A stretch of 64,000 nt of DNA, taken from contig CAJINV010000002.1 of NCBI GenBank assembly GCA_905178155.1, positions 303,713 to 367,712 on the forward strand, given 5' to 3'. The position numbers and the translations under genes were made by a program. The notes under the pieces were generated by a model that was not told the DNA's origin, did not search any database, and worked only from the letters and a program-made list of their open reading frames with translations. The stretch comes from Amoebophrya sp. A120 (Eukaryota; Protista; Dinoflagellata). Positions 1 through 64,000 of the stretch are shown here, one piece after another. Position 1 is the first letter of the stretch. The number at the start of each line of letters is the position of its first letter.

Positions 1-1186
1 AACGGGCACCGCAGCTGTTTCCCTGGCTCCGTCCTTCTCCTCCACTCGTTCCAGCAGGGGCATCAAAGTGAAAGCCCCCCCCTCCCCACATCGAAACGAA
101 ATTTCTGACGCTGGAATTGCGCACACAAATCAAATTTGTCTCTGCAGGCCCATATCGTGCCAATGTAGAGAGGTTTTGGCCTAGGCAGTTGGCAGGAGGA
201 ACGTCTATGCTGTAGGACCAACAGCATTGCAAATCGCCGGCATAATCGGGCGGAGCCCGTGCCGTCGCTTTCTTGCAAGACAGACCCGATTTGTGGTCAC
301 AAATCAGCATTACAAATTCTCTGAGGCGTTCCTTTTCGATAAGGGGAGGGGGGATTTTTCCTCACGATAAGGAGTCGCAGAACCTTTTTGCGCAACACGG
401 GGTCTATCCTGTGCAAAAGTATCGCACTCGTAGTAATTGCGGTTATGCATTACAAATCTTTTTCCTAAGGTCAATCAGCATAACAAATTCCATTTCTCAC
501 GCTGAGGAAATTTGTAATGCAATTCATACTAGTACGATGCTTTTGCAATTCATAGGGTCAATTTTACTTCGGCGATGTTGGATTCCCCACAGATGGGACA
601 GCAATTATCCTGCTGTATGGGAGAGCACAACAACTCCCCCTCTCCCTCATTTGTCAATCCAAAATTATAACAAATCCAAGCGCTCCTGTTGCGTGGTGCC
701 GTAGTTTGCATGACAGATTCCGGAAGGAGCCGAAACAGGTGGACTACATTCGGCACGACACACATTTACCATGAATTGGCTCCACCTCCACGCGCTGTGC
801 TTGTGTTTGTATTTACTGTTCATGCCAACATACACATGAGGGGGAAAAGGGGGGGTTGTTACTCTCATATCCTGTTCTTGCCCATCAGCTGCTGCGGGCG
901 CAGTTGTACTAGCCACAACAGGTGCAGCGGTTGCGGCGGGTGGAGCAGCAGAAGGATTGTCGGGCGGGTTTACTATTGCGCTGGACGAAGCACCTCTAGC
1001 TCTAGGTGGACTACGATTGATATTATTACCACGACGATGGCGCGGTGGCTGCAGAGCGGAGACAAAACTACCAAAGCAATATTGGTCTTCGAACAACCCG
1101 ACGTGCTGGAAGAGAGTCTGCACGCACAAGAGGCCGGCGACGCAAAGACGACCGAAGTTGATGCTCTTGCAGTGGTGCGCCGTCAT
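1..1186 (-). CDS. RING-finger protein with N-terminal hydrophobic (signal-like) segment; 3 introner introns; runs off the window edge
   Basis: Exons 1186-870, 610-555, 399-370, 55-1 (each element plus one TSD removed) read MTAHHCKSINFGRLCVAGLLC...QEQEDNCCPICGESNIAEVKLTPCCAKRFCDSCWNEWRRRTEPGKQLRCP, which has RING-type Cys spacing. Confidence 0.85.
61..369. mobile_element. Introner element family D (TIR core AAAATCCCCCTCCCC)
   Basis: CATC...GATA ends, TIR, flanks AGGGG/AGGAG; removal restores the RING frame. Confidence 0.85.
405..554. mobile_element. Introner element family B (TIR core TGCAAAAGTATCG(C/T)ACTCGTA)
   Basis: TAT...ATA ends, perfect TSD GGGTC. Confidence 0.9.
616..869. mobile_element. 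Introner element family H (TIR core CAACTCCCCCTCNCCTCATT)
   Basis: TAT...ATA ends, TSD TGCTG/TCCTG; related to 29331-29551. Confidence 0.8.
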
Positions 1187-1990
1187 GATTGCAGTTTTGG
1201 GCTTAGGAAATGATGATTTTAAAAAATAAAAATGATGATTTAGGAAATGATGATTTAAGCTTCGGAAATAAACTTGTCCGATTTTTGCAAGGAGTACAGT
1301 AAAGCTCTGCTTCAGGATTTAGTTCGTACTTGTAGTTGTAGAGGTATCTTTTATTTGTAACGCAGGGTAAGCACGTAGTAACGACTTCAAAAAAAACGAC
1401 TGTTCCGGTTACTGCATTTGTTGGTCCAAGAATGGAGTGGCTTAAATGTATTTTCTTTGGCAGAAACAATTTGCCGAAGGTGCGGCAGCACATTGATCCT
1501 TATTCTTAAACCGACGACCCGTCGACAAAAATTGATTCCGCAAAATTTGCATGGATGCACACTGAGTGGTCGTGGGGCTAAAGCTGACTAGTGTCCCAAA
1601 ACTTTCATTCATCATCATCATCATCATCAAAATTTGCATGGATCTTTCTCCTGGTAGGACAACATTTCTTGCACAAGTATGGCGTTCTCAAACGTTACAT
1701 TCTCAACTGTTACATGGTTTGTCATGCAAAATTGCCTTCAGAAGCGACACCATCAAGCTGCTTCGCATGACAAATTCTCAGAGGGCCAAGTAGGGTGATA
1801 ATGGGCGCCAAGTCTGTCATGCAAGACGCGCAAGATCGCCCCTATCACTTTTGCCATTCTTGCATCACGAATTCATGTAACAGTTGAGAATGTAACGTTT
1901 GAGAACGCCATAACAAGGTAATTTGGATCGCGGTTTCGGGTGTGGATCTTCATCTTGCTTTGGTTTCTGTTCTTGACTCCTCACTAGTAC
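1050..1990. repeat. Segmental paralog block (gene 5' end plus upstream), similar to 5640-6230 and in part 2660-2850
   Basis: Colinear shared sequence, e.g. CACAAGAGGCCGGC.ACGCAAAG, AAAATTTGCATGGATC, GTGGATCTTCATCTT. Confidence 0.75.
1678..1912. mobile_element. Introner element family F
   Basis: Perfect 39-bp TIR TATGGCGTTCTCAAACGTTACATTCTCAACTGTTACATG; perfect TSD ACAAG; empty paralogous site near 6161. Confidence 0.95.
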
Positions 1991-2005
1991 CGCCGCCCGC
2001 GGTAG

Positions 2006-2264
2006 TATCAAATGTCTGGGTCTGGAAGAATACAACTCGTGATGCTACTTTTGGAATCTACATAAAAACTGTATTGCATGAACAGCAAAAGAGGTGTAAT
2101 TTGTGCTACGCGGAGAGGGCATTTCTCATGCGGTATGAGCATCAGAAAGCCCTCGCAAAATCTCTGATGCTAGGGCATGCATCACAGACCTCATCATGGG
2201 TCATGCAAAATGTGCATGACAAACTCCTGCATTCTTCCAGGCCCAGACATTTTTGCAATCCATA
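2006..2264. mobile_element. Introner element family A (TIR core ATGTCTGGGTCTGGAA)
   Basis: TAT...ATA ends, perfect TSD GGTAG. Confidence 0.9.
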
Positions 2265-2484
2265 GGTAGATATCAACGGCAATTTTCACTAGTAACCGAC
2301 AGACTCAGTTCTGGAGTGCCTTATAATTGGATCATTCTGTTCCTCCTTTCTACTTGTTGTGCCTTACATTAGGGTCTGATCGGAGTTCATGGAGGGAAAA
2401 TTTTATCGTCGCGGCGCACTGAATTCGCAAGCAGTTCCCGTTGTTACCGAAGTATCTTCTGTGATCTACTTGCCCGACGAATAA

Positions 2485-2630
2485 ATCTTGGGGAAATTTC
2501 TGCTGTGCGGTTAGAGAAAAAGACCATTTGTTGACTTTTTTATTCCTTGCTCTAAGTTCCAGGCACGATCCATTCTTGGCACACACAAACACACCGTCGT
2601 CCTGGCGATCTCAGAAGTAGTTCTCTGGGT
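2485..2630. repeat. Dispersed duplicated block, second copy at about 10265-10410
   Basis: GGGGAAATTTCTG...GGCGATCTCAGAAGTAGTTCTCTGGGTC is near-identical in both places. Confidence 0.8.
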
Positions 2631-3164
2631 CATCAGAAATTTTCTTTCATTTATGTTTTTCCTATTTGGCAGAAATTAGCCACAGTGGCGGCACATTGAT
2701 TTTCTTCAAGAAACCGACTCTACTTCGAGGAAAATTCGGAAAAATTTGCATGGATCAGGATCTAGGCCTTCACTTCTTGCTTAAAAAAATTTTGATCGCG
2801 TTTTGGGAAGTCGTGGATCTTCATCTTCTTTTGGTTTCTGTTCTTTTTAAAAGAACAGAAACCAAAGGAAGATGAAGGGAAAAGAGTATGGAAAGGGTAA
2901 TGCTCTTTCCCCTTCGCGGCAACTACCATCTAATACGTAGCGACCTCCTGACCACCCCACTTCTCAACCGACTTCGCGTGCAGCTCCTTCGTGTTTTTAG
3001 AATCGACATTGCTACGGTTGTTATCTCGAAGTTAGTTACCGACGTTGCGCACAAAGTAAGAACCGGCTGTAGAAGCGCACAGGATGGGTGTTCCCACACC
3101 TCCACGTCCACACAATGTCACAACAAGACGACTTTCTTTCAAAATACCCAACCCACGGGTGAGT

Positions 3165-3520
3165 CCGTTCTACTTCCTCAATGCGGAATACACGAATACT
3201 ACTTCTACCCCAGCGAACAAAGGAGAGGCATTGATCCGCCCCTTGATCAATACAATTGCAGTGCTGATGAACATCACCCTTCGGCCACTGGTGCACTTCA
3301 AGTTGCGAGCAACTACTGCTTACCTTCGACCACTGCTCTGCCAGCTAAGCTTTTCGACGAAAATCGGACGCACCAACAGCCTGTGAAGAACTTCTAAAAG
3401 TTTAGTTCATGCGCGGAATGCGGCGCCATGAGGTTGTTCCACCTCAGGCCAATAGTTTTCATCATCCGATAGTGCTTGATGCTTTTTGCTTTTCAAATAC
3501 GACCATCACCGGGGAGGGTA
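3165..3520. repeat. Duplicated block, second copy at about 6555-6910 (probable degenerate gene 5' ends)
   Basis: Near-identical sequence from CGTTCTACTTCCTCA to CACCGGGGAGGGTAAT. Confidence 0.8.
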
Positions 3521-4561
3521 ATAGCGGTACTAGTAGTACTGGGAAATAAACGACTGTTGAGTCGCTAATCTGCTTGAGAAAGCTCCAAGTAAAAGGAGGG
3601 TTCCGCGCATAAAATGAGGCTACTCTTGATGTCAAGGTTTAGGCGTAGTTCATTATAGATACAATTTTTTCTAAAAATGAATAAAAATCCGTTGGCGTAG
3701 TCTTTTTTCCATTTTCCTCCCCGTTCTTGATAGAAATCCTAACAGGGAAGAAGTTTTCGACCTCGTTTTTGTCCTTACAACGACGCTGTGTTCTTTTTCG
3801 TAGATAGGCCTAGTCTACCTTAATTTATCACCAGGTGGTTGTTGTAAAGGTGGCCCGCATCGTCCATCAGGACGTGCTGATCAACAAAAACAAGACAATA
3901 AACCCCAACTACGTGGTGACGGTCTCGATCCCTTTAGGATTATGTACTGAATCAGTATGAAAGACGAGCAGAGCAAATTTTGGACGTGTTTGATTTGTCA
4001 TTGTCTTGCATGCAGGTGCATCTTTTTTCATACGGGTCAGCCTCTTCCTTGCCTATATATAAATCAAGCAAAAAAAACAGTTGGCTTTCCTTCCGATGGA
4101 TTGCATCCACAAAAGACATCTTACATTTTCCATGACAGGCTGATTCAGATTCTTCTACTTGAATACAAATTTATGATCGATCTTCAACAACTCCTACTTA
4201 AATATACTAGCACTGCTACTTTACTTGCAATTGTGCTCCTCGACACCTGAAATTATGTCTCCTGTACTGCCCACCTGCTAGTTGCGCTGCCATCGTAATA
4301 AAATCGGCGAACGCGGCAGTACGTTACTGCGGTGTCTACATGCTGCGAAGCCTGTGTTTCCAGCCTGCCCAACGTACACATCAGCGTCGCGGTAAAGGCA
4401 GCTCGAACATACACAAAATTTGCGTCAGCGTCATCTAAAAGTGCGTGTAGAAAGTATGTCCAAACTATTGTTCGACTTCTATATACAAAAAATGAGTTTT
4501 ATATGTTTCCAAGCCCAATGGCCGCAATTTCGGCTTCATTCTGAAATGCTCACCATAATGA

Positions 4562-5749
4562 CTAAACGTATATGGTTTCGGTGCCTCCAAAACTCACGCG
4601 GCGCTCAGTCGGGCTCCCCTGGCTGCCTACAGCTCTGGTCTGCTGACTGCCAGATCCGCCGCCACTTCGGCGCGCAGTCTGGCTCCACCGGGTTGCGGCG
4701 GTCGTTTTCGGGGCGGCCCGGGCTGCGCGCGGGTTTGGCATTGCGTTGGAACCTGCACTAGGACGACTATGGCCGGGGCTTCCTGCTCGCTGCCCACTTG
4801 CTTTCCCGACGGGTCGCACAGGATGAACACCAGCCGCAGCACGCCGCGTCCCCGTTACGGCGGTCGTTTTCGGGGCGGCTGGGGCAGTTTTACCAGCCGC
4901 AGCACGCCACGCCCCCGTTGCGGCGGTCGTTTTCGGGGCGGCTGGGGCAGTTTTACCAGCCGCAGCAAGCCGCGTCCCCGTTGCGGCGGTCGTTTTCGGG
5001 GCGGCTGGTGCAGTTTTACCAGCCGCAGCAAGCCGCGTCCTCGTTACGGCGGTCGTTTTCGGGGCGGCTGGGGCAGTTTTACCAGCCGCAGCACGCCGCG
5101 TCCGCGTTGCGGCGATCGGTTTCGGGGCGGCAGGGGCAGTTTTACCAGCCGCAGCAGGCCGCGTCATCGTTGCGGCGGTCGTTTTCGGGGCGGCTGGGGA
5201 AGTTTTACCAGCCACAGCAGGCCGCGTCCTCGTTGCGGCGGTCGTTTTCGGGGCGGCTGCGGCAGTTTTACCAGCCGCAGCAGGCCGCGTCCTCGTTGCG
5301 GCGGTCGTTTTCGGGCCGGCTGTGCGCTGGTTTGTCATCGTAAGAAAAAGATGTCTCAGTCTCAGCTTGTAATGCGGAACTTCCTTGAGACCGTTTTTCT
5401 TTTTTGATGTAGACATGCTCACCTCCATGCAAGAGAGTCGCCTTTCATGATAGGGGTTTATTTCCCTTGCTGTTTGAAGCATCAGAAATTTTTTGCTTCT
5501 TGTTTCGCAAATTTGTAAGTGGTGTTGAGTCAACATCTGCATCAAAGGTTTGGGACTGAGACAGATTTTTCTTACGATATTTGTGGCTGTGGAAGCTGTA
5601 CTAGGACAACTGGGACTCGGATTCAAAGCGAAAACAGCAGCACCACCAAATAAATCTTGTCCGAGCAGCGCGACGCGGAGGCAACTACACAAGAGGCCGG
5701 CAACGCAAAGGCGACCAAGATTGGGGTTCTTTTTGTAGTGGTGCGCCAT
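4562..5749 (-). CDS. Putative secreted basic Ala/Thr/Pro-rich tandem-repeat protein; N-terminus paralogous to the gene at 1186
   Basis: MAHHYKKNPNLGRLCVAGLLC hydrophobic N-terminus; about eight 21-aa repeats; contains the in-frame family I element. Confidence 0.7.
   Translation of the reverse strand: MAHHYKKNPNLGRLCVAGLLCSCLRVALLGQDLFGGAAVFALNPSPSCPSTASTATNIVRKICLSPKPLMQMLTQHHLQICETRSKKFLMLQTAREINPYHERRLSCMEVSMSTSKKKNGLKEVPHYKLRLRHLFLTMTNQRTAGPKTTAATRTRPAAAGKTAAAAPKTTAATRTRPAVAGKTSPAAPKTTAATMTRPAAAGKTAPAAPKPIAATRTRRAAAGKTAPAAPKTTAVTRTRLAAAGKTAPAAPKTTAATGTRLAAAGKTAPAAPKTTAATGAWRAAAGKTAPAAPKTTAVTGTRRAAAGVHPVRPVGKASGQRAGSPGHSRPSAGSNAMPNPRAARAAPKTTAATRWSQTARRSGGGSGSQQTRAVGSQGSPTERRVSFGGTETIYV
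4828..5315. repeat. 63-bp coding tandem repeat, about 8 copies
   Basis: CGGTCGTTTT recurs at 4861, 4924, 4987 and onward; encodes AAAGKTAPAAPKTTAATRTRP-like units. Confidence 0.95.
5336..5579. mobile_element. Introner element family I (TIR (C/T)ATCGTAAGAAAAANNTGTCTCAGTC)
   Basis: About 27-bp TIR, perfect TSD TTTGT. Confidence 0.9.
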
Positions 5750-6239
5750 GATTGCAATTTTTCGGTGTCGACGTAAGAAAAAAATGAACAAAAAAAACGG
5801 GAGAGTTTTGTAGGTTTGTGAAGGCGGTCTAAAGTAGACAAGTAAAGTTTTTCTTCAGGTTTATTTTGTTGTACTTGTAGTTGTACCAGACCCAGAGGTA
5901 TAAATAACCTCTTCGCACTAGTACCACGCAGAGTAAAAAGCAAGTAGTAGCGACTTCGATGAAAAAAACAACGACTGTTCTGGTTACTGCATGTAGTTGG
6001 AGTGGTTTAATATTTTCTTTGGCCGAGGTAATTAGCCACAGTGGCGGCACGACATTGATTTTCCCAAAGAAACCGACTCTACTTCGACGAAAATTGAATC
6101 TTCCGAATTTAATTCGGAAAAATTTGCATGGATCAGGATCTAGGACAAAGCATTTCTTGCATAAGAAAATTTAGATCGCGGTTTCGGAAGTCGTGGATCT
6201 TCATCTTTCTTTGGTTTATGGTGCTGTTCCTCATTTGCG

Positions 6240-6510
6240 ACACTGTATTTGAGTACACAAACCGAATTGTACTGCTACAAGGCCAAGAGACGCAGCAGTG
6301 GCCTGAAGAATTGCAGGTAATTTGTCATGCTTTTTTCCACTTCCACTTGCCTCCTGTCGTGCTGAAGATGCAAGGCTTGTTTCCCACGCTAGCCAGCACT
6401 ACAGTCCGCATCTTTTGTCTTCTAGCATGACAAAGCTGATTTGTGATTGCAAATCTGCATCACAGATTTCCATATTGATATGGGCGGAAGGGGGGATTTT
6501 TCTCTTGATA
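6240..6510. mobile_element. Truncated family D element (right end only)
   Basis: Ends GATATGGGCGGAAGGGGGGATTTTTCTCTTGATA; left TIR missing; left boundary approximate. Confidence 0.6.
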
Positions 6511-7810
6511 CTACGTCCAGCAGGAGACACAGGTGAAGAAGCGGGTCTGCGTGCGTTCTACTTCCTCACTTCGGAATACACGACTACTACTTCTACCCCA
6601 GCGAACGAAGGAGAGGCATTGATCCGCTCGTTGATCAATACAATTGCAGTGCTGATGAACATCACCCTTCGGCCACTGGTGCACTTCAAGTTGCGAGCAA
6701 CTAGTGCTTGCATTCGACCACTGCTCTGCCAGCTAAGCTTTTAGACGAAATAAATTGGACGCACCAACAGCCTGTGAAGAACTTTTAAAAGTTTAGTTCA
6801 TGCGCGGAATGCGGCGCCATGAGGTTCCACCTCAGGCCAATAGTTTTCATCATCCGATTAGTGTTTGATGCTTTTTGTTTTTCAAATACGACCATCACCG
6901 GGGAGGGTAATGAATGAATGAAGTGGTGCGGCGGCGGTGGCCTCTTACCTCAAAGCTCGATAGACCGGGGCAGGGAACACCGCAATGCTTTGCACCACGG
7001 GCACACGACTACTAATCGGCAGTGTGGACGCCTCCGGACAGCAGCAACTGCCCAGCATACAAAACTAAGTTATCTCTAAGTGCTGGGAAAATGTCAAAAC
7101 TAAGGGTAAAAAATCTCTGAGAGCTGGGAAAATCTCTGAGAGCATACAAAACTAAGGGTAATCAGATCTGTAGTGCTGGGAAAAAATAAAGGTCCACTCG
7201 CGACGTCCTTGCGAGAAATTTTTATACTCGTGGTGCGACGGGTGGTTCAGAAGTACTATCTTGGAGCTGCATTCCGGTCAAAAATCTACGACAACATCAT
7301 ACATAGGTATACTTCGGTTAACGACTTGGGTTTGGTGGGGGAAAGATTCAGACGTAGGGCTTCTGAACCATAACAGGCTGTGTGCCAGATAATTCTGGCG
7401 TCTCCAGCGCGAAGCCACCCTAAGTAGGACCGAGGGTGGCTCGAGATTCCTGCACCCCCGAGGCCCCCTGCCAAAGCAGTAGCAGGCTGCTCGAAATTAT
7501 ACTAAATTCCTCCCAAGGTCGTGGGCTCCTCCTCCATAAGGTTCTTTTATTTTGGCACAACTCTAACTAGTAAAAGTAAAACGTCTAGTACAACTCTTCG
7601 CCCGCCACAGAAAATAAATTTAAACGGCCATCCATGCAGGTTTCTTTGTTTTAGTTGCCGCGGGGTCAAAATCATAAATATAGCGAAATAAACCAAATTA
7701 TGACTCAGCACAACCATAATGACTCGCAAAGCATCAATCTAGCAAATAAGTGGGCCACAGCTCCTCCCCTCCTAGCTTCGGCTCACCGACGTGATCATGC
7801 TGCTCCAAAC

Positions 7811-9853
7811 TCACTGCTCTGCTCCCTCCTGCTCATCACCCTGCGCCGAGCGTACCAGTCTGGCCGCTTCGGCTAGCAGTCTGCGTGCTTCGGTATACAG
7901 TCTGTCTGCTTCGTCGAACAGCTGCTCCCGGCGGACTAGATCCGCACGTGGTATTTCCATTTCGGCTAGCACCAGTCTGCTTCCTTCTTCCCCCATGTTA
8001 TCAAATGTAAAAGTGTCTGGGTCTGGAAGGATGCGACTTGTCATGCTAAATCTGAAGCATGCAAAAATCTGTGTTGCATGATTACCAAAAGTCGTCCAGT
8101 TTTGCCCAAGTCGGGAGGGAGGCTCTCATGCAGGATATTAGGCATGAGCAGAGAGATCCTCGCACAGAATCTGTCATCGACTAGGTCCTGCATTCCAGAC
8201 CTCATGGGTCATGGAATAAAAGCTGCATGACAAATCTGACAATCTTCCAGACCCAGACATTTTTACAATCCATACATTGCGCTTGCTCGCTCCGTCAGTC
8301 TGATTCCTTCCCTTAATGACAACTCCTGCGGGGACAACTGCACAACCTCCCGGCACACTGGGCAGCTTGGTTCCGTCGTATCCTGCGTAAAATTGGATTC
8401 CCACACCATCCATAGTCGACTAGAAGTCGAGAAGATCCGTATTACAAGAAGCTGTTGAAGAGAGGTTTTGCTTTCGGGTCGTGTTGCGCATCACAAAATT
8501 GCATCGGGCAAGTAAAAATCGGCGTCAGCTAGTGTAGGTGCGAAGCTGTCACAAACGGACTTTCTGATCTCGACGAGAAGAATATGACAACATGACATGA
8601 TTCCCAAAGATTTACATTTAACACCTTCTTGTATGCTTACAAATAAACGTTCCTTCTGGAAGTGCGGTTTTTCATGCGACACACTGACCATCCATCATCA
8701 TCATCATCGTGATTGACTTATCTCCTCTCCTAGCATGCTGCAAATTTGCGTGACCGTGAACATGGTGTGGGTCCTCGTTCGTTCTTTTCAGCTGCATATA
8801 ATTCACATGTCGATAACCACTGGCCGATGCAGCCGGTACAAAACTTGTGACCGCAGGAGCTTAGGGCCTTTTCGTCGCGTATTTGTTCCAGACAGATTGG
8901 ACAGTTGTCACGGTTGGGCGAGCCGTCCTGTGCTATGGCGTTCTCAAATGTTGCATTCTCAACTGTTACATAAATTTGTGATGCAAGAGCTGCAACAGTC
9001 AAAGGTGCAAGCTTGCAGCTTTCGCATCACAGATTTGGCACGGATTCAGATGGTGTTTAGCCGTTCGGAGATTTGTCATGCGAAGCAGCTTGATCATCTA
9101 CCGGATCAAGGTAGTTTTGCATGACAAATTAATGTAACAGTTGAGAATCATGTAACATTTGAAAACGCCATATGTACATCGCCAGCACTGTGGCCGGACA
9201 GGTGGGCGACGTCGTGTGCATCGCCAGCCCCACGTATGCAAGAAAAAAACTGTGTAGGTGTAACTCTGTAATGCAGAACATGTAACAGAGTTACATCTGT
9301 GATGCCAGAAAGCCACGAGGCCTCTTTTCATGTGTGTTTTCCCTTACATGCCACGCATGACAGGTTTTCTCTGTCATGTAGAGCAAACTTGTGATGCTGT
9401 TAGCCAAAGAAAGTTACACTAACACAGTTTTTTTCTTGGATACCACGACTACGACTACGACTACGAGGACGGACCTGCAAGGCGAAAACAGGAAAGAAAT
9501 CTCTGTGACGTAGAAACATGTCTGGGTCTGGAAGGAACTTGTGATACTACAGTATGGAGGATGAGTCTGGTGCAGCTTTCAAGTGCAAGCAAGCACGACA
9601 AATTTTCTTGACGCTGTCTGAAGATGCGTAGCACGCATCACAAACTGCGTCTTTGCCTGACAAAAAAGTAACACCTTTGCTGGCTATGCAACACAGTTTG
9701 CTCAGGAATGCTAGACAGGCAACACAAGTTTCACTTTTCCAGACCCAGACATATTTGCATTTGATACTCTACGGCGACGTACAAGAATGCGGTCTGCAGG
9801 CACAAGAGAGCGGCAACACAAAAACGAGAGGAGCTGCTACGAAGGCGCGCCAT
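7811..9853 (-). CDS. RING-HC protein with N-terminal hydrophobic segment and C-terminal coiled coil; at least 5 introner introns (8415-8815 unresolved)
   Basis: Spliced: MARLRSSSSRFCVAALLCLQTAFLYVAV..FFPVFALQVRPRSRSRSRGAGDAH...DNCPICLEQIRDEKALSSCGHKFCTGCIGQW...PSCPVCREVV...ASAMGEEGSRL...EAARLVRSAQGDEQEGAEQ*. Confidence 0.75.
7999..8274. mobile_element. Introner element family A
   Basis: TAT...ATA ends, TIR, TSD CATGT/CATTG; removal joins the CPVCR exon to the MGEEG exon. Confidence 0.85.
8440..8635. mobile_element. Degenerate family C-like element
   Basis: TATTACAAGAA...TTCTTGTATG ends with GCATCACAA-type motifs; boundaries uncertain. Confidence 0.45.
8934..9172. mobile_element. Introner element family F
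   Basis: TIR TATGGCGTT..CAACTGTTACAT; TSD TGTGC/TGTAC. Confidence 0.9.
9235..9442. mobile_element. Introner element family C (TIR core CAAGAAAAAAACTGTGTNNGTGTAACT)
   Basis: TAT...ATA ends, perfect TSD CCACG. Confidence 0.92.
9504..9766. mobile_element. Introner element family A (left end eroded)
   Basis: ATGTCTGGGTCTGGAA...TTCCAGACCCAGACATATTTGCATTTGATA. Confidence 0.8.
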
Positions 9854-11363
9854 CTTTGGTTATGTATGCTGTTAAATGCAGTTCAACGCGTTAGCCAAAT
9901 CGATTTCGGAAATAAAAGTGTCCTATACTACGTAAAAAACCGCTGTCCTGTGGCTATGGCTTCACGCAAAAAAAATAGTGGATATAGCTGAGTATACTGC
10001 TGCTACTTGTCAAATCAAGCGGCTTCAGTCTTGACTTTGGACTTGAGTTTGCTTCTTCCGGTCCTATCTTTAAAGCGACTACGTTCGAGTTTTATGGGAT
10101 TCGTGCTCCTTTACAAATGTAAATGATTTCAAGCAGAAATGGTAACGGGCTCAAAAAGTAGAAAAGTCGTTTTTTGTTGTTGTTTTTCCAAGAAGGTGAG
10201 TTGCGTAGATGTCAGGTAAAGATTGTCAGAGTTGTTGTCCTAGTCCCGACGGTGGGAAGTGGGTCTGGGGGAAATTTCTGTTGCGCGGTTGGAGAAAAAG
10301 ACCATTTGTTGACTTTTTGAATTCTTTGCTCTAAGTTCCAGGCAGGATCCATTCTTGGCACACTCACACGCCGTCGTCATGGCGATCTCAGAAGTAGTTC
10401 TCTGGGTCTAAGTCGTGATAAATTTTCCTTCATCATTTTCGGAACCAATGGATCTCGATCTTTTTTTATTCACACCGACTCAGATCTCCTTTCGTCAGCG
10501 AGCTACTGACCTAAGCACATCGAATAAAAACACGCACGGACCAGATCAGATCAGATCAGATCAGAGTTGTCAGCCCACGTGACGCCGTCACGCAAGCTGG
10601 GCTCAACGCAGCGGTCAGGCAATCCTAACCACCACGTCGGCCGTAAAACAGATTTGCGTTTGTCAGAAGTTTGGAGCTGAAACAGAATTAACTAAACCCT
10701 TTTGCAGACTAGAGAGGACTAAAAAATAGGCTCCGAAGAGCTGAGCTGGAATGGGCGAGAAGACTAAGCTCCGAGGAGCTACTTTGGAAAGGTTTGAAAA
10801 AACTATGCTCCGAGGAGCGGGCCTGGGGGAGCTAAAACAAAACTAAGCTTTCAGATTTTGGATTTCAATAAAAAAAAAACCTACACGGCAATAGGTCAGA
10901 ATAATGGTCTTCGTCATGTGAAAACCCTCAAACCGGCTACAAGTCGTGATTTGTCGAAGTCGTCACGTTCCCGTCTACGTAGGATTGGTCTTTTCGCAGG
11001 AAAAAAACTCACGCTCTTTCTACTACCTGAACTATCAAAACTGCAGTTTTAGATGGGGACAAGGCGATACGTGTGAGATCATGGAAAACAACAGCTTTTT
11101 TGGTTTCTCGCTCTCGTTAGTGAGTCTGTTTTTCCACCATAGCATCGGGACAAGGCGAGCACGATGGATCCTCAGAGCTTGTAAGAGTTTAACTACGAAG
11201 TGCGAAGCCTTTAACACGTACCGCGGTCCCTTCCCGGCGACCAAGTTTAGAATGGAAATCAGGTAAAACTTTAAACCAAGCATTCGTGTAATAGCCTCAT
11301 CCTGGCCACCTCACTTCAACCGACTTTGCGTGCTCCTTCGTGTAAGAATCGTTGACACGGTTG

Positions 11364-11508
11364 TACGTTAACGGAATTTGTGATGCAGTAACGCATCAGA
11401 AAAGGCGCCCAAATTTGTATTGCGCAACATGCATGGACGGCAAAATTTGTAATGCATAGCTGCTATCTGAGAAAACCGTTAACGTTAAGACTTGTTTTTT
11501 GTCTGATA
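11364..11508. mobile_element. Degenerate introner-like insertion in a pseudogene paralog of 2950-3090
   Basis: Inverted ACGTTAACGG/CCGTTAACGT, TTTGT(G/A)ATGC motifs, GATA right end; the flanks are contiguous in the 2950-3090 copy. Confidence 0.5.
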
Positions 11509-12908
11509 AATTAATGTTACCGACATTGCGCACTAGCACGACATAAGAACCGCGGCCTGCAGTGCACAGGATAAAAATGAGGAGAAAGCGCATAGACACA
11601 CGACTACCATCCGATGGTCTTGTTTTCTTTTTCTTTTTTCGTGGAAGATAAAGAGGAAATTTTTTGCGACAGTCCCTCGTTTTGGTTTTTCAACATGATG
11701 CAGCACTTCTTTCATTCTCCTCCATGCGATTAAAGTCGTGTTTGTGCTGTTGGTTTTTCTACGTTTATTAATGGACCCGTGGGCCGATAATTTTTCCAAA
11801 GTACTATGTATAATTGGTCTCGCTGCTTGAGCATTGATTTCTCGTCAGACGCTCTCTTAGCTATTGCTTACGGGAAGACATCAAGTACCTCCCGACTAGT
11901 GCAGTAGCATGATCCTTGAACAAACAATATTACGCTGCAAGGCGAGGCAGCTGAGCTTCATGTTTTATTACAACCCATGTGAATGTGAAATAAGAAAAAG
12001 TGTCTTACTATGAGCTTGTCTGGAACTACTTCTATCGTCGAAAAAGGTACTACTAGTAGTCCTTGCATATAATCTATTATGCTTCTAGCTGAAAGTCAAA
12101 GTTCATCAAATTCGTTGGAGTGATCAGGTGAGACCGAGACCCAAACACGACCTGAGAACAAGTGCTTGTTTGAAGAAAACCATGGTTACTAAAGTGTGCT
12201 GTCGCTGATGAGGTAGTCGCGTGAGTAACGTAAGTAACTCGATAGATAAAGATACTCATGCACGGAAACTAACAAAAGGTCCTGGATAGGCGCGCGCCTG
12301 ATCGATGATAATTTCCTCAATAGAGCAGGGGAAACATAACTAGCTAAGTATATGAATCTTCTAGGCCCGCTACAATATTAGCGAGCTGACCTTCGCCTTC
12401 CTGCCTGACATTTTGTGAATTCAAACATTTCGAAGTAGATGCAACCTTATTTATTGACACGAAATAATTCTTCTCGCTTCGACATAGAATTATCAATATT
12501 TGGCCTGTACTTCGAGGATAGGCTTTTCGGTACAAATTTGATGCTTCATGCGCACGATCATGTTAAGCACAGCTACTTTGCTTGCTACTTGTTACTCTAA
12601 TATGTTAAGAAGATGATGCTGTGACTGTGTTTTCGGTTAGTATGTACTTTACACATAAGCGTGTTTTTCATCTTGTCGCTTCAAATAGTAATGCGTAGTT
12701 CACGTATCTACTACATAGGGAAGAAAATACTATATGGTAGTTTTCTTTATACTCTTCTGGAAAATATTAAAAGCGACCGACCTGCTCCTGCACCTTTCTT
12801 TTCGTGAAAAAGATCCGACAGAAGTGTGGAGATGAGAGTCAAAGATACAAAGCGTGTATTTTTAAAGGACCTCCACATGATAATCGGGACCACAGGCATT
12901 TCCATTTT

Positions 12909-15900
12909 TTACACCGAAGATGCGGCAGCATTTGTTGTACAATTAGAGTCTTCATCTTCTGCTCCGTCAACACTTTGCCCTCTTCTACTTCCGCGACAGT
13001 GAAGATCTTCTTCGGGACAATTTTGGTGCGTTTCTGTCCCGTGACTTTGCTCTTCTTCGCCCGAAGCGGCCAAGTTGGCTCGGACAAATGTTCCTGCCGC
13101 GGCCGAACAAGATGCGGATAGAAGTTGTACTCCTTCTGTGCTACTACAGCTGTACTGCTCGCCATCAGCTTGGTACCTGGACATCAAGTTTTCGAGTTTA
13201 TTCTGTGTAAAAACGTCCCCACCCCAGAGTCAAGATGGGCGACATCTCGCAACACAAATCCAGAAGCTTTGGGAGTCACGCATGACAAGTTTCTCTCTGC
13301 ATTGTAGTGCAGTCTAGCAAGTGCAGCCGCATCACAAAGCCATCTACTTATCCTGTTGACAGCATCAGAAATTCCAAAACACGATTGAAAATGCATGCGC
13401 ATTGCAAATCTTCCTACAAGTACAATTGCAAATCTGCATGACAACTCTGGGGTGGGGACGATGTTTTTGCATTTGATAGAGTTCGTTAAGTTGCCACTTT
13501 TCGTATTCCGTGTGCGCATGACTTGTATCCACTTCCTCCGGCGGCGGGTATAATCCGCCGACCACCCGCGCCCGCTGCAACAGCGCGGCATCCATGTCGG
13601 GATTAGCAGTTGTAGGGGCCCGACTCAATAAAACTCCCGATGTATGTAAAGGTTGTTGCACTGTGATGACGTACTCGGTCTGCTTCAAATTTAAGGGGCG
13701 GCTGGAGTAAAAATGCTTTGGAGCTTTTATGTGGGACGAGGCGGGCAATGTTGATGTAGTTCGAGTTCCCCCGACGGACAGCGGTTTAATATTAATATTT
13801 CTCGTCGCGCTATTTGGGGTCCACATCGTGTTCTTTTTCTTTTCCTGGTGATAGTACTCGAGATGTTGGGCCTCTTTAGAAGTACAACTCTTGTGCAGCT
13901 GCGGTCCCTTGTTATTCAGACCAGCTCCGGCGCGTCGTGCAGCTGCAGTCGTTCCTCGGCCGTCCTCGTCGGAGAACATCAAGCTACCTGGCACATCAAC
14001 ACCCTCGGAGCTGTGGTCCCGCGAAGATGACGAAGAAGAAGATGGTGGACCTTGTTCTCGAGAAGTAGAAGTAGTACGGGGATTTGTATAGTGGACCACG
14101 CTAGAAGTACGCTGAAGATGCTGATGATCACCCAGCTGCGTGGCGTTTGCGAAGGCGGCTTGTGGTACGTCGCGGTGACCCGCCCTAGTATTTGTTCTCG
14201 TAGAAGGAGCAGGCGCAGGAGCTCTTGGTCCTTTATTCACGAAGCGCCGCCTCTTCACATCGAAAATTCTTGACTTGGAAGCGCTCTCCTGTCTTTTCCT
14301 TCTCTTCTTCAAAACAGCCCGGAGAAGCAGCACGGCCACGAATATTCCCGCGAGAAACAGAACAGCACCGATTACAACAAAAGCGTAGAATATCAACTGT
14401 AAAAATGTCTGTGTCTGGAGAAATCCAACTTGTCATGCTGATTTTGGATCCTAAAAAAATCTGTATTGCATGAGCAGCAATGAGAGTCCAAGTTTTGCTA
14501 CACGTAAAGAGCACTTGTCATGCGGTATAGGCATCAGGAAGCCCTCACAAAATCTGTGATGCTAAGGCATGCATCACAGACATCAGGAGTCATGCAAAAT
14601 GTGCATGACAAACCTGGCAATCTTCCAGACCCAGACATTTTTGCATTTCATATAGAAAAGGGCTTCCTGCCTCCGCTCCTCCGCTGCTATGGCGTTCTGA
14701 AATCTCTGCGAAGTGTCCTGCATCGCTATCGTGAGCAAAAACGTCCCCACACCAGAGTCAAGATGGGAAATCTGCTAGACACATCAGCCAGCTTTGGTTG
14801 TTTCGCATGACAAGTTTGCCCTCATAGTGTGATCCTGTTTAGCTAGTGCTAGTTTTAGCAGCATCAGAGATCTAGCGTTTCATGCTGATTGGAGCATGAC
14901 AGATTCTAAAACACGACTAGAAAAGGCTTCTGATGGAGCTCCGCATGAGAAACATTTTCAGCATGCAGATTAGCATGACAACTCTGGGGTGGGGACGTTT
15001 TTACTCAGAATAATCGCGTTGCGGTTTTGCGCCACCGCTAAGTGGCAAATGTCGTCGTCATCGCGGAGTTTGTGATGCAAAAACCGGAGGGCACGCCCGC
15101 AGTGGCACACCGCGGCAATCGCCAGCTCGCGGTTTTGTAGAAGCATACTGGACGATAGTGTCGTGGTAGAAGTACTTCTTCTGCCAAGGAGGTGGCGGGA
15201 CACGACGACCTCGTTGTTGATGTGTAGTTGCTTGTGAGAAGATAGTAAGAGCCGTTGCTCCTCGACGTCCCCTGCTTGATTTGCTTCTGCATGATGGGCA
15301 AGAAATAAACTTGTAGTCCTCGTCTTTCCAGCAGCATTGTGTGTTTTCGCTCGTGCTGTTGCCAACGGTTGATGTCCTCTCTGATCGGGGGAGGAAGTAG
15401 TCCATCTCGTCGTGTGAGCATGTTCATCATCACCTATTCCCCCACCACGACACGTTGTTTCTTTCACGAAGGACAACACCCGGCAGTCCTCAGACCGGTC
15501 ATTTTGCACCGCTAGTGTCACGATTTCCAAGGAGCTTTTTCTCAACCTTTCCGACGCGTATCAAATGCAAAAATGTCTGGGTCTGGAAAGTTGTGATGCT
15601 AAAATGTGCATGATGGAAACACTTCCGAATGCAGACCAGCATGACAACTTTCCGGAGCACTTTCCAATAGGCAGCCCGCATGAGAAACTGCGTTTTTGCA
15701 TGACAAAAATGGCTGCGGCTTTTGTCGGTTATGCAATACAGATTTTCCAGGAATGCAAAGCTAGCATGACAAGTTCCAACTTTCCAGACCCAGACATTTT
15801 TGCAGTTGATAACGCGAACTCCAATGCCATACCCGTTTGCTGAACCGCGACGGAGACCACTTCTTCATCGTCAGCGAAATTTAGTGGCTGGTCGCCGGCG

Positions 15901-18900
15901 TGCGCCTGCGCGTTGTTGTTCCTATCATTGCGGAAGATTGCTTTGGCTTCCTCTCTGTAGTGTCGTGGGTTCATCTCCTGTTCGTGTAGTCCCCTGTCCT
16001 GCTCCTGCCGCAGACGAGAACCATGATGTAGATTTTCCACTACAAACTGCAAGCTCAGGCCGTTTTGCCGGACTGCAGCCAGCACCAGGTCCCGGTTGCT
16101 TTCCTTCAGTTATGCATTGCAAATATGTCTGGGTCTGGAAGACTGCATTAAATCTGTGTTGCATGAACGCCAAAAGCTGCCCAGTTCTTGCTAGGCAAAA
16201 GGCGGCTTTCTCATGCGGAGCGGCATGAGGAAGGCCTCGCAAAATCTGTGATGCTTCTGTGTGCATTCCAGACCATGTGCGTGATTCGCGAGATGCATCA
16301 CAAATCTCCCAACCTTTCAGACCCAGACATATTTGCATTTGATATCAGTCTGGCACTCGCAAATTCCAGCATCAAGCCCTCTTTCCCCACGGCCAGCAGG
16401 GCGATCTCCAAAGAGTCGCGACAGTGAACCGAACTGAACTGGAACGCTCTTGGGTTATTCCCCACTTATCAACTGTAAAAGTGGCTGGGTCTGGAAGATT
16501 GCAAGATTTGTCATGCTAGTCTGGCATGGCTCTGCACTCTGTATTCCGTGGCCACGAACAGCCTCTTTCGCCTGTCATGCAAAAACGCACTTTCTCATGC
16601 GGAATGCGCAGCAAAGAAGCACGAAAAAAACTTGTCATGCTTGGCTGCGCATTACAGCTCACCTATTGCAATTGCTCGCTGACTTGCATTACAAATTTCC
16701 AGACCCAGACATTTTTGCATTTGATACCACTGCGTGTTTCACAATGTTGTAGTCGAGTACCGCTTATGGATTGCAAAAGTATCATTGTAGTAGAAATCGC
16801 ATGACAAATTCCCTCAGCATGAGATGAAACGAAATTTGTAATGCGGATTCACCTGAAGAAGGACATTTGTGATGCATGGCTGCGATTAATCTACAAGTGC
16901 AATGCTTTTGCAGTGGATACCGCTTCTTGCGGGAAATCGCGCAGATCGGTGGAGGACTTCATCGCCTGGTTGAGAAAATAGCTGTAATTCTGCATGTTGC
17001 TCTCGTTGTTCCCGCAAAGGCGGTGGTCCGGGACGATGGAAGATGTTGAGCTTGGTTCAGGGTCAGGTCCTGCTGCTCGCGGGGGTCTGTGGTCACTAGG
17101 GGCGCCAATATTGTGGTGGTTAGTCGTTGTACGTGTTGTAGTACCTCCATGATGTCCGCCACTGCTCACGACAATGGGAGGGCTGCTCGAAGACCCTGGC
17201 TGCATCGTCGCCGTGGCGACGACATTGTTAACAGGCGGGTCCCCGTCGCGCTGCGTAGTTGGTGGCAGGTGAGGCCGCGCAGCTCCCTGTGGAGGAGGTG
17301 CAGCTTTCTGCTGTGGTTGCGGTGCTTGCTTTGGCTGAGGGCAAGGTGGCGCTTGCTTTGGCTGTGGATGGCAAGGTGGCTTCGGCTGTGGCGAATGCTT
17401 CGGCGGCGGCGGTTGTTGTGGCTCCGGCGCTGGTGGCTTTGCAGGCGGCGGGGTGGAAGCCGAAGCAGCTGCACCACTACCACCCGGGCACGGTGGAATT
17501 GTGCCAGCACCTGTCTGCGGCGGAGGCAGCGGTGGCCTAGCAGGAGGAGGAGGTGGAATTATGTGTGCATTTACAACTCCCGGCACAACTACAGCAGCTC
17601 CTGGCGCTGCAACCTGTGATGCAGCAGCAACAGCAGCAGCAGTAGTACCACAACATGCTCGCAACTCTCCAACAACACAAAAATTCTGTTCCAGTCGAGC
17701 GATATCATGGGGGGTAAGTCTATTACTCCCTTCATCCACAATTGTTCCTGGTCCTATTGACGCTCCGCGGGCCTCTCCACAATTCTGTTCCGCGAGAGAG
17801 GTAGAAGTAGATGAGCCTTGTCCCGCGGATGTTGAACCAACATCACCATTTTCACCTCCTGCGGATGTTGTTGACAATTCGTGATGCTGGTGGTTATGTG
17901 AATGTGATATCAGCTCCTGCGAAGTAGATTGCTCTACTTCACCTCCTCCTGCCGCGGCGCCGTCCCCCACTAAAAATGGTTCCTGCAGCTGTGCTGTTCC
18001 ACCGGTTGATGTCTTCGCGGCGGAAGGGGCTGCAGACGCACGACACGATGACGCAGCAGCAGAATGTTCTTGGCTACTACCAGAATGTTCTTGGCTACTA
18101 CCAGAATTAGGTCCTTGGATACTACCAGGAGCAGCGCCAGGTGGTGTTGTACCACCACGACCCACGAAGATGTTCTTGTCACCACCAGCAGGAGCTGCTG
18201 CGTCACTGCTGCTACTTCCACTAGGAGAACGAGAAATGGTGAAGTTGCAGTTCCTGGAAAAACTCCATGGTCGTGATGTAGTTGCAGCTCCTGGAGGATG
18301 AACCACGCTTGTTCTACTTCGCACTGGTGAGCAGTTGTCCATGGGTCGATCGACAAATAAGGGAACAGTAGAGTCGACTACGTTGTCCCTGTCCGCCGGC
18401 CAGCTCCATGTTGTCGTATCCGGCTCTGCCGGCTCATCTGCGGGATCGTACTTGTATGGAACAATCCCCACTTCTGTGACCGGATTTGCCCTCCGTCCAT
18501 CCGACTGTGGGCGCATCCACCAGAGCTGCTGTTTCGGTGTTGCCGTTGTGATTGAAGGGCTATCTCCTGCTTCCGCATCTTGAAGTTCCACTGGAGAACG
18601 AGCTGCGGTACGAGGACCAGTGGCAGGTCGTTCCGGGGGACTACAAGAGGGGTCGGTTCCATCTTTTGAAGCTGCCCACTCGAGGACGCGGCACGTTGTA
18701 ACATCTTTTGAATCTTCCCGGGTTGCAACGTCATCTTCGACCAGCTTTTGAAGCGCACTCGAGGAGGGCAGGCAGTAGATACAACCGGGCAGTACCTCTT
18801 CCTGAAGGACGCAGGGAGCTCCTCCTCCTGCAGATGGTCGTTCTAGAGCCGCAGGAGCTGCGTCCTGCTCCGGGGGAGCTGGCGAGCATTTTTTCTGCTT

Positions 18901-21900
18901 TTCTTCTACTGTCGTCGTTTTGATGTTCTTGTGCACAACATCTACTAGCTCTTCTTCCACCGGTGGATCATTTTGATCTAGAGAAGAAAGTTCCACCAAA
19001 GATGGAGCTGTGGCACAAGGACCAGCGGCAGGTCGTGTCGGAGTAGAGGACACGACTTGTGGTCCTCTGGCCATGCACCAGCGGCGCAGGTTTGCGCGGC
19101 ATATTTCTGTAGTCGCGTTCTTTGCGCCGCCTATTTCTGCAGTTCTTGTGTAAAAATCCGGCGGCCGCTCCTGCAAGTCGGCGTCATCGTCCACACGAGA
19201 ACAACCGGCCCCAAGAACTTCGTGCCCAACAAGCGCAGGAGAGCAAGACTCGTCCTTCTGCGCGTGGTGAAGAACAACTTCGTGCTCATCAGGCACAGGA
19301 GTAGAAGAGCACGCAACGTCTCGGTTTTTACTATTATCCCCAACTACAACTTCCGGAGTCGCCGGCGGGACGGTCGGAGGGCCTCGAATGGTTGCTCTCC
19401 TGTGACGGGGCATCAGCAGCACTCTCTCATTGTAGTCTGTCAAAGCGGCGCGAAATTGCAGTATCTCTGCTGCGCGTTCTCTCTCTTCGCGGACGTGGTT
19501 ACAACAGCGAGAAAAAGGAGCATGACCACGGGCATTTCTTTATCCTGAGCAAAAACGTACCCACACCAGAGTCAAGATGGTAAATCTGCTAGACAAATCA
19601 ACCAGCTTTGGCTGTTTCGCATGACAAGTTTGTCCTTGTAATGTAATCCTGTTTAGGTAGTTCAGCAGCATCACAGGTCTAGCATATGATGCTCATTATA
19701 GCATCACAAATCCCAAAACACGATTAGAAAATGCCTTTCATGGGGCTCAGCATGAGAAACTTTTTTGGCATGCAGATTTGCATTACAACTCTGGGGTGGG
19801 TACGTTTTTACTCAGGATATTCTTGGCGCAGCAGCCGCTGCTGCTGGTCCAATCCAGGCATCGGTTACCGGAAATATATGGAACTGTCAGGTTTGAAATC
19901 GTCAAAGTTGAAATAGTTTGTCATGCATAAAATGCAACACAGAAAATGCCTCTCTTGCAGAGTAGGCAAGGGAAGCAGATTGTCAGCCTGTTTCGGGGTA
20001 GAAATAGAGCTGCTAAAGTAGCACGACAAAAGGCGTCTTCCTTACCCAAACAGCATGACAAATTGGATTCCGGTGCTCCGAAAATTTGTCATGCGCTGCT
20101 TGGAAATTGGTCTTCCAACTGGTATCCATTTTATGCATGACAAATCATTTCAACTTTGTCGATTTCGATCCTGACACTCCCATAAAATAAATATGCAGGT
20201 TTAATAGGAAGCAATAAAGCTGCACTATCGACGGGTTTTGGTATTTATAGGAGTATCAATCGCATCAGAATTTACGTAAGCTATTCTTGGTGTTCAAAAA
20301 TGCAATTTGCGTGATGTAGTCACGCTGAACAATATGACATAGTAAGAATGCAGAAGTTTTTAGTCGCAGTATATGCAATTTGATGTCGGAGTTGTATCCA
20401 ACTACGATAGAAGACTTTACTGTTTCTCAGCATGTAGTTCGATAACAAGTCTCCAAGCGGGCAGGCCCCTGCTTCACCTTCATCCGGATCGCGTATTGTC
20501 TCAGTAATGGTGGATTCATCTCTCGGGTACCGCTCAGGCAGTTTTTTCGACATCAGGTTACTCCAAATCATCTTTATTTTTTCCTGGTTGTCATGGTTGA
20601 TTAAATCAAGCATTCCAGTTGGAGCTTCTCCTTCACGACCACCTGAAGCAGGCGCGGCTGATGCAGACGAGGCTGATGCAGATCTGATGCAGCTGTCCTC
20701 CGGTACTGTGTCATTTTTCCGTGGTTGTACAACAAGGCTTTTGTCGTCGGGCTCAGGTCATCACATGCAAAAGTGTCTGGGTCTGGAAAAGTGCAACGTT
20801 TGTCATACACGTTTTGCATGATGCGTGAGGCCTGTGATGCATGCCCTAGCATCACAGATTCTGTGAGATCGTTACCATGCCTTTTCCGCATGAGAAACTG
20901 CCTCTCGGCATTCTCACAAGTGATCAGCTTTATTGGTAATCATGCAACACAGATTTTTGTATGATTCAGATTTAGCATGGCAAGTTCCACTCTTCCGGAC
21001 CCAGACATATTTGCAATGCATACAGGTATTTCGTTTCCGCTGTACAAGGCTTTTGTCGTGTCGTGGTACAAGGCGTTGGTGTTCGTTTTAAGCAAGCACG
21101 TAGTTGATCCCTCGTCGGTGTGGTGAAGATCAGGCTGTGTCTTATGGTCCTCCTCCGCGTCCGCACGCCCGGACCACGATGAACAGGCGGCGGCCAACGT
21201 CAAGCCCTCGTCTTTTTCTTCTTCCACCTCTTCTCGACCTCCTTGCACATCAAGACCTGGCTTATTCCCTCTCCAACTCGTCGCACTCAGTTTTTTTCCC
21301 TTGCTTTGTGGAAAGTGCAATGTTGCCGACCCCTTCCTTGTTCTTTCCCTTTCCCCCGGGAGGACATTAATAGGACGGCGGTCCCATTTCAAGGACCACG
21401 ACGGGGGTCGGCTGCGGCGCTGTTGCTGTTCTGCTGGTACATCAACCTTAGACACCGGGTTTTTTTTGTTCGTCTTCTTGGTCTTCGGCGGGGACTTGGA
21501 CTTCTGCTCGGAACTGATCATATGGGGTTCATCACAAATAACTTGTTGCCCGCAGGAGATAGAGCCAGCAGCAGCAACAGACTTTGTTTGCACTAAAGTT
21601 ATTTCTGGCTCAACAACAGCAACATCCTCCGCTTGATGTAGATGTAGTCCTGCATGATTCTCGTCCACACGAGCATCTATTTCGGCTTGTTGTTCGACTA
21701 AGTCGGTCGGCGAAGTTGTACTGGAATTTGAGTAAAAATTGTCCTCACCTCCTGCAGCAGTTGCACAGGTCGACGTCGAGCCATCGTCCTCTGCCTCATC
21801 TCGTCTGGGAGGTTGCTGCATCTGCGGCTTTTGGTTCATTTTTTGTTCCCCATGAGCACGGCCTGCTGGACCACACGCCTTCTGAACATGAGTAGAATTA

Positions 21901-23406
21901 TGATGGTCAACATTTAATATTTCGTGCTGTAGAAGGTGGTCATCATCGCTTCGAAGAGGGCGTGGTTCTTCGTCGTCTTCAAGTTCATCACGAACTATAG
22001 CGTCAGAGGTCGTGCAGGGAACTTCGTCTACCGCGGTCTGCTCTCTAGTACTCGTACGACCCGGCGCGGTCGGGCAGCGGCCAGGAGCAGGTGTAGCTGC
22101 TTCTAAGGAGATCGAACCTGCAGAAGAGCTGGATGAAGAACTTCTACAGGGGGTCGTCGGCGAAGCAGGTATAGTTGGGGGTTCTGCTTCGACTCTACTT
22201 TCGTCTTTCACGACGACCGGGCCAAGGACTCGTTGTGCCGCCTTATCTATGCATTGCAAAAGTATCGTACTCGCATAAATGCATTACAAATTTCTTGAGC
22301 ATGAGAAATAAAATTTGTAATGCGGATTTACTTTCAGAAAAAAATTTGTAATGCATGATTGCAATTACTACGAGTACGATACTTTTGCACAGGATATCAT
22401 CCTCTTCCCCCTTTTCTTCCTCGCCGCCGCCACTGCTATCGAAAAATTCCAAGGGGGATAAAATACTCCTCCTTCTGGAACGAAGGTTTTGCTTTTGTCT
22501 AGTACTGCCCCTGCTTGTAGGTGTTTTCGAGGTGATGGTGGTGGAGGCGCTGTCGGTAGTAGAGTTTTTGGCTTTTATTTCTTGTTCGCTTATTTTTTCG
22601 TCTTGATGATGTTCCTGCAAAGGAGGTGAAGATGAACTAGAACTACTCGAACTCATCGAGGGGCTCCCAGCATAATTACGAGCCACGTGGGGTTGCTGCC
22701 CCTGGTCCATCCCATTGTCCTCCTCGCTGTTCACCTTATTTTTCTTGTCCCTGCTTTGCTTGTTTTCCACTTTCCTGGCCCTTCTCTCGATGTCGCAGCT
22801 CCTTGGGTGGAGCGTTTGGAGGTCCTCCTCGTCGTTGTCCGATATGTAATAGCTGGCTTCTTCTGCTCCTGCTGCTCTGAGTTTTTTCTTTTTCACGCCC
22901 GCTGGTTTTGGCGATTGCAGCCTGGTTGCGGATGCGAACAGTGAGGACTTCGTACTGATACTTCTGTAATTTGGTCGCCGTGAGGAGGTGGACCACCAAG
23001 TTGTGATCGTATTTTCAGCCACGACCCCGGAGGACCAGCACCCAGCGGGATTACAGGAGAGCCGGTCGCCGTGAGTCCGACTCCGAACTGGTATCGAAGT
23101 AGGCGCATCAAGTCCTAAAAATATTCGTGTTCCGGCAGAAGTACTGGTCGTGTGCTCGGTAGTTGGGTGCCAACGTCGTGCAGATTCCGATTTTTTCAAG
23201 AGCTTAATACAGAAGTCACCAACCGTGGTCCTCTCATCTGCCTCTCCTTGCCCAAGCAGTAGTTCTAGTTCATCGTCCACTGTACAGAAATAACTGTTGC
23301 AGATGAATTGTTGATCCTCGAATACGGTTGTGTTGTTAAAGAGGAGAAGGAACAGTAGCGCCGCCTGGATCCGTCTGAAAACCGGGTAGTTGTCGACGAT
23401 CAACAT
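12909..23406 (-). CDS. About 2,500-aa protein: N-terminal hydrophobic segment, long disordered and Pro-rich region, DUF4116-like repeats, one TM helix, tail; 12 introner introns
   Basis: Removing 12 elements plus 5 bp each (2,989 nt) from 10,498 nt leaves 7,509 nt in one open frame. It contains EIALLAVGKEGLMLEFASARLK, DLVLAAVRQNGLSLQFV, EVVSVAVQQTGMALEFASERLR and TM FYAFVVIGAVLFLAGIFVAVLLL. A 5' extension to ATG 23480 is possible via a 32-nt GT-AG intron at 23425-23456. Confidence 0.8.
13199..13478. mobile_element. Introner element family E (TIR core AAAAACGTCCCCACCCCAGAGT)
   Basis: TAT...ATA ends, perfect TSD GAGTT. Confidence 0.92.
14391..14652. mobile_element. Introner element family A
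   Basis: Perfect TSD TAGAA. Confidence 0.92.
14727..15012. mobile_element. Introner element family E
   Basis: Perfect TSD ATCGC. Confidence 0.92.
15559..15811. mobile_element. Introner element family A
   Basis: Perfect TSD ACGCG; splits a DUF4116-like repeat (EFA|SERL). Confidence 0.92.
16111..16344. mobile_element. Introner element family A
   Basis: Perfect TSD TCAGT. Confidence 0.92.
16467..16726. mobile_element. Introner element family A
   Basis: Perfect TSD CCACT. Confidence 0.92.
16765..16919. mobile_element. Introner element family B
   Basis: Perfect TSD CCGCT. Confidence 0.9.
19541..19819. mobile_element. Introner element family E
   Basis: TATCCTGAGCAAAAACGTACCCAC / GTGGGTACGTTTTTACTCAGGATA; perfect TSD TTCTT. 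Confidence 0.92.
19877..20184. mobile_element. Introner element family G (TIR core TATGGNAGTGTCAGGATCGAAATNGACAAA)
   Basis: Perfect TSD AAATA. Confidence 0.9.
20246..20444. other. Old degenerate introner-derived intron
   Basis: TAT...ATA ends with no recognisable TIR or TSD; removal plus 5 nt joins GDL|SKPVDS in frame. Confidence 0.55.
20759..21022. mobile_element. Introner element family A
   Basis: CAT...ATA ends, perfect TSD CAGGT. Confidence 0.9.
22248..22396. mobile_element. Introner element family B
   Basis: TSD TTATC/TCATC. Confidence 0.9.
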
Positions 23407-25528
23407 TGTCGCGAGGTGAACGACCTGTGGGGCCGCTAGTAAGTACTACCGCTTACCACGTCGATTGAAGACGCCATCATCGTCTTTTCCCTCACGTTCG
23501 CCCCACCGGCGCGGCTCTGATGATTCCTCTTGAAAATCGCTTGTAGTTCGTCCTCCCCGAAGGTGTCGGCTGACTCATGGTATCGTCGAAAAAAGCCTTA
23601 ATATGGCCCGGCATAAATTTTTCTTTGTCAGTACTTATATAAGATTACACGAGGTGAATCAATAGCGCGGATGCTGTTCTGCAATGGACATCTGCGTAAA
23701 CTAGGGTCGTATCATATAAAGGCAAAGAGTGCCCCCTTCTGTAGCGTTTTCGTTTTGTCTGTCTAGAAAGGTTTTTTTAGTGTCGAGCAAGCGATTTCTT
23801 TTTGTTTATATAGTTTTCTTGATGTAGATGCCGTAGTTAGTGCTGATTTATACTATTCGGTAGAAATTATCCGCCTTAACAAATTTCATATCACAATATT
23901 CGCGATCAAGTATGGAGTGACCACTGATTAGTTTCTTCCTATTGATGTTGTGTTTAACGAGTTATAATTAAGGGAAAGTACGCAGTTCCTCACTTTCCAC
24001 CCGAGGTATTACAGTCCAACCGTGCCGGCTGGTAGTTCGTCTTTTTCATCTCCCCCGGGGGGTGCAAATAATGTGTAGGTGTCATGTTGACACAACAGAG
24101 GCGGCCCATATTGGAGTAATATAATTCTACACTAAAAGCATCTATTACTACTGTATTAAAAACGATATACGAATAGTAACTACGACTAACCACTGTGCCG
24201 GTCCGGAAGAAGTCAAATTTTGAAAAAAAGAAAAGAGCACGCGCTTTCTGCGAAACAACACCTCACAATTTTCGCCACGAGTCTGTTGAGCAGAGATCTT
24301 CACAGCGTTGGATTTGGACCACCGTAGCTTTGTTCTCGGAACTTCTACGTAGGAACGCCTCAGAGCAGTAGACCACCGGGCGATCCTGCCAACCCGTTCT
24401 TCTGCAATCTGCCACGACAACGTCTTTCTAGAAGATCAAAGGAACAAAAATGTCGGCGGAGATCAAAGCTTACTCCGCCGGCATTATGTGGCGGAACCGC
24501 CCACAATTGTGCGGATCTCATGATCTCGATGTTGAAGATGCACATTTTCAGGTAAACTGGTTTGAGCAGGACCTGTATGTGTACAAATAGAGAACGTTTT
24601 GGGATCGTGTGTTTTTCCCACTGCCGATAAGGCACAAAAATAGCAGATCTGCGTTGAACTTGTTTCAAAGAACGAAATTTGTAAACCGGCCCATGCTGTG
24701 ATAGAGCCCTGGTTTTATGTCAATCTCACGACAAGCGGCGACTATACCGTGGTAGTTTGCATTTCTAACATATCATTACGTAAAAGCCACGATCATGCTC
24801 GAAATTAAAAGAACATTTTGATTTTCTATACCAAGCTATTAAGACACTGTGAAGTCAAATTTGATCAAAAAACCACTTCACCCGCCTTTGCTTGAAAAAA
24901 AAGCCGCAAAAGGAAGACAATTGCGATCTTGAGGGAGACACGAAAATTGCATTTATGCGTGAAGGCCACAAAAGGTAGCCCTTTGGGCGTCCAGGAGTAT
25001 TTTTCTTGAAATTAAAATGATAATTGACATTTGCGTTTGTAAAGATAGCTAGCACCCGCAAAACATCGTACTTAGCGGCGCCTCTAACATGAGCATAATC
25101 CTTAAAGCGGTTCCTTGTTTCTCGTCGTTGTTGAAAAGGCAGACGAACGAATGAAACTCGCTGCTGACACACGATTTTTCTTCAATTTCGAAACTAAGCA
25201 CGCACCTCCTCCCCGCGAAAAACGAAGAGGAACGCCGCGAATTTTCCGTCGGCGAAACAGGAAGAAACCCTGCGCAAATAGTAGAGGATTTGCGTTGACC
25301 CAGCACGGAAAAGTTGGCGAAGCGCGCCGCTTTCCTGTGCCCACCACGGATCGAAAGATAACCTCCATCTCGTCGGACCACCCTAAGCCGCTCTGATTTC
25401 CGCCCCAATAGACACCAACCGCCCGGCGCCCCGTACGATCCAGATCCCGCGAGCGAGCAGGGCGTGCGTTGGCACCCACTTTCATCTTTCCACGAAGCGG
25501 TGGAGATAGGAACCTGGTCCCCAAGATA

Positions 25529-25955
25529 AATCCGCGAAATTTGAAAATTTTATCTTTATTGCTGTGTGGGACAAATAGAAAAAAACGGAATTAGCCTGAC
25601 AACAGAGGCGTATCGATTCAAGAGTTCCAAAAGGCATTGCACATACACACAAATGCACTAATACATCCTGATATCCTGTATTTTGATTGAAAAAATTAAA
25701 ATTTTATTTTTGTTCAACTTGAAAATCCGCGAAATTTTAAAATTTTATTTTTATTGGAAGGAAACAAAAGCCGCAATCTGCATCACACATACCTGGCGCT
25801 GATGTTCACACAATGAAAACCGCCTGACAACATCCAGTAATATCGCTCCAAGCAATATTCCTTGGACCTTTTCTTTATAGAATCCGCGAAATTTCAAAAT
25901 TTTATTTTTATTTCCTTCGAAAATCCGCGAATTTTCAAAATTTTATTTTTATTGG
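25529..25955. repeat. Four dispersed copies of an AT-rich motif of about 33 bp
   Basis: AATCCGCGAA(A/T)TTTNAAAATTTTAT(T/C)TTTATT at 25529, 25724, 25881, 25922. Confidence 0.8.
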
Positions 25956-27102
25956 CGACGCATTCTCTTTTCCACAAACAAACATAAAATCCCAGCTCTT
26001 TGTCTTACAGCGACCGTCCACTCCCCTAGACCGGCCCCAACCCAGTGGCCCCAGAAGATCTTGTCCTTCGTCGCAGCAATCCACCCTCGTGAATGATGCG
26101 CCGCACGATGCTCTGATGGATCGTACTTTCCCCGGCGATCATACCGTCGCGTATCACATTATTCTGCATGGTATACTACTAGAGGATGATCTTTTCGAAA
26201 ATAAGTGGCAGTTTGGTTTGCACGGCGCGATCATACACATCCTCCTTCTGAAATGCACGTTTACAAACACCTTCCTTTCGTCAAAGATCATAGTGGAACA
26301 CCAGCTCTCGTCGCTCTCGGCACTGCGATTAGCGACACAGCGCTTTTCAGAAGATCTAGGGCGATACCCTCAGGTAGAAGCTCCTTGTGCAGCCCATAAT
26401 GTTCTTGTGTACAACAGTTCATGAGAATTGTGGTGGTGCGGTTCGATGGTGATGGAGAGTTTTCTTCTTTTTTGTAGTTTCAGCAGTCAAAATGCTATTA
26501 TACAGGTGCGATGCTCTTTATAAGAAACTGTTTAGATTTTTTCGCAGACGAGCACTTTTAAGCTGTTGGGCCACCAAGTCCTCGTGGTGACCCATTTAAC
26601 TCACAATTGTGCTCACAGTTCGTTTTTCGTTTTCGCAAAATAGGCCGTGCGTAACCTTCATCTCTGTGTATCCGACGTACAAATACGGCGTGACGTCATT
26701 TTTTTCAATTTGAAATTTGCTTTAGAGCTAATTGGTTTTGGTGTAATGTATTCTTTAACTTGATAAAAACTAAAACGCGGCGAAAAAAAATCGCGGTCCT
26801 TCTTCCCCCGGTTGCTGCTGCAGAGCGTCGATTTGCCCCTTCTACGGCCTCCACGTATCACCAAACAGCACCTAGAATCTCCATCAGCTCATAGGGTATT
26901 TCCTTTAGAAACAGAGTTCTGTATCGTAGGGAAGAAAACAAAAAGCAAAAGTCACTCCAACTCGTCGTGTCTTGCATCATAGCTAAACGAGCTTTTTGCC
27001 ATGCTGGCGCCAATGCATGGATAAACATCTGCGCTTTGGTTTCTTGATGCATGGAAGACAAATCACTTGTTTTATGATACGCTTGTTGTAAAAGCAGGTT
27101 CC

Positions 27103-27752
27103 TTACAAGGGATACGGTGGTGGCGAGCAGATGGCGCTCTCTGTTGATCGGGGACCGCATGTGTTCGAAAACACGCAGTGGATGCAGCATGCGGCGGCGG
27201 CTGCATTGGCGCACTCTGGCGGGCAGTTTGTTGCGACTGGCGACAGGCAGCAGCTGAAGAACGTGCAACAAATGCAGGTCGCGACGTTCGGGTTATTTAA
27301 GTGCCTGCAAATCCAGAACGTTGGCGGGTATCGCTATCGCCTGGCGTGCGGGTCGAAACCACACATGACTTATGCATTGCAAATATGTCTGGGTCTGGAA
27401 GAATGCAGGAGTTTGTCATGCAGATTTTGCATGACCAGCTATAGGGTTTGTGATGCCTGCCCTAACGCCAGAGATTCTGCGAGGGCTTTCTGATGCTCAT
27501 ACCGCATGGGAAATGCCCTCTCCACATATCAAAAATCGGACGTCTTTTGCTGTTCATGCAATACAGATTTATTGTAGAATCCAAATCCAGCATCACCAGC
27601 TGTATCCTTCCAGACCCAGACATATTTGCACTGGATATGGATTCGGTGTCGCTGCAAATCAGCTGGAAGTACCTCATACAGCAGAACTCATCCAGAAACC
27701 AATCGAGGAAGCAAGGTATGGAAAATAAATTGAGCTCGTTTATTTTGAACAA
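27103..27752 (-). pseudogene. Cys-rich coding fragment with an introner and one in-frame TAG
   Basis: Spliced LFSIPCFLDWFLDEFCC...TESMCGFDPHARR*RYPPTFWICRH...CICCTFFSCC...CCIHC...; the plus-strand spliced frame is also open, so strand is uncertain. Confidence 0.4.
27371..27637. mobile_element. Introner element family A
   Basis: TIR, TAT...ATA ends, TSD TGACT/TGGAT. Confidence 0.88.
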
Positions 27753-28117
27753 ATCTGATTGTCGCCACGTGGAAAAATGCCTTCGCTCCTATTTCTCGTT
27801 TTCTCTTCTCTCTAGATTAGTCTCGAAGCAGCGAGGACTACGTTAAAAGCATTCGGCGCACTACGTTTTTTACAAGATGCAAAGCACTACATCACATGAC
27901 AAACTCGACGTTTGGGCGCAGCTTGTTCTTCAAAAAGCTCGTTTATTCTTCCTCCGCATAAAACAGTCTCGTGGCGTCGGATTTCGTTTTTTATGGAAAG
28001 GAAAAATCATAGACGAGAGAGCTACAAAAGGAGATGAAAGTTGTCGGTGTTTGCATAAACTACCCAAAGAATTTCGGTTTCAGCACGTTCGTACAGCTTT
28101 TAAAAAGGAGAGAATTG

Positions 28118-31100
28118 TCACACCGTGAATAGACGTTCGACAAAAACAAGGAGCCGTCCACCTCTACATCTTTCTGCGCTTCTCGGCACTAAAATAGTCA
28201 AAGCACTTTCCAATTTTCGTACGGTGCGGTCCAGTACTGCGGGGACGAGGAAAGGTAGTGTGGTACTAGTATTCATTTTTCTTGCAAAAGCATCGCATTG
28301 ATAGCACAAATCGCATGACAAATTTATGGAAGATGAAAAATGGAGTTTGTTTTTGTACGCATGCAGACTTAGGTATAGAAACCAGATATGCCAACATGCA
28401 TGGTTGCAATTCGTATCACTATCAGCACGATGCTTTTTGCAGTGAATAAGTGAGTGCTGCGAGGGTGGGCGTTCTGGGGAAGTAGGCGCCATTTCGTGCT
28501 GCTGCGGTGGCGGTGTCAGGTCATCAGCTTCGGCGGGACTCCTCCCTCTACTTTCATCGCCAGCTACACGACTCTCCCCCGCTGGTCGTGCTTGTGTTCC
28601 ACCAGCCTGAATTCCGCCCTGTCCACCTCCGCTTTATGCATTGCAAAAGTATCGCACTCGTATATTAAACGCATTACAAATTTCCTCAGCATGAGAAATG
28701 AAATTTGTAATGCGGATCTACCTTAAGATTACAATTTGTAATGCATGATTCCAATACGATTATCAGATACTTTTGCACAGGGTACGCTTCTTCCGCCACC
28801 CATTCGTTCCGCCGCTTGGCTCGCTGTTAGTTCCAACAGACTGCTGCCATCGGAATTCGAAGCACTTATCCACGAAAAAAAGTCTGTAAGTGTAACTTTT
28901 TTGCAGGAACAGCATCACAGATTTGTTTCGCATGACAGAGAAAACCTGTCATTCGTAGCTAGTACGCGAAAACACGTAAGTACGAAAATTCCCTCTGATG
29001 CACATCCAGCATGACAAGTGTAACTGTATTGCAACGTCTGCAACACAAAGTTACACTTACACAGTTTTTTTCTTGCATAGCGCTACCCGAAGGTCCTCTA
29101 GCGGCACTACTTGCTCTATCGCTCCTGCTAACGTACGTCGGTGAAGAGGCAGGACGAGCAGTAGCGGTCCCTGCTGTGGTCAACTGCTCCTGCCAATCTA
29201 CTGGGCTGGTTTCTATAGTTGGAAGTGCATTGCTGTTGCTGTTTTCAGGACCACCTCGACTTGGAATTTGTATTGCAGGTCTACTCGCTGCATCTTCCTG
29301 TCCTACTGCTCTGCGTCTGGCTTCTTCGCCTATGAGAGTGCACAACTCCCCCTCCCCCTCATTTGTCATGCAAAACACCAAACCCAATCTTTGCCTTGCG
29401 GCACTGTTCGCATGACAAGTTCTGGCAGCCCAAACAAAACTACACTCCTGTGCTGGAATTTTGTCATGCAAGACCTGCATTCTCGCTGACGCTTGTATTG
29501 CTGTGGATGCTCTACCCGAATGAGGGGGAGAGGAAGTTGTGCACTCTCTTATCGCCCACGCCGACCTCATTTCCATCTTCATCCACGGTCCGGAACTTCT
29601 GCGCGACATTTGTTATGCGTTGCAAAACTATCCTACTAATTGCAATCCAGCATGACAAACTCTCTTTCTCTACCTGTCCTCGCATGACAAACTCCATTGT
29701 CGTTGTTCCTGGGAACAAATTTTTTCGTGCAAGTTCGATGTTGACTAGTACGGCACAACTTTTGCAACACATATTCGTTCGCGCCCGGCAAATCGGGCAC
29801 TTGAGCTGCTTGTAGCCCTTCGTTGTGACATGGTGTTTCAAGTGCCGAAACAGGCACTCTTTGTGGAACACGTGCCTGCACTATCCAAGAAAAAAACTGT
29901 GTTAGTGTAACTTTCTTTGGCTGACAGCATCACAAATTTGCTCTACATAACAGAGAAAACCTGTCATGCGTGGCTGGTAAGGGAAAACACACATGAAAAG
30001 AGGACTTCGTGGTTGTCTGGCATGACAGACGTAACTCTGTTGCATGTTCTGCATTACAGAGTTACACTTACACAGTTTTTTTCTTGCATATGCACTGCGG
30101 TAAGGCCCGCACCTGCTCGTTGAGGCGGGCCAGGGTCTCTTGTTCCGTGTCGTCCGTTATTTCCACTGAAGATGCGTTCGTACTAGGCGTTGTTGTACCT
30201 CCATGCTGCGAGGAGGTGGTGGTGGAGCAAGGTGTTCTCGTGGATGTTGGTGTAGGACTGCTGCTTGTATTTTTATCAGTACCTCCCGCTTCTGCGCTGC
30301 TGGTGCTTCTGTCACTGCTACTTCCAGCTCCTCCCCGACCTCCGATAGTGGTGTCCTCATCTCTAGTGCAGCCCGGCCGCCGCCTGAAGAACCACTGTGA
30401 AGTAGACGCGTGATACGTTATTGAGAGGAAAAATCCCCCCTCCCCGTATTGAAACGGTATGCTTCCGCAAATTTGCGTTGCTGATTCGTGGCCACAAATC
30501 ACATTTGTCCTGCAAGAAGACAAGAGCAGAAGCTTCCGTCCCATCATGGAAGCGCTTTGCCATGCTAGTGGGCCTGAAGGGGAGCCGTTTGCAATGCTGA
30601 ACAACTAGACCCAAACGCCCCTACGTAGGCTGAGGATCTGGCGGCGGTGCCTTCCTGCAATACAAAGCGTATTTGTGTACACAAATCCAGCATCAGAAAT
30701 TTCGTTTTGATATGGGGAGGGAGGAAATTTTCTTTTGATATACGTCTTCGCCGCTGCCCTTGTCGCGAACTTCAGTTTTCCACTATCCTCCGCGACCTCC
30801 GTATGGGAGTGTCAGGATCGAAATTAACAAAATAAAAATTCTGTAATGCATAAAATGCTACGCAAAAAGCGACTCTAGTGCAGAGGATGCAAGGGAGGCG
30901 GATTGTCGTCGTGGTAAGGGTTGAGAAGTCTTGGGCTGCTGACTAGCATGACAGAAGGCAGCTCTTTTGCCCACCTAAACCGCATGACAGATTCGCTTCC
31001 AGGACTGGGAGAATTTGTCATGCGCCCACTACAAACTGTGGGTCTAACTGGCATCGATTTTGTGCATCACAAGTTTTTCGATTTTGTCAATTTCGAGTCT

Positions 31101-34100
31101 GACACTTCCATACTCCAATGCTTCGTGTATTCAGAAGAAAAATTGATCGATATCGAATCAACTGCATCTTCGTAAAGACCCAACTCTTGTTCCATTCACG
31201 ATTTTTCGATTCCTCGTGACAGATAAATGCAGAAGTCTCATGCAGGTGCAGCGATTTTAATTTTTGCAATCTGATGCAGAGTCATCAAAAATCACTCAAC
31301 ACTCGGGTCCTCTCGCGATTTGGTTGAGACGACAAAACGCTTTCTGCAACCGAGATACTATCTTCCGCCGCGCTTTTATGGAAGTGTCAGAATCGAAATT
31401 GACAAAGTCGAAAAATTACTATTTAGACTGCAGCAAACCAGAACTTTTGAAGCTTTGGGGTATGTTCTGGGGTATGCAAAGTGGCTGCATAGCATCGGGA
31501 TTCGTAATTTGCAGGCCACACCCCAAAACATACCCCAGACACACCCCCGACACACCCCAGACACACCCCCCCGACAAGAACTGCTGAAGCTTTGGGGTGT
31601 GTTCTGGGGTATGCAAAGTGGGTGCGTAGCATCGTGATTTGCAATTTGCAACCCACACCCCAAACACACCCCGGACACACCCCAGACACACCCCAGACAC
31701 ACCCCAGACACACCCCCGACATACCCCAGACACACCCCCGGCCCACACCCCCGACACACACCCCAGACACACACACACAAACATCCGACACACCCCAGGC
31801 AAACCCCGGGGCACACTCCCGAACACACCTCGGGGAAATACAAGCCGGACACATCGTCCCCGAACAGACCCCGGGCGCGTTCGGACGCGACTCCGAATGG
31901 CATGGCCAGCGAGTGTCAACAAAGATAAGCAGGCCCACTCGGGGGGGTGGACCCCGCGAACCCACTCGCCGCCGTGCCTTGGGATGTGTTTGTTGTTGGT
32001 TTGCCCCGTGCGTAGACATTCCGGGCGCGCCGATCTACCAAGCCCCACGCGGGTGCCTTTTCTGCGCCGACAAAACAAGCGCGCGCCCGACTGAGAATGA
32101 AAGGTGGGCGCGTATCTATGGGCCCTGCGCTTTTCTGCAGAGATAGCACAGAAATAACACGGAAGCGAAGGGCCACAGGGGGCTCCTTTTATTCTATTCA
32201 TACACGCCACCACCCAGGCCAAGAACGCCGGGCGCGTCGGCTTTTATTCCAGACCAAGCACAACAGTGGGCCCGCTTGGCGCAAACACGCAGGCACAGAG
32301 AGCGACGGGCGCGCAAACATTCCAGGAGGCGGATCTCCCGAACCCCCGTAGGCGGTCCCGCCCCCATGTGGGCATGGGCCCCCGCGGTGGCGCCACGTCC
32401 AAACATGTGAGAGCGCCTCCCGGGCACCGCAGGCTGGCACGGCCCGCGGCCGGCCGGGCAAGTGCCCAAGGCCAACGCGAGGACTCTGCGCCCGCGCCAT
32501 GACCGAGGGGCGAGCTTTGGGCGCCTGCATCCCGGAGGGAACACCCCATGGCCCGGGCGCCAAACCCCTAGGCAAACGGGGAGACCCTGTCCCAGCGAGC
32601 GTCACCACATGACGGAGGGGCTACCTAGTGGTCACGGGCCCACCCTGCCGGCCCGGACACCGCATGGCCCAGGGGTAAAAGCCCTAGGTCAGCGCGGGGA
32701 CTCTGTCCCCGCGCCATGACCTAGGGGCTAGGTAGCTTTAAGCGCTTCCCGGACAGGCAGCGAGGGAGCGCGCGGCCCAGGGGTAAAAGCCCTAGGTCAG
32801 CGCGGGGACTCTGTCCCCGCGCCATGACCTAGGGGCTAGGTAGCTTTAAGCGCTTCCCGGACAGGCAGCGAGGGAGCGCGCGGCCCAGGGGTAAAAGCCC
32901 TAGGTCAGCGCGGGGACTCTGTCCCCGCGCCATGACCTAGGGGCTAGGTAGCTTTAAGCGCTTCCCGGACAGGCAGCGAGGGAGCGCGCGGCCCAGGGGC
33001 AAAAGCCCTAGGTCAGCGCGGGGACTCTGTCCCCGCGCCATGACCTAGGGGCCAGCTTTGAGCGCTTCCCGGACAGCGAGCGTGCGGCCCAGGGGCAAAA
33101 GCCCTAGGTCAGCGCGGGGACTCTGTCCCCGCGCCATGACCTAGGGGCCAGCTGCAAGCGCTTCCCCTTCCCGAACACGGCCCCGGGGCAAAAGCCCTAG
33201 GTCAGCGCGGTGTGGACTCTGTCCCCGCGTCATGACCTAGGGGCCAGCTGGATGGAAGCGATTCCCGGGAGCCGTACGGCCCAGGCGCAAACGCCGCAGG
33301 TCAGCGCGGGGACTCTGCGGCCGGCCTCTTGCTTTCAGTATAGGTAGCAAGCTCAAAGTTTCGAAATTTCTGGCGTGCTGTCCACGTATCTGCGTGCGCC
33401 ACGTCCTGCAAATGGCGGGAAGGTCGCTGCACGGGGGCCCCCGCCCCCGTGCCCTGACCTTGTTTGTGATGCACAAAATCGATGCCAGTTGGAGCCTCAC
33501 TTTCCAAGTGGCGCATGACAAATTTCGGAAGCACCCAAACCCAGTCTGTCATGCTGTTTGGGCAAAGAAGACTTCTCCTGTCATGCTACTCTGGCAGCAC
33601 ATTGCATACTCCTAAACGGGCTTACATTCGGTCGTATGTGCCTGCTCCCCAATACAGGCCTTCAGTGCTCTACATTTTATGCATCGCAAATTTTTCGATT
33701 TTGTCGATTTCGATCCTGACACATCCATAACTTTCACTTTCCCCACCCGCGCCGCGGCGCCTCTCTGCCATTTCCATATGAACTGCAAAAGTATCGTACT
33801 CGTAGTAGTTGCAGTCATGCATTACAAATCTTTTTCGTTAGGTAAATCCGCATTACAAATTTTATTTCTCATGCTGAGAAAATTTGTAATGCATTTATAC
33901 GAGTACGATACTTTTGCACGACAGGATATTCCAAGTTTGGCGTGAAAACATCCTGCAGAAACGTGACGAGCGAGGGATGTGGTTCTTGACGAGCGCCCGT
34001 TTCTTCTTGCGCCGGCGCACTTGTTCTACTGGCAACTCGTGTACTAGTACTTGCTACTGCGCCGTCTACTTCTATCCGCCCCGGCACCACCGAAATCTCT

Positions 34101-35255
34101 TCCACACAAAGCTCCGCAATCTCGACGGCTTTCAGGTTCTGCTGCAGAAGCCGCTTCAGCAGCTCCTTTTCTTCCGTTGCAGGTGCTAGCTCCGGGAAGA
34201 TCTTCTGTGTTGCACGCACCGCATTGCAACATCTGCTGAAACTGCTGCTGTGTTGTAGAAGTTGCGCTAGTCGTGACGTCGTCTTCTTCCTGCAGTGGGC
34301 AGAGGCAGATCGCGCAATTCTCTTCTTGCTCGACAGGTGAGTCAGTACTAGTCGCAAGAAGGGATGTTGTAGTAGTACCACGCTGTAATCCACGACCCCG
34401 AGTCCCATCTCCCTCTCCGTTTTGGTATTCTTGGTCGTCCGAAGCCGTTCTAGTTGTACGATGCGTCGAAATTATTCCGGTGGCTCCAGCAGCTTCGACG
34501 TCCACCTCTTCTTCCGCCGTCTGAAGAAACGGCTCATACCTCGCCGTTGATGAAAACGAGGAATGAGCACTCCGGCCGCGGCCACTCCTACTCCCCGTAG
34601 CATGATCCCCCGCAGCCCATCCTCGCGGCGAAAAGCCCCGCGTCCTTGTCGTAAGTTCCGCCAAAGGCCTGTCGACCAAATTCCGTCTCAAATTTGACCC
34701 GGCGCCCCGCAACAAAGAGGCTGCGTTCACGAAATACAACTGTTCCTCCCTCGGGCCGCGGGGAGAGAGGGTCCGGTAAGAGGTCGAGCTTCGGTGGTTA
34801 TTTCGTGTTGTACTTCCACGACTGTCTGAGGCGAAAGTAGATGCCGGACGATGTTGTCCAGGTGCTGTTGCTCCGCGCACGAAGGAGGCGGCTTCGGCGA
34901 AGGTAAAAAACTGTCGGGTTTGTTCCAAGCGAGTTGTACTAGGCCCCCTGCATGTACTAGAGACCCTCCCTGCAGCTGTCTCGTCGCACTCACACAGTGG
35001 ATCTTCTGCTCGTTGAGCAGTCCCTTCATCGTCATGTTGTGGAACAAGCAACAGGAAAGCAACCTGTACTACGACAAGAGCAGCTAGTACTACAGCGCAT
35101 GCGCGAGTATTACAACTGCGGCGAGGAGAAGAAGATGTACCTGGCTGTCGTGAGGAACCATGTAGTGCAGCAACACGACAGGCTGTAAAGATGCACAGGT
35201 AGCAGGACGAAGATCGTCCACCAAGAAGGGCTCTACTACCCTTCTTTCCGCGCAT
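28118..35255 (-). CDS. Large RING-H2 protein with N-terminal hydrophobic segment; 11 introner introns; apparent 1-nt frameshift near 34228 (pseudogene or sequence error); 3' end uncertain
   Basis: AVVLAALVVVQVAFLLLV...ENCAICLCPL...[frameshift]...TPNLE|MAERR...ESES|AAED|RAL|EVAED...AKT|YHAS...VRALPQC|RHVFHKECL...LKCPICRARTN|VAQKF...VG|EEARRR...; frame is continuous through the ten junctions from 33928 to 28635. Confidence 0.7.
28270..28448. mobile_element. Degenerate family B element
   Basis: TAT...TGCAAAAGCATCG / CGATGCTTTTTGCAGTGAATA; TSD eroded. Confidence 0.7.
28635..28784. mobile_element. Introner element family B
   Basis: TAT...GTA ends, perfect TSD CGCTT. Confidence 0.9.
28867..29079. 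mobile_element. Introner element family C
   Basis: TSD GCACT/GCGCT. Confidence 0.9.
29331..29551. mobile_element. Introner element family H
   Basis: TATGAGAGTGCACAACT / AGTTGTGCACTCTCTTA; perfect TSD TCGCC. Confidence 0.9.
29614..29773. mobile_element. Degenerate family B element (3n, stop-free)
   Basis: TATGCGTTGCAAAA...TTTTGCAACACATA; TSD TTTGT/TTCGT. Confidence 0.8.
29882..30090. mobile_element. Introner element family C
   Basis: Perfect TSD TGCAC; splits the RING-H2 motif C|RHVFH. Confidence 0.93.
30419..30740. mobile_element. Introner element family D
   Basis: Perfect TSD TACGT. Confidence 0.92.
30802..31112. mobile_element. Introner element family G
   Basis: TSD CTCCG/CTCCA. Confidence 0.9.
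31128..31357. other. Old degenerate introner-derived intron
   Basis: TAT...ATA ends; removal plus 5 nt keeps the frame (AAEDRALE). Confidence 0.55.
31518..31800. repeat. 11-bp minisatellite (ACACACCCCAG)n plus an internal block duplication
   Basis: Direct inspection; GAAGCTTTGGGGT.TGTTCTGGGGTATGCAAAGTGG occurs near 31450 and 31587. Confidence 0.9.
32666..33330. repeat. 108/96-bp GC-rich tandem repeat, about 6.5 units, each containing a long hairpin
   Basis: Units start at 32666, 32774, 32882, 32990, 33086, 33179; CCCTAGGTCA-GCGCGGGGAC-TCT-GTCCCCGCGC-CA-TGACCTAGGG. Confidence 0.92.
33777..33928. mobile_element. Introner element family B
   Basis: Perfect TSD TTCCA. Confidence 0.92.
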
Positions 35256-36695
35256 CCTTTCCTTTTGCTAATTGCACGACCACCTCCTGCTCTGAGGGCA
35301 CGAACAACATCCGAAGCGGGCTTATTTCAATACATCATGCTGAAAACGACGAGCCACGCCGGTGTAAAAAAGGCGGCGGCGACCTAATAAATATTTACAC
35401 GAGATTCATCGACGACACTTGTTCAACTTAGGGTAGGTGCGTTAGGTATTCATGGTCTTCACCGATTCCGATTGGCAAAAAAAATAGTTATGTGAGACCG
35501 ACAAAACACTTGGCTCCGAAACGGGCGAGGCCCGCAACCGCGGCCACTAGGCTCGTGACGGCCAACTAGCTGCAACACCATCCAAGAGCCACCTTCATGG
35601 GCATTCACGAGCAGCCTGCCCCTTTGCCTTTGCCCCCCGCGGCTATTGACCGAATTGCAGGCAGCATGATGAATGATCCGTTCGAATTATAAAGACGAAA
35701 TAAACACGTAACGACGAAGTGAACAAACACACTAGTGGTCGAAGGAGGGCTTCGTCTCTAGTATCGTGCTCTACTACACTTCTTGTTTCAATTTTTTTTT
35801 CCATTAATTATCATACACCAATCATACACGAAGATCTCCATCACGATGTTGACTTATGATAGTCGGCATTTTTGATTTTGGCAGAGACACTTTTACCCAT
35901 GGTCATCCTTGTGCTATCTGTAGTAGGGAGTAACGTAGCTAGTCATCACCAGCATACGGCGACTAGAGGTTTAGTGCAGCAGATATGGAGGTACACGTAG
36001 TTCGACGTGGCCGATCTTTCGACGAAGACAAGCTTCGGCAGCGCTCTGCAGTGTCACTGATATTAGTCCGCCTCCGCCATGCTGTATACTAATCCTGGTA
36101 CAGAAAGCGCTAGAATTTTTGCCTCATACAGGACGCAGACAGGTAAAGGAAGTCAACATGGTTAAATGCCTCGATAGTCTCCTCTTCAATAGACAGCAGG
36201 ACGACCTCCACCATGTAGTTGTAGTTCTAATTTCGACGAAAAAAAAAGAATGATTGTGATAGGAAAGCCCGCTTTGTAAATGAAAAATGGAACGGAAAAA
36301 CAAGATGCCGTAATTTTTGTTCAGAAATGATCATACAAGGCTTCATGTTCTTCTTGTTCGTGATTTTTACTCTAGTAGTTCTTTAATTTGTTGCACAAGA
36401 GTGAACAATTAAGTGGACCAAGATATTTGTTTCCCCTGCTACACAAGAACTCGCGTACCAGGAAAAACTTTCTTTCGATGCTGTGTTGTGAGTAGGTAAG
36501 AAATCAGAAATCTACTTTTTGTTCGTGTGATATATGCATGAGAAATCTACTTTAACTTTTTCCCGCCTCCGCCCTGGGAGCAGAGACATACACTTGCATT
36601 TCGTAATACTCGGCACGACCTGGAGATCGCATCGCGATCTTGAAATACATTCGTCATCTGTTTTTTTACAACACACTTTAAAAATTTGATTTGTC

Positions 36696-38299
36696 TTACA
36701 CCAAATGTTCCCCTAGCGCCATCCACATGTTATTCAGGGTAAGACTTTTCGTTCGACCATGCTGTGTGAGTTGACGTTGAATCTCCAGGAGCTTGTCTTT
36801 GTGCTCCGAATCGTTCTCGATTGCCATGGCCGGTCTGGCAACATCGGCGTTGGTGTACTGCAAATTCAGCGGAAAGTAGTCTTTGTACACCTCCACTAGA
36901 CGCTGATTCACGAGCTCTTCGAAAAACACGAAGTCCCTGGGCTGTATGGAAGGGTCATATTCGAAATCGACAAAGTTAAAATTATAATTTGTTGTGTTTT
37001 TTTTATTCATGCACCAAATGCATTGTGGCACAAAGCGCGTGCTCTCTTGCAGAGAAGGCAATTGGGGGCGATCGTACGCCTGTACGGGGTTCGAGATCAC
37101 ACAGAAATGCTAAAGAAGCATGATAGAAGCAATCTTGGTCTTCTTTGCCCAAACAGCATGACAAACTGGATCTAGGTGCTACCAAAATTTGTCATGCGCC
37201 GGCGCGTAGAAATTGGGCTCTAATCGGAGGCATCGACTTTACGCATCGCAGACATTTTCGACTTTGTCAACTTCGACCGTGATGCGTCCATAAGGTCTCC
37301 TCCGTCCCCATTCGGCAGGTCGGTGGACGGGAACGGCTGGCCTCTCGAAAGGTCGCGTTCCGCGCGCTTGCCGCCGATGGCGAGGCCAGGGTTGCGCCGG
37401 TGCAAGATGTCCTCCTTCGATAATTATGAAACGAGTAGAAACATATTTCCCAGGACCGCAGCTGCACAGCTTTTCAACATCTGATAAAATAGTCATGATA
37501 ATGGCTGCACTACAAAATTTTACCCCCCCTACAACACGAGAAAGAGCATGTTAAACCGGAGTTGTCAGTCTTAGTGCGTAGCAGAGCAGGCGCATTGGTG
37601 GCTACTTTCGCGTGCACAGATCAGTTGCGACCTGCCGTTGCGGCCTCTCGTGAGATGAGTTGCTTTATTGCCGAAACTTGTAGTACTTCTACTTCGCTGC
37701 CGAGAAACGGTTCTGGTGTTATACGTGAGGTTCGCATTTCATAACCCTCCGTGCTGAGCCCTCTCGGGCGTTCCTGGACGACTTTGCCCTGCTCGCTGAC
37801 AACCACGCTTGGCGGAGCGGGGTACTTCTTCTAATGTCGGATAACAAGCCTCGGCCCCGAGCAGAGGCGATGGGACGTACGGCATGCCCAGAAATTCCGA
37901 AGATAAAAAGGACGCGCCCGCGTAGGAACCACCCGCAGGAGAGGGAGCTGGTGCTGCAGCGGACGACGACGAGGCAGAAGACCCACCAAAGGGATAGCCA
38001 GGTGCCGGCTGCGCCATCTCGACGTCGCCGTGCGCAACGGGGATAGTTGTCGCAGGCTCCATCAATGTGTCCTCATCATCGCTGTTATCAGGGACAGGAA
38101 CTTCCGCCGCAGCAAGCAGTCGCAGGCGTGCGGTCTCGGCACTAGGTGCGCGGCGTTTATTATTCCCGGAGGACCCTCGAGTTGCCAACACCCGAACCGC
38201 GTTTGCGGAGAGGGGAAAGAACAGCGAGGCGGCAACAACCACCGTGGCGGAGCACAGACCGGCAACGCGACGAGGAGAAAAAACTGCTGGGCCGGCCAT
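36696..38299 (-). CDS. Putative secreted protein with C-terminal YK..FPLN family domain; 2 introns
   Basis: Signal-like VVVAASLFFPLSANA. Removing 37425-37743 and 36945-37292 (plus 5 nt each) gives ...DGGDLRDFVFFEELVNQRLVEVYKDYFPLN...TKSLTLNNM, matching paralogs. Confidence 0.7.
36945..37292. mobile_element. Introner element family G (diverged)
   Basis: TATGGAAGGGTCATATTCGAAATCGACAAAG / CTTTGTCAACTTCGACCGTGATGCGTCCATA. Confidence 0.8.
37425..37743. other. Old degenerate introner-derived intron
   Basis: TATGAAA...TTTCATA ends; removal plus 5 nt joins GG|SKEDILH in frame. Confidence 0.55.
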
Positions 38300-39372
38300 T
38301 TTTACGAATTTGTATTTCTTGGATCGGTATAGCTACAGTAAAGTACGAAATGAATTCGTACGAAGAAAGTAGCCCTCCTGATGAAGTACGTTGCGAGAAA
38401 ACCAAAGAAGGGGAAAAACGAGCGAATTTATGTGTACGTCAAGACCACGGGCTTGGAAAGTAGATGTTAGGCGAAAAACTGATTTCAATTAGCAGAACAA
38501 GTGTGTAGTAACGCGTCTTCGTAAATGTTTGCGTGCAGTCGAACTGGAAAAGACCTAAAGTTTTGCGAGTGCAACTTGTATGTTGAGTGGTATTTGTACT
38601 GTATAGTTGTAGTCTTCACGAGCGCGGCAGTTTGCAGTTGTACTTGTTGTAGTTGGCAGAAGAAAATATGTTTTCCAGATTTTCGAATCTCTGTATTTAT
38701 GTGAAGTCAAAGTAGAACGCTGACCAGCAACATTCACGACAGTGTGCTTCCGATTTTTGGCCACAAAGACCACGATGGGAAAGCTTCTTACGCCGAGCCC
38801 CAAAACTACTTCCAAAACAGATCTTGATTGACATTTTATTGCTGCCTTTTATTTTCCATTAGTGCCGATCTTTGATTTGTATTTGTTATTATGATGATCT
38901 CAGTGGACATTGCGCCGCCAAGTTATTTCCATTTGCATCGTCGATTTGTGTTCCACTTTCGTTCCACCACGAAGTAGCCTTTGGCCTCTGTAGAGCCAAC
39001 TGTTGCTTTCCGAAAAAATGCGAGTTGGATTTCCTGTTGTGTGATCTGCTCATTAGGTCGCACACGATTGCATTTATGAACCGAGTCGGTCTGCTCGACA
39101 TATTGGATCCGATCCTCATAAAAGCAGCAGTATGACCAAGGTTTTCCTGCGCACCGGGACTGAATTGATCATGTCTTTGATGCGATAAAAACGGAAGAAG
39201 GATCTTCTGGGCAATTTATGGTCCTTGTTGTCCTGGATCTTTTTCTTCAAGCTTCCAGCCTCATCGGCCAACCGAACAAAACCGCACACACGGCATGAAG
39301 AGAAAGAAACAACATGTTCATTATGTGCGAATCATGAAAGGTTGAAGGTAGAGGTTGAAGGCTGTTTACAAG

Positions 39373-40533
39373 ATGGCTGCTTCGTCGTTTTCGTCTCTCA
39401 GCCCTCAGCGGATGAAGGGCGCAGTGGTGCACACTGTCCCGCTCAAAGGGTACGGCTTCATCCGCCCTACGGCTGCCAGCTGTCGGGATGGAGATTTTTT
39501 CTTCCACTTCTCACATGTCAACTTCATTCCTGCATATGGGATCAGCGTCAACTTCATTCCAGTCGAGGGCAAGCCGGGCAAGGGGATGTGTGCCCGGTAC
39601 GTTCGCCGTGAGGAAGTACATGTCGCCGCTGATGACGCAGACCAGACCGCTGGCGTTTCTCCAACACAGCGCGAGGCCCTGGAGAGGGTGGGACACAATG
39701 TGGCCGATGTGATCCCGCGTGAGATGCTGGCCCTCTACGAGAAAATGAAAACCATGCCAGAAATTGCGGCCCGCTACGAGAAAGGCTTGGTCGAGAAGAT
39801 GCACTCCATCACCAAGCTCGAGGAACGGGTCACCAAGGTGGAGGAGGCCGTGGAGGGCTTCTCCAAGAACCTCAGCGAAGGGACCGCCACCGCGTTCAGC
39901 ACGACGCTGCTGCCGCAGGTCACCACGCTCCTCGAGGCCTTCAGCGGCAGCGCCAAGAACGGCAAGCCAGTGAAGGGGCAGGCCTTGGGTGACTCTGACA
40001 AGGGGCGACCGGGCAGCTTCGACATCGTAGCGACGCTTGCCGATGGCGCCGACTGCGAGAAGGAGACGCAGAGCAGCAAGACTGGCCGCAGCGTGCCCAG
40101 CTTTGACCAGTCCAAAACTTTTAGCACCGAGGCAGGTCCTTCTCCACTTTCTGCGGCAGCCGTGCGATTTCCTTCTTCCGCGAAGTTGCAGACCTTGAGC
40201 AAGTCCCGACCCGCCACTGGGGCCAGCCGAATGAAGCCAACTGCCGGAACCATTGCGCCGGAAAGTGGAAGCGGGTCTCCGACTGACGTGGCGACTGGTA
40301 CTGCTTCGACTTCGACCCCGGAGCTGGTGTCGCCCTCTATGTCGACGGTCTCTTCACTGCAGAAGGGGCCCAGCTCGCTGTGTGTGGGAAAAAGCGTGAC
40401 TGTTCAGCGTGAAGGTGCCGGTCGCGGCGAAGGAGCGCTTTCGGGTGAGGAGGATTTGCTGCTCTCCAGCCCCTTTGCAGACGAAATCATGGAGATTACC
40501 TACTTACGGAAGAAACAGGGGGTGGGCACGTGA
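39373..40533 (+). CDS. Cold-shock-domain protein (N-terminal CSD, coiled coil, disordered tail), intronless
   Basis: MKGAVVHTVPLKGYGFIRP...GDFFFHFSHV...VNFIPVEGKPGKGMCARYV carries RNP1 KGYGFI and RNP2-like FFHFS; heptads SITKLEERVTKVEEAV. Confidence 0.8.
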   Translation: MAASSFSSLSPQRMKGAVVHTVPLKGYGFIRPTAASCRDGDFFFHFSHVNFIPAYGISVNFIPVEGKPGKGMCARYVRREEVHVAADDADQTAGVSPTQREALERVGHNVADVIPREMLALYEKMKTMPEIAARYEKGLVEKMHSITKLEERVTKVEEAVEGFSKNLSEGTATAFSTTLLPQVTTLLEAFSGSAKNGKPVKGQALGDSDKGRPGSFDIVATLADGADCEKETQSSKTGRSVPSFDQSKTFSTEAGPSPLSAAAVRFPSSAKLQTLSKSRPATGASRMKPTAGTIAPESGSGSPTDVATGTASTSTPELVSPSMSTVSSLQKGPSSLCVGKSVTVQREGAGRGEGALSGEEDLLLSSPFADEIMEITYLRKKQGVGT

Positions 40534-40878
40534 GTTTGGGACCTGGATCTAGTTGCTATCTTCTAGCCGATTTCTTCGCTATTTCCTTTTGTTTTCAATT
40601 TTCATTCAGGAGCAGTATTCGTCTTTTCCATTTGTCTGTAGGTTGCTGTTGTTGTTTATTTTCATCTGTAATTAGGCTATCGCCATTACGACTACTGTAA
40701 GTAGGTAGGGTTTTCATCTCTCTGGAAGTAGGTAGGTTGGGCCATCGCTATCGCTGTTTTTTCCCACTGTTGTTTGTTTGTTGGTTGGTTGCTGATGTTG
40801 CCATGATGTTTCGCGACCAGACCGTCGGGCCCTCACCACGATTTTGGTGTGTGGCCTCGATGGTGGAACGCGCAGTTT

Positions 40879-40900
40879 TCCGTAGCCATTTTGGCTCAAG
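40879..40900 (+). other. Exact dinoflagellate spliced-leader sequence (genomic SL relic)
   Basis: TCCGTAGCCATTTTGGCTCAAG matches DCCGTAGCCATTTTGGCTCAAG at 22/22; followed by GA, not the GT donor of an SL RNA gene. Confidence 0.9.
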
Positions 40901-43436
40901 GAGCCTAACTTAGTAGAAACCTGTCGAGAGCGGGGCCCTCTGCACGGGGCCCCTGGAGAGTATGTGTAGGCAGCCGGGTGCAGCCGGCTGCGCCCTAGAT
41001 TCATTTAGGCTACAAGGGAAAGTCACCGCCGTCCCCCCCAAGTTGGTTCCATCCGGCACCACCGTGCAGCTCTGTGACCCGAGGGAGAAAGTCACCAGCG
41101 CCAATCTCCAATCTCCGGCAGCATCTAGTGCCAGGCCGTGCAGCAACAAGGGCAAGCACGACGCGGCCGGTGGGGGTTTCTCCCTCCACCGCCAGAGGCA
41201 TTGTGGCGCATACCGACCTCACCAAGACCTCCGCGCACCCCGGCTACGATCGGCGCGTCGGAATTGCGGCGACTGGCTACCCCGCAAAACCTCCTTCCTA
41301 GGCTAATTCGCACTCCGGAAGATCCTCGACGACGGTGGCCTGTTGTATGGCGCAAGCCGCCTGCCCCCGCAGGAGAACTTTCTCTTCGCGGCGTTTTTCA
41401 AAGATTTCTGGAAACCATACCTGCGAGAAGGACACTCTGATCGCAAAGATTCTGGAAGGCACGGGCGTGCAGTACTTTCTGGGCCAGGCTCGGGATGCCA
41501 AACGTGACGACGACTCTGTCGTCGGGGGTGTGTATGCAATGTTTGCGTGAAGTGGAGTATGGATGAACTTAATTAATTGTTTGCTTTAGTTTTTGTCATG
41601 CGTGATGTGTTTTTATAATTGCATTTGCATTGACTTTTGAGAGAACGTGCTTACGTGATCCTCTTCTTTGTTTCTTCGGTTCTATCCTGTCATCGTGCCT
41701 CAAAAAATCACCAATGTCAGGTATACTCGAGCACCACACGCGTCGCGACTGTTATGGAACTGGGACAAGCGACGGAACGAATGGCCACGGACGCGCTGCG
41801 CTTGGCGCTGCCTTCCTCGACGACGCTTGGCGCTTCCTGTGCTGCGGGGTCTTGCGCGGACACGTTCCGCGCCTTTGATGATGATGAAGCTGTGGGCAGC
41901 AAGGCTCCTGGCGAAAAAACTCTGTAAAGTGTGCGCGACGAGAAAAGAAAGAAGGCAAAGCGGGCGGCGTTAGTAGTAGTAGTAAAGTTAAAAAGGAGCT
42001 TTAGTGCTAGGTAGTTTTCGTACCCGGCGGTGTTCAGACCAAGAAGTGATAGATACACGTTTACTAGCGCTCCTGTTGTGGCAGGAATTAAACGTAGGAA
42101 CTAACACACCGACCGGCGGTAGATAAACAGGGATGCTTAGAATTTGGCCTGCGGGCATAGAATAGTCCATCCCTCACACTGCTGTTGCGCCAGCAGATGT
42201 GGCGACAGGCGTGGCGTTCGCGGGAAGCCTCATGACGAGGATAGTTAGTTTTGTATGGCGGTCCATGTGACTGCAGTGCCGTGGCCGTCACTTTGCCTGC
42301 TCGTGTAGTACATTCCGCATAGCGCCCACCTTCGACGATTACAAATATTCGTAGCGCAAAAGACCTCCGTGCGGATCGTTGGCACTAGTAGCGCCCTAGA
42401 CACCTCGGCCAAAGATGAAGAAGGTGGTAAATTTGTATACGTAAAGCAAAAAAAAGCTCCAGCTGCTCCAACGTTTCCGTTTCCAAAAAAAGTGAAAAAG
42501 TAAGTAGATCGTAAATTCCTATCGGCGAGTCCAGTGTAGTCGAGGGCGTCCCCACCTGTGTGCGAGTATATCTCCACTCGGGGAAAGAAGCGCCCGTGTG
42601 GGCCGGGCGGTTTCGATGCACTAGGGAAGTTTGGTAGAGGGGTTAAGGGTACTATCGGAAAACAAAAAAGAAAGACAAGTGATCCAGGCCGAGGTGATAT
42701 TGCATGCAGTAGTTAGGAACTTGCATACTAGGACCAAATAGTTGTAAGTGACTGATAACTTAGACAGGGTTTTAGGGTTAAAGACGTGGTGCTCCCGTCA
42801 GGCGCGTGAAGTTATTTCGTTGGCCAAGTATAAGACTGCCGGCGTTCTTGTCGGGTTCATGGCCTATTTTCCCAGCCCCACCCAGTAAGCATGAATTTCA
42901 GGCCGGGGTTTGTATGATCACGTGGGGGGAGGACAAGTTCGTCGTTAGCCGCCTCTACTAGAACTTAGTATGCGTGGTCAAGTTATAGCTCATGAATAGC
43001 TCCAGCTGCACTCTTAAAGTTCTGGAACGCCGCCCCGCAGCCAAGCCAAGCCAAGACCTTTCTGATTCTGATTCTGACCAGCGGTGTTACAAGAGGACTT
43101 GTACCCTAAAACTTTACTTCACTTGCTCCTGTCATCAAAACTGCTCTAGGGGGGTCCGGTCGCCTCCAAACCAGTCTTTTGAATAGGTCCCCTGCTCAGG
43201 TCGGGCCCCACACTCCAATTCCAGTGCCATATCTTTAAATACCATATATCCTGCATTCACATTAAAATTTCAAAAATCGTACATGTTGTAGGGACTTTCA
43301 ATCTTACATCTTATAGCATCACAAATTCGAAAAAGGTTCTTCAAAATGTTTGAAAACCTTACAAAACAACTCGTCGTCGTTTTGAACCAACTACTGTAGT
43401 GTTGTCCTATATTTCATCGTAGTGCGTATTACTTAA

Positions 43437-43739
43437 TTACGAATCGGAGTCGAGCCATGATCGTAACCGGGCAAGCACCGTACTCATATTCTGCAGCGTG
43501 AAACTCTGTGTCCCGTACCCAAAAAGCTGGACTCGCCCGTGGTCGTGGATGGCGAGGACGTCTCGCAGTGCACACAAATCGCTTTTGTCCGCGGGCGAAA
43601 TACTTGCCGTGAGCTCTGCGTTTGTGGGAAATTTACCGACGTACGCGTCGTTCTTATACAACGCAAAGTGTTCTATTTTGTACACTCTAACCAAGCCGTA
43701 ACTGAAGGCCACTGACCTATCCCGAAACCCCGAAGCCAC
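43437..43739 (-). pseudogene. Fragment of the YK..FPLN family domain
   Basis: YGLVRVYKIEHFAL...DKSDLCALRDVLAIHDHGRVQLFGYGTQSFTLQNMSTVLARL aligns to the C-terminus of 47084-47842; no N-terminus. Confidence 0.6.
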
Positions 43740-43766
43740 GGCTTGGATTTTTCCTATTAACTTCCT

Positions 43767-43900
43767 TTAACCTCCGAGCAAGCCGCTTAAGCCGAGCTTG
43801 GTAAGCACCTTACTCATATTTTGCAGCGTAGCACTTGGTGTCCCCTCTTTGTTCCCGAGCCTGCCAACATGGTAGTCGTGATGTCCGGCGAGGTATCCAG
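43767..43900 (-). pseudogene. C-terminal fragment of the same family
   Basis: LAGHHDYHVGRLGNKEGTPSATLQNMSKVLTKL. Confidence 0.5.
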
Positions 43901-44892
43901 TGCAATAAACATCCTGTCTCGGACAACTGGAGGGAGAACCAGGATGCAAATTTGATGTGCTGCTGGCAGCTCTACTGTCGTGTGAGACAGAACTCCAACT
44001 CATCTGCACTGTTCGTTTCTATAGACTGCAAAAGCCTCTGCAGGTTTTGGTATTTCAGCTTCAGCACTGAGTACATAGAGCTTTGCCTTCTCAAAGTAGA
44101 ACGTCTACCTCGTGATGTAAGGTTCTTGTATCTACTTCGGCACGCATAAAAATTCCACTAGAGCAACTTCTCCTGGTACCTTGGCTTTCGAAGTCGTGCT
44201 ATATTGCATGAGCATGACAGCTGCCAACATCTCGTCTTGCATTCTTTTCCCCACCACCAGTTCTCACGCCGGGACATCAAGACGAATCTTGCAGTGGATA
44301 CGAGAGAATCGTGGAGTAGCCGCAGGACCCCTTTGTCGTCGTCCGTGATTTTGTCGAGCGAAGTCCGCGGCGCTTTGTCTACGTAGTTGTCGTTCAACGG
44401 AAAAAACTTCTTGTACACTTCAATCAAGCCGTCTGAGGCCACTGACCTGAAAAAATTCTGATCCGCCTCGCAGCCACCGTCGCCTGGAGGCAGCTCGTAA
44501 CCATCCGGAATCAAATTTCTTTACATTTCGGTGTCAACATCCATCATGATCTCCGGAGGTAGGTTGTTGAGCACGGCGGGCGGGGGCACAGGCACAGCAG
44601 ATGTTGTACTTGGAGGGTCAAGTTGCACTCGTCCTAGTTCTTCATAATTTCCTTGGTCGTGGAGGCTACAAGGGTAATTGAAAGCTGAAGGACTTATTTC
44701 TATGCCTCTCTGGTCGTGCCTTTCTAGTTCTACTGCGTCCGCCATCGAAAGAGTCGTACTTCTATCCCTGATGTCCCTTCGCTGGGCCGCTGCGGTTTTT
44801 CTACGTCGGGCGGACGGGTCGTGGAAAGAAGTAGACGAGCTGCCAGCTGCGCCGGAAGTAGTAGAGGACGTCGCAAGAAAGCGCTTCTCCTC

Positions 44893-45152
44893 TATGCATT
44901 GCAAATATGTCTGGGTCTGGAAAAAAGCAACTTGTCATGGTAAATCTGAAGCATGGAAAAATCTGTGTTGCATGAGGGCCAAAAGCTGTCCACTTTTGAC
45001 CAAGTTGGAAGGGAGTTTCTCATGCAGGATAGGCATGGCAGAGACCTCGCAGAATCTGTCATGCTAAGTCCCAGACTCAGACCTCATGGGTCATGGAAAA
45101 TCTGCATGACAAGTCTGCATTCTTTGAGACCCAGACATATTTGCCTTTGATA
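44893..45152. mobile_element. Introner element family A
   Basis: Perfect TSD TCCTC. Confidence 0.92.
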
Positions 45153-45231
45153 TCCTCCCCAATCAAGCCAAACCTTGCCAGCTTGCTGGGCTGCGTGTCG
45201 CCGTCGCCACGAATTGCTAGTTTGCGCAAAA

Positions 45232-45397
45232 TATCCTGTGCAAAAGTATCCGATACTCGTAGTAATTATCGCAGTCATGCATTACAAGTTTCGCTTTCGT
45301 TCTCAAGTTCAATCCGCGTTACAAATTTCATTTCTCATGCTGAGGAAATTTGTCATGCGATTTATACCTAGTGGGCGCGATGCTTTTGCATTTCATA
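45232..45397. mobile_element. Introner element family B (copy at +7754)
   Basis: TSD CAAAA/GAAAA. Confidence 0.9.
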
Positions 45398-45426
45398 GAA
45401 AACCTTCTCTCGTTCTGGTTCGGTAA

Positions 45427-45571
45427 TATGCAGTGCAAAAGTATCGTACTCGTATAAATGCATTACAAATTTCCTCAGCATGACAAATAAAATTTGTGAT
45501 GCTGATTTACCTTAAGAACAAGATTTGTAATGCATGATTGCAATACGAGTACGATGCTTTTGCAGTTCATA
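45427..45571. mobile_element. Introner element family B (copy at +7754)
   Basis: Perfect TSD GGTAA. Confidence 0.92.
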
Positions 45572-45620
45572 GGTAAGTTCTTCCACCCAACTGTCCACCC
45601 AATGCGCCAGATGACCTCCT

Positions 45621-45832
45621 TATCCAAGAAAAAAACGTTGTTAGAAGTGTAAATTTGTGATGCGCAACATGCAAAAAGATTGCGTCTGTCATGCTTGGCA
45701 TGCGTCGTAGGGTTCAGTAAAGGACGTTTTCACGTAGTATCTGCGCATGACAGGTTTTTGCTGTCATGCCAGACGAATTTGTAATGCTGTTCCTCCAAAA
45801 AAGTAACACCTACAACGTTTTCTTCTTGGATA
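45621..45832. mobile_element. Introner element family C (copy at +7754)
   Basis: Perfect TSD CTCCT. Confidence 0.9.
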
Positions 45833-47083
45833 CTCCTTGAGGAGCACTGTCTTGATCTTCCCTTCCGCGGACAAGCATGCGCACTGCGTCTGCAGTTCCG
45901 ACTTTTCCGAAAATCAGCTGCGGCCCGAAGAGGAGCGAAGCTCCAAGAAAGTTGTACAAGAACCCTGTTGCTGTGAATAAGCTGGCGCAGCTGCTGCAGA
46001 CGCGACGAGAGACGGAAAGCGCCATTTTGGAGTCGGGAGGACGATAAAGCGTACGGAAGAAGATCGAAAACAAAGCGAATTTCTACTTGTTGAGGTCGTC
46101 GTATACTAAAGTTGCTATAAAACTTCAATTTTTGGCTGTTCTCTAGCCCTGGAAATAGGATAAAAACAGTTGTTGCAGTAGTAGATTTCGACGTAGTCCT
46201 CGCGCACCAGGACTAGAAAGACGTTTTTTACAGTTTTTATATCTCTAGAAGTAGAACCAACATCTTCAGACCATCGATGACAATAATCCAATTCTGTAGT
46301 TACACGTCCTGCGTGAGGTGATCCCATTCTGGGGTGCGCGAATTGCACCTGCACAACGTGTGTGGTGCGCGAATTACATCACGAATCTTTTCTTGCATTA
46401 CTTTTCTAGACCCAGGCATATTTGCATTTGCTTTTGCGCTGGATAGCTGGATACAAGATTTAGGACAAAAACATTGCGAAGAAGCTCCTTGTTAGGGCAA
46501 GACCTCTACTTTCTGATCTGGTGCTCCACGGGGGATCAATTACTTTCTGAGCTCTCCTCCTCCATTGCTCTACTTTCTGATTCTCATCTGCTCCGCGGGG
46601 GATCAATAAATTGCGTCAATTAGCTGCACTGTATTAATTCTCGAACACTACAACCGCGTTGGGAAAAATCCAGGCTCGAGCAGCACCCCAAATTTTTTCA
46701 CTTCTTGCTCCAAAAATTGCTCTAGGCTAGTATGTACCTGTTTCAAAAACTGCTTAGAAACTGCTGGCAACTGCCCAGTCAGCACATAAGCAAAGCAAAA
46801 TCGGTATTTTGTCGTTAATTTTCCGCGTAATTCCACCGCGGCTCCAGCTTCCTGAAGCTGAATTCGGTAGCTTTTGAAATTTGTTCTTGCGCAAGAACAA
46901 GTACACGCGCAAGTTACAGCCCTCTTTTCGTTCCTTTCGTCTTCAAGTGTGCAAAGGCTTTTTACCCACCCACACGATACAGATTCCACCCAGCATTACA
47001 AACAAAAATGGCATTCGATTTGTTGGTCCTCCTGCATTGCATTCCCGCCCAATTTACGGCTCTACGCTGGGCGGCGCAGGATC

Positions 47084-47842
47084 TCAACCTTCAAACCACC
47101 ACTGTAACCGAGCAAGCACCGCACTCATGTTCTTCAGCGTAACACTCTTTGTCGCCGTTCCGAGCTTGAGCCGGTAGTTGTGATGAGTGACGAGGCAGTC
47201 CCGCAGATCGCGGAGAACCCCCTTGTCCTGGGATGGAATCTCGCCAAGCTTCGCCTTGAGCTGTTGTGCGTTGCTCGGAAAAAAAAGATAGTTGTAGGGG
47301 TCGTTCAGAGGAAAGTGAAATTTGTAAACTGCAACCAAGCCGTCTGCAGCCATTGCCCGGAAGGCATGCTGATCCTCCAAGTCAGACCCGTCGCCACCTG
47401 TTGGAGACGTCATTACCGGGACTTCCCCATCCCAGCCGGGCAGATCGGTGTCTGGAATTTCGCTGTAGTTGTCGGTGTTCATCATCATCTGGTCGGCATG
47501 GTCTACTTCTACGTCCATCGCATTGGGATTTCCATCACTGGAGATGCGCGTAGCTCTTTGTCGACTCCGACTCCGACTCCGACGCCGCTCCCGATCATAA
47601 AGGTAAAGCTGTTCTTCCGGTACCTCTTCTACATGGAAAGTCCCTTGACGTCCACGACTTCCTTGCTGCCAATTCATTCGCACTGCATCTGCGGACATCA
47701 AGGCTTCTAGACAGAGCTGCGGCAAAAAGAACATCATGGGCGAGCCAAGAAAGACCTTTGATGCCGTCGTGGTGAAAAAGCTGATGAAGATCTTGCAGAC
47801 GCGACGAGAAATAACGGGAAGTGACCTCCCACGAATGACCAT
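47084..47842 (-). CDS. Putative secreted YK..FPLN family protein, intronless
   Basis: 252-aa ORF; N-terminus SRRVC...ADAVRM shared with the 46025 gene; DGLVAVYKFHFPLN...TKSVTLKNMSAVLARL. Confidence 0.75.
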   Translation of the reverse strand: MVIRGRSLPVISRRVCKIFISFFTTTASKVFLGSPMMFFLPQLCLEALMSADAVRMNWQQGSRGRQGTFHVEEVPEEQLYLYDRERRRSRSRSRQRATRISSDGNPNAMDVEVDHADQMMMNTDNYSEIPDTDLPGWDGEVPVMTSPTGGDGSDLEDQHAFRAMAADGLVAVYKFHFPLNDPYNYLFFPSNAQQLKAKLGEIPSQDKGVLRDLRDCLVTHHNYRLKLGTATKSVTLKNMSAVLARLQWWFEG

Positions 47843-49808
47843 TTTGGAGTCGGGGCGAGAGGTGGGGGAAGATGGAAAATATAGATGTATGAGTTCTTCT
47901 TGTAGATAGAGGGTCGTCGTCGAAGATTCAAAATCTGCGCTCGTGGAGGTCGTCGTACAGTGGGTCTAGAATTTGAATTGTTGGCTGTCTAGCAGCACTG
48001 GATGAATTGGAAATAGAGTCATACAACTGTTTTTGTAGTAGGCCTTCGATGAAAAATCCAATTCTGTAGCTCCACCTCCACCTGCAATTCTTGTTTTGTT
48101 TTGTCTTAGTTTTTTCGAATAAAGGGGAAAGTAAATTTTGGCCTCGAAAAAATTGTACACCAGAGCTACGGATAAATCGTAAGGTCGGAGTATATGACTC
48201 AGCTGCGGTTAATTATAGGGTGTTGATAGCCTTAATATCGTTATCGATGATACCGACCCCGGCGGTTGCAGAAGCCGAAGTAGGTGCACGAAAACGAATC
48301 TGGTTATTTTTTTTGTTGGGTATAAATGAATTTTCTGCCTCCACCTTTTGTCAGAGACAGACCGAGCTGAGTCCGCTTTGTCTAGGCCCTCTAGGCCCGG
48401 CCACTCTGAACGCCTAGACCGATCTGACTCCGCTCAATTCGTTCCGAATGTGATGGCTTTGCCCTCATAGTATTTGATGGGGGGTTCGTATCCCGACCAA
48501 CGTCATTTCGAACCGATTTACACACACATCAGCCAACGAAGATTTTTCATAATTAGAGACCCTAACCCTTGCTCCTTTGACCGCACTTGCTCATTTTGAT
48601 TCTGTGATCTTTGCAATCAGAACCTGATGGGAAAGATGTAGTGGAAGGTCATTGATCATGAGATCAAACTTCTAAGTAAACCGATTCTCGTGCAGCTTGT
48701 TCTAGCGGAGAAAGCACAGTAGAGGCTCACAGCTGGGATCCATACTGTCCGCATTTCGATGTACGAAGTTTGATCATTTTGGTGAAATTCTGTATAGACC
48801 AAATCGAGAGAAGATACTACGACGCGCTACTGGCCGGCGGAAGTAGCACTGTTTTGGACGTCGATCCTGAAGATCGATAGCTCCGCGCGAAGTTGTACAC
48901 CGATTCATCAGCCTCCACAACACGACGACGGTCCTCGCATGAAAAAAAACAGAACTGTCTGCGTTTTTTCCTCTTGAAGATCGCTGACCAACGAACAGAG
49001 CAGGCGTGAGTAGTTGTCCCCGTATTTAAGGTTCATGTGAAGATTAAGAAAAAATCTTGTTCGAGGAGTCGTGCTCTTCGCCTCTCCGATCCGCAGGACC
49101 CGCCGAGCAGACACAGTGCGATAGACATAGTTTCTCTTTTGACACCCTAAGTCCTACTTTCCTTACTCAAAACGAGCAGCCAATGAAAAAACGAATAGTA
49201 CCATCGCCATAGGCTGAAATCCAACTCACTAGCACCACCTCCCGGCGACCCGCCCTCGTACGGTAGTACTCAAGAGAATTCCAAGTGTTCCAGCTCGTGC
49301 CCATCTAAACATGGCGCAACTTCTTCTTCGTCAGCAGGAAGCTGCGGTCCGGAAGTAAAATAAACTGGACTCACTTTCTATCGTCGAGGAGAGCAGCCAA
49401 AGGAGTTGCATTTGTTTTCCCAGCCCCGTCATACTGTGGCGCTTCGATTGAAAATAAAAGCGCACAACATGATCATGAATAAGTGGCACAAAAGGTACGA
49501 CCTAATCCAAAAAATTCCGTATGGTATGCTTGCGAAGTAGTTCTGGTAGGAGGTTAAATTTGTTAGGGTTTGAGTGGAGGTGCTACATGAATCATCATAC
49601 AGGAAAAAATTTTGTCGAAAACGGGCCCTCCACAAATGAAGAGCCTCCACGAAGATCGGTAAAAACATAAGACACAATTATATTTTGCGACCAGAGTGCT
49701 TCTACGTCGCCAGCGCACAGCAACGAAACATTTATATATTCAGAAGAAGGATCACCAAAACTAGAGTTTATCGGTCGTTTTGACCGAACCGCCAAAAGCA
49801 GCACTAGC

Positions 49809-52696
49809 CTACGGACGCACCGAGTCCGGTGCTGGTGCAGCGGACGAAGGATCATTCGTGAGTTGCAAATTAAGTTCTTGTGCAGCAGACAAGAACCGCC
49901 CGCCAGAGGTGGATGCGGGTCCTGGTCGTCCCACGAGGTACAGCTTGGCCAGGTCCGTATCGAAAGGAAAAGACCCCCCTTTCCATATCAAAACGGAATT
50001 TCTGACGCTGGATCTGTGTACACAAATCAGCCTTGTATTGCAGGAAGGCACTGCGGCCAGTTCCCCAGGCTAGGTAGGGGCGTATGGGTCTAGTTGCTCA
50101 GCATGTCAAACGGCTCCCCTTTAGGCCCAACAACATGACAAATCGCTTTCATAATGGGGCGGAAGCTTCTGCCCTTGTCTTCTTGCAAGACAAATGCGAT
50201 TTGTGACCTCAAATCAGCAACACAAATTTTCGGAAACATACCTTTTCAATATGGGGAGGGGGAGTTTTTCCTTTCAATATCCCGCTGCTCGTGAATCCCG
50301 GATCTCCGCGAGTTCATTTGTTGCAAATTTATCGCGATTATCAAATCTAAATTTGTCTGGGTCTGGAAGAATGCAAACTTCTCATGCATTTTTTCCATGC
50401 CGATGCCCCATGAGGTTTGAAATGCGAGACGTAGCATGACAGGTTCTGCGACGTCTCACTCTATCATGCCTATCCTGCATGACAGACTGCCTCTAAACTT
50501 GTTCAAAAGTGGACAGCTTTTGGTAGTCATGCAACACAAATTTGTGTACGATCCAGACTTAGCATGACAAGTTCGTGTCCTCGTCCCAGACCCAGACATA
50601 TTTGCAATGCATAGCGATCCGCTTCAGTGATGTGCTGCCCGGGTTGTCCTGGTGCTGCTGCTGGAGTCCAGTATGCATTGCAAAAGTACACCCGTATATT
50701 AGTGGCACACGCATTACAAGCAGCTTATTTCGATGTCCCAAAAGGAGAGATGGATTTTTTTGTACTGCTGATTTATGATCACTTAGGACGAGCAGATCTG
50801 TCATGCACGCGACTGCAAAAATTATATTATGTAAGTACAAGTGAACGATAGTACTTTTGCACATGATATCCAACGAAGGTGGTATGCAACAGGCGGAGCA
50901 TTTTTACTGCAAGAAAGCCTTTCTCTACTACTCCGAGCAAGAGACTCGTCCTTCAGAGCTTCTTTTGTCAGTGTCTTGTTGGTCAGCAACGGCATCTTTT
51001 GTCTCGACCATTCGGATCGCCTACCGTGTTCAAGATTCTCGGAGCTCCTGCCCGATGAAGGTGGAGCGGCCCCAGTCCCTGTCCCTGGTGCAGTTGTTCC
51101 GTCGCCGCTAGAAGCAGCCTTGTCGTCCTTCACGGTGCAGCTGTCACTCTGCTTGTGCCGCTTCCTCGGCGGCGCTCCTACCACATCCATGGACACCTTT
51201 CCAGTTCCATGCCACGTAACATCTTTAACATAGGGATACTCTTTTTCGCCGGGAAGCTCCTTTTTATCACGATCTTCCGCTGAAGCAAGCAGTGGTACTC
51301 CACCGCCTGGCGAGGAGGCCACGCGGCTGGCCGTCGAACCAGCGGAATCAGCTGCTGCTGCACCCACGTATCAACTGTAAAAATGTCTGGGTCTGGAAAC
51401 TTGTAATGCTGGGCGGCGTATCATGAGGAGGCTACAAGTGCTGGCTCAGCATGACAAGTTTCTGAGCTTCTTAGTGTTGCCTATTCTGCATGACAGACTG
51501 CGTTTCTGCATGACAGAAAAATGGGAGCTTTGGGTAATGTGCAGGACAAATTTAAGAATCATGTGAGACAAGCATGACAAGCTTGCATTCTTCCAGACCC
51601 AGACATTTTTGCAATCCATACCACGGCGGAACTGCTGCACCCAAGCACCCACGGCGGAATCTGCTTTTCCGGGGCGTACTTGTCACGCAGAAGAATGGTA
51701 TGCACTGCAAAAGTATCGCACTCGTAGTAACTGCAGTCATGCATTTTTCTATTTCTTTTTATAGGTAAATCCGCATATACAAGAAATTTTATTTCTCGTC
51801 ACACTGAGGATGAAATTTTTTGTATACGAATTCATTATACGAGTATAGAAACAGATACTTTTGCAATGCATAAATGGCCGCCTTTTGCTTCTCCTTGCCA
51901 CATTTGGTAAGGGTTTCCGCTGCGTCTTTTAGAAGGTTCGTCACATTGTCCTTCACGCCCAGTTCTTTCAACATGGCTACCAAGGCGAGCTTTGTCTCCA
52001 CGGCGGAACTGCTGCATATGGCGTTCTCAAATTATCGGTTAGTACCTTCTCAACTGTTACATGAATTTGTAATGCAAGAATGCCAATGAAATTAAAAGTG
52101 CAAGGGTGAAGTAGAGCGCGGCTTTTGCATTACAGGTTCCGCACAGATTTAGATGCTGTTTGGCCATTTGGAAATTTGTCATGCGATAGTAAGCTTGATG
52201 ATAGTGATACTGATGACAGTTTTGCATGACAAATTCATGTAACAGTTGAGAAGGTAACCGATTTGAGAGCCCCATACTGCACCCAAAAAAACACGGCGGT
52301 ATCTGGCGGTTCCCCGGCAGACGAATGGTATGCAGTGCAAAAGCATCGTACTGCTCGTAGTAAAAATTGGCAATGATGCATTTTTATTTTATAGGTAAAT
52401 CTAAATCCGCATTACAAATTTTACTTCTCACGCTGAGGAAATAATTTGTAAAAATGCGACGAGTATTATAGATACTTTTGTATAATGCATAAAAGGTATT
52501 GAGAGGAAAAATCCCCCTCCCCATATCGAAAAAGTATCTTTCCGAAAATTTGCATTGCTGATTTGAGGTCACAAATCACATTTGTCTCGTAAGAGGACAA
52601 GGGTAGAAGCTTCCGCCCCATTATGGAAGCGATTTGTCATGCTGTTGGGCCTAAAGGTCAGCCGTTTGCAATGCTGAACAACTAGACCCATACGCC
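49809..52696 (-). CDS. First (partial) copy of the 3' part of the helical-repeat gene
   Basis: Essentially identical to 57563-60450; splices in frame through the B, F, B, A, B, A, D elements to TAG at 49809. Confidence 0.6.
49958..50279. mobile_element. Introner element family D (copy at +7754)
   Basis: TAT...ATA ends, TSD GTCCG/TCCCG. Confidence 0.88.
50339..50613. mobile_element. Introner element family A (copy at +7754)
   Basis: Perfect TSD GCGAT. Confidence 0.9.
50672..50868. mobile_element. Introner element family B, diverged (copy at +7754)
   Basis: TSD TCCAG/TCCAA. Confidence 0.85.
51369..51620. mobile_element. Introner element family A (copy at +7754)
   Basis: Perfect TSD CCACG. 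Confidence 0.92.
51699..51872. mobile_element. Introner element family B (copy at +7754)
   Basis: Perfect TSD AATGG. Confidence 0.9.
52017..52276. mobile_element. Introner element family F (copy at +7754)
   Basis: Perfect TSD CTGCA. Confidence 0.9.
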
Positions 52697-54837
52697 NATC
52701 TGAAGCATGCAAAAATCTGTGTTGCATGAGTGCCAAAAGCTGTCCACTTTTGACCAAGTTGGAAGGGAGTTTCTCATGCAGGATAGGCATGGCAGAGACC
52801 TCGCAGAATCTGTCATGCTAAGTCCCAGACTCAGACCTCATGGGTCATGGAAAATCTGCATGACAAGTCTGCATTCTTTGAGACCCAGACATATTTGCCT
52901 TTGATATCCTCCCCAATCAAGCCAAACCTTGCCAGCTTGCTGGGCTGCGTGTCGCCGTCGCCACGAATTGCTAGTTTGCGCAAAATATCCTGTGCAAAAG
53001 TATCCGATACTCGTAGTAATTATCGCAGTCATGCATTACAAGTTTCGCTTTCGTTCTCAAGTTCAATCCGCGTTACAAATTTCATTTCTCATGCTGAGGA
53101 AATTTGTCATGCGATTTATACCTAGTGGGCGCGATGCTTTTGCATTTCATAGAAAACCTTCTCTCGTTCTGGTTCGGTAATATGCAGTGCAAAAGTATCG
53201 TACTCGTATAAATGCATTACAAATTTCCTCAGCATGACAAATAAAATTTGTGATGCTGATTTACCTTAAGAACAAGATTTGTAATGCATGATTGCAATAC
53301 GAGTACGATGCTTTTGCAGTTCATAGGTAAGTTCTTCCACCCAACTGTCCACCCAATGCGCCAGATGACCTCCTTATCCAAGAAAAAAACGTTGTTAGAA
53401 GTGTAAATTTGTGATGCGCAACATGCAAAAAGATTGCGTCTGTCATGCTTGGCATGCGTCGTAGGGTTCAGTAAAGGACGTTTTCACGTAGTATCTGCGC
53501 ATGACAGGTTTTTGCTGTCATGCCAGACGAATTTGTAATGCTGTTCCTCCAAAAAAGTAACACCTACAACGTTTTCTTCTTGGATACTCCTTGAGGAGCA
53601 CTGTCTTGATCTTCCCTTCCGCGGACAAGCATGCGCACTGCGTCTGCAGTTCCGACTTTTCCGAAAATCAGCTGCGGCCCGAAGAGGAGCGAAGCTCCAA
53701 GAAAGTTGTACAAGAACCCTGTTGCTGTGAATAAGCTGGCGCAGCTGCTGCAGACGCGACGAGAGACGGAAAGCGCCATTTTGGAGTCGGGAGGACGATA
53801 AAGCGTACGGAAGAAGATCGAAAACAAAGCGAATTTCTACTTGTTGAGGTCGTCGTATACTAAAGTTGCTATAAAACTTCAATTTTTGGCTGTTCTCTAG
53901 CCCTGGAAATAGGATAAAAACAGTTGTTGCAGTAGTAGATTTCGACGTAGTCCTCGCGCACCAGGACTAGAAAGACGTTTTTTACAGTTTTTATATCTCT
54001 AGAAGTAGAACCAACATCTTCAGACCATCGATGACAATAATCCAATTCTGTAGTTACACGTCCTGCGTGAGGTGATCCCATTCTGGGGTGCGCGAATTGC
54101 ACCTGCACAACGTGTGTGGTGCGCGAATTACATCACGAATCTTTTCTTGCATTACTTTTCTAGACCCAGGCATATTTGCATTTGCTTTTGCGCTGGATAG
54201 CTGGATACAAGATTTAGGACAAAAACATTGCGAAGAAGCTCCTTGTTAGGGCAAGACCTCTACTTTCTGATCTGGTGCTCCACGGGGGATCAATTACTTT
54301 CTGAGCTCTCCTCCTCCATTGCTCTACTTTCTGATTCTCATCTGCTCCGCGGGGGATCAATAAATTGCGTCAATTAGCTGCACTGTATTAATTCTCGAAC
54401 ACTACAACCGCGTTGGGAAAAATCCAGGCTCGAGCAGCACCCCAAATTTTTTCACTTCTTGCTCCAAAAATTGCTCTAGGCTAGTATGTACCTGTTTCAA
54501 AAACTGCTTAGAAACTGCTGGCAACTGCCCAGTCAGCACATAAGCAAAGCAAAATCGGTATTTTGTCGTTAATTTTCCGCGTAATTCCACCGCGGCTCCA
54601 GCTTCCTGAAGCTGAATTCGGTAGCTTTTGAAATTTGTTCTTGCGCAAGAACAAGTACACGCGCAAGTTACAGCCCTCTTTTCGTTCCTTTCGTCTTCAA
54701 GTGTGCAAAGGCTTTTTACCCACCCACACGATACAGATTCCACCCAGCATTACAAACAAAAATGGCATTCGATTTGTTGGTCCTCCTGCATTGCATTCCC
54801 GCCCAATTTACGGCTCTACGCTGGGCGGCGCAGGATC

Positions 54838-55596
54838 TCAACCTTCAAACCACCACTGTAACCGAGCAAGCACCGCACTCATGTTCTTCAGCGTAACACT
54901 CTTTGTCGCCGTTCCGAGCTTGAGCCGGTAGTTGTGATGAGTGACGAGGCAGTCCCGCAGATCGCGGAGAACCCCCTTGTCCTGGGATGGAATCTCGCCA
55001 AGCTTCGCCTTGAGCTGTTGTGCGTTGCTCGGAAAAAAAAGATAGTTGTAGGGGTCGTTCAGAGGAAAGTGAAATTTGTAAACTGCAACCAAGCCGTCTG
55101 CAGCCATTGCCCGGAAGGCATGCTGATCCTCCAAGTCAGACCCGTCGCCACCTGTTGGAGACGTCATTACCGGGACTTCCCCATCCCAGCCGGGCAGATC
55201 GGTGTCTGGAATTTCGCTGTAGTTGTCGGTGTTCATCATCATCTGGTCGGCATGGTCTACTTCTACGTCCATCGCATTGGGATTTCCATCACTGGAGATG
55301 CGCGTAGCTCTTTGTCGACTCCGACTCCGACTCCGACGCCGCTCCCGATCATAAAGGTAAAGCTGTTCTTCCGGTACCTCTTCTACATGGAAAGTCCCTT
55401 GACGTCCACGACTTCCTTGCTGCCAATTCATTCGCACTGCATCTGCGGACATCAAGGCTTCTAGACAGAGCTGCGGCAAAAAGAACATCATGGGCGAGCC
55501 AAGAAAGACCTTTGATGCCGTCGTGGTGAAAAAGCTGATGAAGATCTTGCAGACGCGACGAGAAATAACGGGAAGTGACCTCCCACGAATGACCAT
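54838..55596 (-). CDS. Duplicate of 47084-47842
   Basis: Identical 252-aa ORF within the duplicated block. Confidence 0.6.
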   Translation of the reverse strand: MVIRGRSLPVISRRVCKIFISFFTTTASKVFLGSPMMFFLPQLCLEALMSADAVRMNWQQGSRGRQGTFHVEEVPEEQLYLYDRERRRSRSRSRQRATRISSDGNPNAMDVEVDHADQMMMNTDNYSEIPDTDLPGWDGEVPVMTSPTGGDGSDLEDQHAFRAMAADGLVAVYKFHFPLNDPYNYLFFPSNAQQLKAKLGEIPSQDKGVLRDLRDCLVTHHNYRLKLGTATKSVTLKNMSAVLARLQWWFEG

Positions 55597-57562
55597 TTTG
55601 GAGTCGGGGCGAGAGGTGGGGGAAGATGGAAAATATAGATGTATGAGTTCTTCTTGTAGATAGAGGGTCGTCGTCGAAGATTCAAAATCTGCGCTCGTGG
55701 AGGTCGTCGTACAGTGGGTCTAGAATTTGAATTGTTGGCTGTCTAGCAGCACTGGATGAATTGGAAATAGAGTCATACAACTGTTTTTGTAGTAGGCCTT
55801 CGATGAAAAATCCAATTCTGTAGCTCCACCTCCACCTGCAATTCTTGTTTTGTTTTGTCTTAGTTTTTTCGAATAAAGGGGAAAGTAAATTTTGGCCTCG
55901 AAAAAATTGTACACCAGAGCTACGGATAAATCGTAAGGTCGGAGTATATGACTCAGCTGCGGTTAATTATAGGGTGTTGATAGCCTTAATATCGTTATCG
56001 ATGATACCGACCCCGGCGGTTGCAGAAGCCGAAGTAGGTGCACGAAAACGAATCTGGTTATTTTTTTTGTTGGGTATAAATGAATTTTCTGCCTCCACCT
56101 TTTGTCAGAGACAGACCGAGCTGAGTCCGCTTTGTCTAGGCCCTCTAGGCCCGGCCACTCTGAACGCCTAGACCGATCTGACTCCGCTCAATTCGTTCCG
56201 AATGTGATGGCTTTGCCCTCATAGTATTTGATGGGGGGTTCGTATCCCGACCAACGTCATTTCGAACCGATTTACACACACATCAGCCAACGAAGATTTT
56301 TCATAATTAGAGACCCTAACCCTTGCTCCTTTGACCGCACTTGCTCATTTTGATTCTGTGATCTTTGCAATCAGAACCTGATGGGAAAGATGTAGTGGAA
56401 GGTCATTGATCATGAGATCAAACTTCTAAGTAAACCGATTCTCGTGCAGCTTGTTCTAGCGGAGAAAGCACAGTAGAGGCTCACAGCTGGGATCCATACT
56501 GTCCGCATTTCGATGTACGAAGTTTGATCATTTTGGTGAAATTCTGTATAGACCAAATCGAGAGAAGATACTACGACGCGCTACTGGCCGGCGGAAGTAG
56601 CACTGTTTTGGACGTCGATCCTGAAGATCGATAGCTCCGCGCGAAGTTGTACACCGATTCATCAGCCTCCACAACACGACGACGGTCCTCGCATGAAAAA
56701 AAACAGAACTGTCTGCGTTTTTTCCTCTTGAAGATCGCTGACCAACGAACAGAGCAGGCGTGAGTAGTTGTCCCCGTATTTAAGGTTCATGTGAAGATTA
56801 AGAAAAAATCTTGTTCGAGGAGTCGTGCTCTTCGCCTCTCCGATCCGCAGGACCCGCCGAGCAGACACAGTGCGATAGACATAGTTTCTCTTTTGACACC
56901 CTAAGTCCTACTTTCCTTACTCAAAACGAGCAGCCAATGAAAAAACGAATAGTACCATCGCCATAGGCTGAAATCCAACTCACTAGCACCACCTCCCGGC
57001 GACCCGCCCTCGTACGGTAGTACTCAAGAGAATTCCAAGTGTTCCAGCTCGTGCCCATCTAAACATGGCGCAACTTCTTCTTCGTCAGCAGGAAGCTGCG
57101 GTCCGGAAGTAAAATAAACTGGACTCACTTTCTATCGTCGAGGAGAGCAGCCAAAGGAGTTGCATTTGTTTTCCCAGCCCCGTCATACTGTGGCGCTTCG
57201 ATTGAAAATAAAAGCGCACAACATGATCATGAATAAGTGGCACAAAAGGTACGACCTAATCCAAAAAATTCCGTATGGTATGCTTGCGAAGTAGTTCTGG
57301 TAGGAGGTTAAATTTGTTAGGGTTTGAGTGGAGGTGCTACATGAATCATCATACAGGAAAAAATTTTGTCGAAAACGGGCCCTCCACAAATGAAGAGCCT
57401 CCACGAAGATCGGTAAAAACATAAGACACAATTATATTTTGCGACCAGAGTGCTTCTACGTCGCCAGCGCACAGCAACGAAACATTTATATATTCAGAAG
57501 AAGGATCACCAAAACTAGAGTTTATCGGTCGTTTTGACCGAACCGCCAAAAGCAGCACTAGC

Positions 57563-60500
57563 CTACGGACGCACCGAGTCCGGTGCTGGTGCAGCGGACG
57601 AAGGATCATTCGTGAGTTGCAAATTAAGTTCTTGTGCAGCAGACAAGAACCGCCCGCCAGAGGTGGATGCGGGTCCTGGTCGTCCCACGAGGTACAGCTT
57701 GGCCAGGTCCGTATCGAAAGGAAAAGACCCCCCTTTCCATATCAAAACGGAATTTCTGACGCTGGATCTGTGTACACAAATCAGCCTTGTATTGCAGGAA
57801 GGCACTGCGGCCAGTTCCCCAGGCTAGGTAGGGGCGTATGGGTCTAGTTGCTCAGCATGTCAAACGGCTCCCCTTTAGGCCCAACAACATGACAAATCGC
57901 TTTCATAATGGGGCGGAAGCTTCTGCCCTTGTCTTCTTGCAAGACAAATGTGATTTGTGACCTCAAATCAGCAACACAAATTTTCGGAAACATACCTTTT
58001 CAATATGGGGAGGGGGAGTTTTTCCTTTCAATATCCCGCTGCTCGTGAATCCCGGATCTCCGCGAGTTCATTTGTTGCAAATTTATCGCGATTATCAAAT
58101 CTAAATTTGTCTGGGTCTGGAAGAATGCAAACTTCTCATGCATTTTTTCCATGCCGATGCCCCATGAGGTTTGAAATGCGAGACGTAGCATGACAGGTTC
58201 TGCGACGTCTCACTCTATCATGCCTATCCTGCATGACAGACTGCCTCTAAACTTGTTCAAAAGTGGACAGCTTTTGGTAGTCATGCAACACAAATTTGTG
58301 TACGATCCAGACTTAGCATGACAAGTTCGTGTCCTCGTCCCAGACCCAGACATATTTGCAATGCATAGCGATCCGCTTCAGTGATGTGCTGCCCGGGTTG
58401 TCCTGGTGCTGCTGCTGGAGTCCAGTATGCATTGCAAAAGTACACCCGTATATTAGTGGCACACGCATTACAAGCAGCTTATTTCGATGTCCCAAAAGGA
58501 GAGATGGATTTTTTTGTACTGCTGATTTATGATCACTTAGGACGAGCAGATCTGTCATGCACGCGACTGCAAAAATTATATTATGTAAGTACAAGTGAAC
58601 GATAGTACTTTTGCACATGATATCCAACGAAGGTGGTATGCAACAGGCGGAGCATTTTTACTGCAAGAAAGCCTTTCTCTACTACTCCGAGCAAGAGACT
58701 CGTCCTTCAGAGCTTCTTTTGTCAGTGTCTTGTTGGTCAGCAACGGCATCTTTTGTCTCGACCATTCGGATCGCCTACCGTGTTCAAGATTCTCGGAGCT
58801 CCTGCCCGATGAAGGTGGAGCGGCCCCAGTCCCTGTCCCTGGTGCAGTTGTTCCGTCGCCGCTAGAAGCAGCCTTGTCGTCCTTCACGGTGCAGCTGTCA
58901 CTCTGCTTGTGCCGCTTCCTCGGCGGCGCTCCTACCACATCCATGGACACCTTTCCAGTTCCATGCCACGTAACATCTTTAACATAGGGATACTCTTTTT
59001 CGCCGGGAAGCTCCTTTTTATCACGATCTTCCGCTGAAGCAAGCAGTGGTACTCCACCGCCTGGCGAGGAGGCCACGCGGCTGGCCGTCGAACCAGCGGA
59101 ATCAGCTGCTGCTGCACCCACGTATCAACTGTAAAAATGTCTGGGTCTGGAAACTTGTAATGCTGGGCGGCGTATCATGAGGAGGCTACAAGTGCTGGCT
59201 CAGCATGACAAGTTTCTGAGCTTCTTAGTGTTGCCTATTCTGCATGACAGACTGCGTTTCTGCATGACAGAAAAATGGGAGCTTTGGGTAATGTGCAGGA
59301 CAAATTTAAGAATCATGTGAGACAAGCATGACAAGCTTGCATTCTTCCAGACCCAGACATTTTTGCAATCCATACCACGGCGGAACTGCTGCACCCAAGC
59401 ACCCACGGCGGAATCTGCTTTTCCGGGGCGTACTTGTCACGCAGAAGAATGGTATGCACTGCAAAAGTATCGCACTCGTAGTAACTGCAGTCATGCATTT
59501 TTCTATTTCTTTTTATAGGTAAATCCGCATATACAAGAAATTTTATTTCTCGTCACACTGAGGATGAAATTTTTTGTATACGAATTCATTATACGAGTAT
59601 AGAAACAGATACTTTTGCAATGCATAAATGGCCGCCTTTTGCTTCTCCTTGCCACATTTGGTAAGGGTTTCCGCTGCGTCTTTTAGAAGGTTCGTCACAT
59701 TGTCCTTCACGCCCAGTTCTTTCAACATGGCTACCAAGGCGAGCTTTGTCTCCACGGCGGAACTGCTGCATATGGCGTTCTCAAATTATCGGTTAGTACC
59801 TTCTCAACTGTTACATGAATTTGTAATGCAAGAATGCCAATGAAATTAAAAGTGCAAGGGTGAAGTAGAGCGCGGCTTTTGCATTACAGGTTCCGCACAG
59901 ATTTAGATGCTGTTTGGCCATTTGGAAATTTGTCATGCGATAGTAAGCTTGATGATAGTGATACTGATGACAGTTTTGCATGACAAATTCATGTAACAGT
60001 TGAGAAGGTAACCGATTTGAGAGCCCCATACTGCACCCAAAAAAACACGGCGGTATCTGGCGGTTCCCCGGCAGACGAATGGTATGCAGTGCAAAAGCAT
60101 CGTACTGCTCGTAGTAAAAATTGGCAATGATGCATTTTTATTTTATAGGTAAATCTAAATCCGCATTACAAATTTTACTTCTCACGCTGAGGAAATAATT
60201 TGTAAAAATGCGACGAGTATTATAGATACTTTTGTATAATGCATAAAAGGTATTGAGAGGAAAAATCCCCCTCCCCATATCGAAAAAGTATCTTTCCGAA
60301 AATTTGCATTGCTGATTTGAGGTCACAAATCACATTTGTCTCGTAAGAGGACAAGGGTAGAAGCTTCCGCCCCATTATGGAAGCGATTTGTCATGCTGTT
60401 GGGCCTAAAGGTCAGCCGTTTGCAATGCTGAACAACTAGACCCATACGCCACTCGCTAGCCTGGGGATCTGGTCGCAATGCCTTCCTGCAATACAAATCT

Positions 60501-63500
60501 GATTTGTGTACGCAAATCCAGCATCACAGATTTCCTTTTTGATATGGGGAGGGGGGATTTTTCCTTTTCATAAAAGGCCATCAGTTGCTTCTTCTTCCCA
60601 CATTTGGCAAAAATAAGACCATCTCGGGTCGTCATATGTTCCTTCACGCCCAGTTCTTTCAACATGGCTGCGAGCTCAGCATCCTCGTCGGGATCATTTG
60701 ATGTCTCCTCGTCTGGCTGTACGACCGGTTGTTCAGGACGAGAAGTACAAGCCGATAGTACAGTGCCGACGTCCACGACCGGGGCCTCATGTTCGCTCGT
60801 GCTCTTGTCCTCGTCCTTCACTGTAGAAGTTTCACCCTGCTTATTGTTTCCCACCTGCTTCTTGATCTCGATGTAATTGGCCACACACTCCTTTATCGCG
60901 CTGTCATCCATGTTGGCGTTTTTCAGTTGCATTTCCCTCAACAAGGCTACCAAGGCGAGCATATCCTGTGCAGAAGCATCGCACTCGTATTGCAGTCATG
61001 CATTACAAATGCAAATCCTTTTGTTAAGGTAAATCCGCATTAGAAATTTTATTTCTCATGCTGAGGAAATTTGTAATGCATTTATACGAATACGATATTT
61101 TTGCAGTTCATAGACCACGCCGGGATCATTCGTCTCCTCGTCGGCCACGACCGGGGGCTCGCGTTCGTTCGTGCTCTTGTCCTCGTCCTTCACTAATGAT
61201 GTATCACCCTGCTTAATAGTCGTCCCCAGCTGCGTTTCCACTTCCCCAGCTGGTGCAGCCCCCTGGATCGTGGTTTCGGTAGCCGAGAGGACGGCGTTCT
61301 GTTGTGGGTTGTGGCCTTGAGGACCGCCTTCTTGCTCAGCAGCTCCTGCATGAACATCACCTGCATGATCTTCAATGCGGTTGAAGCGGTCCCAGTCAAT
61401 CTGCTCAGACGGATCTGCCGCATATTTGTCACGTAAGGTTTTCAGCGCATTGGCCTTGTTATGAATTGCAAAAGTATCGCACTCGTATAAATGCATTAAA
61501 TTTCCTCAGCATGAGAAATAAAATTTGTCAGGCGGATTTACCTTTTAACGCAAGACTTGCATTTATCATTTATACGAGTATCAGATAAGTACTTTAACTT
61601 TTGCACAGGATAATTGTGCATGCCGTCCGTATTCAGCAACGTGGTGGCCATGAGACTCTTATCCTGTGAAAAAAGTGTTACAGTTACACTCTCTGATGGA
61701 AGACAAGCAAGACAGACCACCTCTGTCATGCACGAAATGCTTTCCAGCCTCATTTTGTTCGTGTTTATTTCGATTATAGTCTGCGCATCTTCACAGGTTT
61801 TCTTTGCAACCATGTCGAGCAACTTTGTGATGCAGAAACTCCAACAAATGTGTAACTACTGCAACACTTTTTTCCTGTGATACATCTTCATCGCGTCGTC
61901 GTCCATGTTGGCGTTTTTCAATTTCAGGGTCTTCTATCCAATGCAAAAATCCCTGGATGTCTGGAAGAATGCAACTTGTGATGCTGCCTTTGGATGCCTA
62001 AAAAATTTGTGTTGCATGAGCAGGAAAAGGATTCTAATTTTTGCTACGCGGAGAGGGCGTCTGTCATGCGGATTAGGCATCAAGAATCCCTCAAAATAAA
62101 ACCTGTGATGCTAGGGCATGCATAAAAGAGGACATCATGGGTGGTCATGCAAACCGTGCATGACTACAGGTCTCAGAATCTTCCAGACCCAGACATTTTT
62201 GCATTTGATATCTTCAGCATTATGAACTGCAAAAGTATCGCACTCGTATAAATGCATTACAAATTTCTTCAGCATGAGAAATAAAATTTGTAGTGCGAAT
62301 TTGCATTAACAAAAGGATTTGTAATGCATGATTGCAATACGATACTTTTGCACAGGATAAGCATGCACACCAAGTCCGCCACGTTCTTCTCAAACCGTGA
62401 CGATATCGCAAGGAAAAACTGTTTCACGGTAAACTTGTGATGCAGAAAATGGAACGCAGAACAATTTGTCTTGCTACACCTGCATAGAACATTGGAGCTT
62501 CAACCGTGTTTTCCCCTGTGGGGAAAACGCAGGGGAAAACGCGCATGGCAGATTTTCTGTGTCATGTGTAACAAATAACTTGTGATGCTGATGTTGCAAA
62601 ATCATCACAGTGAAGCATTTTTCGTGGGATAGACGACCAGGCGCTTTTATTTCCCGACTTTAATGCAGCTGTTTCAGCGGGACGAGTTGTTGTATCAGAA
62701 GAAGATGACCCGCCTACGGGGCCTTCTTCTAGTACATCTCCCTTTTGTGGTTTCAGATCGGCGTTCTTCTGTTCGTCTTCGTCGCGCTTATTTTCCTGTG
62801 GTACAACTACTAGCGAGCGTTGAAGATGACCATGGTCTTTTGCTTGAGCAGTACTGCTCTTAAGAACTCTTGCGTGCTGTTGACCACCTGCACGACCTGC
62901 AATGCGGTCAAAGAGGTCCCAATTAATCTGCTTAGACGGATCTGCCGCAAATTTGCGGTGTAAGGCTCTCAGCGCGTCGTATTTGTCCATGCCCTTGCTC
63001 CACAACAATTGGGACTTCACGTGCAATATGCACTGCAAAAGCTGATGTGTCTTCGCACTCGTACAATAGATTTTGTGCAATCAACTTCAACTTGGTGCAA
63101 CACAACTTTCATTCCTCAAGGCTAAAGGCACATCTGCACTTACAAATTTCGTTTCTGATGCTAAAAAAGTTTGATGTCATGCAAAGATTTGTACGTAAAG
63201 TACGACTACGATGCTTTTGCAAAGGATATGCTGCTTCAAAATTACGTCGCTCATGCTATCAAATGCGAATATATATGTCTGGATCTGGAAAGTTGTGATG
63301 CTAAAATGTGCCGGACGAAAACGCTTCCTCAGGATGCAGGAGAGCATGACAAGTTTGCAGAGCGCTTCCTCACGACTCGCGGCGGCCCGCAGGAGAAAGT
63401 AGGTTTTTGTATGACACAAGAAGAGGCTGTGACTTTATATGTGGGTCATGCAGCAATACAGATCTCACAGGACGACTGTAAGACCAGCACTACAAGTTCC

Positions 63501-64000
63501 ACCAACTTTTCAGACCCAGATCGATATTTGCAACGCATACATGCCGGCATCCTTCAGCTTCATCATCTTTAGCATCGAGGTCAAATGCTTCACATCCTGC
63601 TCAAAGCGTGCCGTGGGGTCGTCGTTCTTGCCCGTAGTTTCATCGGCGGGACCACGAGGAGAGGCGGCGTTCTGTTCGTCTTCCGATCGGCGCTTCTCCT
63701 GTTGTACTTCTACTCGCGAGCCTTCTTGACCACGTGCTACTTTTTCTTGAGCAGTACTGCTCGCATTAAGAACTCTTGTGTGCTGTTGACCACCTGCACG
63801 ACCTGCAATGCGGTCAAAGAGGTCCCAGTCAATCTGCTCAGACGGATCTGCCGCAAATCTGGTGTGTAAGGCTCTCAGCACCTCGTATTTGTCCATGCCC
63901 TTGCTCCACAACAATTGGGACTTCACGTGCAATATGCACTGCAAAAGCTGATGTATCTACTTCGCATTCGTACAATAAATTTTGTGCAATCAACTTCAAC
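57563..64000 (-). CDS. Helical-repeat protein of unknown family (5' end outside window); at least 16 introner introns
   Basis: Continuous frame after splicing; recurring module RFE..V..L..MLK..KLK.A.M.D...K.....L....GM.K..AL..L..K.AADPS.QI.WD.F.RI. Confidence 0.8.
60083..60245. mobile_element. Introner element family B abutting a D element (also at 52329-52491)
   Basis: Flanks AATGG/AAAGG. Confidence 0.88.
60251..60572. mobile_element. Introner element family D inserted into the TSD of the B element (truncated copy at 52497-52696)
   Basis: Perfect TSD AAAGG, whose left copy is also the right TSD of B. Confidence 0.9.
60962..61112. mobile_element. Introner element family B
   Basis: TSD GAGCA/GACCA. 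Confidence 0.9.
61460..61612. mobile_element. Introner element family B
   Basis: TSD CTTGT/ATTGT. Confidence 0.9.
61660..61882. mobile_element. Introner element family C-like
   Basis: TATCCTGTGAAAAAAGTGTTACAGTTACAC / GTGTAACTACTGCAACACTTTTTTCCTGTGATA; TSD ACTCT/CATCT. Confidence 0.85.
61935..62210. mobile_element. Introner element family A
   Basis: Perfect TSD TCTTC. Confidence 0.9.
62221..62359. mobile_element. Introner element family B
   Basis: Perfect TSD AGCAT. Confidence 0.92.
62404..62631. mobile_element. Degenerate family C-like introner
   Basis: TAT...ATA ends, perfect TSD GACGA; removal joins AWS|SRFEK. Confidence 0.82.
63027..63228. mobile_element. Introner element family B (diverged)
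   Basis: TSD TGCAA/TGCTG; frame restored as KQH|VKSQ. Confidence 0.82.
63257..63539. mobile_element. Introner element family A
   Basis: Perfect TSD CATGC. Confidence 0.9.
63933..64000. mobile_element. Family B introner truncated by the window end, paralogous to 63027
   Basis: Nearly the same sequence, at the same position in the adjacent protein repeat. Confidence 0.8.

Follow-up and report, generated by a model that had tools for sequence, protein, structure and literature searches.

Genes throughout the 64,000-nt stretch of Amoebophrya sp. A120 DNA analyzed here (the window) are interrupted by inverted-repeat elements that, with a probability of roughly 95%, are introners removed as the element plus 5 nt. 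Their identification with the introners already described in the marine parasite Amoebophrya A120 is largely right, and the system is published: TAT-starting inverted repeats, 3-5 nt repeats and an example of a 5-bp repeat are in print (Farhat et al. 2021, PMC7789003), so the excision grammar described in the initial annotation is not novel. Beyond published work, we add a single deletion, strand-asymmetric ends and a cut that probably follows base 4 or base 5 of the upstream copy of the repeat. The variety of splicing reported for these introns would thereby become a testable rule made up of a single deletion, a candidate register and a core of two or three held bases. The Amoebophrya link is supported by a gene in related loci that is identical, in each of its exons, to a protein recorded under the name Amoebophrya sp. 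A120; protein database searches with the window exons gave no match.

Element census, ends and families

A seeded search with hand curation recovered 60 elements in the window (Table 1), as initially counted, but ten of these are counted twice, as the segment 44944-52696 recurs with 99.96% identity at 52698-60450, on the other side of the only N in the window; the second copy is likely an assembly artefact. The 50 independent elements end in TAT..ATA (45), CAT..ATA (three), TAT..GTA (one) or TAT..TTA (one), and their 5-nt flanks agree at 5/5 positions in 31, 4/5 in 13, 3/5 in five and 2/5 in one, with an exact 4- or 6-nt repeat in 0/50. Each position of the repeat is frequently occupied by any of the four bases, and the eight mismatched repeats singled out beforehand (at 61, 616, 8934, 22248, 28867, 30802, 60962 and 61460) are all real. 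The description of TAT/ATA ends between arbitrary 5-bp direct repeats holds. The mismatch falls at base 4 in the repeat of 22248, at base 5 in those of 45232, 31377 and 61460, and at base 1 in those of 30802 and 50672. For a repeat length of 5, an end-agnostic scan, requiring TIRs of at least 14/20 and an exact flanking repeat with no preset end bases, returned 48 segments where about 5.6 were expected, and 28 of them were TAT..ATA; at lengths 2-4 and 6-10, TAT..ATA was a top end type once only, at length 8. Across ~510 kb of A120 DNA, the repeat of 520 TAT..ATA segments is 5 nt in 278, 4 nt in two and 6 nt in none.

The elements have the traits of MITEs, being short (median 259 nt), multi-copy (393 elements in ~510 kb) and non-coding, with TIRs and TSDs, and five of them (L010, L011, L072) have ungapped, empty paralogous sites without the element plus 5 nt. 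Copies of 45/50 window elements occur in related loci at 70-94% identity, and insertion is independent of orientation, with 45/98 and 32/59 copies lying one way in the two largest families. The 5-nt repeat falls inside the 3-5 nt border class of A120 introners, and an A at position 13, in keeping with the A run that closes the inverted repeat of A120 introners, is present in 48/50 window elements. The TIR motif was not found in viral contigs, and Rfam gave 0 matches on window positions 1-52600.

Table 1. Features of the window; rows named by group, or as singletons, are introners
Feature	Position	Strand	Remarks
Group C, RING gene	61..369	-	CAT..ATA; flanks 4/5
Group B, ~150 nt	405..554	-	flanks 5/5
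Group H	616..869	-	flanks 4/5
Group F	1678..1912	-	perfect TIR 39 nt; flanks 5/5
Group A	2006..2264	-	flanks 5/5
Singleton	5336..5579	-	CAT..ATA; flanks 5/5; strand via 347-aa ORF, codon model disagrees weakly
Group A	7999..8274	-	flanks 3/5
Group F, RING gene	8934..9172	-	flanks 4/5
Group D	9235..9442	-	flanks 5/5
Host ORF 1657 aa, DUF4116 repeat	12912..20244	-	rebuilt across 9 introners; 5 junctions present in contigs
Group G	13199..13478	-	285 = 280+5 skipped in contigs of 2 runs
Group A	14391..14652	-	flanks 5/5
Group G	14727..15012	-	flanks 5/5
Group A	15559..15811	-	258 = 253+5 skipped in contig; hairpin z -8.7
Group A	16111..16344	-	239 = 234+5 skipped in contig
Group A	16467..16726	-	265 = 260+5 skipped in contig
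Group B	16765..16919	-	160 = 155+5 skipped in contig
Group G	19541..19819	-	flanks 5/5
Group E	19877..20184	-	flanks 5/5
Group A	20759..21022	-	CAT..ATA; flanks 5/5
Group B	22248..22396	-	flanks 4/5, alternatives Glu/Lys; hairpin z -7.2
Group A	27371..27637	.	flanks 3/5; strand of host ambiguous
Group B	28635..28784	-	TAT..GTA; flanks 5/5
Group D	28867..29079	-	flanks 4/5, mismatch synonymous
Group H	29331..29551	-	TAT..TTA; flanks 5/5
B-like group	29614..29773	-	flanks 4/5, mismatch synonymous
Group D	29882..30090	-	flanks 5/5; contig piece begins 30091
Group C	30419..30740	-	flanks 5/5
Group E	30802..31112	-	flanks 4/5
Long group E element, 2353 nt	31377..33729	-	GC-rich tandem repeats; flanks 4/5
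Group B	33777..33928	-	flanks 5/5
Group E, older	36945..37292	-	flanks 2/5
Group A	44893..45152	-	flanks 5/5
Group B	45232..45397	-	flanks 4/5
Group B	45427..45571	-	flanks 5/5
Group D	45621..45832	-	flanks 5/5
Group C	49958..50279	-	flanks 3/5
Group A	50339..50613	-	flanks 5/5
B-like group	50672..50868	-	flanks 4/5
Group A	51369..51620	-	flanks 5/5
Group B	51699..51872	-	flanks 5/5
Group F	52017..52276	-	flanks 5/5
Group B	52329..52491	-	flanks 4/5; neighboring element begins 5 nt on
Second copy of 44944-52696 (99.96%)	52698..60450	.	follows single N at 52697; 10 duplicate elements
Group C	60251..60572	-	flanks 5/5; one 5-mer common with element 60083-60245
Group B	60962..61112	-	flanks 4/5
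Group B	61460..61612	-	flanks 4/5
Singleton	61660..61882	-	flanks 3/5
Group A	61935..62210	-	flanks 5/5
Group B	62221..62359	-	flanks 5/5
B-like group	63027..63228	-	flanks 3/5
Group A	63257..63539	-	flanks 5/5

The initial annotation sorted the elements into at least nine unrelated families with wholly different TIRs. Clustering of the 50 at ≥50 bits gives seven multi-copy clusters and seven singletons; however, 30/50 merge at a looser ≥35 bits, a terminal consensus TAT-S...AAA is common to both ends, and the 8-mer GCATGACA is present in 9/10 groups (shuffled maximum 5). The shared consensus and internal motif recur across families in 406/442 elements (strict pattern at both ends, 349/442), and the families are thus not unrelated. 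At the DNA level, one transposase type could move all groups via the TAT-S...AAA end and the GCATNACAA motif, and the mobilizing enzyme would probably be integrase-like DDE, given the TA..TA ends. The shared ends point to a single transposase lineage, where earlier work argued against transposase-driven spread (PMC7789003); integrase-like ORFs have been reported in one TIR family of A120 (PMC12130899). As first noted, no transposase is visible: profile scans (117/208 long ORFs scanned) found none in the window or related loci, which are <1% of the genome and in which no autonomous partner with matching ends was found either. Neither the nine ORFs of the 2353-nt element, deletion of which joins a 223-aa ORF, nor the single ORF scanned in a 1104-nt element (L024:505-1608) has a Pfam match.

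Removal of the element plus 5 nt

Deleting each element plus 2, 5 or 8 nt places 56-57 of 59-60 window junctions in minus-strand ORFs of at least 100 aa, compared with 37-44 at other offsets, and the longest rebuilt ORF spans nine junctions (1657 aa, versus at most 931 aa otherwise). The claim that deletion restores the frame therefore stands, with the offset fixed by this test modulo 3 only. The related loci behave similarly, with 81-82 of 395 junctions in ORFs of at least 500 aa at offsets 2, 5 and 8 and 17-20 otherwise. In probable RNA contigs (X1 and X2, both from one sample, their RNA nature assumed), compared along with reads over 12600-32300, exactly the element plus 5 nt is skipped at 5/19 covered elements (285, 258, 239, 265 and 160 nt). 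Junctions of the kind expected by the initial annotation are probably present in RNA at five elements, while the other 14 show no joint among those listed, and none of the listed junctions has a mismatched repeat; the raw-read runs X9 and X10 contributed three and two partial reads, which were uninformative, and no run recorded as RNA contains the stretch. Four introners and two GT-AG introns of the L052 gene are missing from the Rab protein P0004, which bears the A120 name; both kinds of intron occur together in this gene. The RING and DUF4116-like motifs reported earlier were confirmed as domain matches on single exons.

Borders of the GT/GC-AG or AT-AC type are possible, in any register, in 4/50 window elements, and GT/GC-AG borders in 2/50 and in 15/262 elements overall (GT-AG alone, 13/262), so these generally lack the ends of canonical U2 introns. 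Removal of the element plus 5 nt with no need for GT-AG is accordingly supported by the contig skips and by the frame tests in both window and related loci. A single constant deletion can explain the splice sites that were published as "variable", and it supplies a rule for re-annotating A120 genes. The offset had also been explained as mirroring the staggered cut of the transposase, but any silent intron born with a 5-nt duplication loses the element plus 5 nt (or 5 plus a multiple of 3), and the loss does not identify a mechanism.

It could be argued that no splicing occurs, the joined forms being element-free DNA alleles or products of DNA-level excision, since the RNA nature of X1 and X2 is an assumption and a single sample yielded both. 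We consider this very improbable, as depth is zero between genes (22455-25082), one gene has four junctions in a row skipped, runs exist with 0.88-0.89 of the window words, elements included, and 66,565 A120 introns, >60% of them non-canonical, are supported by RNA-seq (PMC7789003).

Cut register and candidate mechanisms

Two conserved genes with mismatched repeats bear on the position of the cut. For L052:1743-1896, whose repeat copies differ at base 4, the Ala of the upstream copy is the residue seen in P0004 and four close orthologs; at L043:8295-8550 (mismatch at base 1), the upstream-copy Gly is found in 98/109 aligned homologs and the alternative Glu in 0. By these protein comparisons, the cut probably comes after either base 4 or base 5 of the upstream copy, a register that rests on two genes because no read crosses a mismatched repeat. 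Against the spliceosomal model described below, G is not favored at the proposed +1, as it stands at base 5 in 85 cases and the mirror C stands at base 1 just as often (85), and the repeat shows no dinucleotide asymmetry (p=0.32). P0020, 100% identical to an L043 exon, was rejected as a splice witness, as it runs into the element and is not transcript-derived. AT bias was abandoned as a means of polarizing mismatches (C>T 20 versus T>C 26 per 1000), as was intron phase bias, for which target and codon composition may account; the published NT donors were set aside as not independent, because an aligner-like pick within the 5-nt ambiguity yields a similar mix. No Pfam families were identified for genes with base-5 mismatches. 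PDB alignments end before the junctions are reached.

The same net deletion could arise from a cut at the element's 5' edge (after base 5), with which both informative genes are compatible, or from one that slides within the repeat, leaving the mRNA unchanged when the repeat is perfect. Single mismatches are synonymous in 22/43 cases (neutral, 28%; 34-44% expected if one copy is free) and create a stop codon in 0/60, hinting that both copies may be read at times; however, if protein constraint is strong, the excess of synonymous cases falls short of significance (p=0.08-0.2), and sliding would leave the constancy of U at position 1 and A at position 2 of the element unexplained. We regard an edge or sliding cut as improbable.

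Splicing had been proposed to be keyed on paired TAT/ATA ends. The shared ends agree with this, as do the long end-to-end hairpins predicted (z scores of -8.7 and -7.2 in Table 1), but the proposal is incomplete because the ends are not read symmetrically at the RNA level. Among 387 oriented elements, variants number 1, 1 and 11 at positions 1-3 of the 5' end and 10, 4 and 2 at the last, -2 and -3 bases of the 3' end (Fisher p=0.0006, with one window variant, 5336, of uncertain strand; related loci alone, p=0.005). With family controlled, position 3 varies in 12/318 versus 1/318, position 3 taken alone giving p=0.02-0.29 by threshold. The position-1 asymmetry, in which 8/10 variants are A to G, may be G-U wobble. 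The bases held on the RNA strand are the 5' U-A and an A three bases from the 3' end.

The spliceosomal consensus has U at +2, A at +3 and a branch A, and the asymmetric conservation would fit such U2-type features if the cut falls after base 4. We judge the odds to be even that the cut is there, made by spliceosomal chemistry, and likewise that a relaxed major spliceosome removes the element plus 5 nt, cutting one base before TAT with no need for G at +1 or AG; splicing would then do without a fixed first base as well as without AG. The intron would open with the final nt of the upstream repeat, run through the element and take in the first 4 nt of the downstream copy, so its donor would read N-U-A, like G-U-A. 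The held A near the 3' end would be the branch base, with the acceptor set by distance 6 nt downstream, and the hairpin would stand in for the undetected U1 by juxtaposing the two ends. Somewhat more tentatively, a U1-less spliceosome may define tens of thousands of introns by the hairpin and three bases (an N-U-A donor and a branch A 6 nt ahead of an acceptor with no set sequence), which would allow one TA..TA, 5-bp-TSD transposon lineage to enter exons silently at any position, whichever way it faces. It counts against the spliceosomal model that the putative branch A is very near the acceptor and that 81% of 120 predicted structures have it base-paired. A search for an internal branch signal was negative, with positions 31-45 varying more toward the 3' end of the element than toward the 5' end, and ab initio canonical intron calling gave 24 introns, too noisy for a branch consensus. 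In A120, U2, U4, U5, U6 and 83/89 spliceosomal proteins were found and U1 was not, and removal of the >60% non-GT-AG introns was stated as an open question (PMC7789003).

By analogy, an endonuclease might instead read the terminal stem and a few bases and cut at fixed offsets, with a ligase joining the exons, as proposed for euglenid nonconventional introns (PMC11282704). Such an enzyme would suit the long stems in both orientations, the arbitrary junctions (GT-AG possible in 13/262), the undetected U1 and the missing internal branch signal, and a stem-reading protein could also impose strand-asymmetric bases. We find this route unlikely, though credible, given that the held 5' U, A and downstream A match the spliceosomal +2/+3 and branch roles, that the spliceosome is retained with GT-AG introns and introners in the same genes, and that the MITE-derived non-canonical introns of Fritillaria are spliced by the U2 spliceosome.

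Relation to known introns and transposons

Published A120 introners (PMC7789003; Gozashti et al. 2025, PMC12130899) likewise have TAT inverted repeats that close with a run of A, direct repeats of a few nt, lengths of ~240 nt, non-canonical junctions, hairpins and no transposase, and the published family lengths of 149, 209, 256-261 and 305 nt correspond to groups B, D, A and E. They are described as having repeats of 3-5 nt at variable positions and variable splice sites, with automated TSD calls of 2-6, whereas a single repeat length of 5 nt and a single deletion suit every group of the window introners, which have a common internal motif and asymmetrically read ends.

In the accessible portions of their descriptions (PMC10045372, PMC6839031), IS3EU/GingerRoot transposons share the TA..TA ends, TIRs and lack of a target consensus, but their TSD is usually 6 bp (here 5 nt in 278/520 and 6 nt in 0/520) and no intron role is given. 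Euglenid nonconventional introns have paired ends, junction repeats and non-canonical borders in common with the window introners, whose predicted structures include the euglenid-type end-pairing hairpin. They differ in their pyrimidine/purine junction and CAG/CTG pairing, whereas here the junction is arbitrary, TAT/ATA is held and the ends are TAT-S...AAA. The MITE-derived introns of Fritillaria borealis share a TIR/TSD origin and removal without GT-AG, but that species keeps AG-AC/AG-AT-type ends and U1, while A120 is without a conserved acceptor and its U1 is undetected. In Aureococcus, Symbiodinium, Chrysochromulina and Florenciella, inserting DNA transposons also become introns (PMC9860276); these introners carry or co-opt GT/AG sites and therefore work in only some targets, whereas the A120 target is unconstrained.

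Elements in the window and in related loci

With the end bases left free, a scan of the window showed TAT..ATA segments peaking at a flanking repeat of 5 nt: 48 segments had that repeat length where about 5.6 were expected, and 28 had TAT..ATA ends. A seeded search followed by curation by hand, with remnants and unpaired ends excluded from the counts, yielded 60 elements, close to the number in the initial annotation; this falls to 50 because 10/60 lie inside a 7753-nt tandem duplicate (99.96% identical, copies joined by a single N at 52697), which is likely an assembly artefact and will inflate other findings drawn from the window. TAT..ATA ends are found in 45/50 elements, a share somewhat inflated because TAT/CAT elements served as seeds (the unbiased scans are unaffected), and perfect 5-nt repeats flank 31/50.

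A 20-nt motif from the terminal inverted repeat (TIR), in a scan that took in 10 of 64 parts, led to 171 loci (about 510 kb once merged), all in one public assembly, JACKZZ01, in which we called 393 elements (median 259 nt). Of 346 TIR segments with an exact 5-nt repeat in these loci, 278 are TAT..ATA; the 520 TAT..ATA segments, which count pairings of neighbouring copies too, have a 5-nt repeat in 278 cases, a 4-nt repeat in two and a 6-nt repeat in none. The window's host is very likely A120: copies at 70-94% identity occur in the loci for 45/50 window elements, and the Rab gene of locus L052 corresponds exon for exon to P0004, a Rab protein named Amoebophrya sp. A120, with four introners and two GT-AG introns inside. 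Protein searches with the window exons returned no matches.

Features in the window and in related A120 loci
Location	Feature	Details
window 44944-60450	tandem duplicate	7753 nt
window 60083-60572; copy at 52329	back-to-back element pair	one common 5-mer
window 31377-33729	2353-nt element, group E ends	inside coding frame; packed with GC-rich tandem repeats, ~108 nt each; no Pfam match
window 6233-6510, 9514-9766, 11508, 28277-28448, 46433, 62404-62632, 63933	element remnants or lone ends without partner	
L024:505-1608	1104-nt TAT...ATA element, another family	perfect 5-nt repeat; no Pfam match in its 238-aa ORF
L052:2121-2471 region	GT-AG intron of Rab gene	introner-like motifs by eye; possibly a decayed introner turned canonical
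L021:625-4080	C-5 cytosine DNA methylase gene	two ORFs, PF00145
window 1-9546, 28121-35267	several RING or Cys-rich zinc-finger genes	long ORFs almost all on the minus strand
window 3160-3522 and 6548-6911	example of degenerate local duplicates	
window 39352-40533 (+)	393-aa ORF, against the minus-strand trend	weak cold-shock domain match (E 0.007, below cutoff)

Removal of element plus 5 nt

The removal rule that had been proposed, loss of the element together with 5 nt, holds. Deleting each element plus 2, 5 or 8 nt in silico yields minus-strand frames at 56-57 of 59-60 window junctions (versus 37-44 at other offsets), the outcome is reproduced in the loci, and one rebuilt ORF of 1657 aa crosses nine junctions. 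The DUF4116 and RING motifs named in the initial annotation proved to be genuine matches. Transcript evidence comes from contigs of runs X1 and X2 (same sample, presumed to be RNA), compared over window 12600-32300. Within this span, where 19 elements lie in full, the contigs skip 285, 258, 239, 265 and 160 nt at five joints, and each skip equals exactly one element plus 5 nt. The other 10 of the joints listed, beyond which there are 11 further rows, fall inside elements or run copy to copy. Five elements of the loci have empty paralogous sites. The 5-nt offset itself follows from silent insertion. With a fixed cut, the back-to-back pair would leave a zero-length exon between its members, implying recursive removal; no such pair sharing a 5-mer occurs among 395 elements of the loci.

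Position of the cut and asymmetry of the ends

Since the repeats are perfect at all five joints, the cut is located instead from sites at which the two copies differ. At L052:1743-1896 they differ at base 4, and P0004 and four close orthologs have the Ala of the upstream copy (six fungal rows lack residue-for-residue alignment there); at L043:8295-8550 the mismatch is at base 1, and of 149 homologs examined 109 align, 98 of these with the upstream-copy Gly and none with the alternative Glu. If fixed, the cut would thus lie after base 4 or 5.

A constraint imposed by a transposase would be symmetric. We oriented 387 elements, comprising 337/395 loci elements whose strand is confident and 50 window elements taken as minus (the strand caller gave minus in 45/48 confident window calls; element 5336 is uncertain). 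Variants number 1, 1 and 11 at 5' positions 1-3 and 10, 4 and 2 at the last, second-last and third-last 3' positions (Fisher p=0.0006). The asymmetry was first noticed in the window; the loci alone give p=0.005, and all 395 loci elements p=0.03. When the family consensus serves as control, departures at position 3 number 12/318 versus 1/318 elements (p=0.003; one of 60 positions displayed, but predicted in advance) and those at position 1 number 2 versus 9 (p=0.06); pooling positions 4-30 reveals no asymmetry. G-U wobble can account for position 1; it fails for position 3, at which the 5' U varies freely while its partner A is held.

A cut after base 4 would create an N-U-A donor, resembling the spliceosomal G-U-A, and would place the held A 6 nt upstream of the acceptor; some protists and yeasts have short fixed branch distances. 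Against such a spliceosomal cut, there is no G bias at the proposed +1, the held A is mostly paired in predicted structures, and no internal branch signal was found in the elements. Removal by a hairpin endonuclease-ligase route is a serious rival.

Published record and kinship of the families

The feature is real and the system already known. In the portions covered, PMC7789003 describes A120 inverted repeats beginning TAT, direct repeats of 3-5 nt (one 5-bp example), variable splice sites, U1 as undetected and the removal mechanism as unknown, and PMC12130899 gives A120 families with automated target-site duplication calls of 2-6 and one TIR family with integrase-like ORFs (see also PMC11282704, PMC9860276, PMC12005148, PMC13326754, PMC10045372, PMC6839031, PMC11453091). 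Literature searches covering text passages found no paper fixing the register or strand asymmetry of the ends, part of which Figures 3 and S19-S25 of PMC7789003 may already show. Added here are the uniform 5-nt duplication, a common motif, the strand-asymmetric ends and a candidate register, with which the removal mechanism becomes testable.

Aligner-style placement of junctions within the 5-nt ambiguity, scored by a scheme of our own choice, gives donors GT 0.35 and AT 0.18 and acceptors AG 0.37 and AC 0.19; the values annotated for the largest A120 family are 0.26, 0.17, 0.26 and 0.20. Of the 9 leading pairs in Table S4 of PMC7789003, 4 recur among the top 10 pairs from this placement. The reported variety is thus compatible with a single deletion, and published NT donors lend no independent support to the proposed register.

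The families had been described as unrelated, which does not hold. At ≥50 bits (at least 50) the 50 window elements form seven multi-copy clusters and seven singletons, and at ≥35 bits 30/50 merge. TAT-S...AAA ends are common to the groups. A motif chosen by eye, GCATNACAA, has 107 occurrences within 16 kb of elements versus 16 in 48 kb outside; in a de novo test GCATGACA was present in 9/10 groups (shuffled maximum 5), and the common internal motif is found in 406/442 elements and in every one of 24 families with at least three members. We infer that one transposase type moves all groups. No transposase was found in the nine ORFs of the 2353-nt element, in keeping with the initial annotation, or among the 117 long ORFs scanned out of 208 in the loci. 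The TA..TA ends point towards IS3EU/GingerRoot elements, but these make 6-bp duplications, in contrast to the 5-nt repeat here, and on that feature membership fails. Among the 318 loci elements with confident frame, insertion phase is skewed (151, 96 and 71) and there is a weak palindromic C...G target preference.

Follow-up and report, generated by a model that had tools for sequence, protein, structure and literature searches.

The stretch of Amoebophrya sp. A120 DNA analysed here (the window; 64,000 nucleotides) contains two host reading frames and many short repeated elements that belong to several families (Table 1). Elements were first listed without reference to the motif discussed below, giving 65 calls that cover 15.3 of 64 kb. 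The list was curated with the motif positions known, by which 5 doubtful calls were removed and 3 missed elements were added; the curated list excludes the second copy of a 7,754-bp duplication. As an independent set, we used 150 loci of assembly JACKZZ01, selected motif-blind through the end pattern of family A.

TAT...ATA ends are present in 345 of 377 full-length copies, and the 5-bp TSD is perfect in 271 of 377, with four of five positions matching in 70 further copies. The inverted ends of most families consist of TAT, seven variable bases and at least three A, while the A run is weaker at the ends of families F, G and H. Several MITE hallmarks (TIRs, TSD of fixed length, small size, repetition and no coding capacity) are found in these elements. 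The longer of the two host frames is open only when 9 elements are deleted with one TSD each, and the shorter one only when 16 are deleted in the same manner. Relative to genes, 84 elements lie in sense and 83 in antisense orientation. A target preference for proto-splice sites (AG/G) was ruled out by the near flat TSD composition of 126 oriented copies. Rfam search of the 64-kb window gave 0 matches.

Table 1. Elements and host reading frames in the window. Strict motif sites are given by position and strand; the strand of the elements is unassigned and left empty.
Feature	Coordinates	Strand	Remarks
K element	61..369		motif 307+
B element	405..554		TSD GGGTC; motifs 447+, 513-
H element, decayed	616..869		motif 708+
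F element	1678..1912		39-bp perfect TIR; TSD ACAAG; motifs 1720-, 1765+, 1815-
A element	2006..2264		motifs 2179+, 2214+
L singleton	5336..5579		motif 5368-
A element	7999..8274		motifs 8039-, 8225+
F element	8934..9172		motifs 8977-, 9024+, 9074-, 9119+
C element	9235..9442		motifs 9267-, 9298- (31 bp apart), 9355+, 9390-
A element, left end decayed	9504..9766		motif 9635+
E element	13199..13478		motifs 13280+, 13329+, 13436+; skipped with one TSD, run X1 contig
A element	14391..14652		motifs 14431-, 14516-, 14555-, 14571+, 14603+
E element	14727..15012		motifs 14805+, 14894+, 14973+
A element	15559..15811		motifs 15592-, 15639+, 15698+, 15764+
A element	16111..16344		motifs 16247-, 16295+
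A element	16467..16726		motifs 16509-, 16573-, 16633-, 16649+, 16686+
B element	16765..16919		motifs 16799+, 16837-, 16868- (last two 31 bp apart)
E element	19541..19819		unidirectional motifs 19619+, 19668+, 19701+, 19780+
G element	19877..20184		motifs 19919-, 20053+, 20087-, 20135+
A element	20759..21022		motifs 20833-, 20849+
B element	22248..22396		motifs 22281+, 22316-, 22347-
A element	27371..27637		motifs 27414-, 27449-
B-like element, decayed, left end uncertain	28273..28448		motif 28313+
B element	28635..28784		motifs 28671+, 28706-, 28737-
C element	28867..29079		motifs 28912+, 28930+, 29009+
H element	29331..29551		motifs 29364-, 29410+, 29462-
B-like element	29614..29773		motifs 29650+, 29682+ (32 bp apart)
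C element	29882..30090		motifs 29927+, 29962-, 30020+, 30051+ (last two 31 bp apart)
K element	30419..30740		strict motif absent; 6 variant sites (weight matrix)
G element	30802..31112		motifs 30842-, 30946+, 30982+, 31016-, 31064+
G-family ends flanking GC-rich tandem-repeat insert	31377..33728		5 matrix sites, all within right 260 bp
B element	33777..33929		motifs 33819+, 33850+ (31 bp apart), 33885-
G element, decayed	36945..37292		motifs 37156+, 37190-
M singleton	43894..44300		motif 44212+
A element	44893..45152		motifs 45057-, 45104+
B element	45232..45397		motifs 45279+, 45351-; duplicate 52986-53151 skipped in contigs
B element	45427..45571		motifs 45460+, 45478+, 45495-, 45526-; duplicate 53181-53325
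C element	45621..45832		motifs 45656-, 45687-, 45745+, 45762-, 45780-; duplicate 53375-53586 skipped
K element	49958..50279		variant sites only; duplicate 57712-58033 pins cut register
A element	50339..50613		motifs 50434+, 50477+, 50562+; duplicate 58093-58367 skipped
B-like element	50672..50868		motifs 50711+, 50799-; duplicate 58426-58622 skipped
A element	51369..51620		motifs 51402-, 51449+, 51488+, 51508+, 51572+; duplicate 59123-59374 skipped
B element, first copy	51699..51872		all four motif sites destroyed; TIR, TSD intact
F element	52017..52276		motifs 52068-, 52127+, 52177-, 52224+; duplicate 59771-60030 skipped
B element	52329..52491		single intact site 52409+; duplicate 60083-60245 skipped
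B element, second copy of 51699	59453..59626		motif-less; skipped with one TSD
K element adjoining B at 60083	60251..60572		motifs 60389-, 60521+
B element	60962..61112		motifs 61000+, 61072-; skipped
B element	61460..61612		strict motif absent, 2 variant sites; skipped
C element	61660..61882		motifs 61724-, 61826-; joint pins cut register
A element	61935..62210		motifs 61977-, 62062-, 62104-; skipped
B element	62221..62359		motifs 62254+, 62320-; skipped
C element	62404..62631		motifs 62436-, 62581-; skipped
B-like element	63027..63228		motif 63175-
A element	63257..63539		motifs 63294-, 63344+; skipped
Host reading frame	12912..20244	-	1,657 codons
Host reading frame	57566..63956	-	897 codons

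The original prediction stated that the elements share an internal motif, GCAT(G/C/T)ACA, which is scarce elsewhere, and the counts bear this out. Both strands of the window contain 180 GCATNACA sites, in which N is G, T or C in 178, and 152 of these 178 sites fall within the 65 motif-blind calls. GCAT[GTC]ACA occurs at 10.6/kb in 53 curated elements (132 sites in 12,507 bp) versus 0.37/kb outside them (16 sites in 43,734 bp, of which 7 belong to partial remnants), while dinucleotide shuffles (n = 300) gave 3.2 sites on average and 12 at maximum. At least one strict site is carried by 49 of the 53 curated elements. In the JACKZZ01 set, 861 sites were found in 68.6 kb and the motif is present in 276 of 283 elements, with a background of 1.4/kb that drops to 0.13/kb once partial copies are masked. 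The extended form is GCAWBASARWT, so that one site takes up 10–12 bp. The motif sets cited for six elements were all located (strict sites: four in B at 45427, three in F at 1678, five in G at 30802, four in C at 29882, four in E at 19541 and three in H at 29331). The claim that the copies form inverted pairs is true for 30 of 53 elements, in which both strict orientations occur, but it is not universal, as the sites of family E are unidirectional. No description of an internal motif in A120 introners was found in the available portions of the published reports.

Generally, the sites keep to certain distances from the element ends. A site starts 33–54 bp from the end at 472 of 566 ends in the JACKZZ01 set and at 81 of 106 ends in the window, while the zone 16–32 bp from an end holds none of the interior sites (0 of 1,284 and 0 of 210, respectively). 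Outward-facing sites concentrate 40–41, 50–52, 60–64 and 70–72 bp from the ends. For example, the right-end site of family A lies at 41 in 49 copies, at 49–50 in 75 copies and in between in 11. Same-direction pairs spaced by 30–33 bp, which is about three DNA turns, are found in 10.1 of 19 families versus 1.9 under random placement, and in 6.6 of 12 super-groups versus 1.2 (maximum 5 in 5,000 draws) when homologous families are merged. The 10-bp periodicity from the ends becomes weaker after this merging (outward p = 0.034, uncorrected for period scanning; inward not significant), and the 31-bp spacing could go back to a single ancestor. Short repeats with constrained distance and spacing near the ends, which characterize a subterminal transposase-binding array, are thus present in these elements; sites also occupy the middles of elements, beyond the needs of a simple end-binding model. 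In viral contigs, we found 29 matches to the 31–33 bp motif pair and 0 matches to the family-A end, and the TIR-like calls there come mostly from one locus.

The families had been described as otherwise non-homologous, which is not right for all of them, because consensus alignments beat motif-preserving shuffles in 9 of 66 family pairs (most clearly F-H-n11, K-G and C-n8). Derivation from one ancestor, named in the prediction as the finding that would speak against it, therefore applies to some families, and the motif is retained there despite diverged spacers. In alignments of homologous families the motifs match at nearly every letter, and since the spacers have diverged around them, homology alone is insufficient as an explanation. 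The internal homology and the TAT-N7-AAAA end pattern common to the families would suit a motif that is a functionless relic of a single ancestral element, but the nearly letter-perfect motifs make this highly improbable, and so does their slow evolution: on internal branches within families, changes in motif cores arise at 0.31 of the rate measured for the rest of the interior.

This low rate supports the predicted common cis signal and selection on it, and the motif was conserved along lineages that continued spreading. On terminal branches the ratio of core to interior rate is 0.50–0.66, and for the 31 most similar pairs (91–95% identity) it is 0.45. When TSD mismatches were taken as a clock, the ratio of core to interior slope was 1.06 (95% 0.68–1.85; n = 355), while the corresponding ratio for the terminal triplet was 0.21 (-0.34 to 1.12), or -0.28 (-1.58 to 0.19) outside family A; a tree-free version of the decay analysis agrees. 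After insertion, sites thus decay about as interior DNA does and the terminal TAT is held, with wide intervals on both. The slow core change on terminal branches and between close pairs can be explained by unsampled spreading lineages, and partial selection after insertion can explain it as well. Among 158 in-frame copies, a slope significantly below that of the interior is seen for the triplet and not for the cores. In-frame copies are not better kept than others (0.60 versus 0.47), and only 3 of 167 in-frame copies have no site.

Removal of the elements was followed in contigs of four RNA-like runs from a single sample, which are probably cDNA, their RNA nature being a guess. In these contigs, 16 joints over 18 elements skip the element plus 5 nt at non-canonical sites; each element is removed with exactly one TSD, whether motifs are present or absent. 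All 14 single joints are consistent with one cut register, N+TAT...ATA+NNNN. The B element at 59453, the only motif-less copy with RNA-like support in this one sample, is skipped in contigs of all four runs, and one contig skips both this zero-site copy and the one-site B element at 60083 along with other elements. The raw-read runs X9 and X10 matched with 38 and 9 partial reads, respectively, every one on repeats and thus uninformative. According to the Fig. 3 legend of Farhat et al. 2021 (PMC7789003), a source available in part, A120 introner splice sites are variable relative to the hairpin, and the accessible text of PMC7789003 and PMC12130899 yielded no description of a fixed cut register. 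In the published table, NT and AN are overrepresented as boundary dinucleotides, which is compatible with the register; because the table mixes strands and aligner choices, this excess was not counted as support.

The motif could be an RNA signal for splicing these non-canonical introns, branch-point-like or bound by a splicing factor, and bidirectional so that either insertion orientation works. On both strands, many families do have a site at a distance of 40–52 nt from each end, U1 is undetected in A120, and the cores remain roughly half-conserved on terminal branches and among close pairs, which leaves room for a helper role in splicing. Nevertheless, we consider this explanation quite unlikely, since copies with zero or one site are skipped together with the others, core decay with increasing TSD age roughly keeps pace with that of the interior even in frame, and in-frame copies are not better conserved. 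Moreover, the candidate branch U and A are variable (14% and 8%), and the 3'-end words of B and E differ by orientation, yet there is no orientation bias. A branch point or splicing enhancer is expected to be strand-specific, retained after insertion and required for splicing, which does not describe the motif, and the absence of orientation bias together with the skipped motif-less copy disfavours the required splicing-factor site among the predicted options.

Nested RNA stems, in which inverted motif copies join the intron ends, were predicted as well. Motifs do lie within extended inverted arms in F, G, n10 and B, where the predicted motif-motif pairing is 0.56–0.76, but the value is 0.30–0.33 in A and C and 0.06 in family E, whose motifs are unable to pair. 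Paired motifs do not covary: in the terminal pair, the variable base matches in 46 of 145 copies of family A, where chance predicts 65, and in 27 of 48 copies of family B, where it predicts 27. The recurrent 31-bp pairs consist of two sites with the same orientation, which are unable to pair. As a general rule, RNA stems are largely refuted, and we give this explanation of the motif hardly any credence.

Among the three predicted options, a transposase subterminal site fits best with the end distances, the 30–33 bp spacing and the decay after insertion. Judged from sequence, GCAWBASARWT at set end distances is likely a double-stranded DNA site for a predicted integrase-like DDE transposase encoded elsewhere in the genome. 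Several protomers would occupy the sites along one helix face and bring both element ends together, and the paired ends would be cut at the TA termini and inserted with a 5-nt stagger, so that only copies with an intact array would found new copies. Splicing would be a separate task, for which the paired TAT/ATA ends would be read in a fixed register. Among 239 ORFs, the 135 longest were searched with Pfam and yielded only host domains, with no rve or other transposase domain, and no autonomous partner with the same ends was found in the window or in 409 kb of loci, a small part of the genome. Six long TIR pairs in the loci showed no sign of autonomy and mostly look like nested or interrupted copies, and the four matches of an integrase-motif regex were unconvincing. 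The available text of PMC7789003 reports no transposase for A120, while the accessible part of PMC12130899 lists A120 introner family 38 (808 bp) as Ginger, with a 5-bp TSD, TA/TA termini and integrase-region homology.

The same site could also be read by a protein of the host (an architectural, a chromatin or a transcription factor) on which the elements depend for spreading, with the transposase reading the termini only. Any binder of double-stranded DNA fits the position, spacing and decay data, the motif is common to families with different inner TIRs, an IHF DNA-bending site within transposon ends provides a precedent (PMC10201428, available text), and the missing report of a transposase in A120 is in line with it. 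We regard a host protein as unlikely, since the near-chance level of the motif outside elements (0.13/kb) reveals no visible host use elsewhere in 268 kb, and since in Hermes and IS1535, according to the available portions of the sources, the transposase itself binds multiple short end-proximal repeats.

Extending the transposase reading, all TAT...ATA introner families of the parasite may belong to a single integrase-like transposon system, so far undescribed, that uses two codes, a proposal that we make tentatively and hold to be possible, slightly short of even. A helically spaced GCAWBASAR array would recruit the enzyme, and the terminal TAT/ATA hairpin alone would set both splice sites (1 nt before and 4 nt after), without GT, AG or detected U1. 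If this is true, insertion anywhere and in either direction yields a scarless intron. PMC7789003 reports that introners account for 17% of the A120 genome and states that their mobiliser and splicing rule are unknown. The shared 10–12 bp site with its spacing rules could serve as bait for the mobilising protein and as a signature for autonomous copies, and with the motif set apart from the splice signal, the splicing question would come down to a single register and a handful of bases at the ends.

Among known systems, IS3EU/GingerRoot shares the TA..TA termini of these elements, but GingerRoot has a 6-bp TSD and TIRs of 100–150 bp, while TDD-4 and TDD-5 (Ginger2/TDD) have the 5-bp TSD found here. 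The accessible literature on IS3EU/GingerRoot and Ginger2/TDD provided no description of a subterminal motif. Ginger1 and Ginger2 end in TGTNR and the elements here in TAT. The TSD of hAT elements is 8 bp, compared with 5 bp here. In Hermes (hAT), the STRs are short repeats that occur within the TIRs in either orientation, in part as quasi-palindromes, and are bound by the transposase (PMC10368747), an arrangement similar to ours; those STRs are 4 bp and lie directly inside the TIR, whereas the site here is 10–12 bp and starts beyond 33 bp. IS1535 (IS607 family) has several short, helically phased motifs that lie 20–60 bp from the end (PMC6188088), as here, although transposition of IS607 elements relies on a serine transposase and leaves no TSD. 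The spacing of TnsB sites in Tn7-like CASTs also follows the helical pitch (PMC10201428, available text), but Tn7-like elements are bacterial multi-gene systems, and we take the likeness to IS1535 and Tn7-like elements as a working analogy rather than kinship. The nearest match is with the A120 introners, which in the available parts of PMC7789003 and PMC12130899 have the same inverted TAT, seven variable bases and A run, short direct repeats and non-canonical splice sites. The border direct repeats (3–5 nt in A120-type introners) are present here, and the 2025 table (PMC12130899) lists introner families of about 107, 149, 209, 234, 278, 305 and 320 bp in length, which match our families. By their end pattern and family lengths, the elements are consistent with the Amoebophrya A120 introners of the literature, to which the motif, its spacing and the fixed register would be additions.

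The strict motif, GCAT(G/T/C)ACA on either strand, occurs at 178 sites in the window, and 152 of them fall in the 15.3 kb of elements called without reference to the motif. For a curated, non-redundant list of 53 elements, adjusted with motif positions already known, the density is 10.6/kb within elements vs. 0.37/kb outside, and the 132 sites inside these elements (sites outside not counted) compare with a mean of 3.2 after shuffling. An independent set was obtained by scanning another assembly (JACKZZ01) for the family A end pattern, which gave 150 loci (409 kb), with family A making up about half of the set owing to this way of fetching. Its insertions differ from those of the window (best identity to any window element 93%), and no long overlap between the JACKZZ01 loci and the window was found. 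Here, the motif is present in 276 of 283 elements called motif-blind, with a density of 12.5/kb; masking partial copies lowers the background to 0.13/kb. The motif is common to the elements and scarce outside them, as first noted. Its extended form is GCAWBASARWT, and an inverted TGC lies 6–8 bp upstream at 27% of motif sites.

The motif had also been proposed to form inverted pairs in all families, and the families to be otherwise non-homologous. Both orientations are present in 30 of the 53 elements, but the arrangement is not universal, as family E is one-directional. Among family consensuses, the interiors of F align with H and n11, K with G, and C with n8, so the proposed lack of homology fails for these families; weaker links (B-K, C-H, H-n8, E-F) were left unmerged in grouping. 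The interiors of K/G and F/H/n11 are homologous despite differing terminal inverted repeats (TIRs), which suggests that ends were swapped, or that TIRs turn over rapidly while the motif scaffold between them is conserved.

The sites follow placement rules. In the independent set, 472 of 566 ends have a site that begins 33–54 bp away; outward-facing sites cluster at 40–41, 50–52, 60–64 and 70–72 bp, and inward-facing sites at 35–37, 45–47 and 79–81 bp. Same-direction pairs spaced by 30–33 bp (about three helical turns) are found in 10.1 of 19 families vs. 1.9 with random placement, seven clusters having been dropped because they were probably false or redundant; once homologous families are merged, the figure is 6.6 of 12 groups vs. 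1.2. The spacing is kept to 1–2 bp (exactly 31 in 137 of 232 family A pairs of the 24–38 range), and shared ancestry could supply this 31-bp module. Periodicity counted from the end is weaker (uncorrected p about 0.002 for 19 families and 0.034 for 12 groups), and that of inward sites has no significance after merging into 12 groups.

Many elements in the window (139–407 bp) start with TAT, end with ATA, and have inverted ends and flanking 5-bp direct repeats. Minus-strand frames of 1,657 and 897 codons open once 9 and 16 elements, respectively, are taken out with one repeat each. The end pattern matches that in the accessible description of Amoebophrya A120 introners (PMC7789003), and family lengths agree with the A120 rows seen in PMC12130899; the elements themselves are already known.

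Selection on the motif was timed using trees of the eight largest families. On internal branches, the rate of change in motif cores is 0.31 of that in the interior; the ratio is 0.50–0.66 on terminal branches and 0.45 among the 31 closest pairs. This residual conservation counts against a clean reading of mobilisation only, with the qualifier that terminal branches also contain unsampled spreading. Mismatches between target-site duplications (TSDs) are a cleaner clock because they arise solely after insertion. With 355 copies of eight families (after dropping exact duplicates, and 7 copies whose TSDs had no more than 1/5 matches), the slope relative to that of the interior is 1.06 for cores (0.68–1.85) and 0.21 for the terminal triplet (−0.34 to 1.12); when the analysis was repeated without trees, the values were 0.019 (cores), 0.024 (interior) and 0.004 (triplet). 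When only the 158 in-frame copies are taken, triplet and inner TIR slopes are significantly under the interior slope, while the core slope is not. Within wide intervals, cores thus decay about like the interior while the triplet is held after insertion, which argues that the motif plays a part in spreading and the ends do so later.

Possible roles in RNA were tested as well. Among 167 copies with inferred gene strand, 84 are sense and 83 antisense, and TSD letter composition is near flat. Depending on the family, pairing between motifs is predicted at 0.06 to 0.76, and no covariation of the variable base was seen in paired motifs. In contigs guessed to be RNA (four runs, one sample), the element plus 5 nt is skipped at all joints listed (15 of 18) in 52700–64000, and likewise for element 13199; a run of the other type, X5, covers element borders at even depth. 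Element 59453 (family B), with all four sites destroyed, is skipped together with its neighbours in one contig, which could derive from either this copy or its near-identical duplicate 51699. All 14 single joints (52981–63540 and 13193–13479) fit one register, intron = N+TAT...ATA+NNNN on the sense strand, i.e. 1 nt ahead of TAT and 4 nt past ATA, the sole register allowed at 57707>58035 and 61655>61884; the rule is drawn from genes that all lie on the minus strand. With this register, the dinucleotides at the intron boundaries come out as N-T and random. Where the two TSD copies have diverged, a cut that mixes them is more readily explained by splicing than by an empty DNA allele. Both close pairs of elements in the table are correctly skipped in contigs.

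Features observed in the window and in loci of the independent set
Sequence	Position	Feature
Window	16111, 27371, 44893	Some family A ends; motif-like word GCATTGCAAA inside TIR (position 4), may be origin of the site or an additional site
Window	4703-5385	63-bp repeat array, several frames open, edge broken by element L
Window	31377-33728	About 2 kb of GC-rich DNA, with tandem repeats of 11 and 108 bp, enclosed by G-family ends; motif sites gone from left part
Window	~44940-52690 and ~52700-60450	Near-identical 7,754-bp tandem duplication; junction has the only N in the window and a K element fused to an A element; may be an assembly artefact
Window	60083-60572 (B at 60083, K at 60251)	Abut under the register, zero-length exon between
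Window	61935-62359 (A at 61935, B at 62221)	5-nt exon between under the register
L024	632-1465	Longer insert or stacked elements between family A ends
L050	571-1051	Same
L051	3862-4492	Same
L064	2769-3799	Same
L073	4017-4988	Same; at RNA polymerase Rpb1 gene

No description of the motif was found in the accessible literature; unseen figures, authors' repositories and subscription papers could contain one. What seems not to have been described before is the motif inside the elements, the rules of its spacing, its separateness from the signal for splicing, and the fixed cut register; two questions stated as open can be tested with them.

We consider it probable that the motif is a double-stranded DNA site serving mobilisation, most likely read by an integrase-like DDE transposase acting in trans; a host factor as the candidate binder is unlikely, and so is a helper role in splicing. 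In the accessible parts of the sources, TA termini with 5-bp TSDs are placed among integrase-related superfamilies, and one A120 family with exactly these features is filed as Ginger (PMC12130899), although it agrees fully with the definition of neither Ginger nor GingerRoot. As far as the accessible texts describe them, Hermes (PMC10368747), IS1535 (PMC6188088) and Tn7-like elements (PMC10201428) have their ends read through arrays of short end-proximal sites, with helical spacing in some of these systems.
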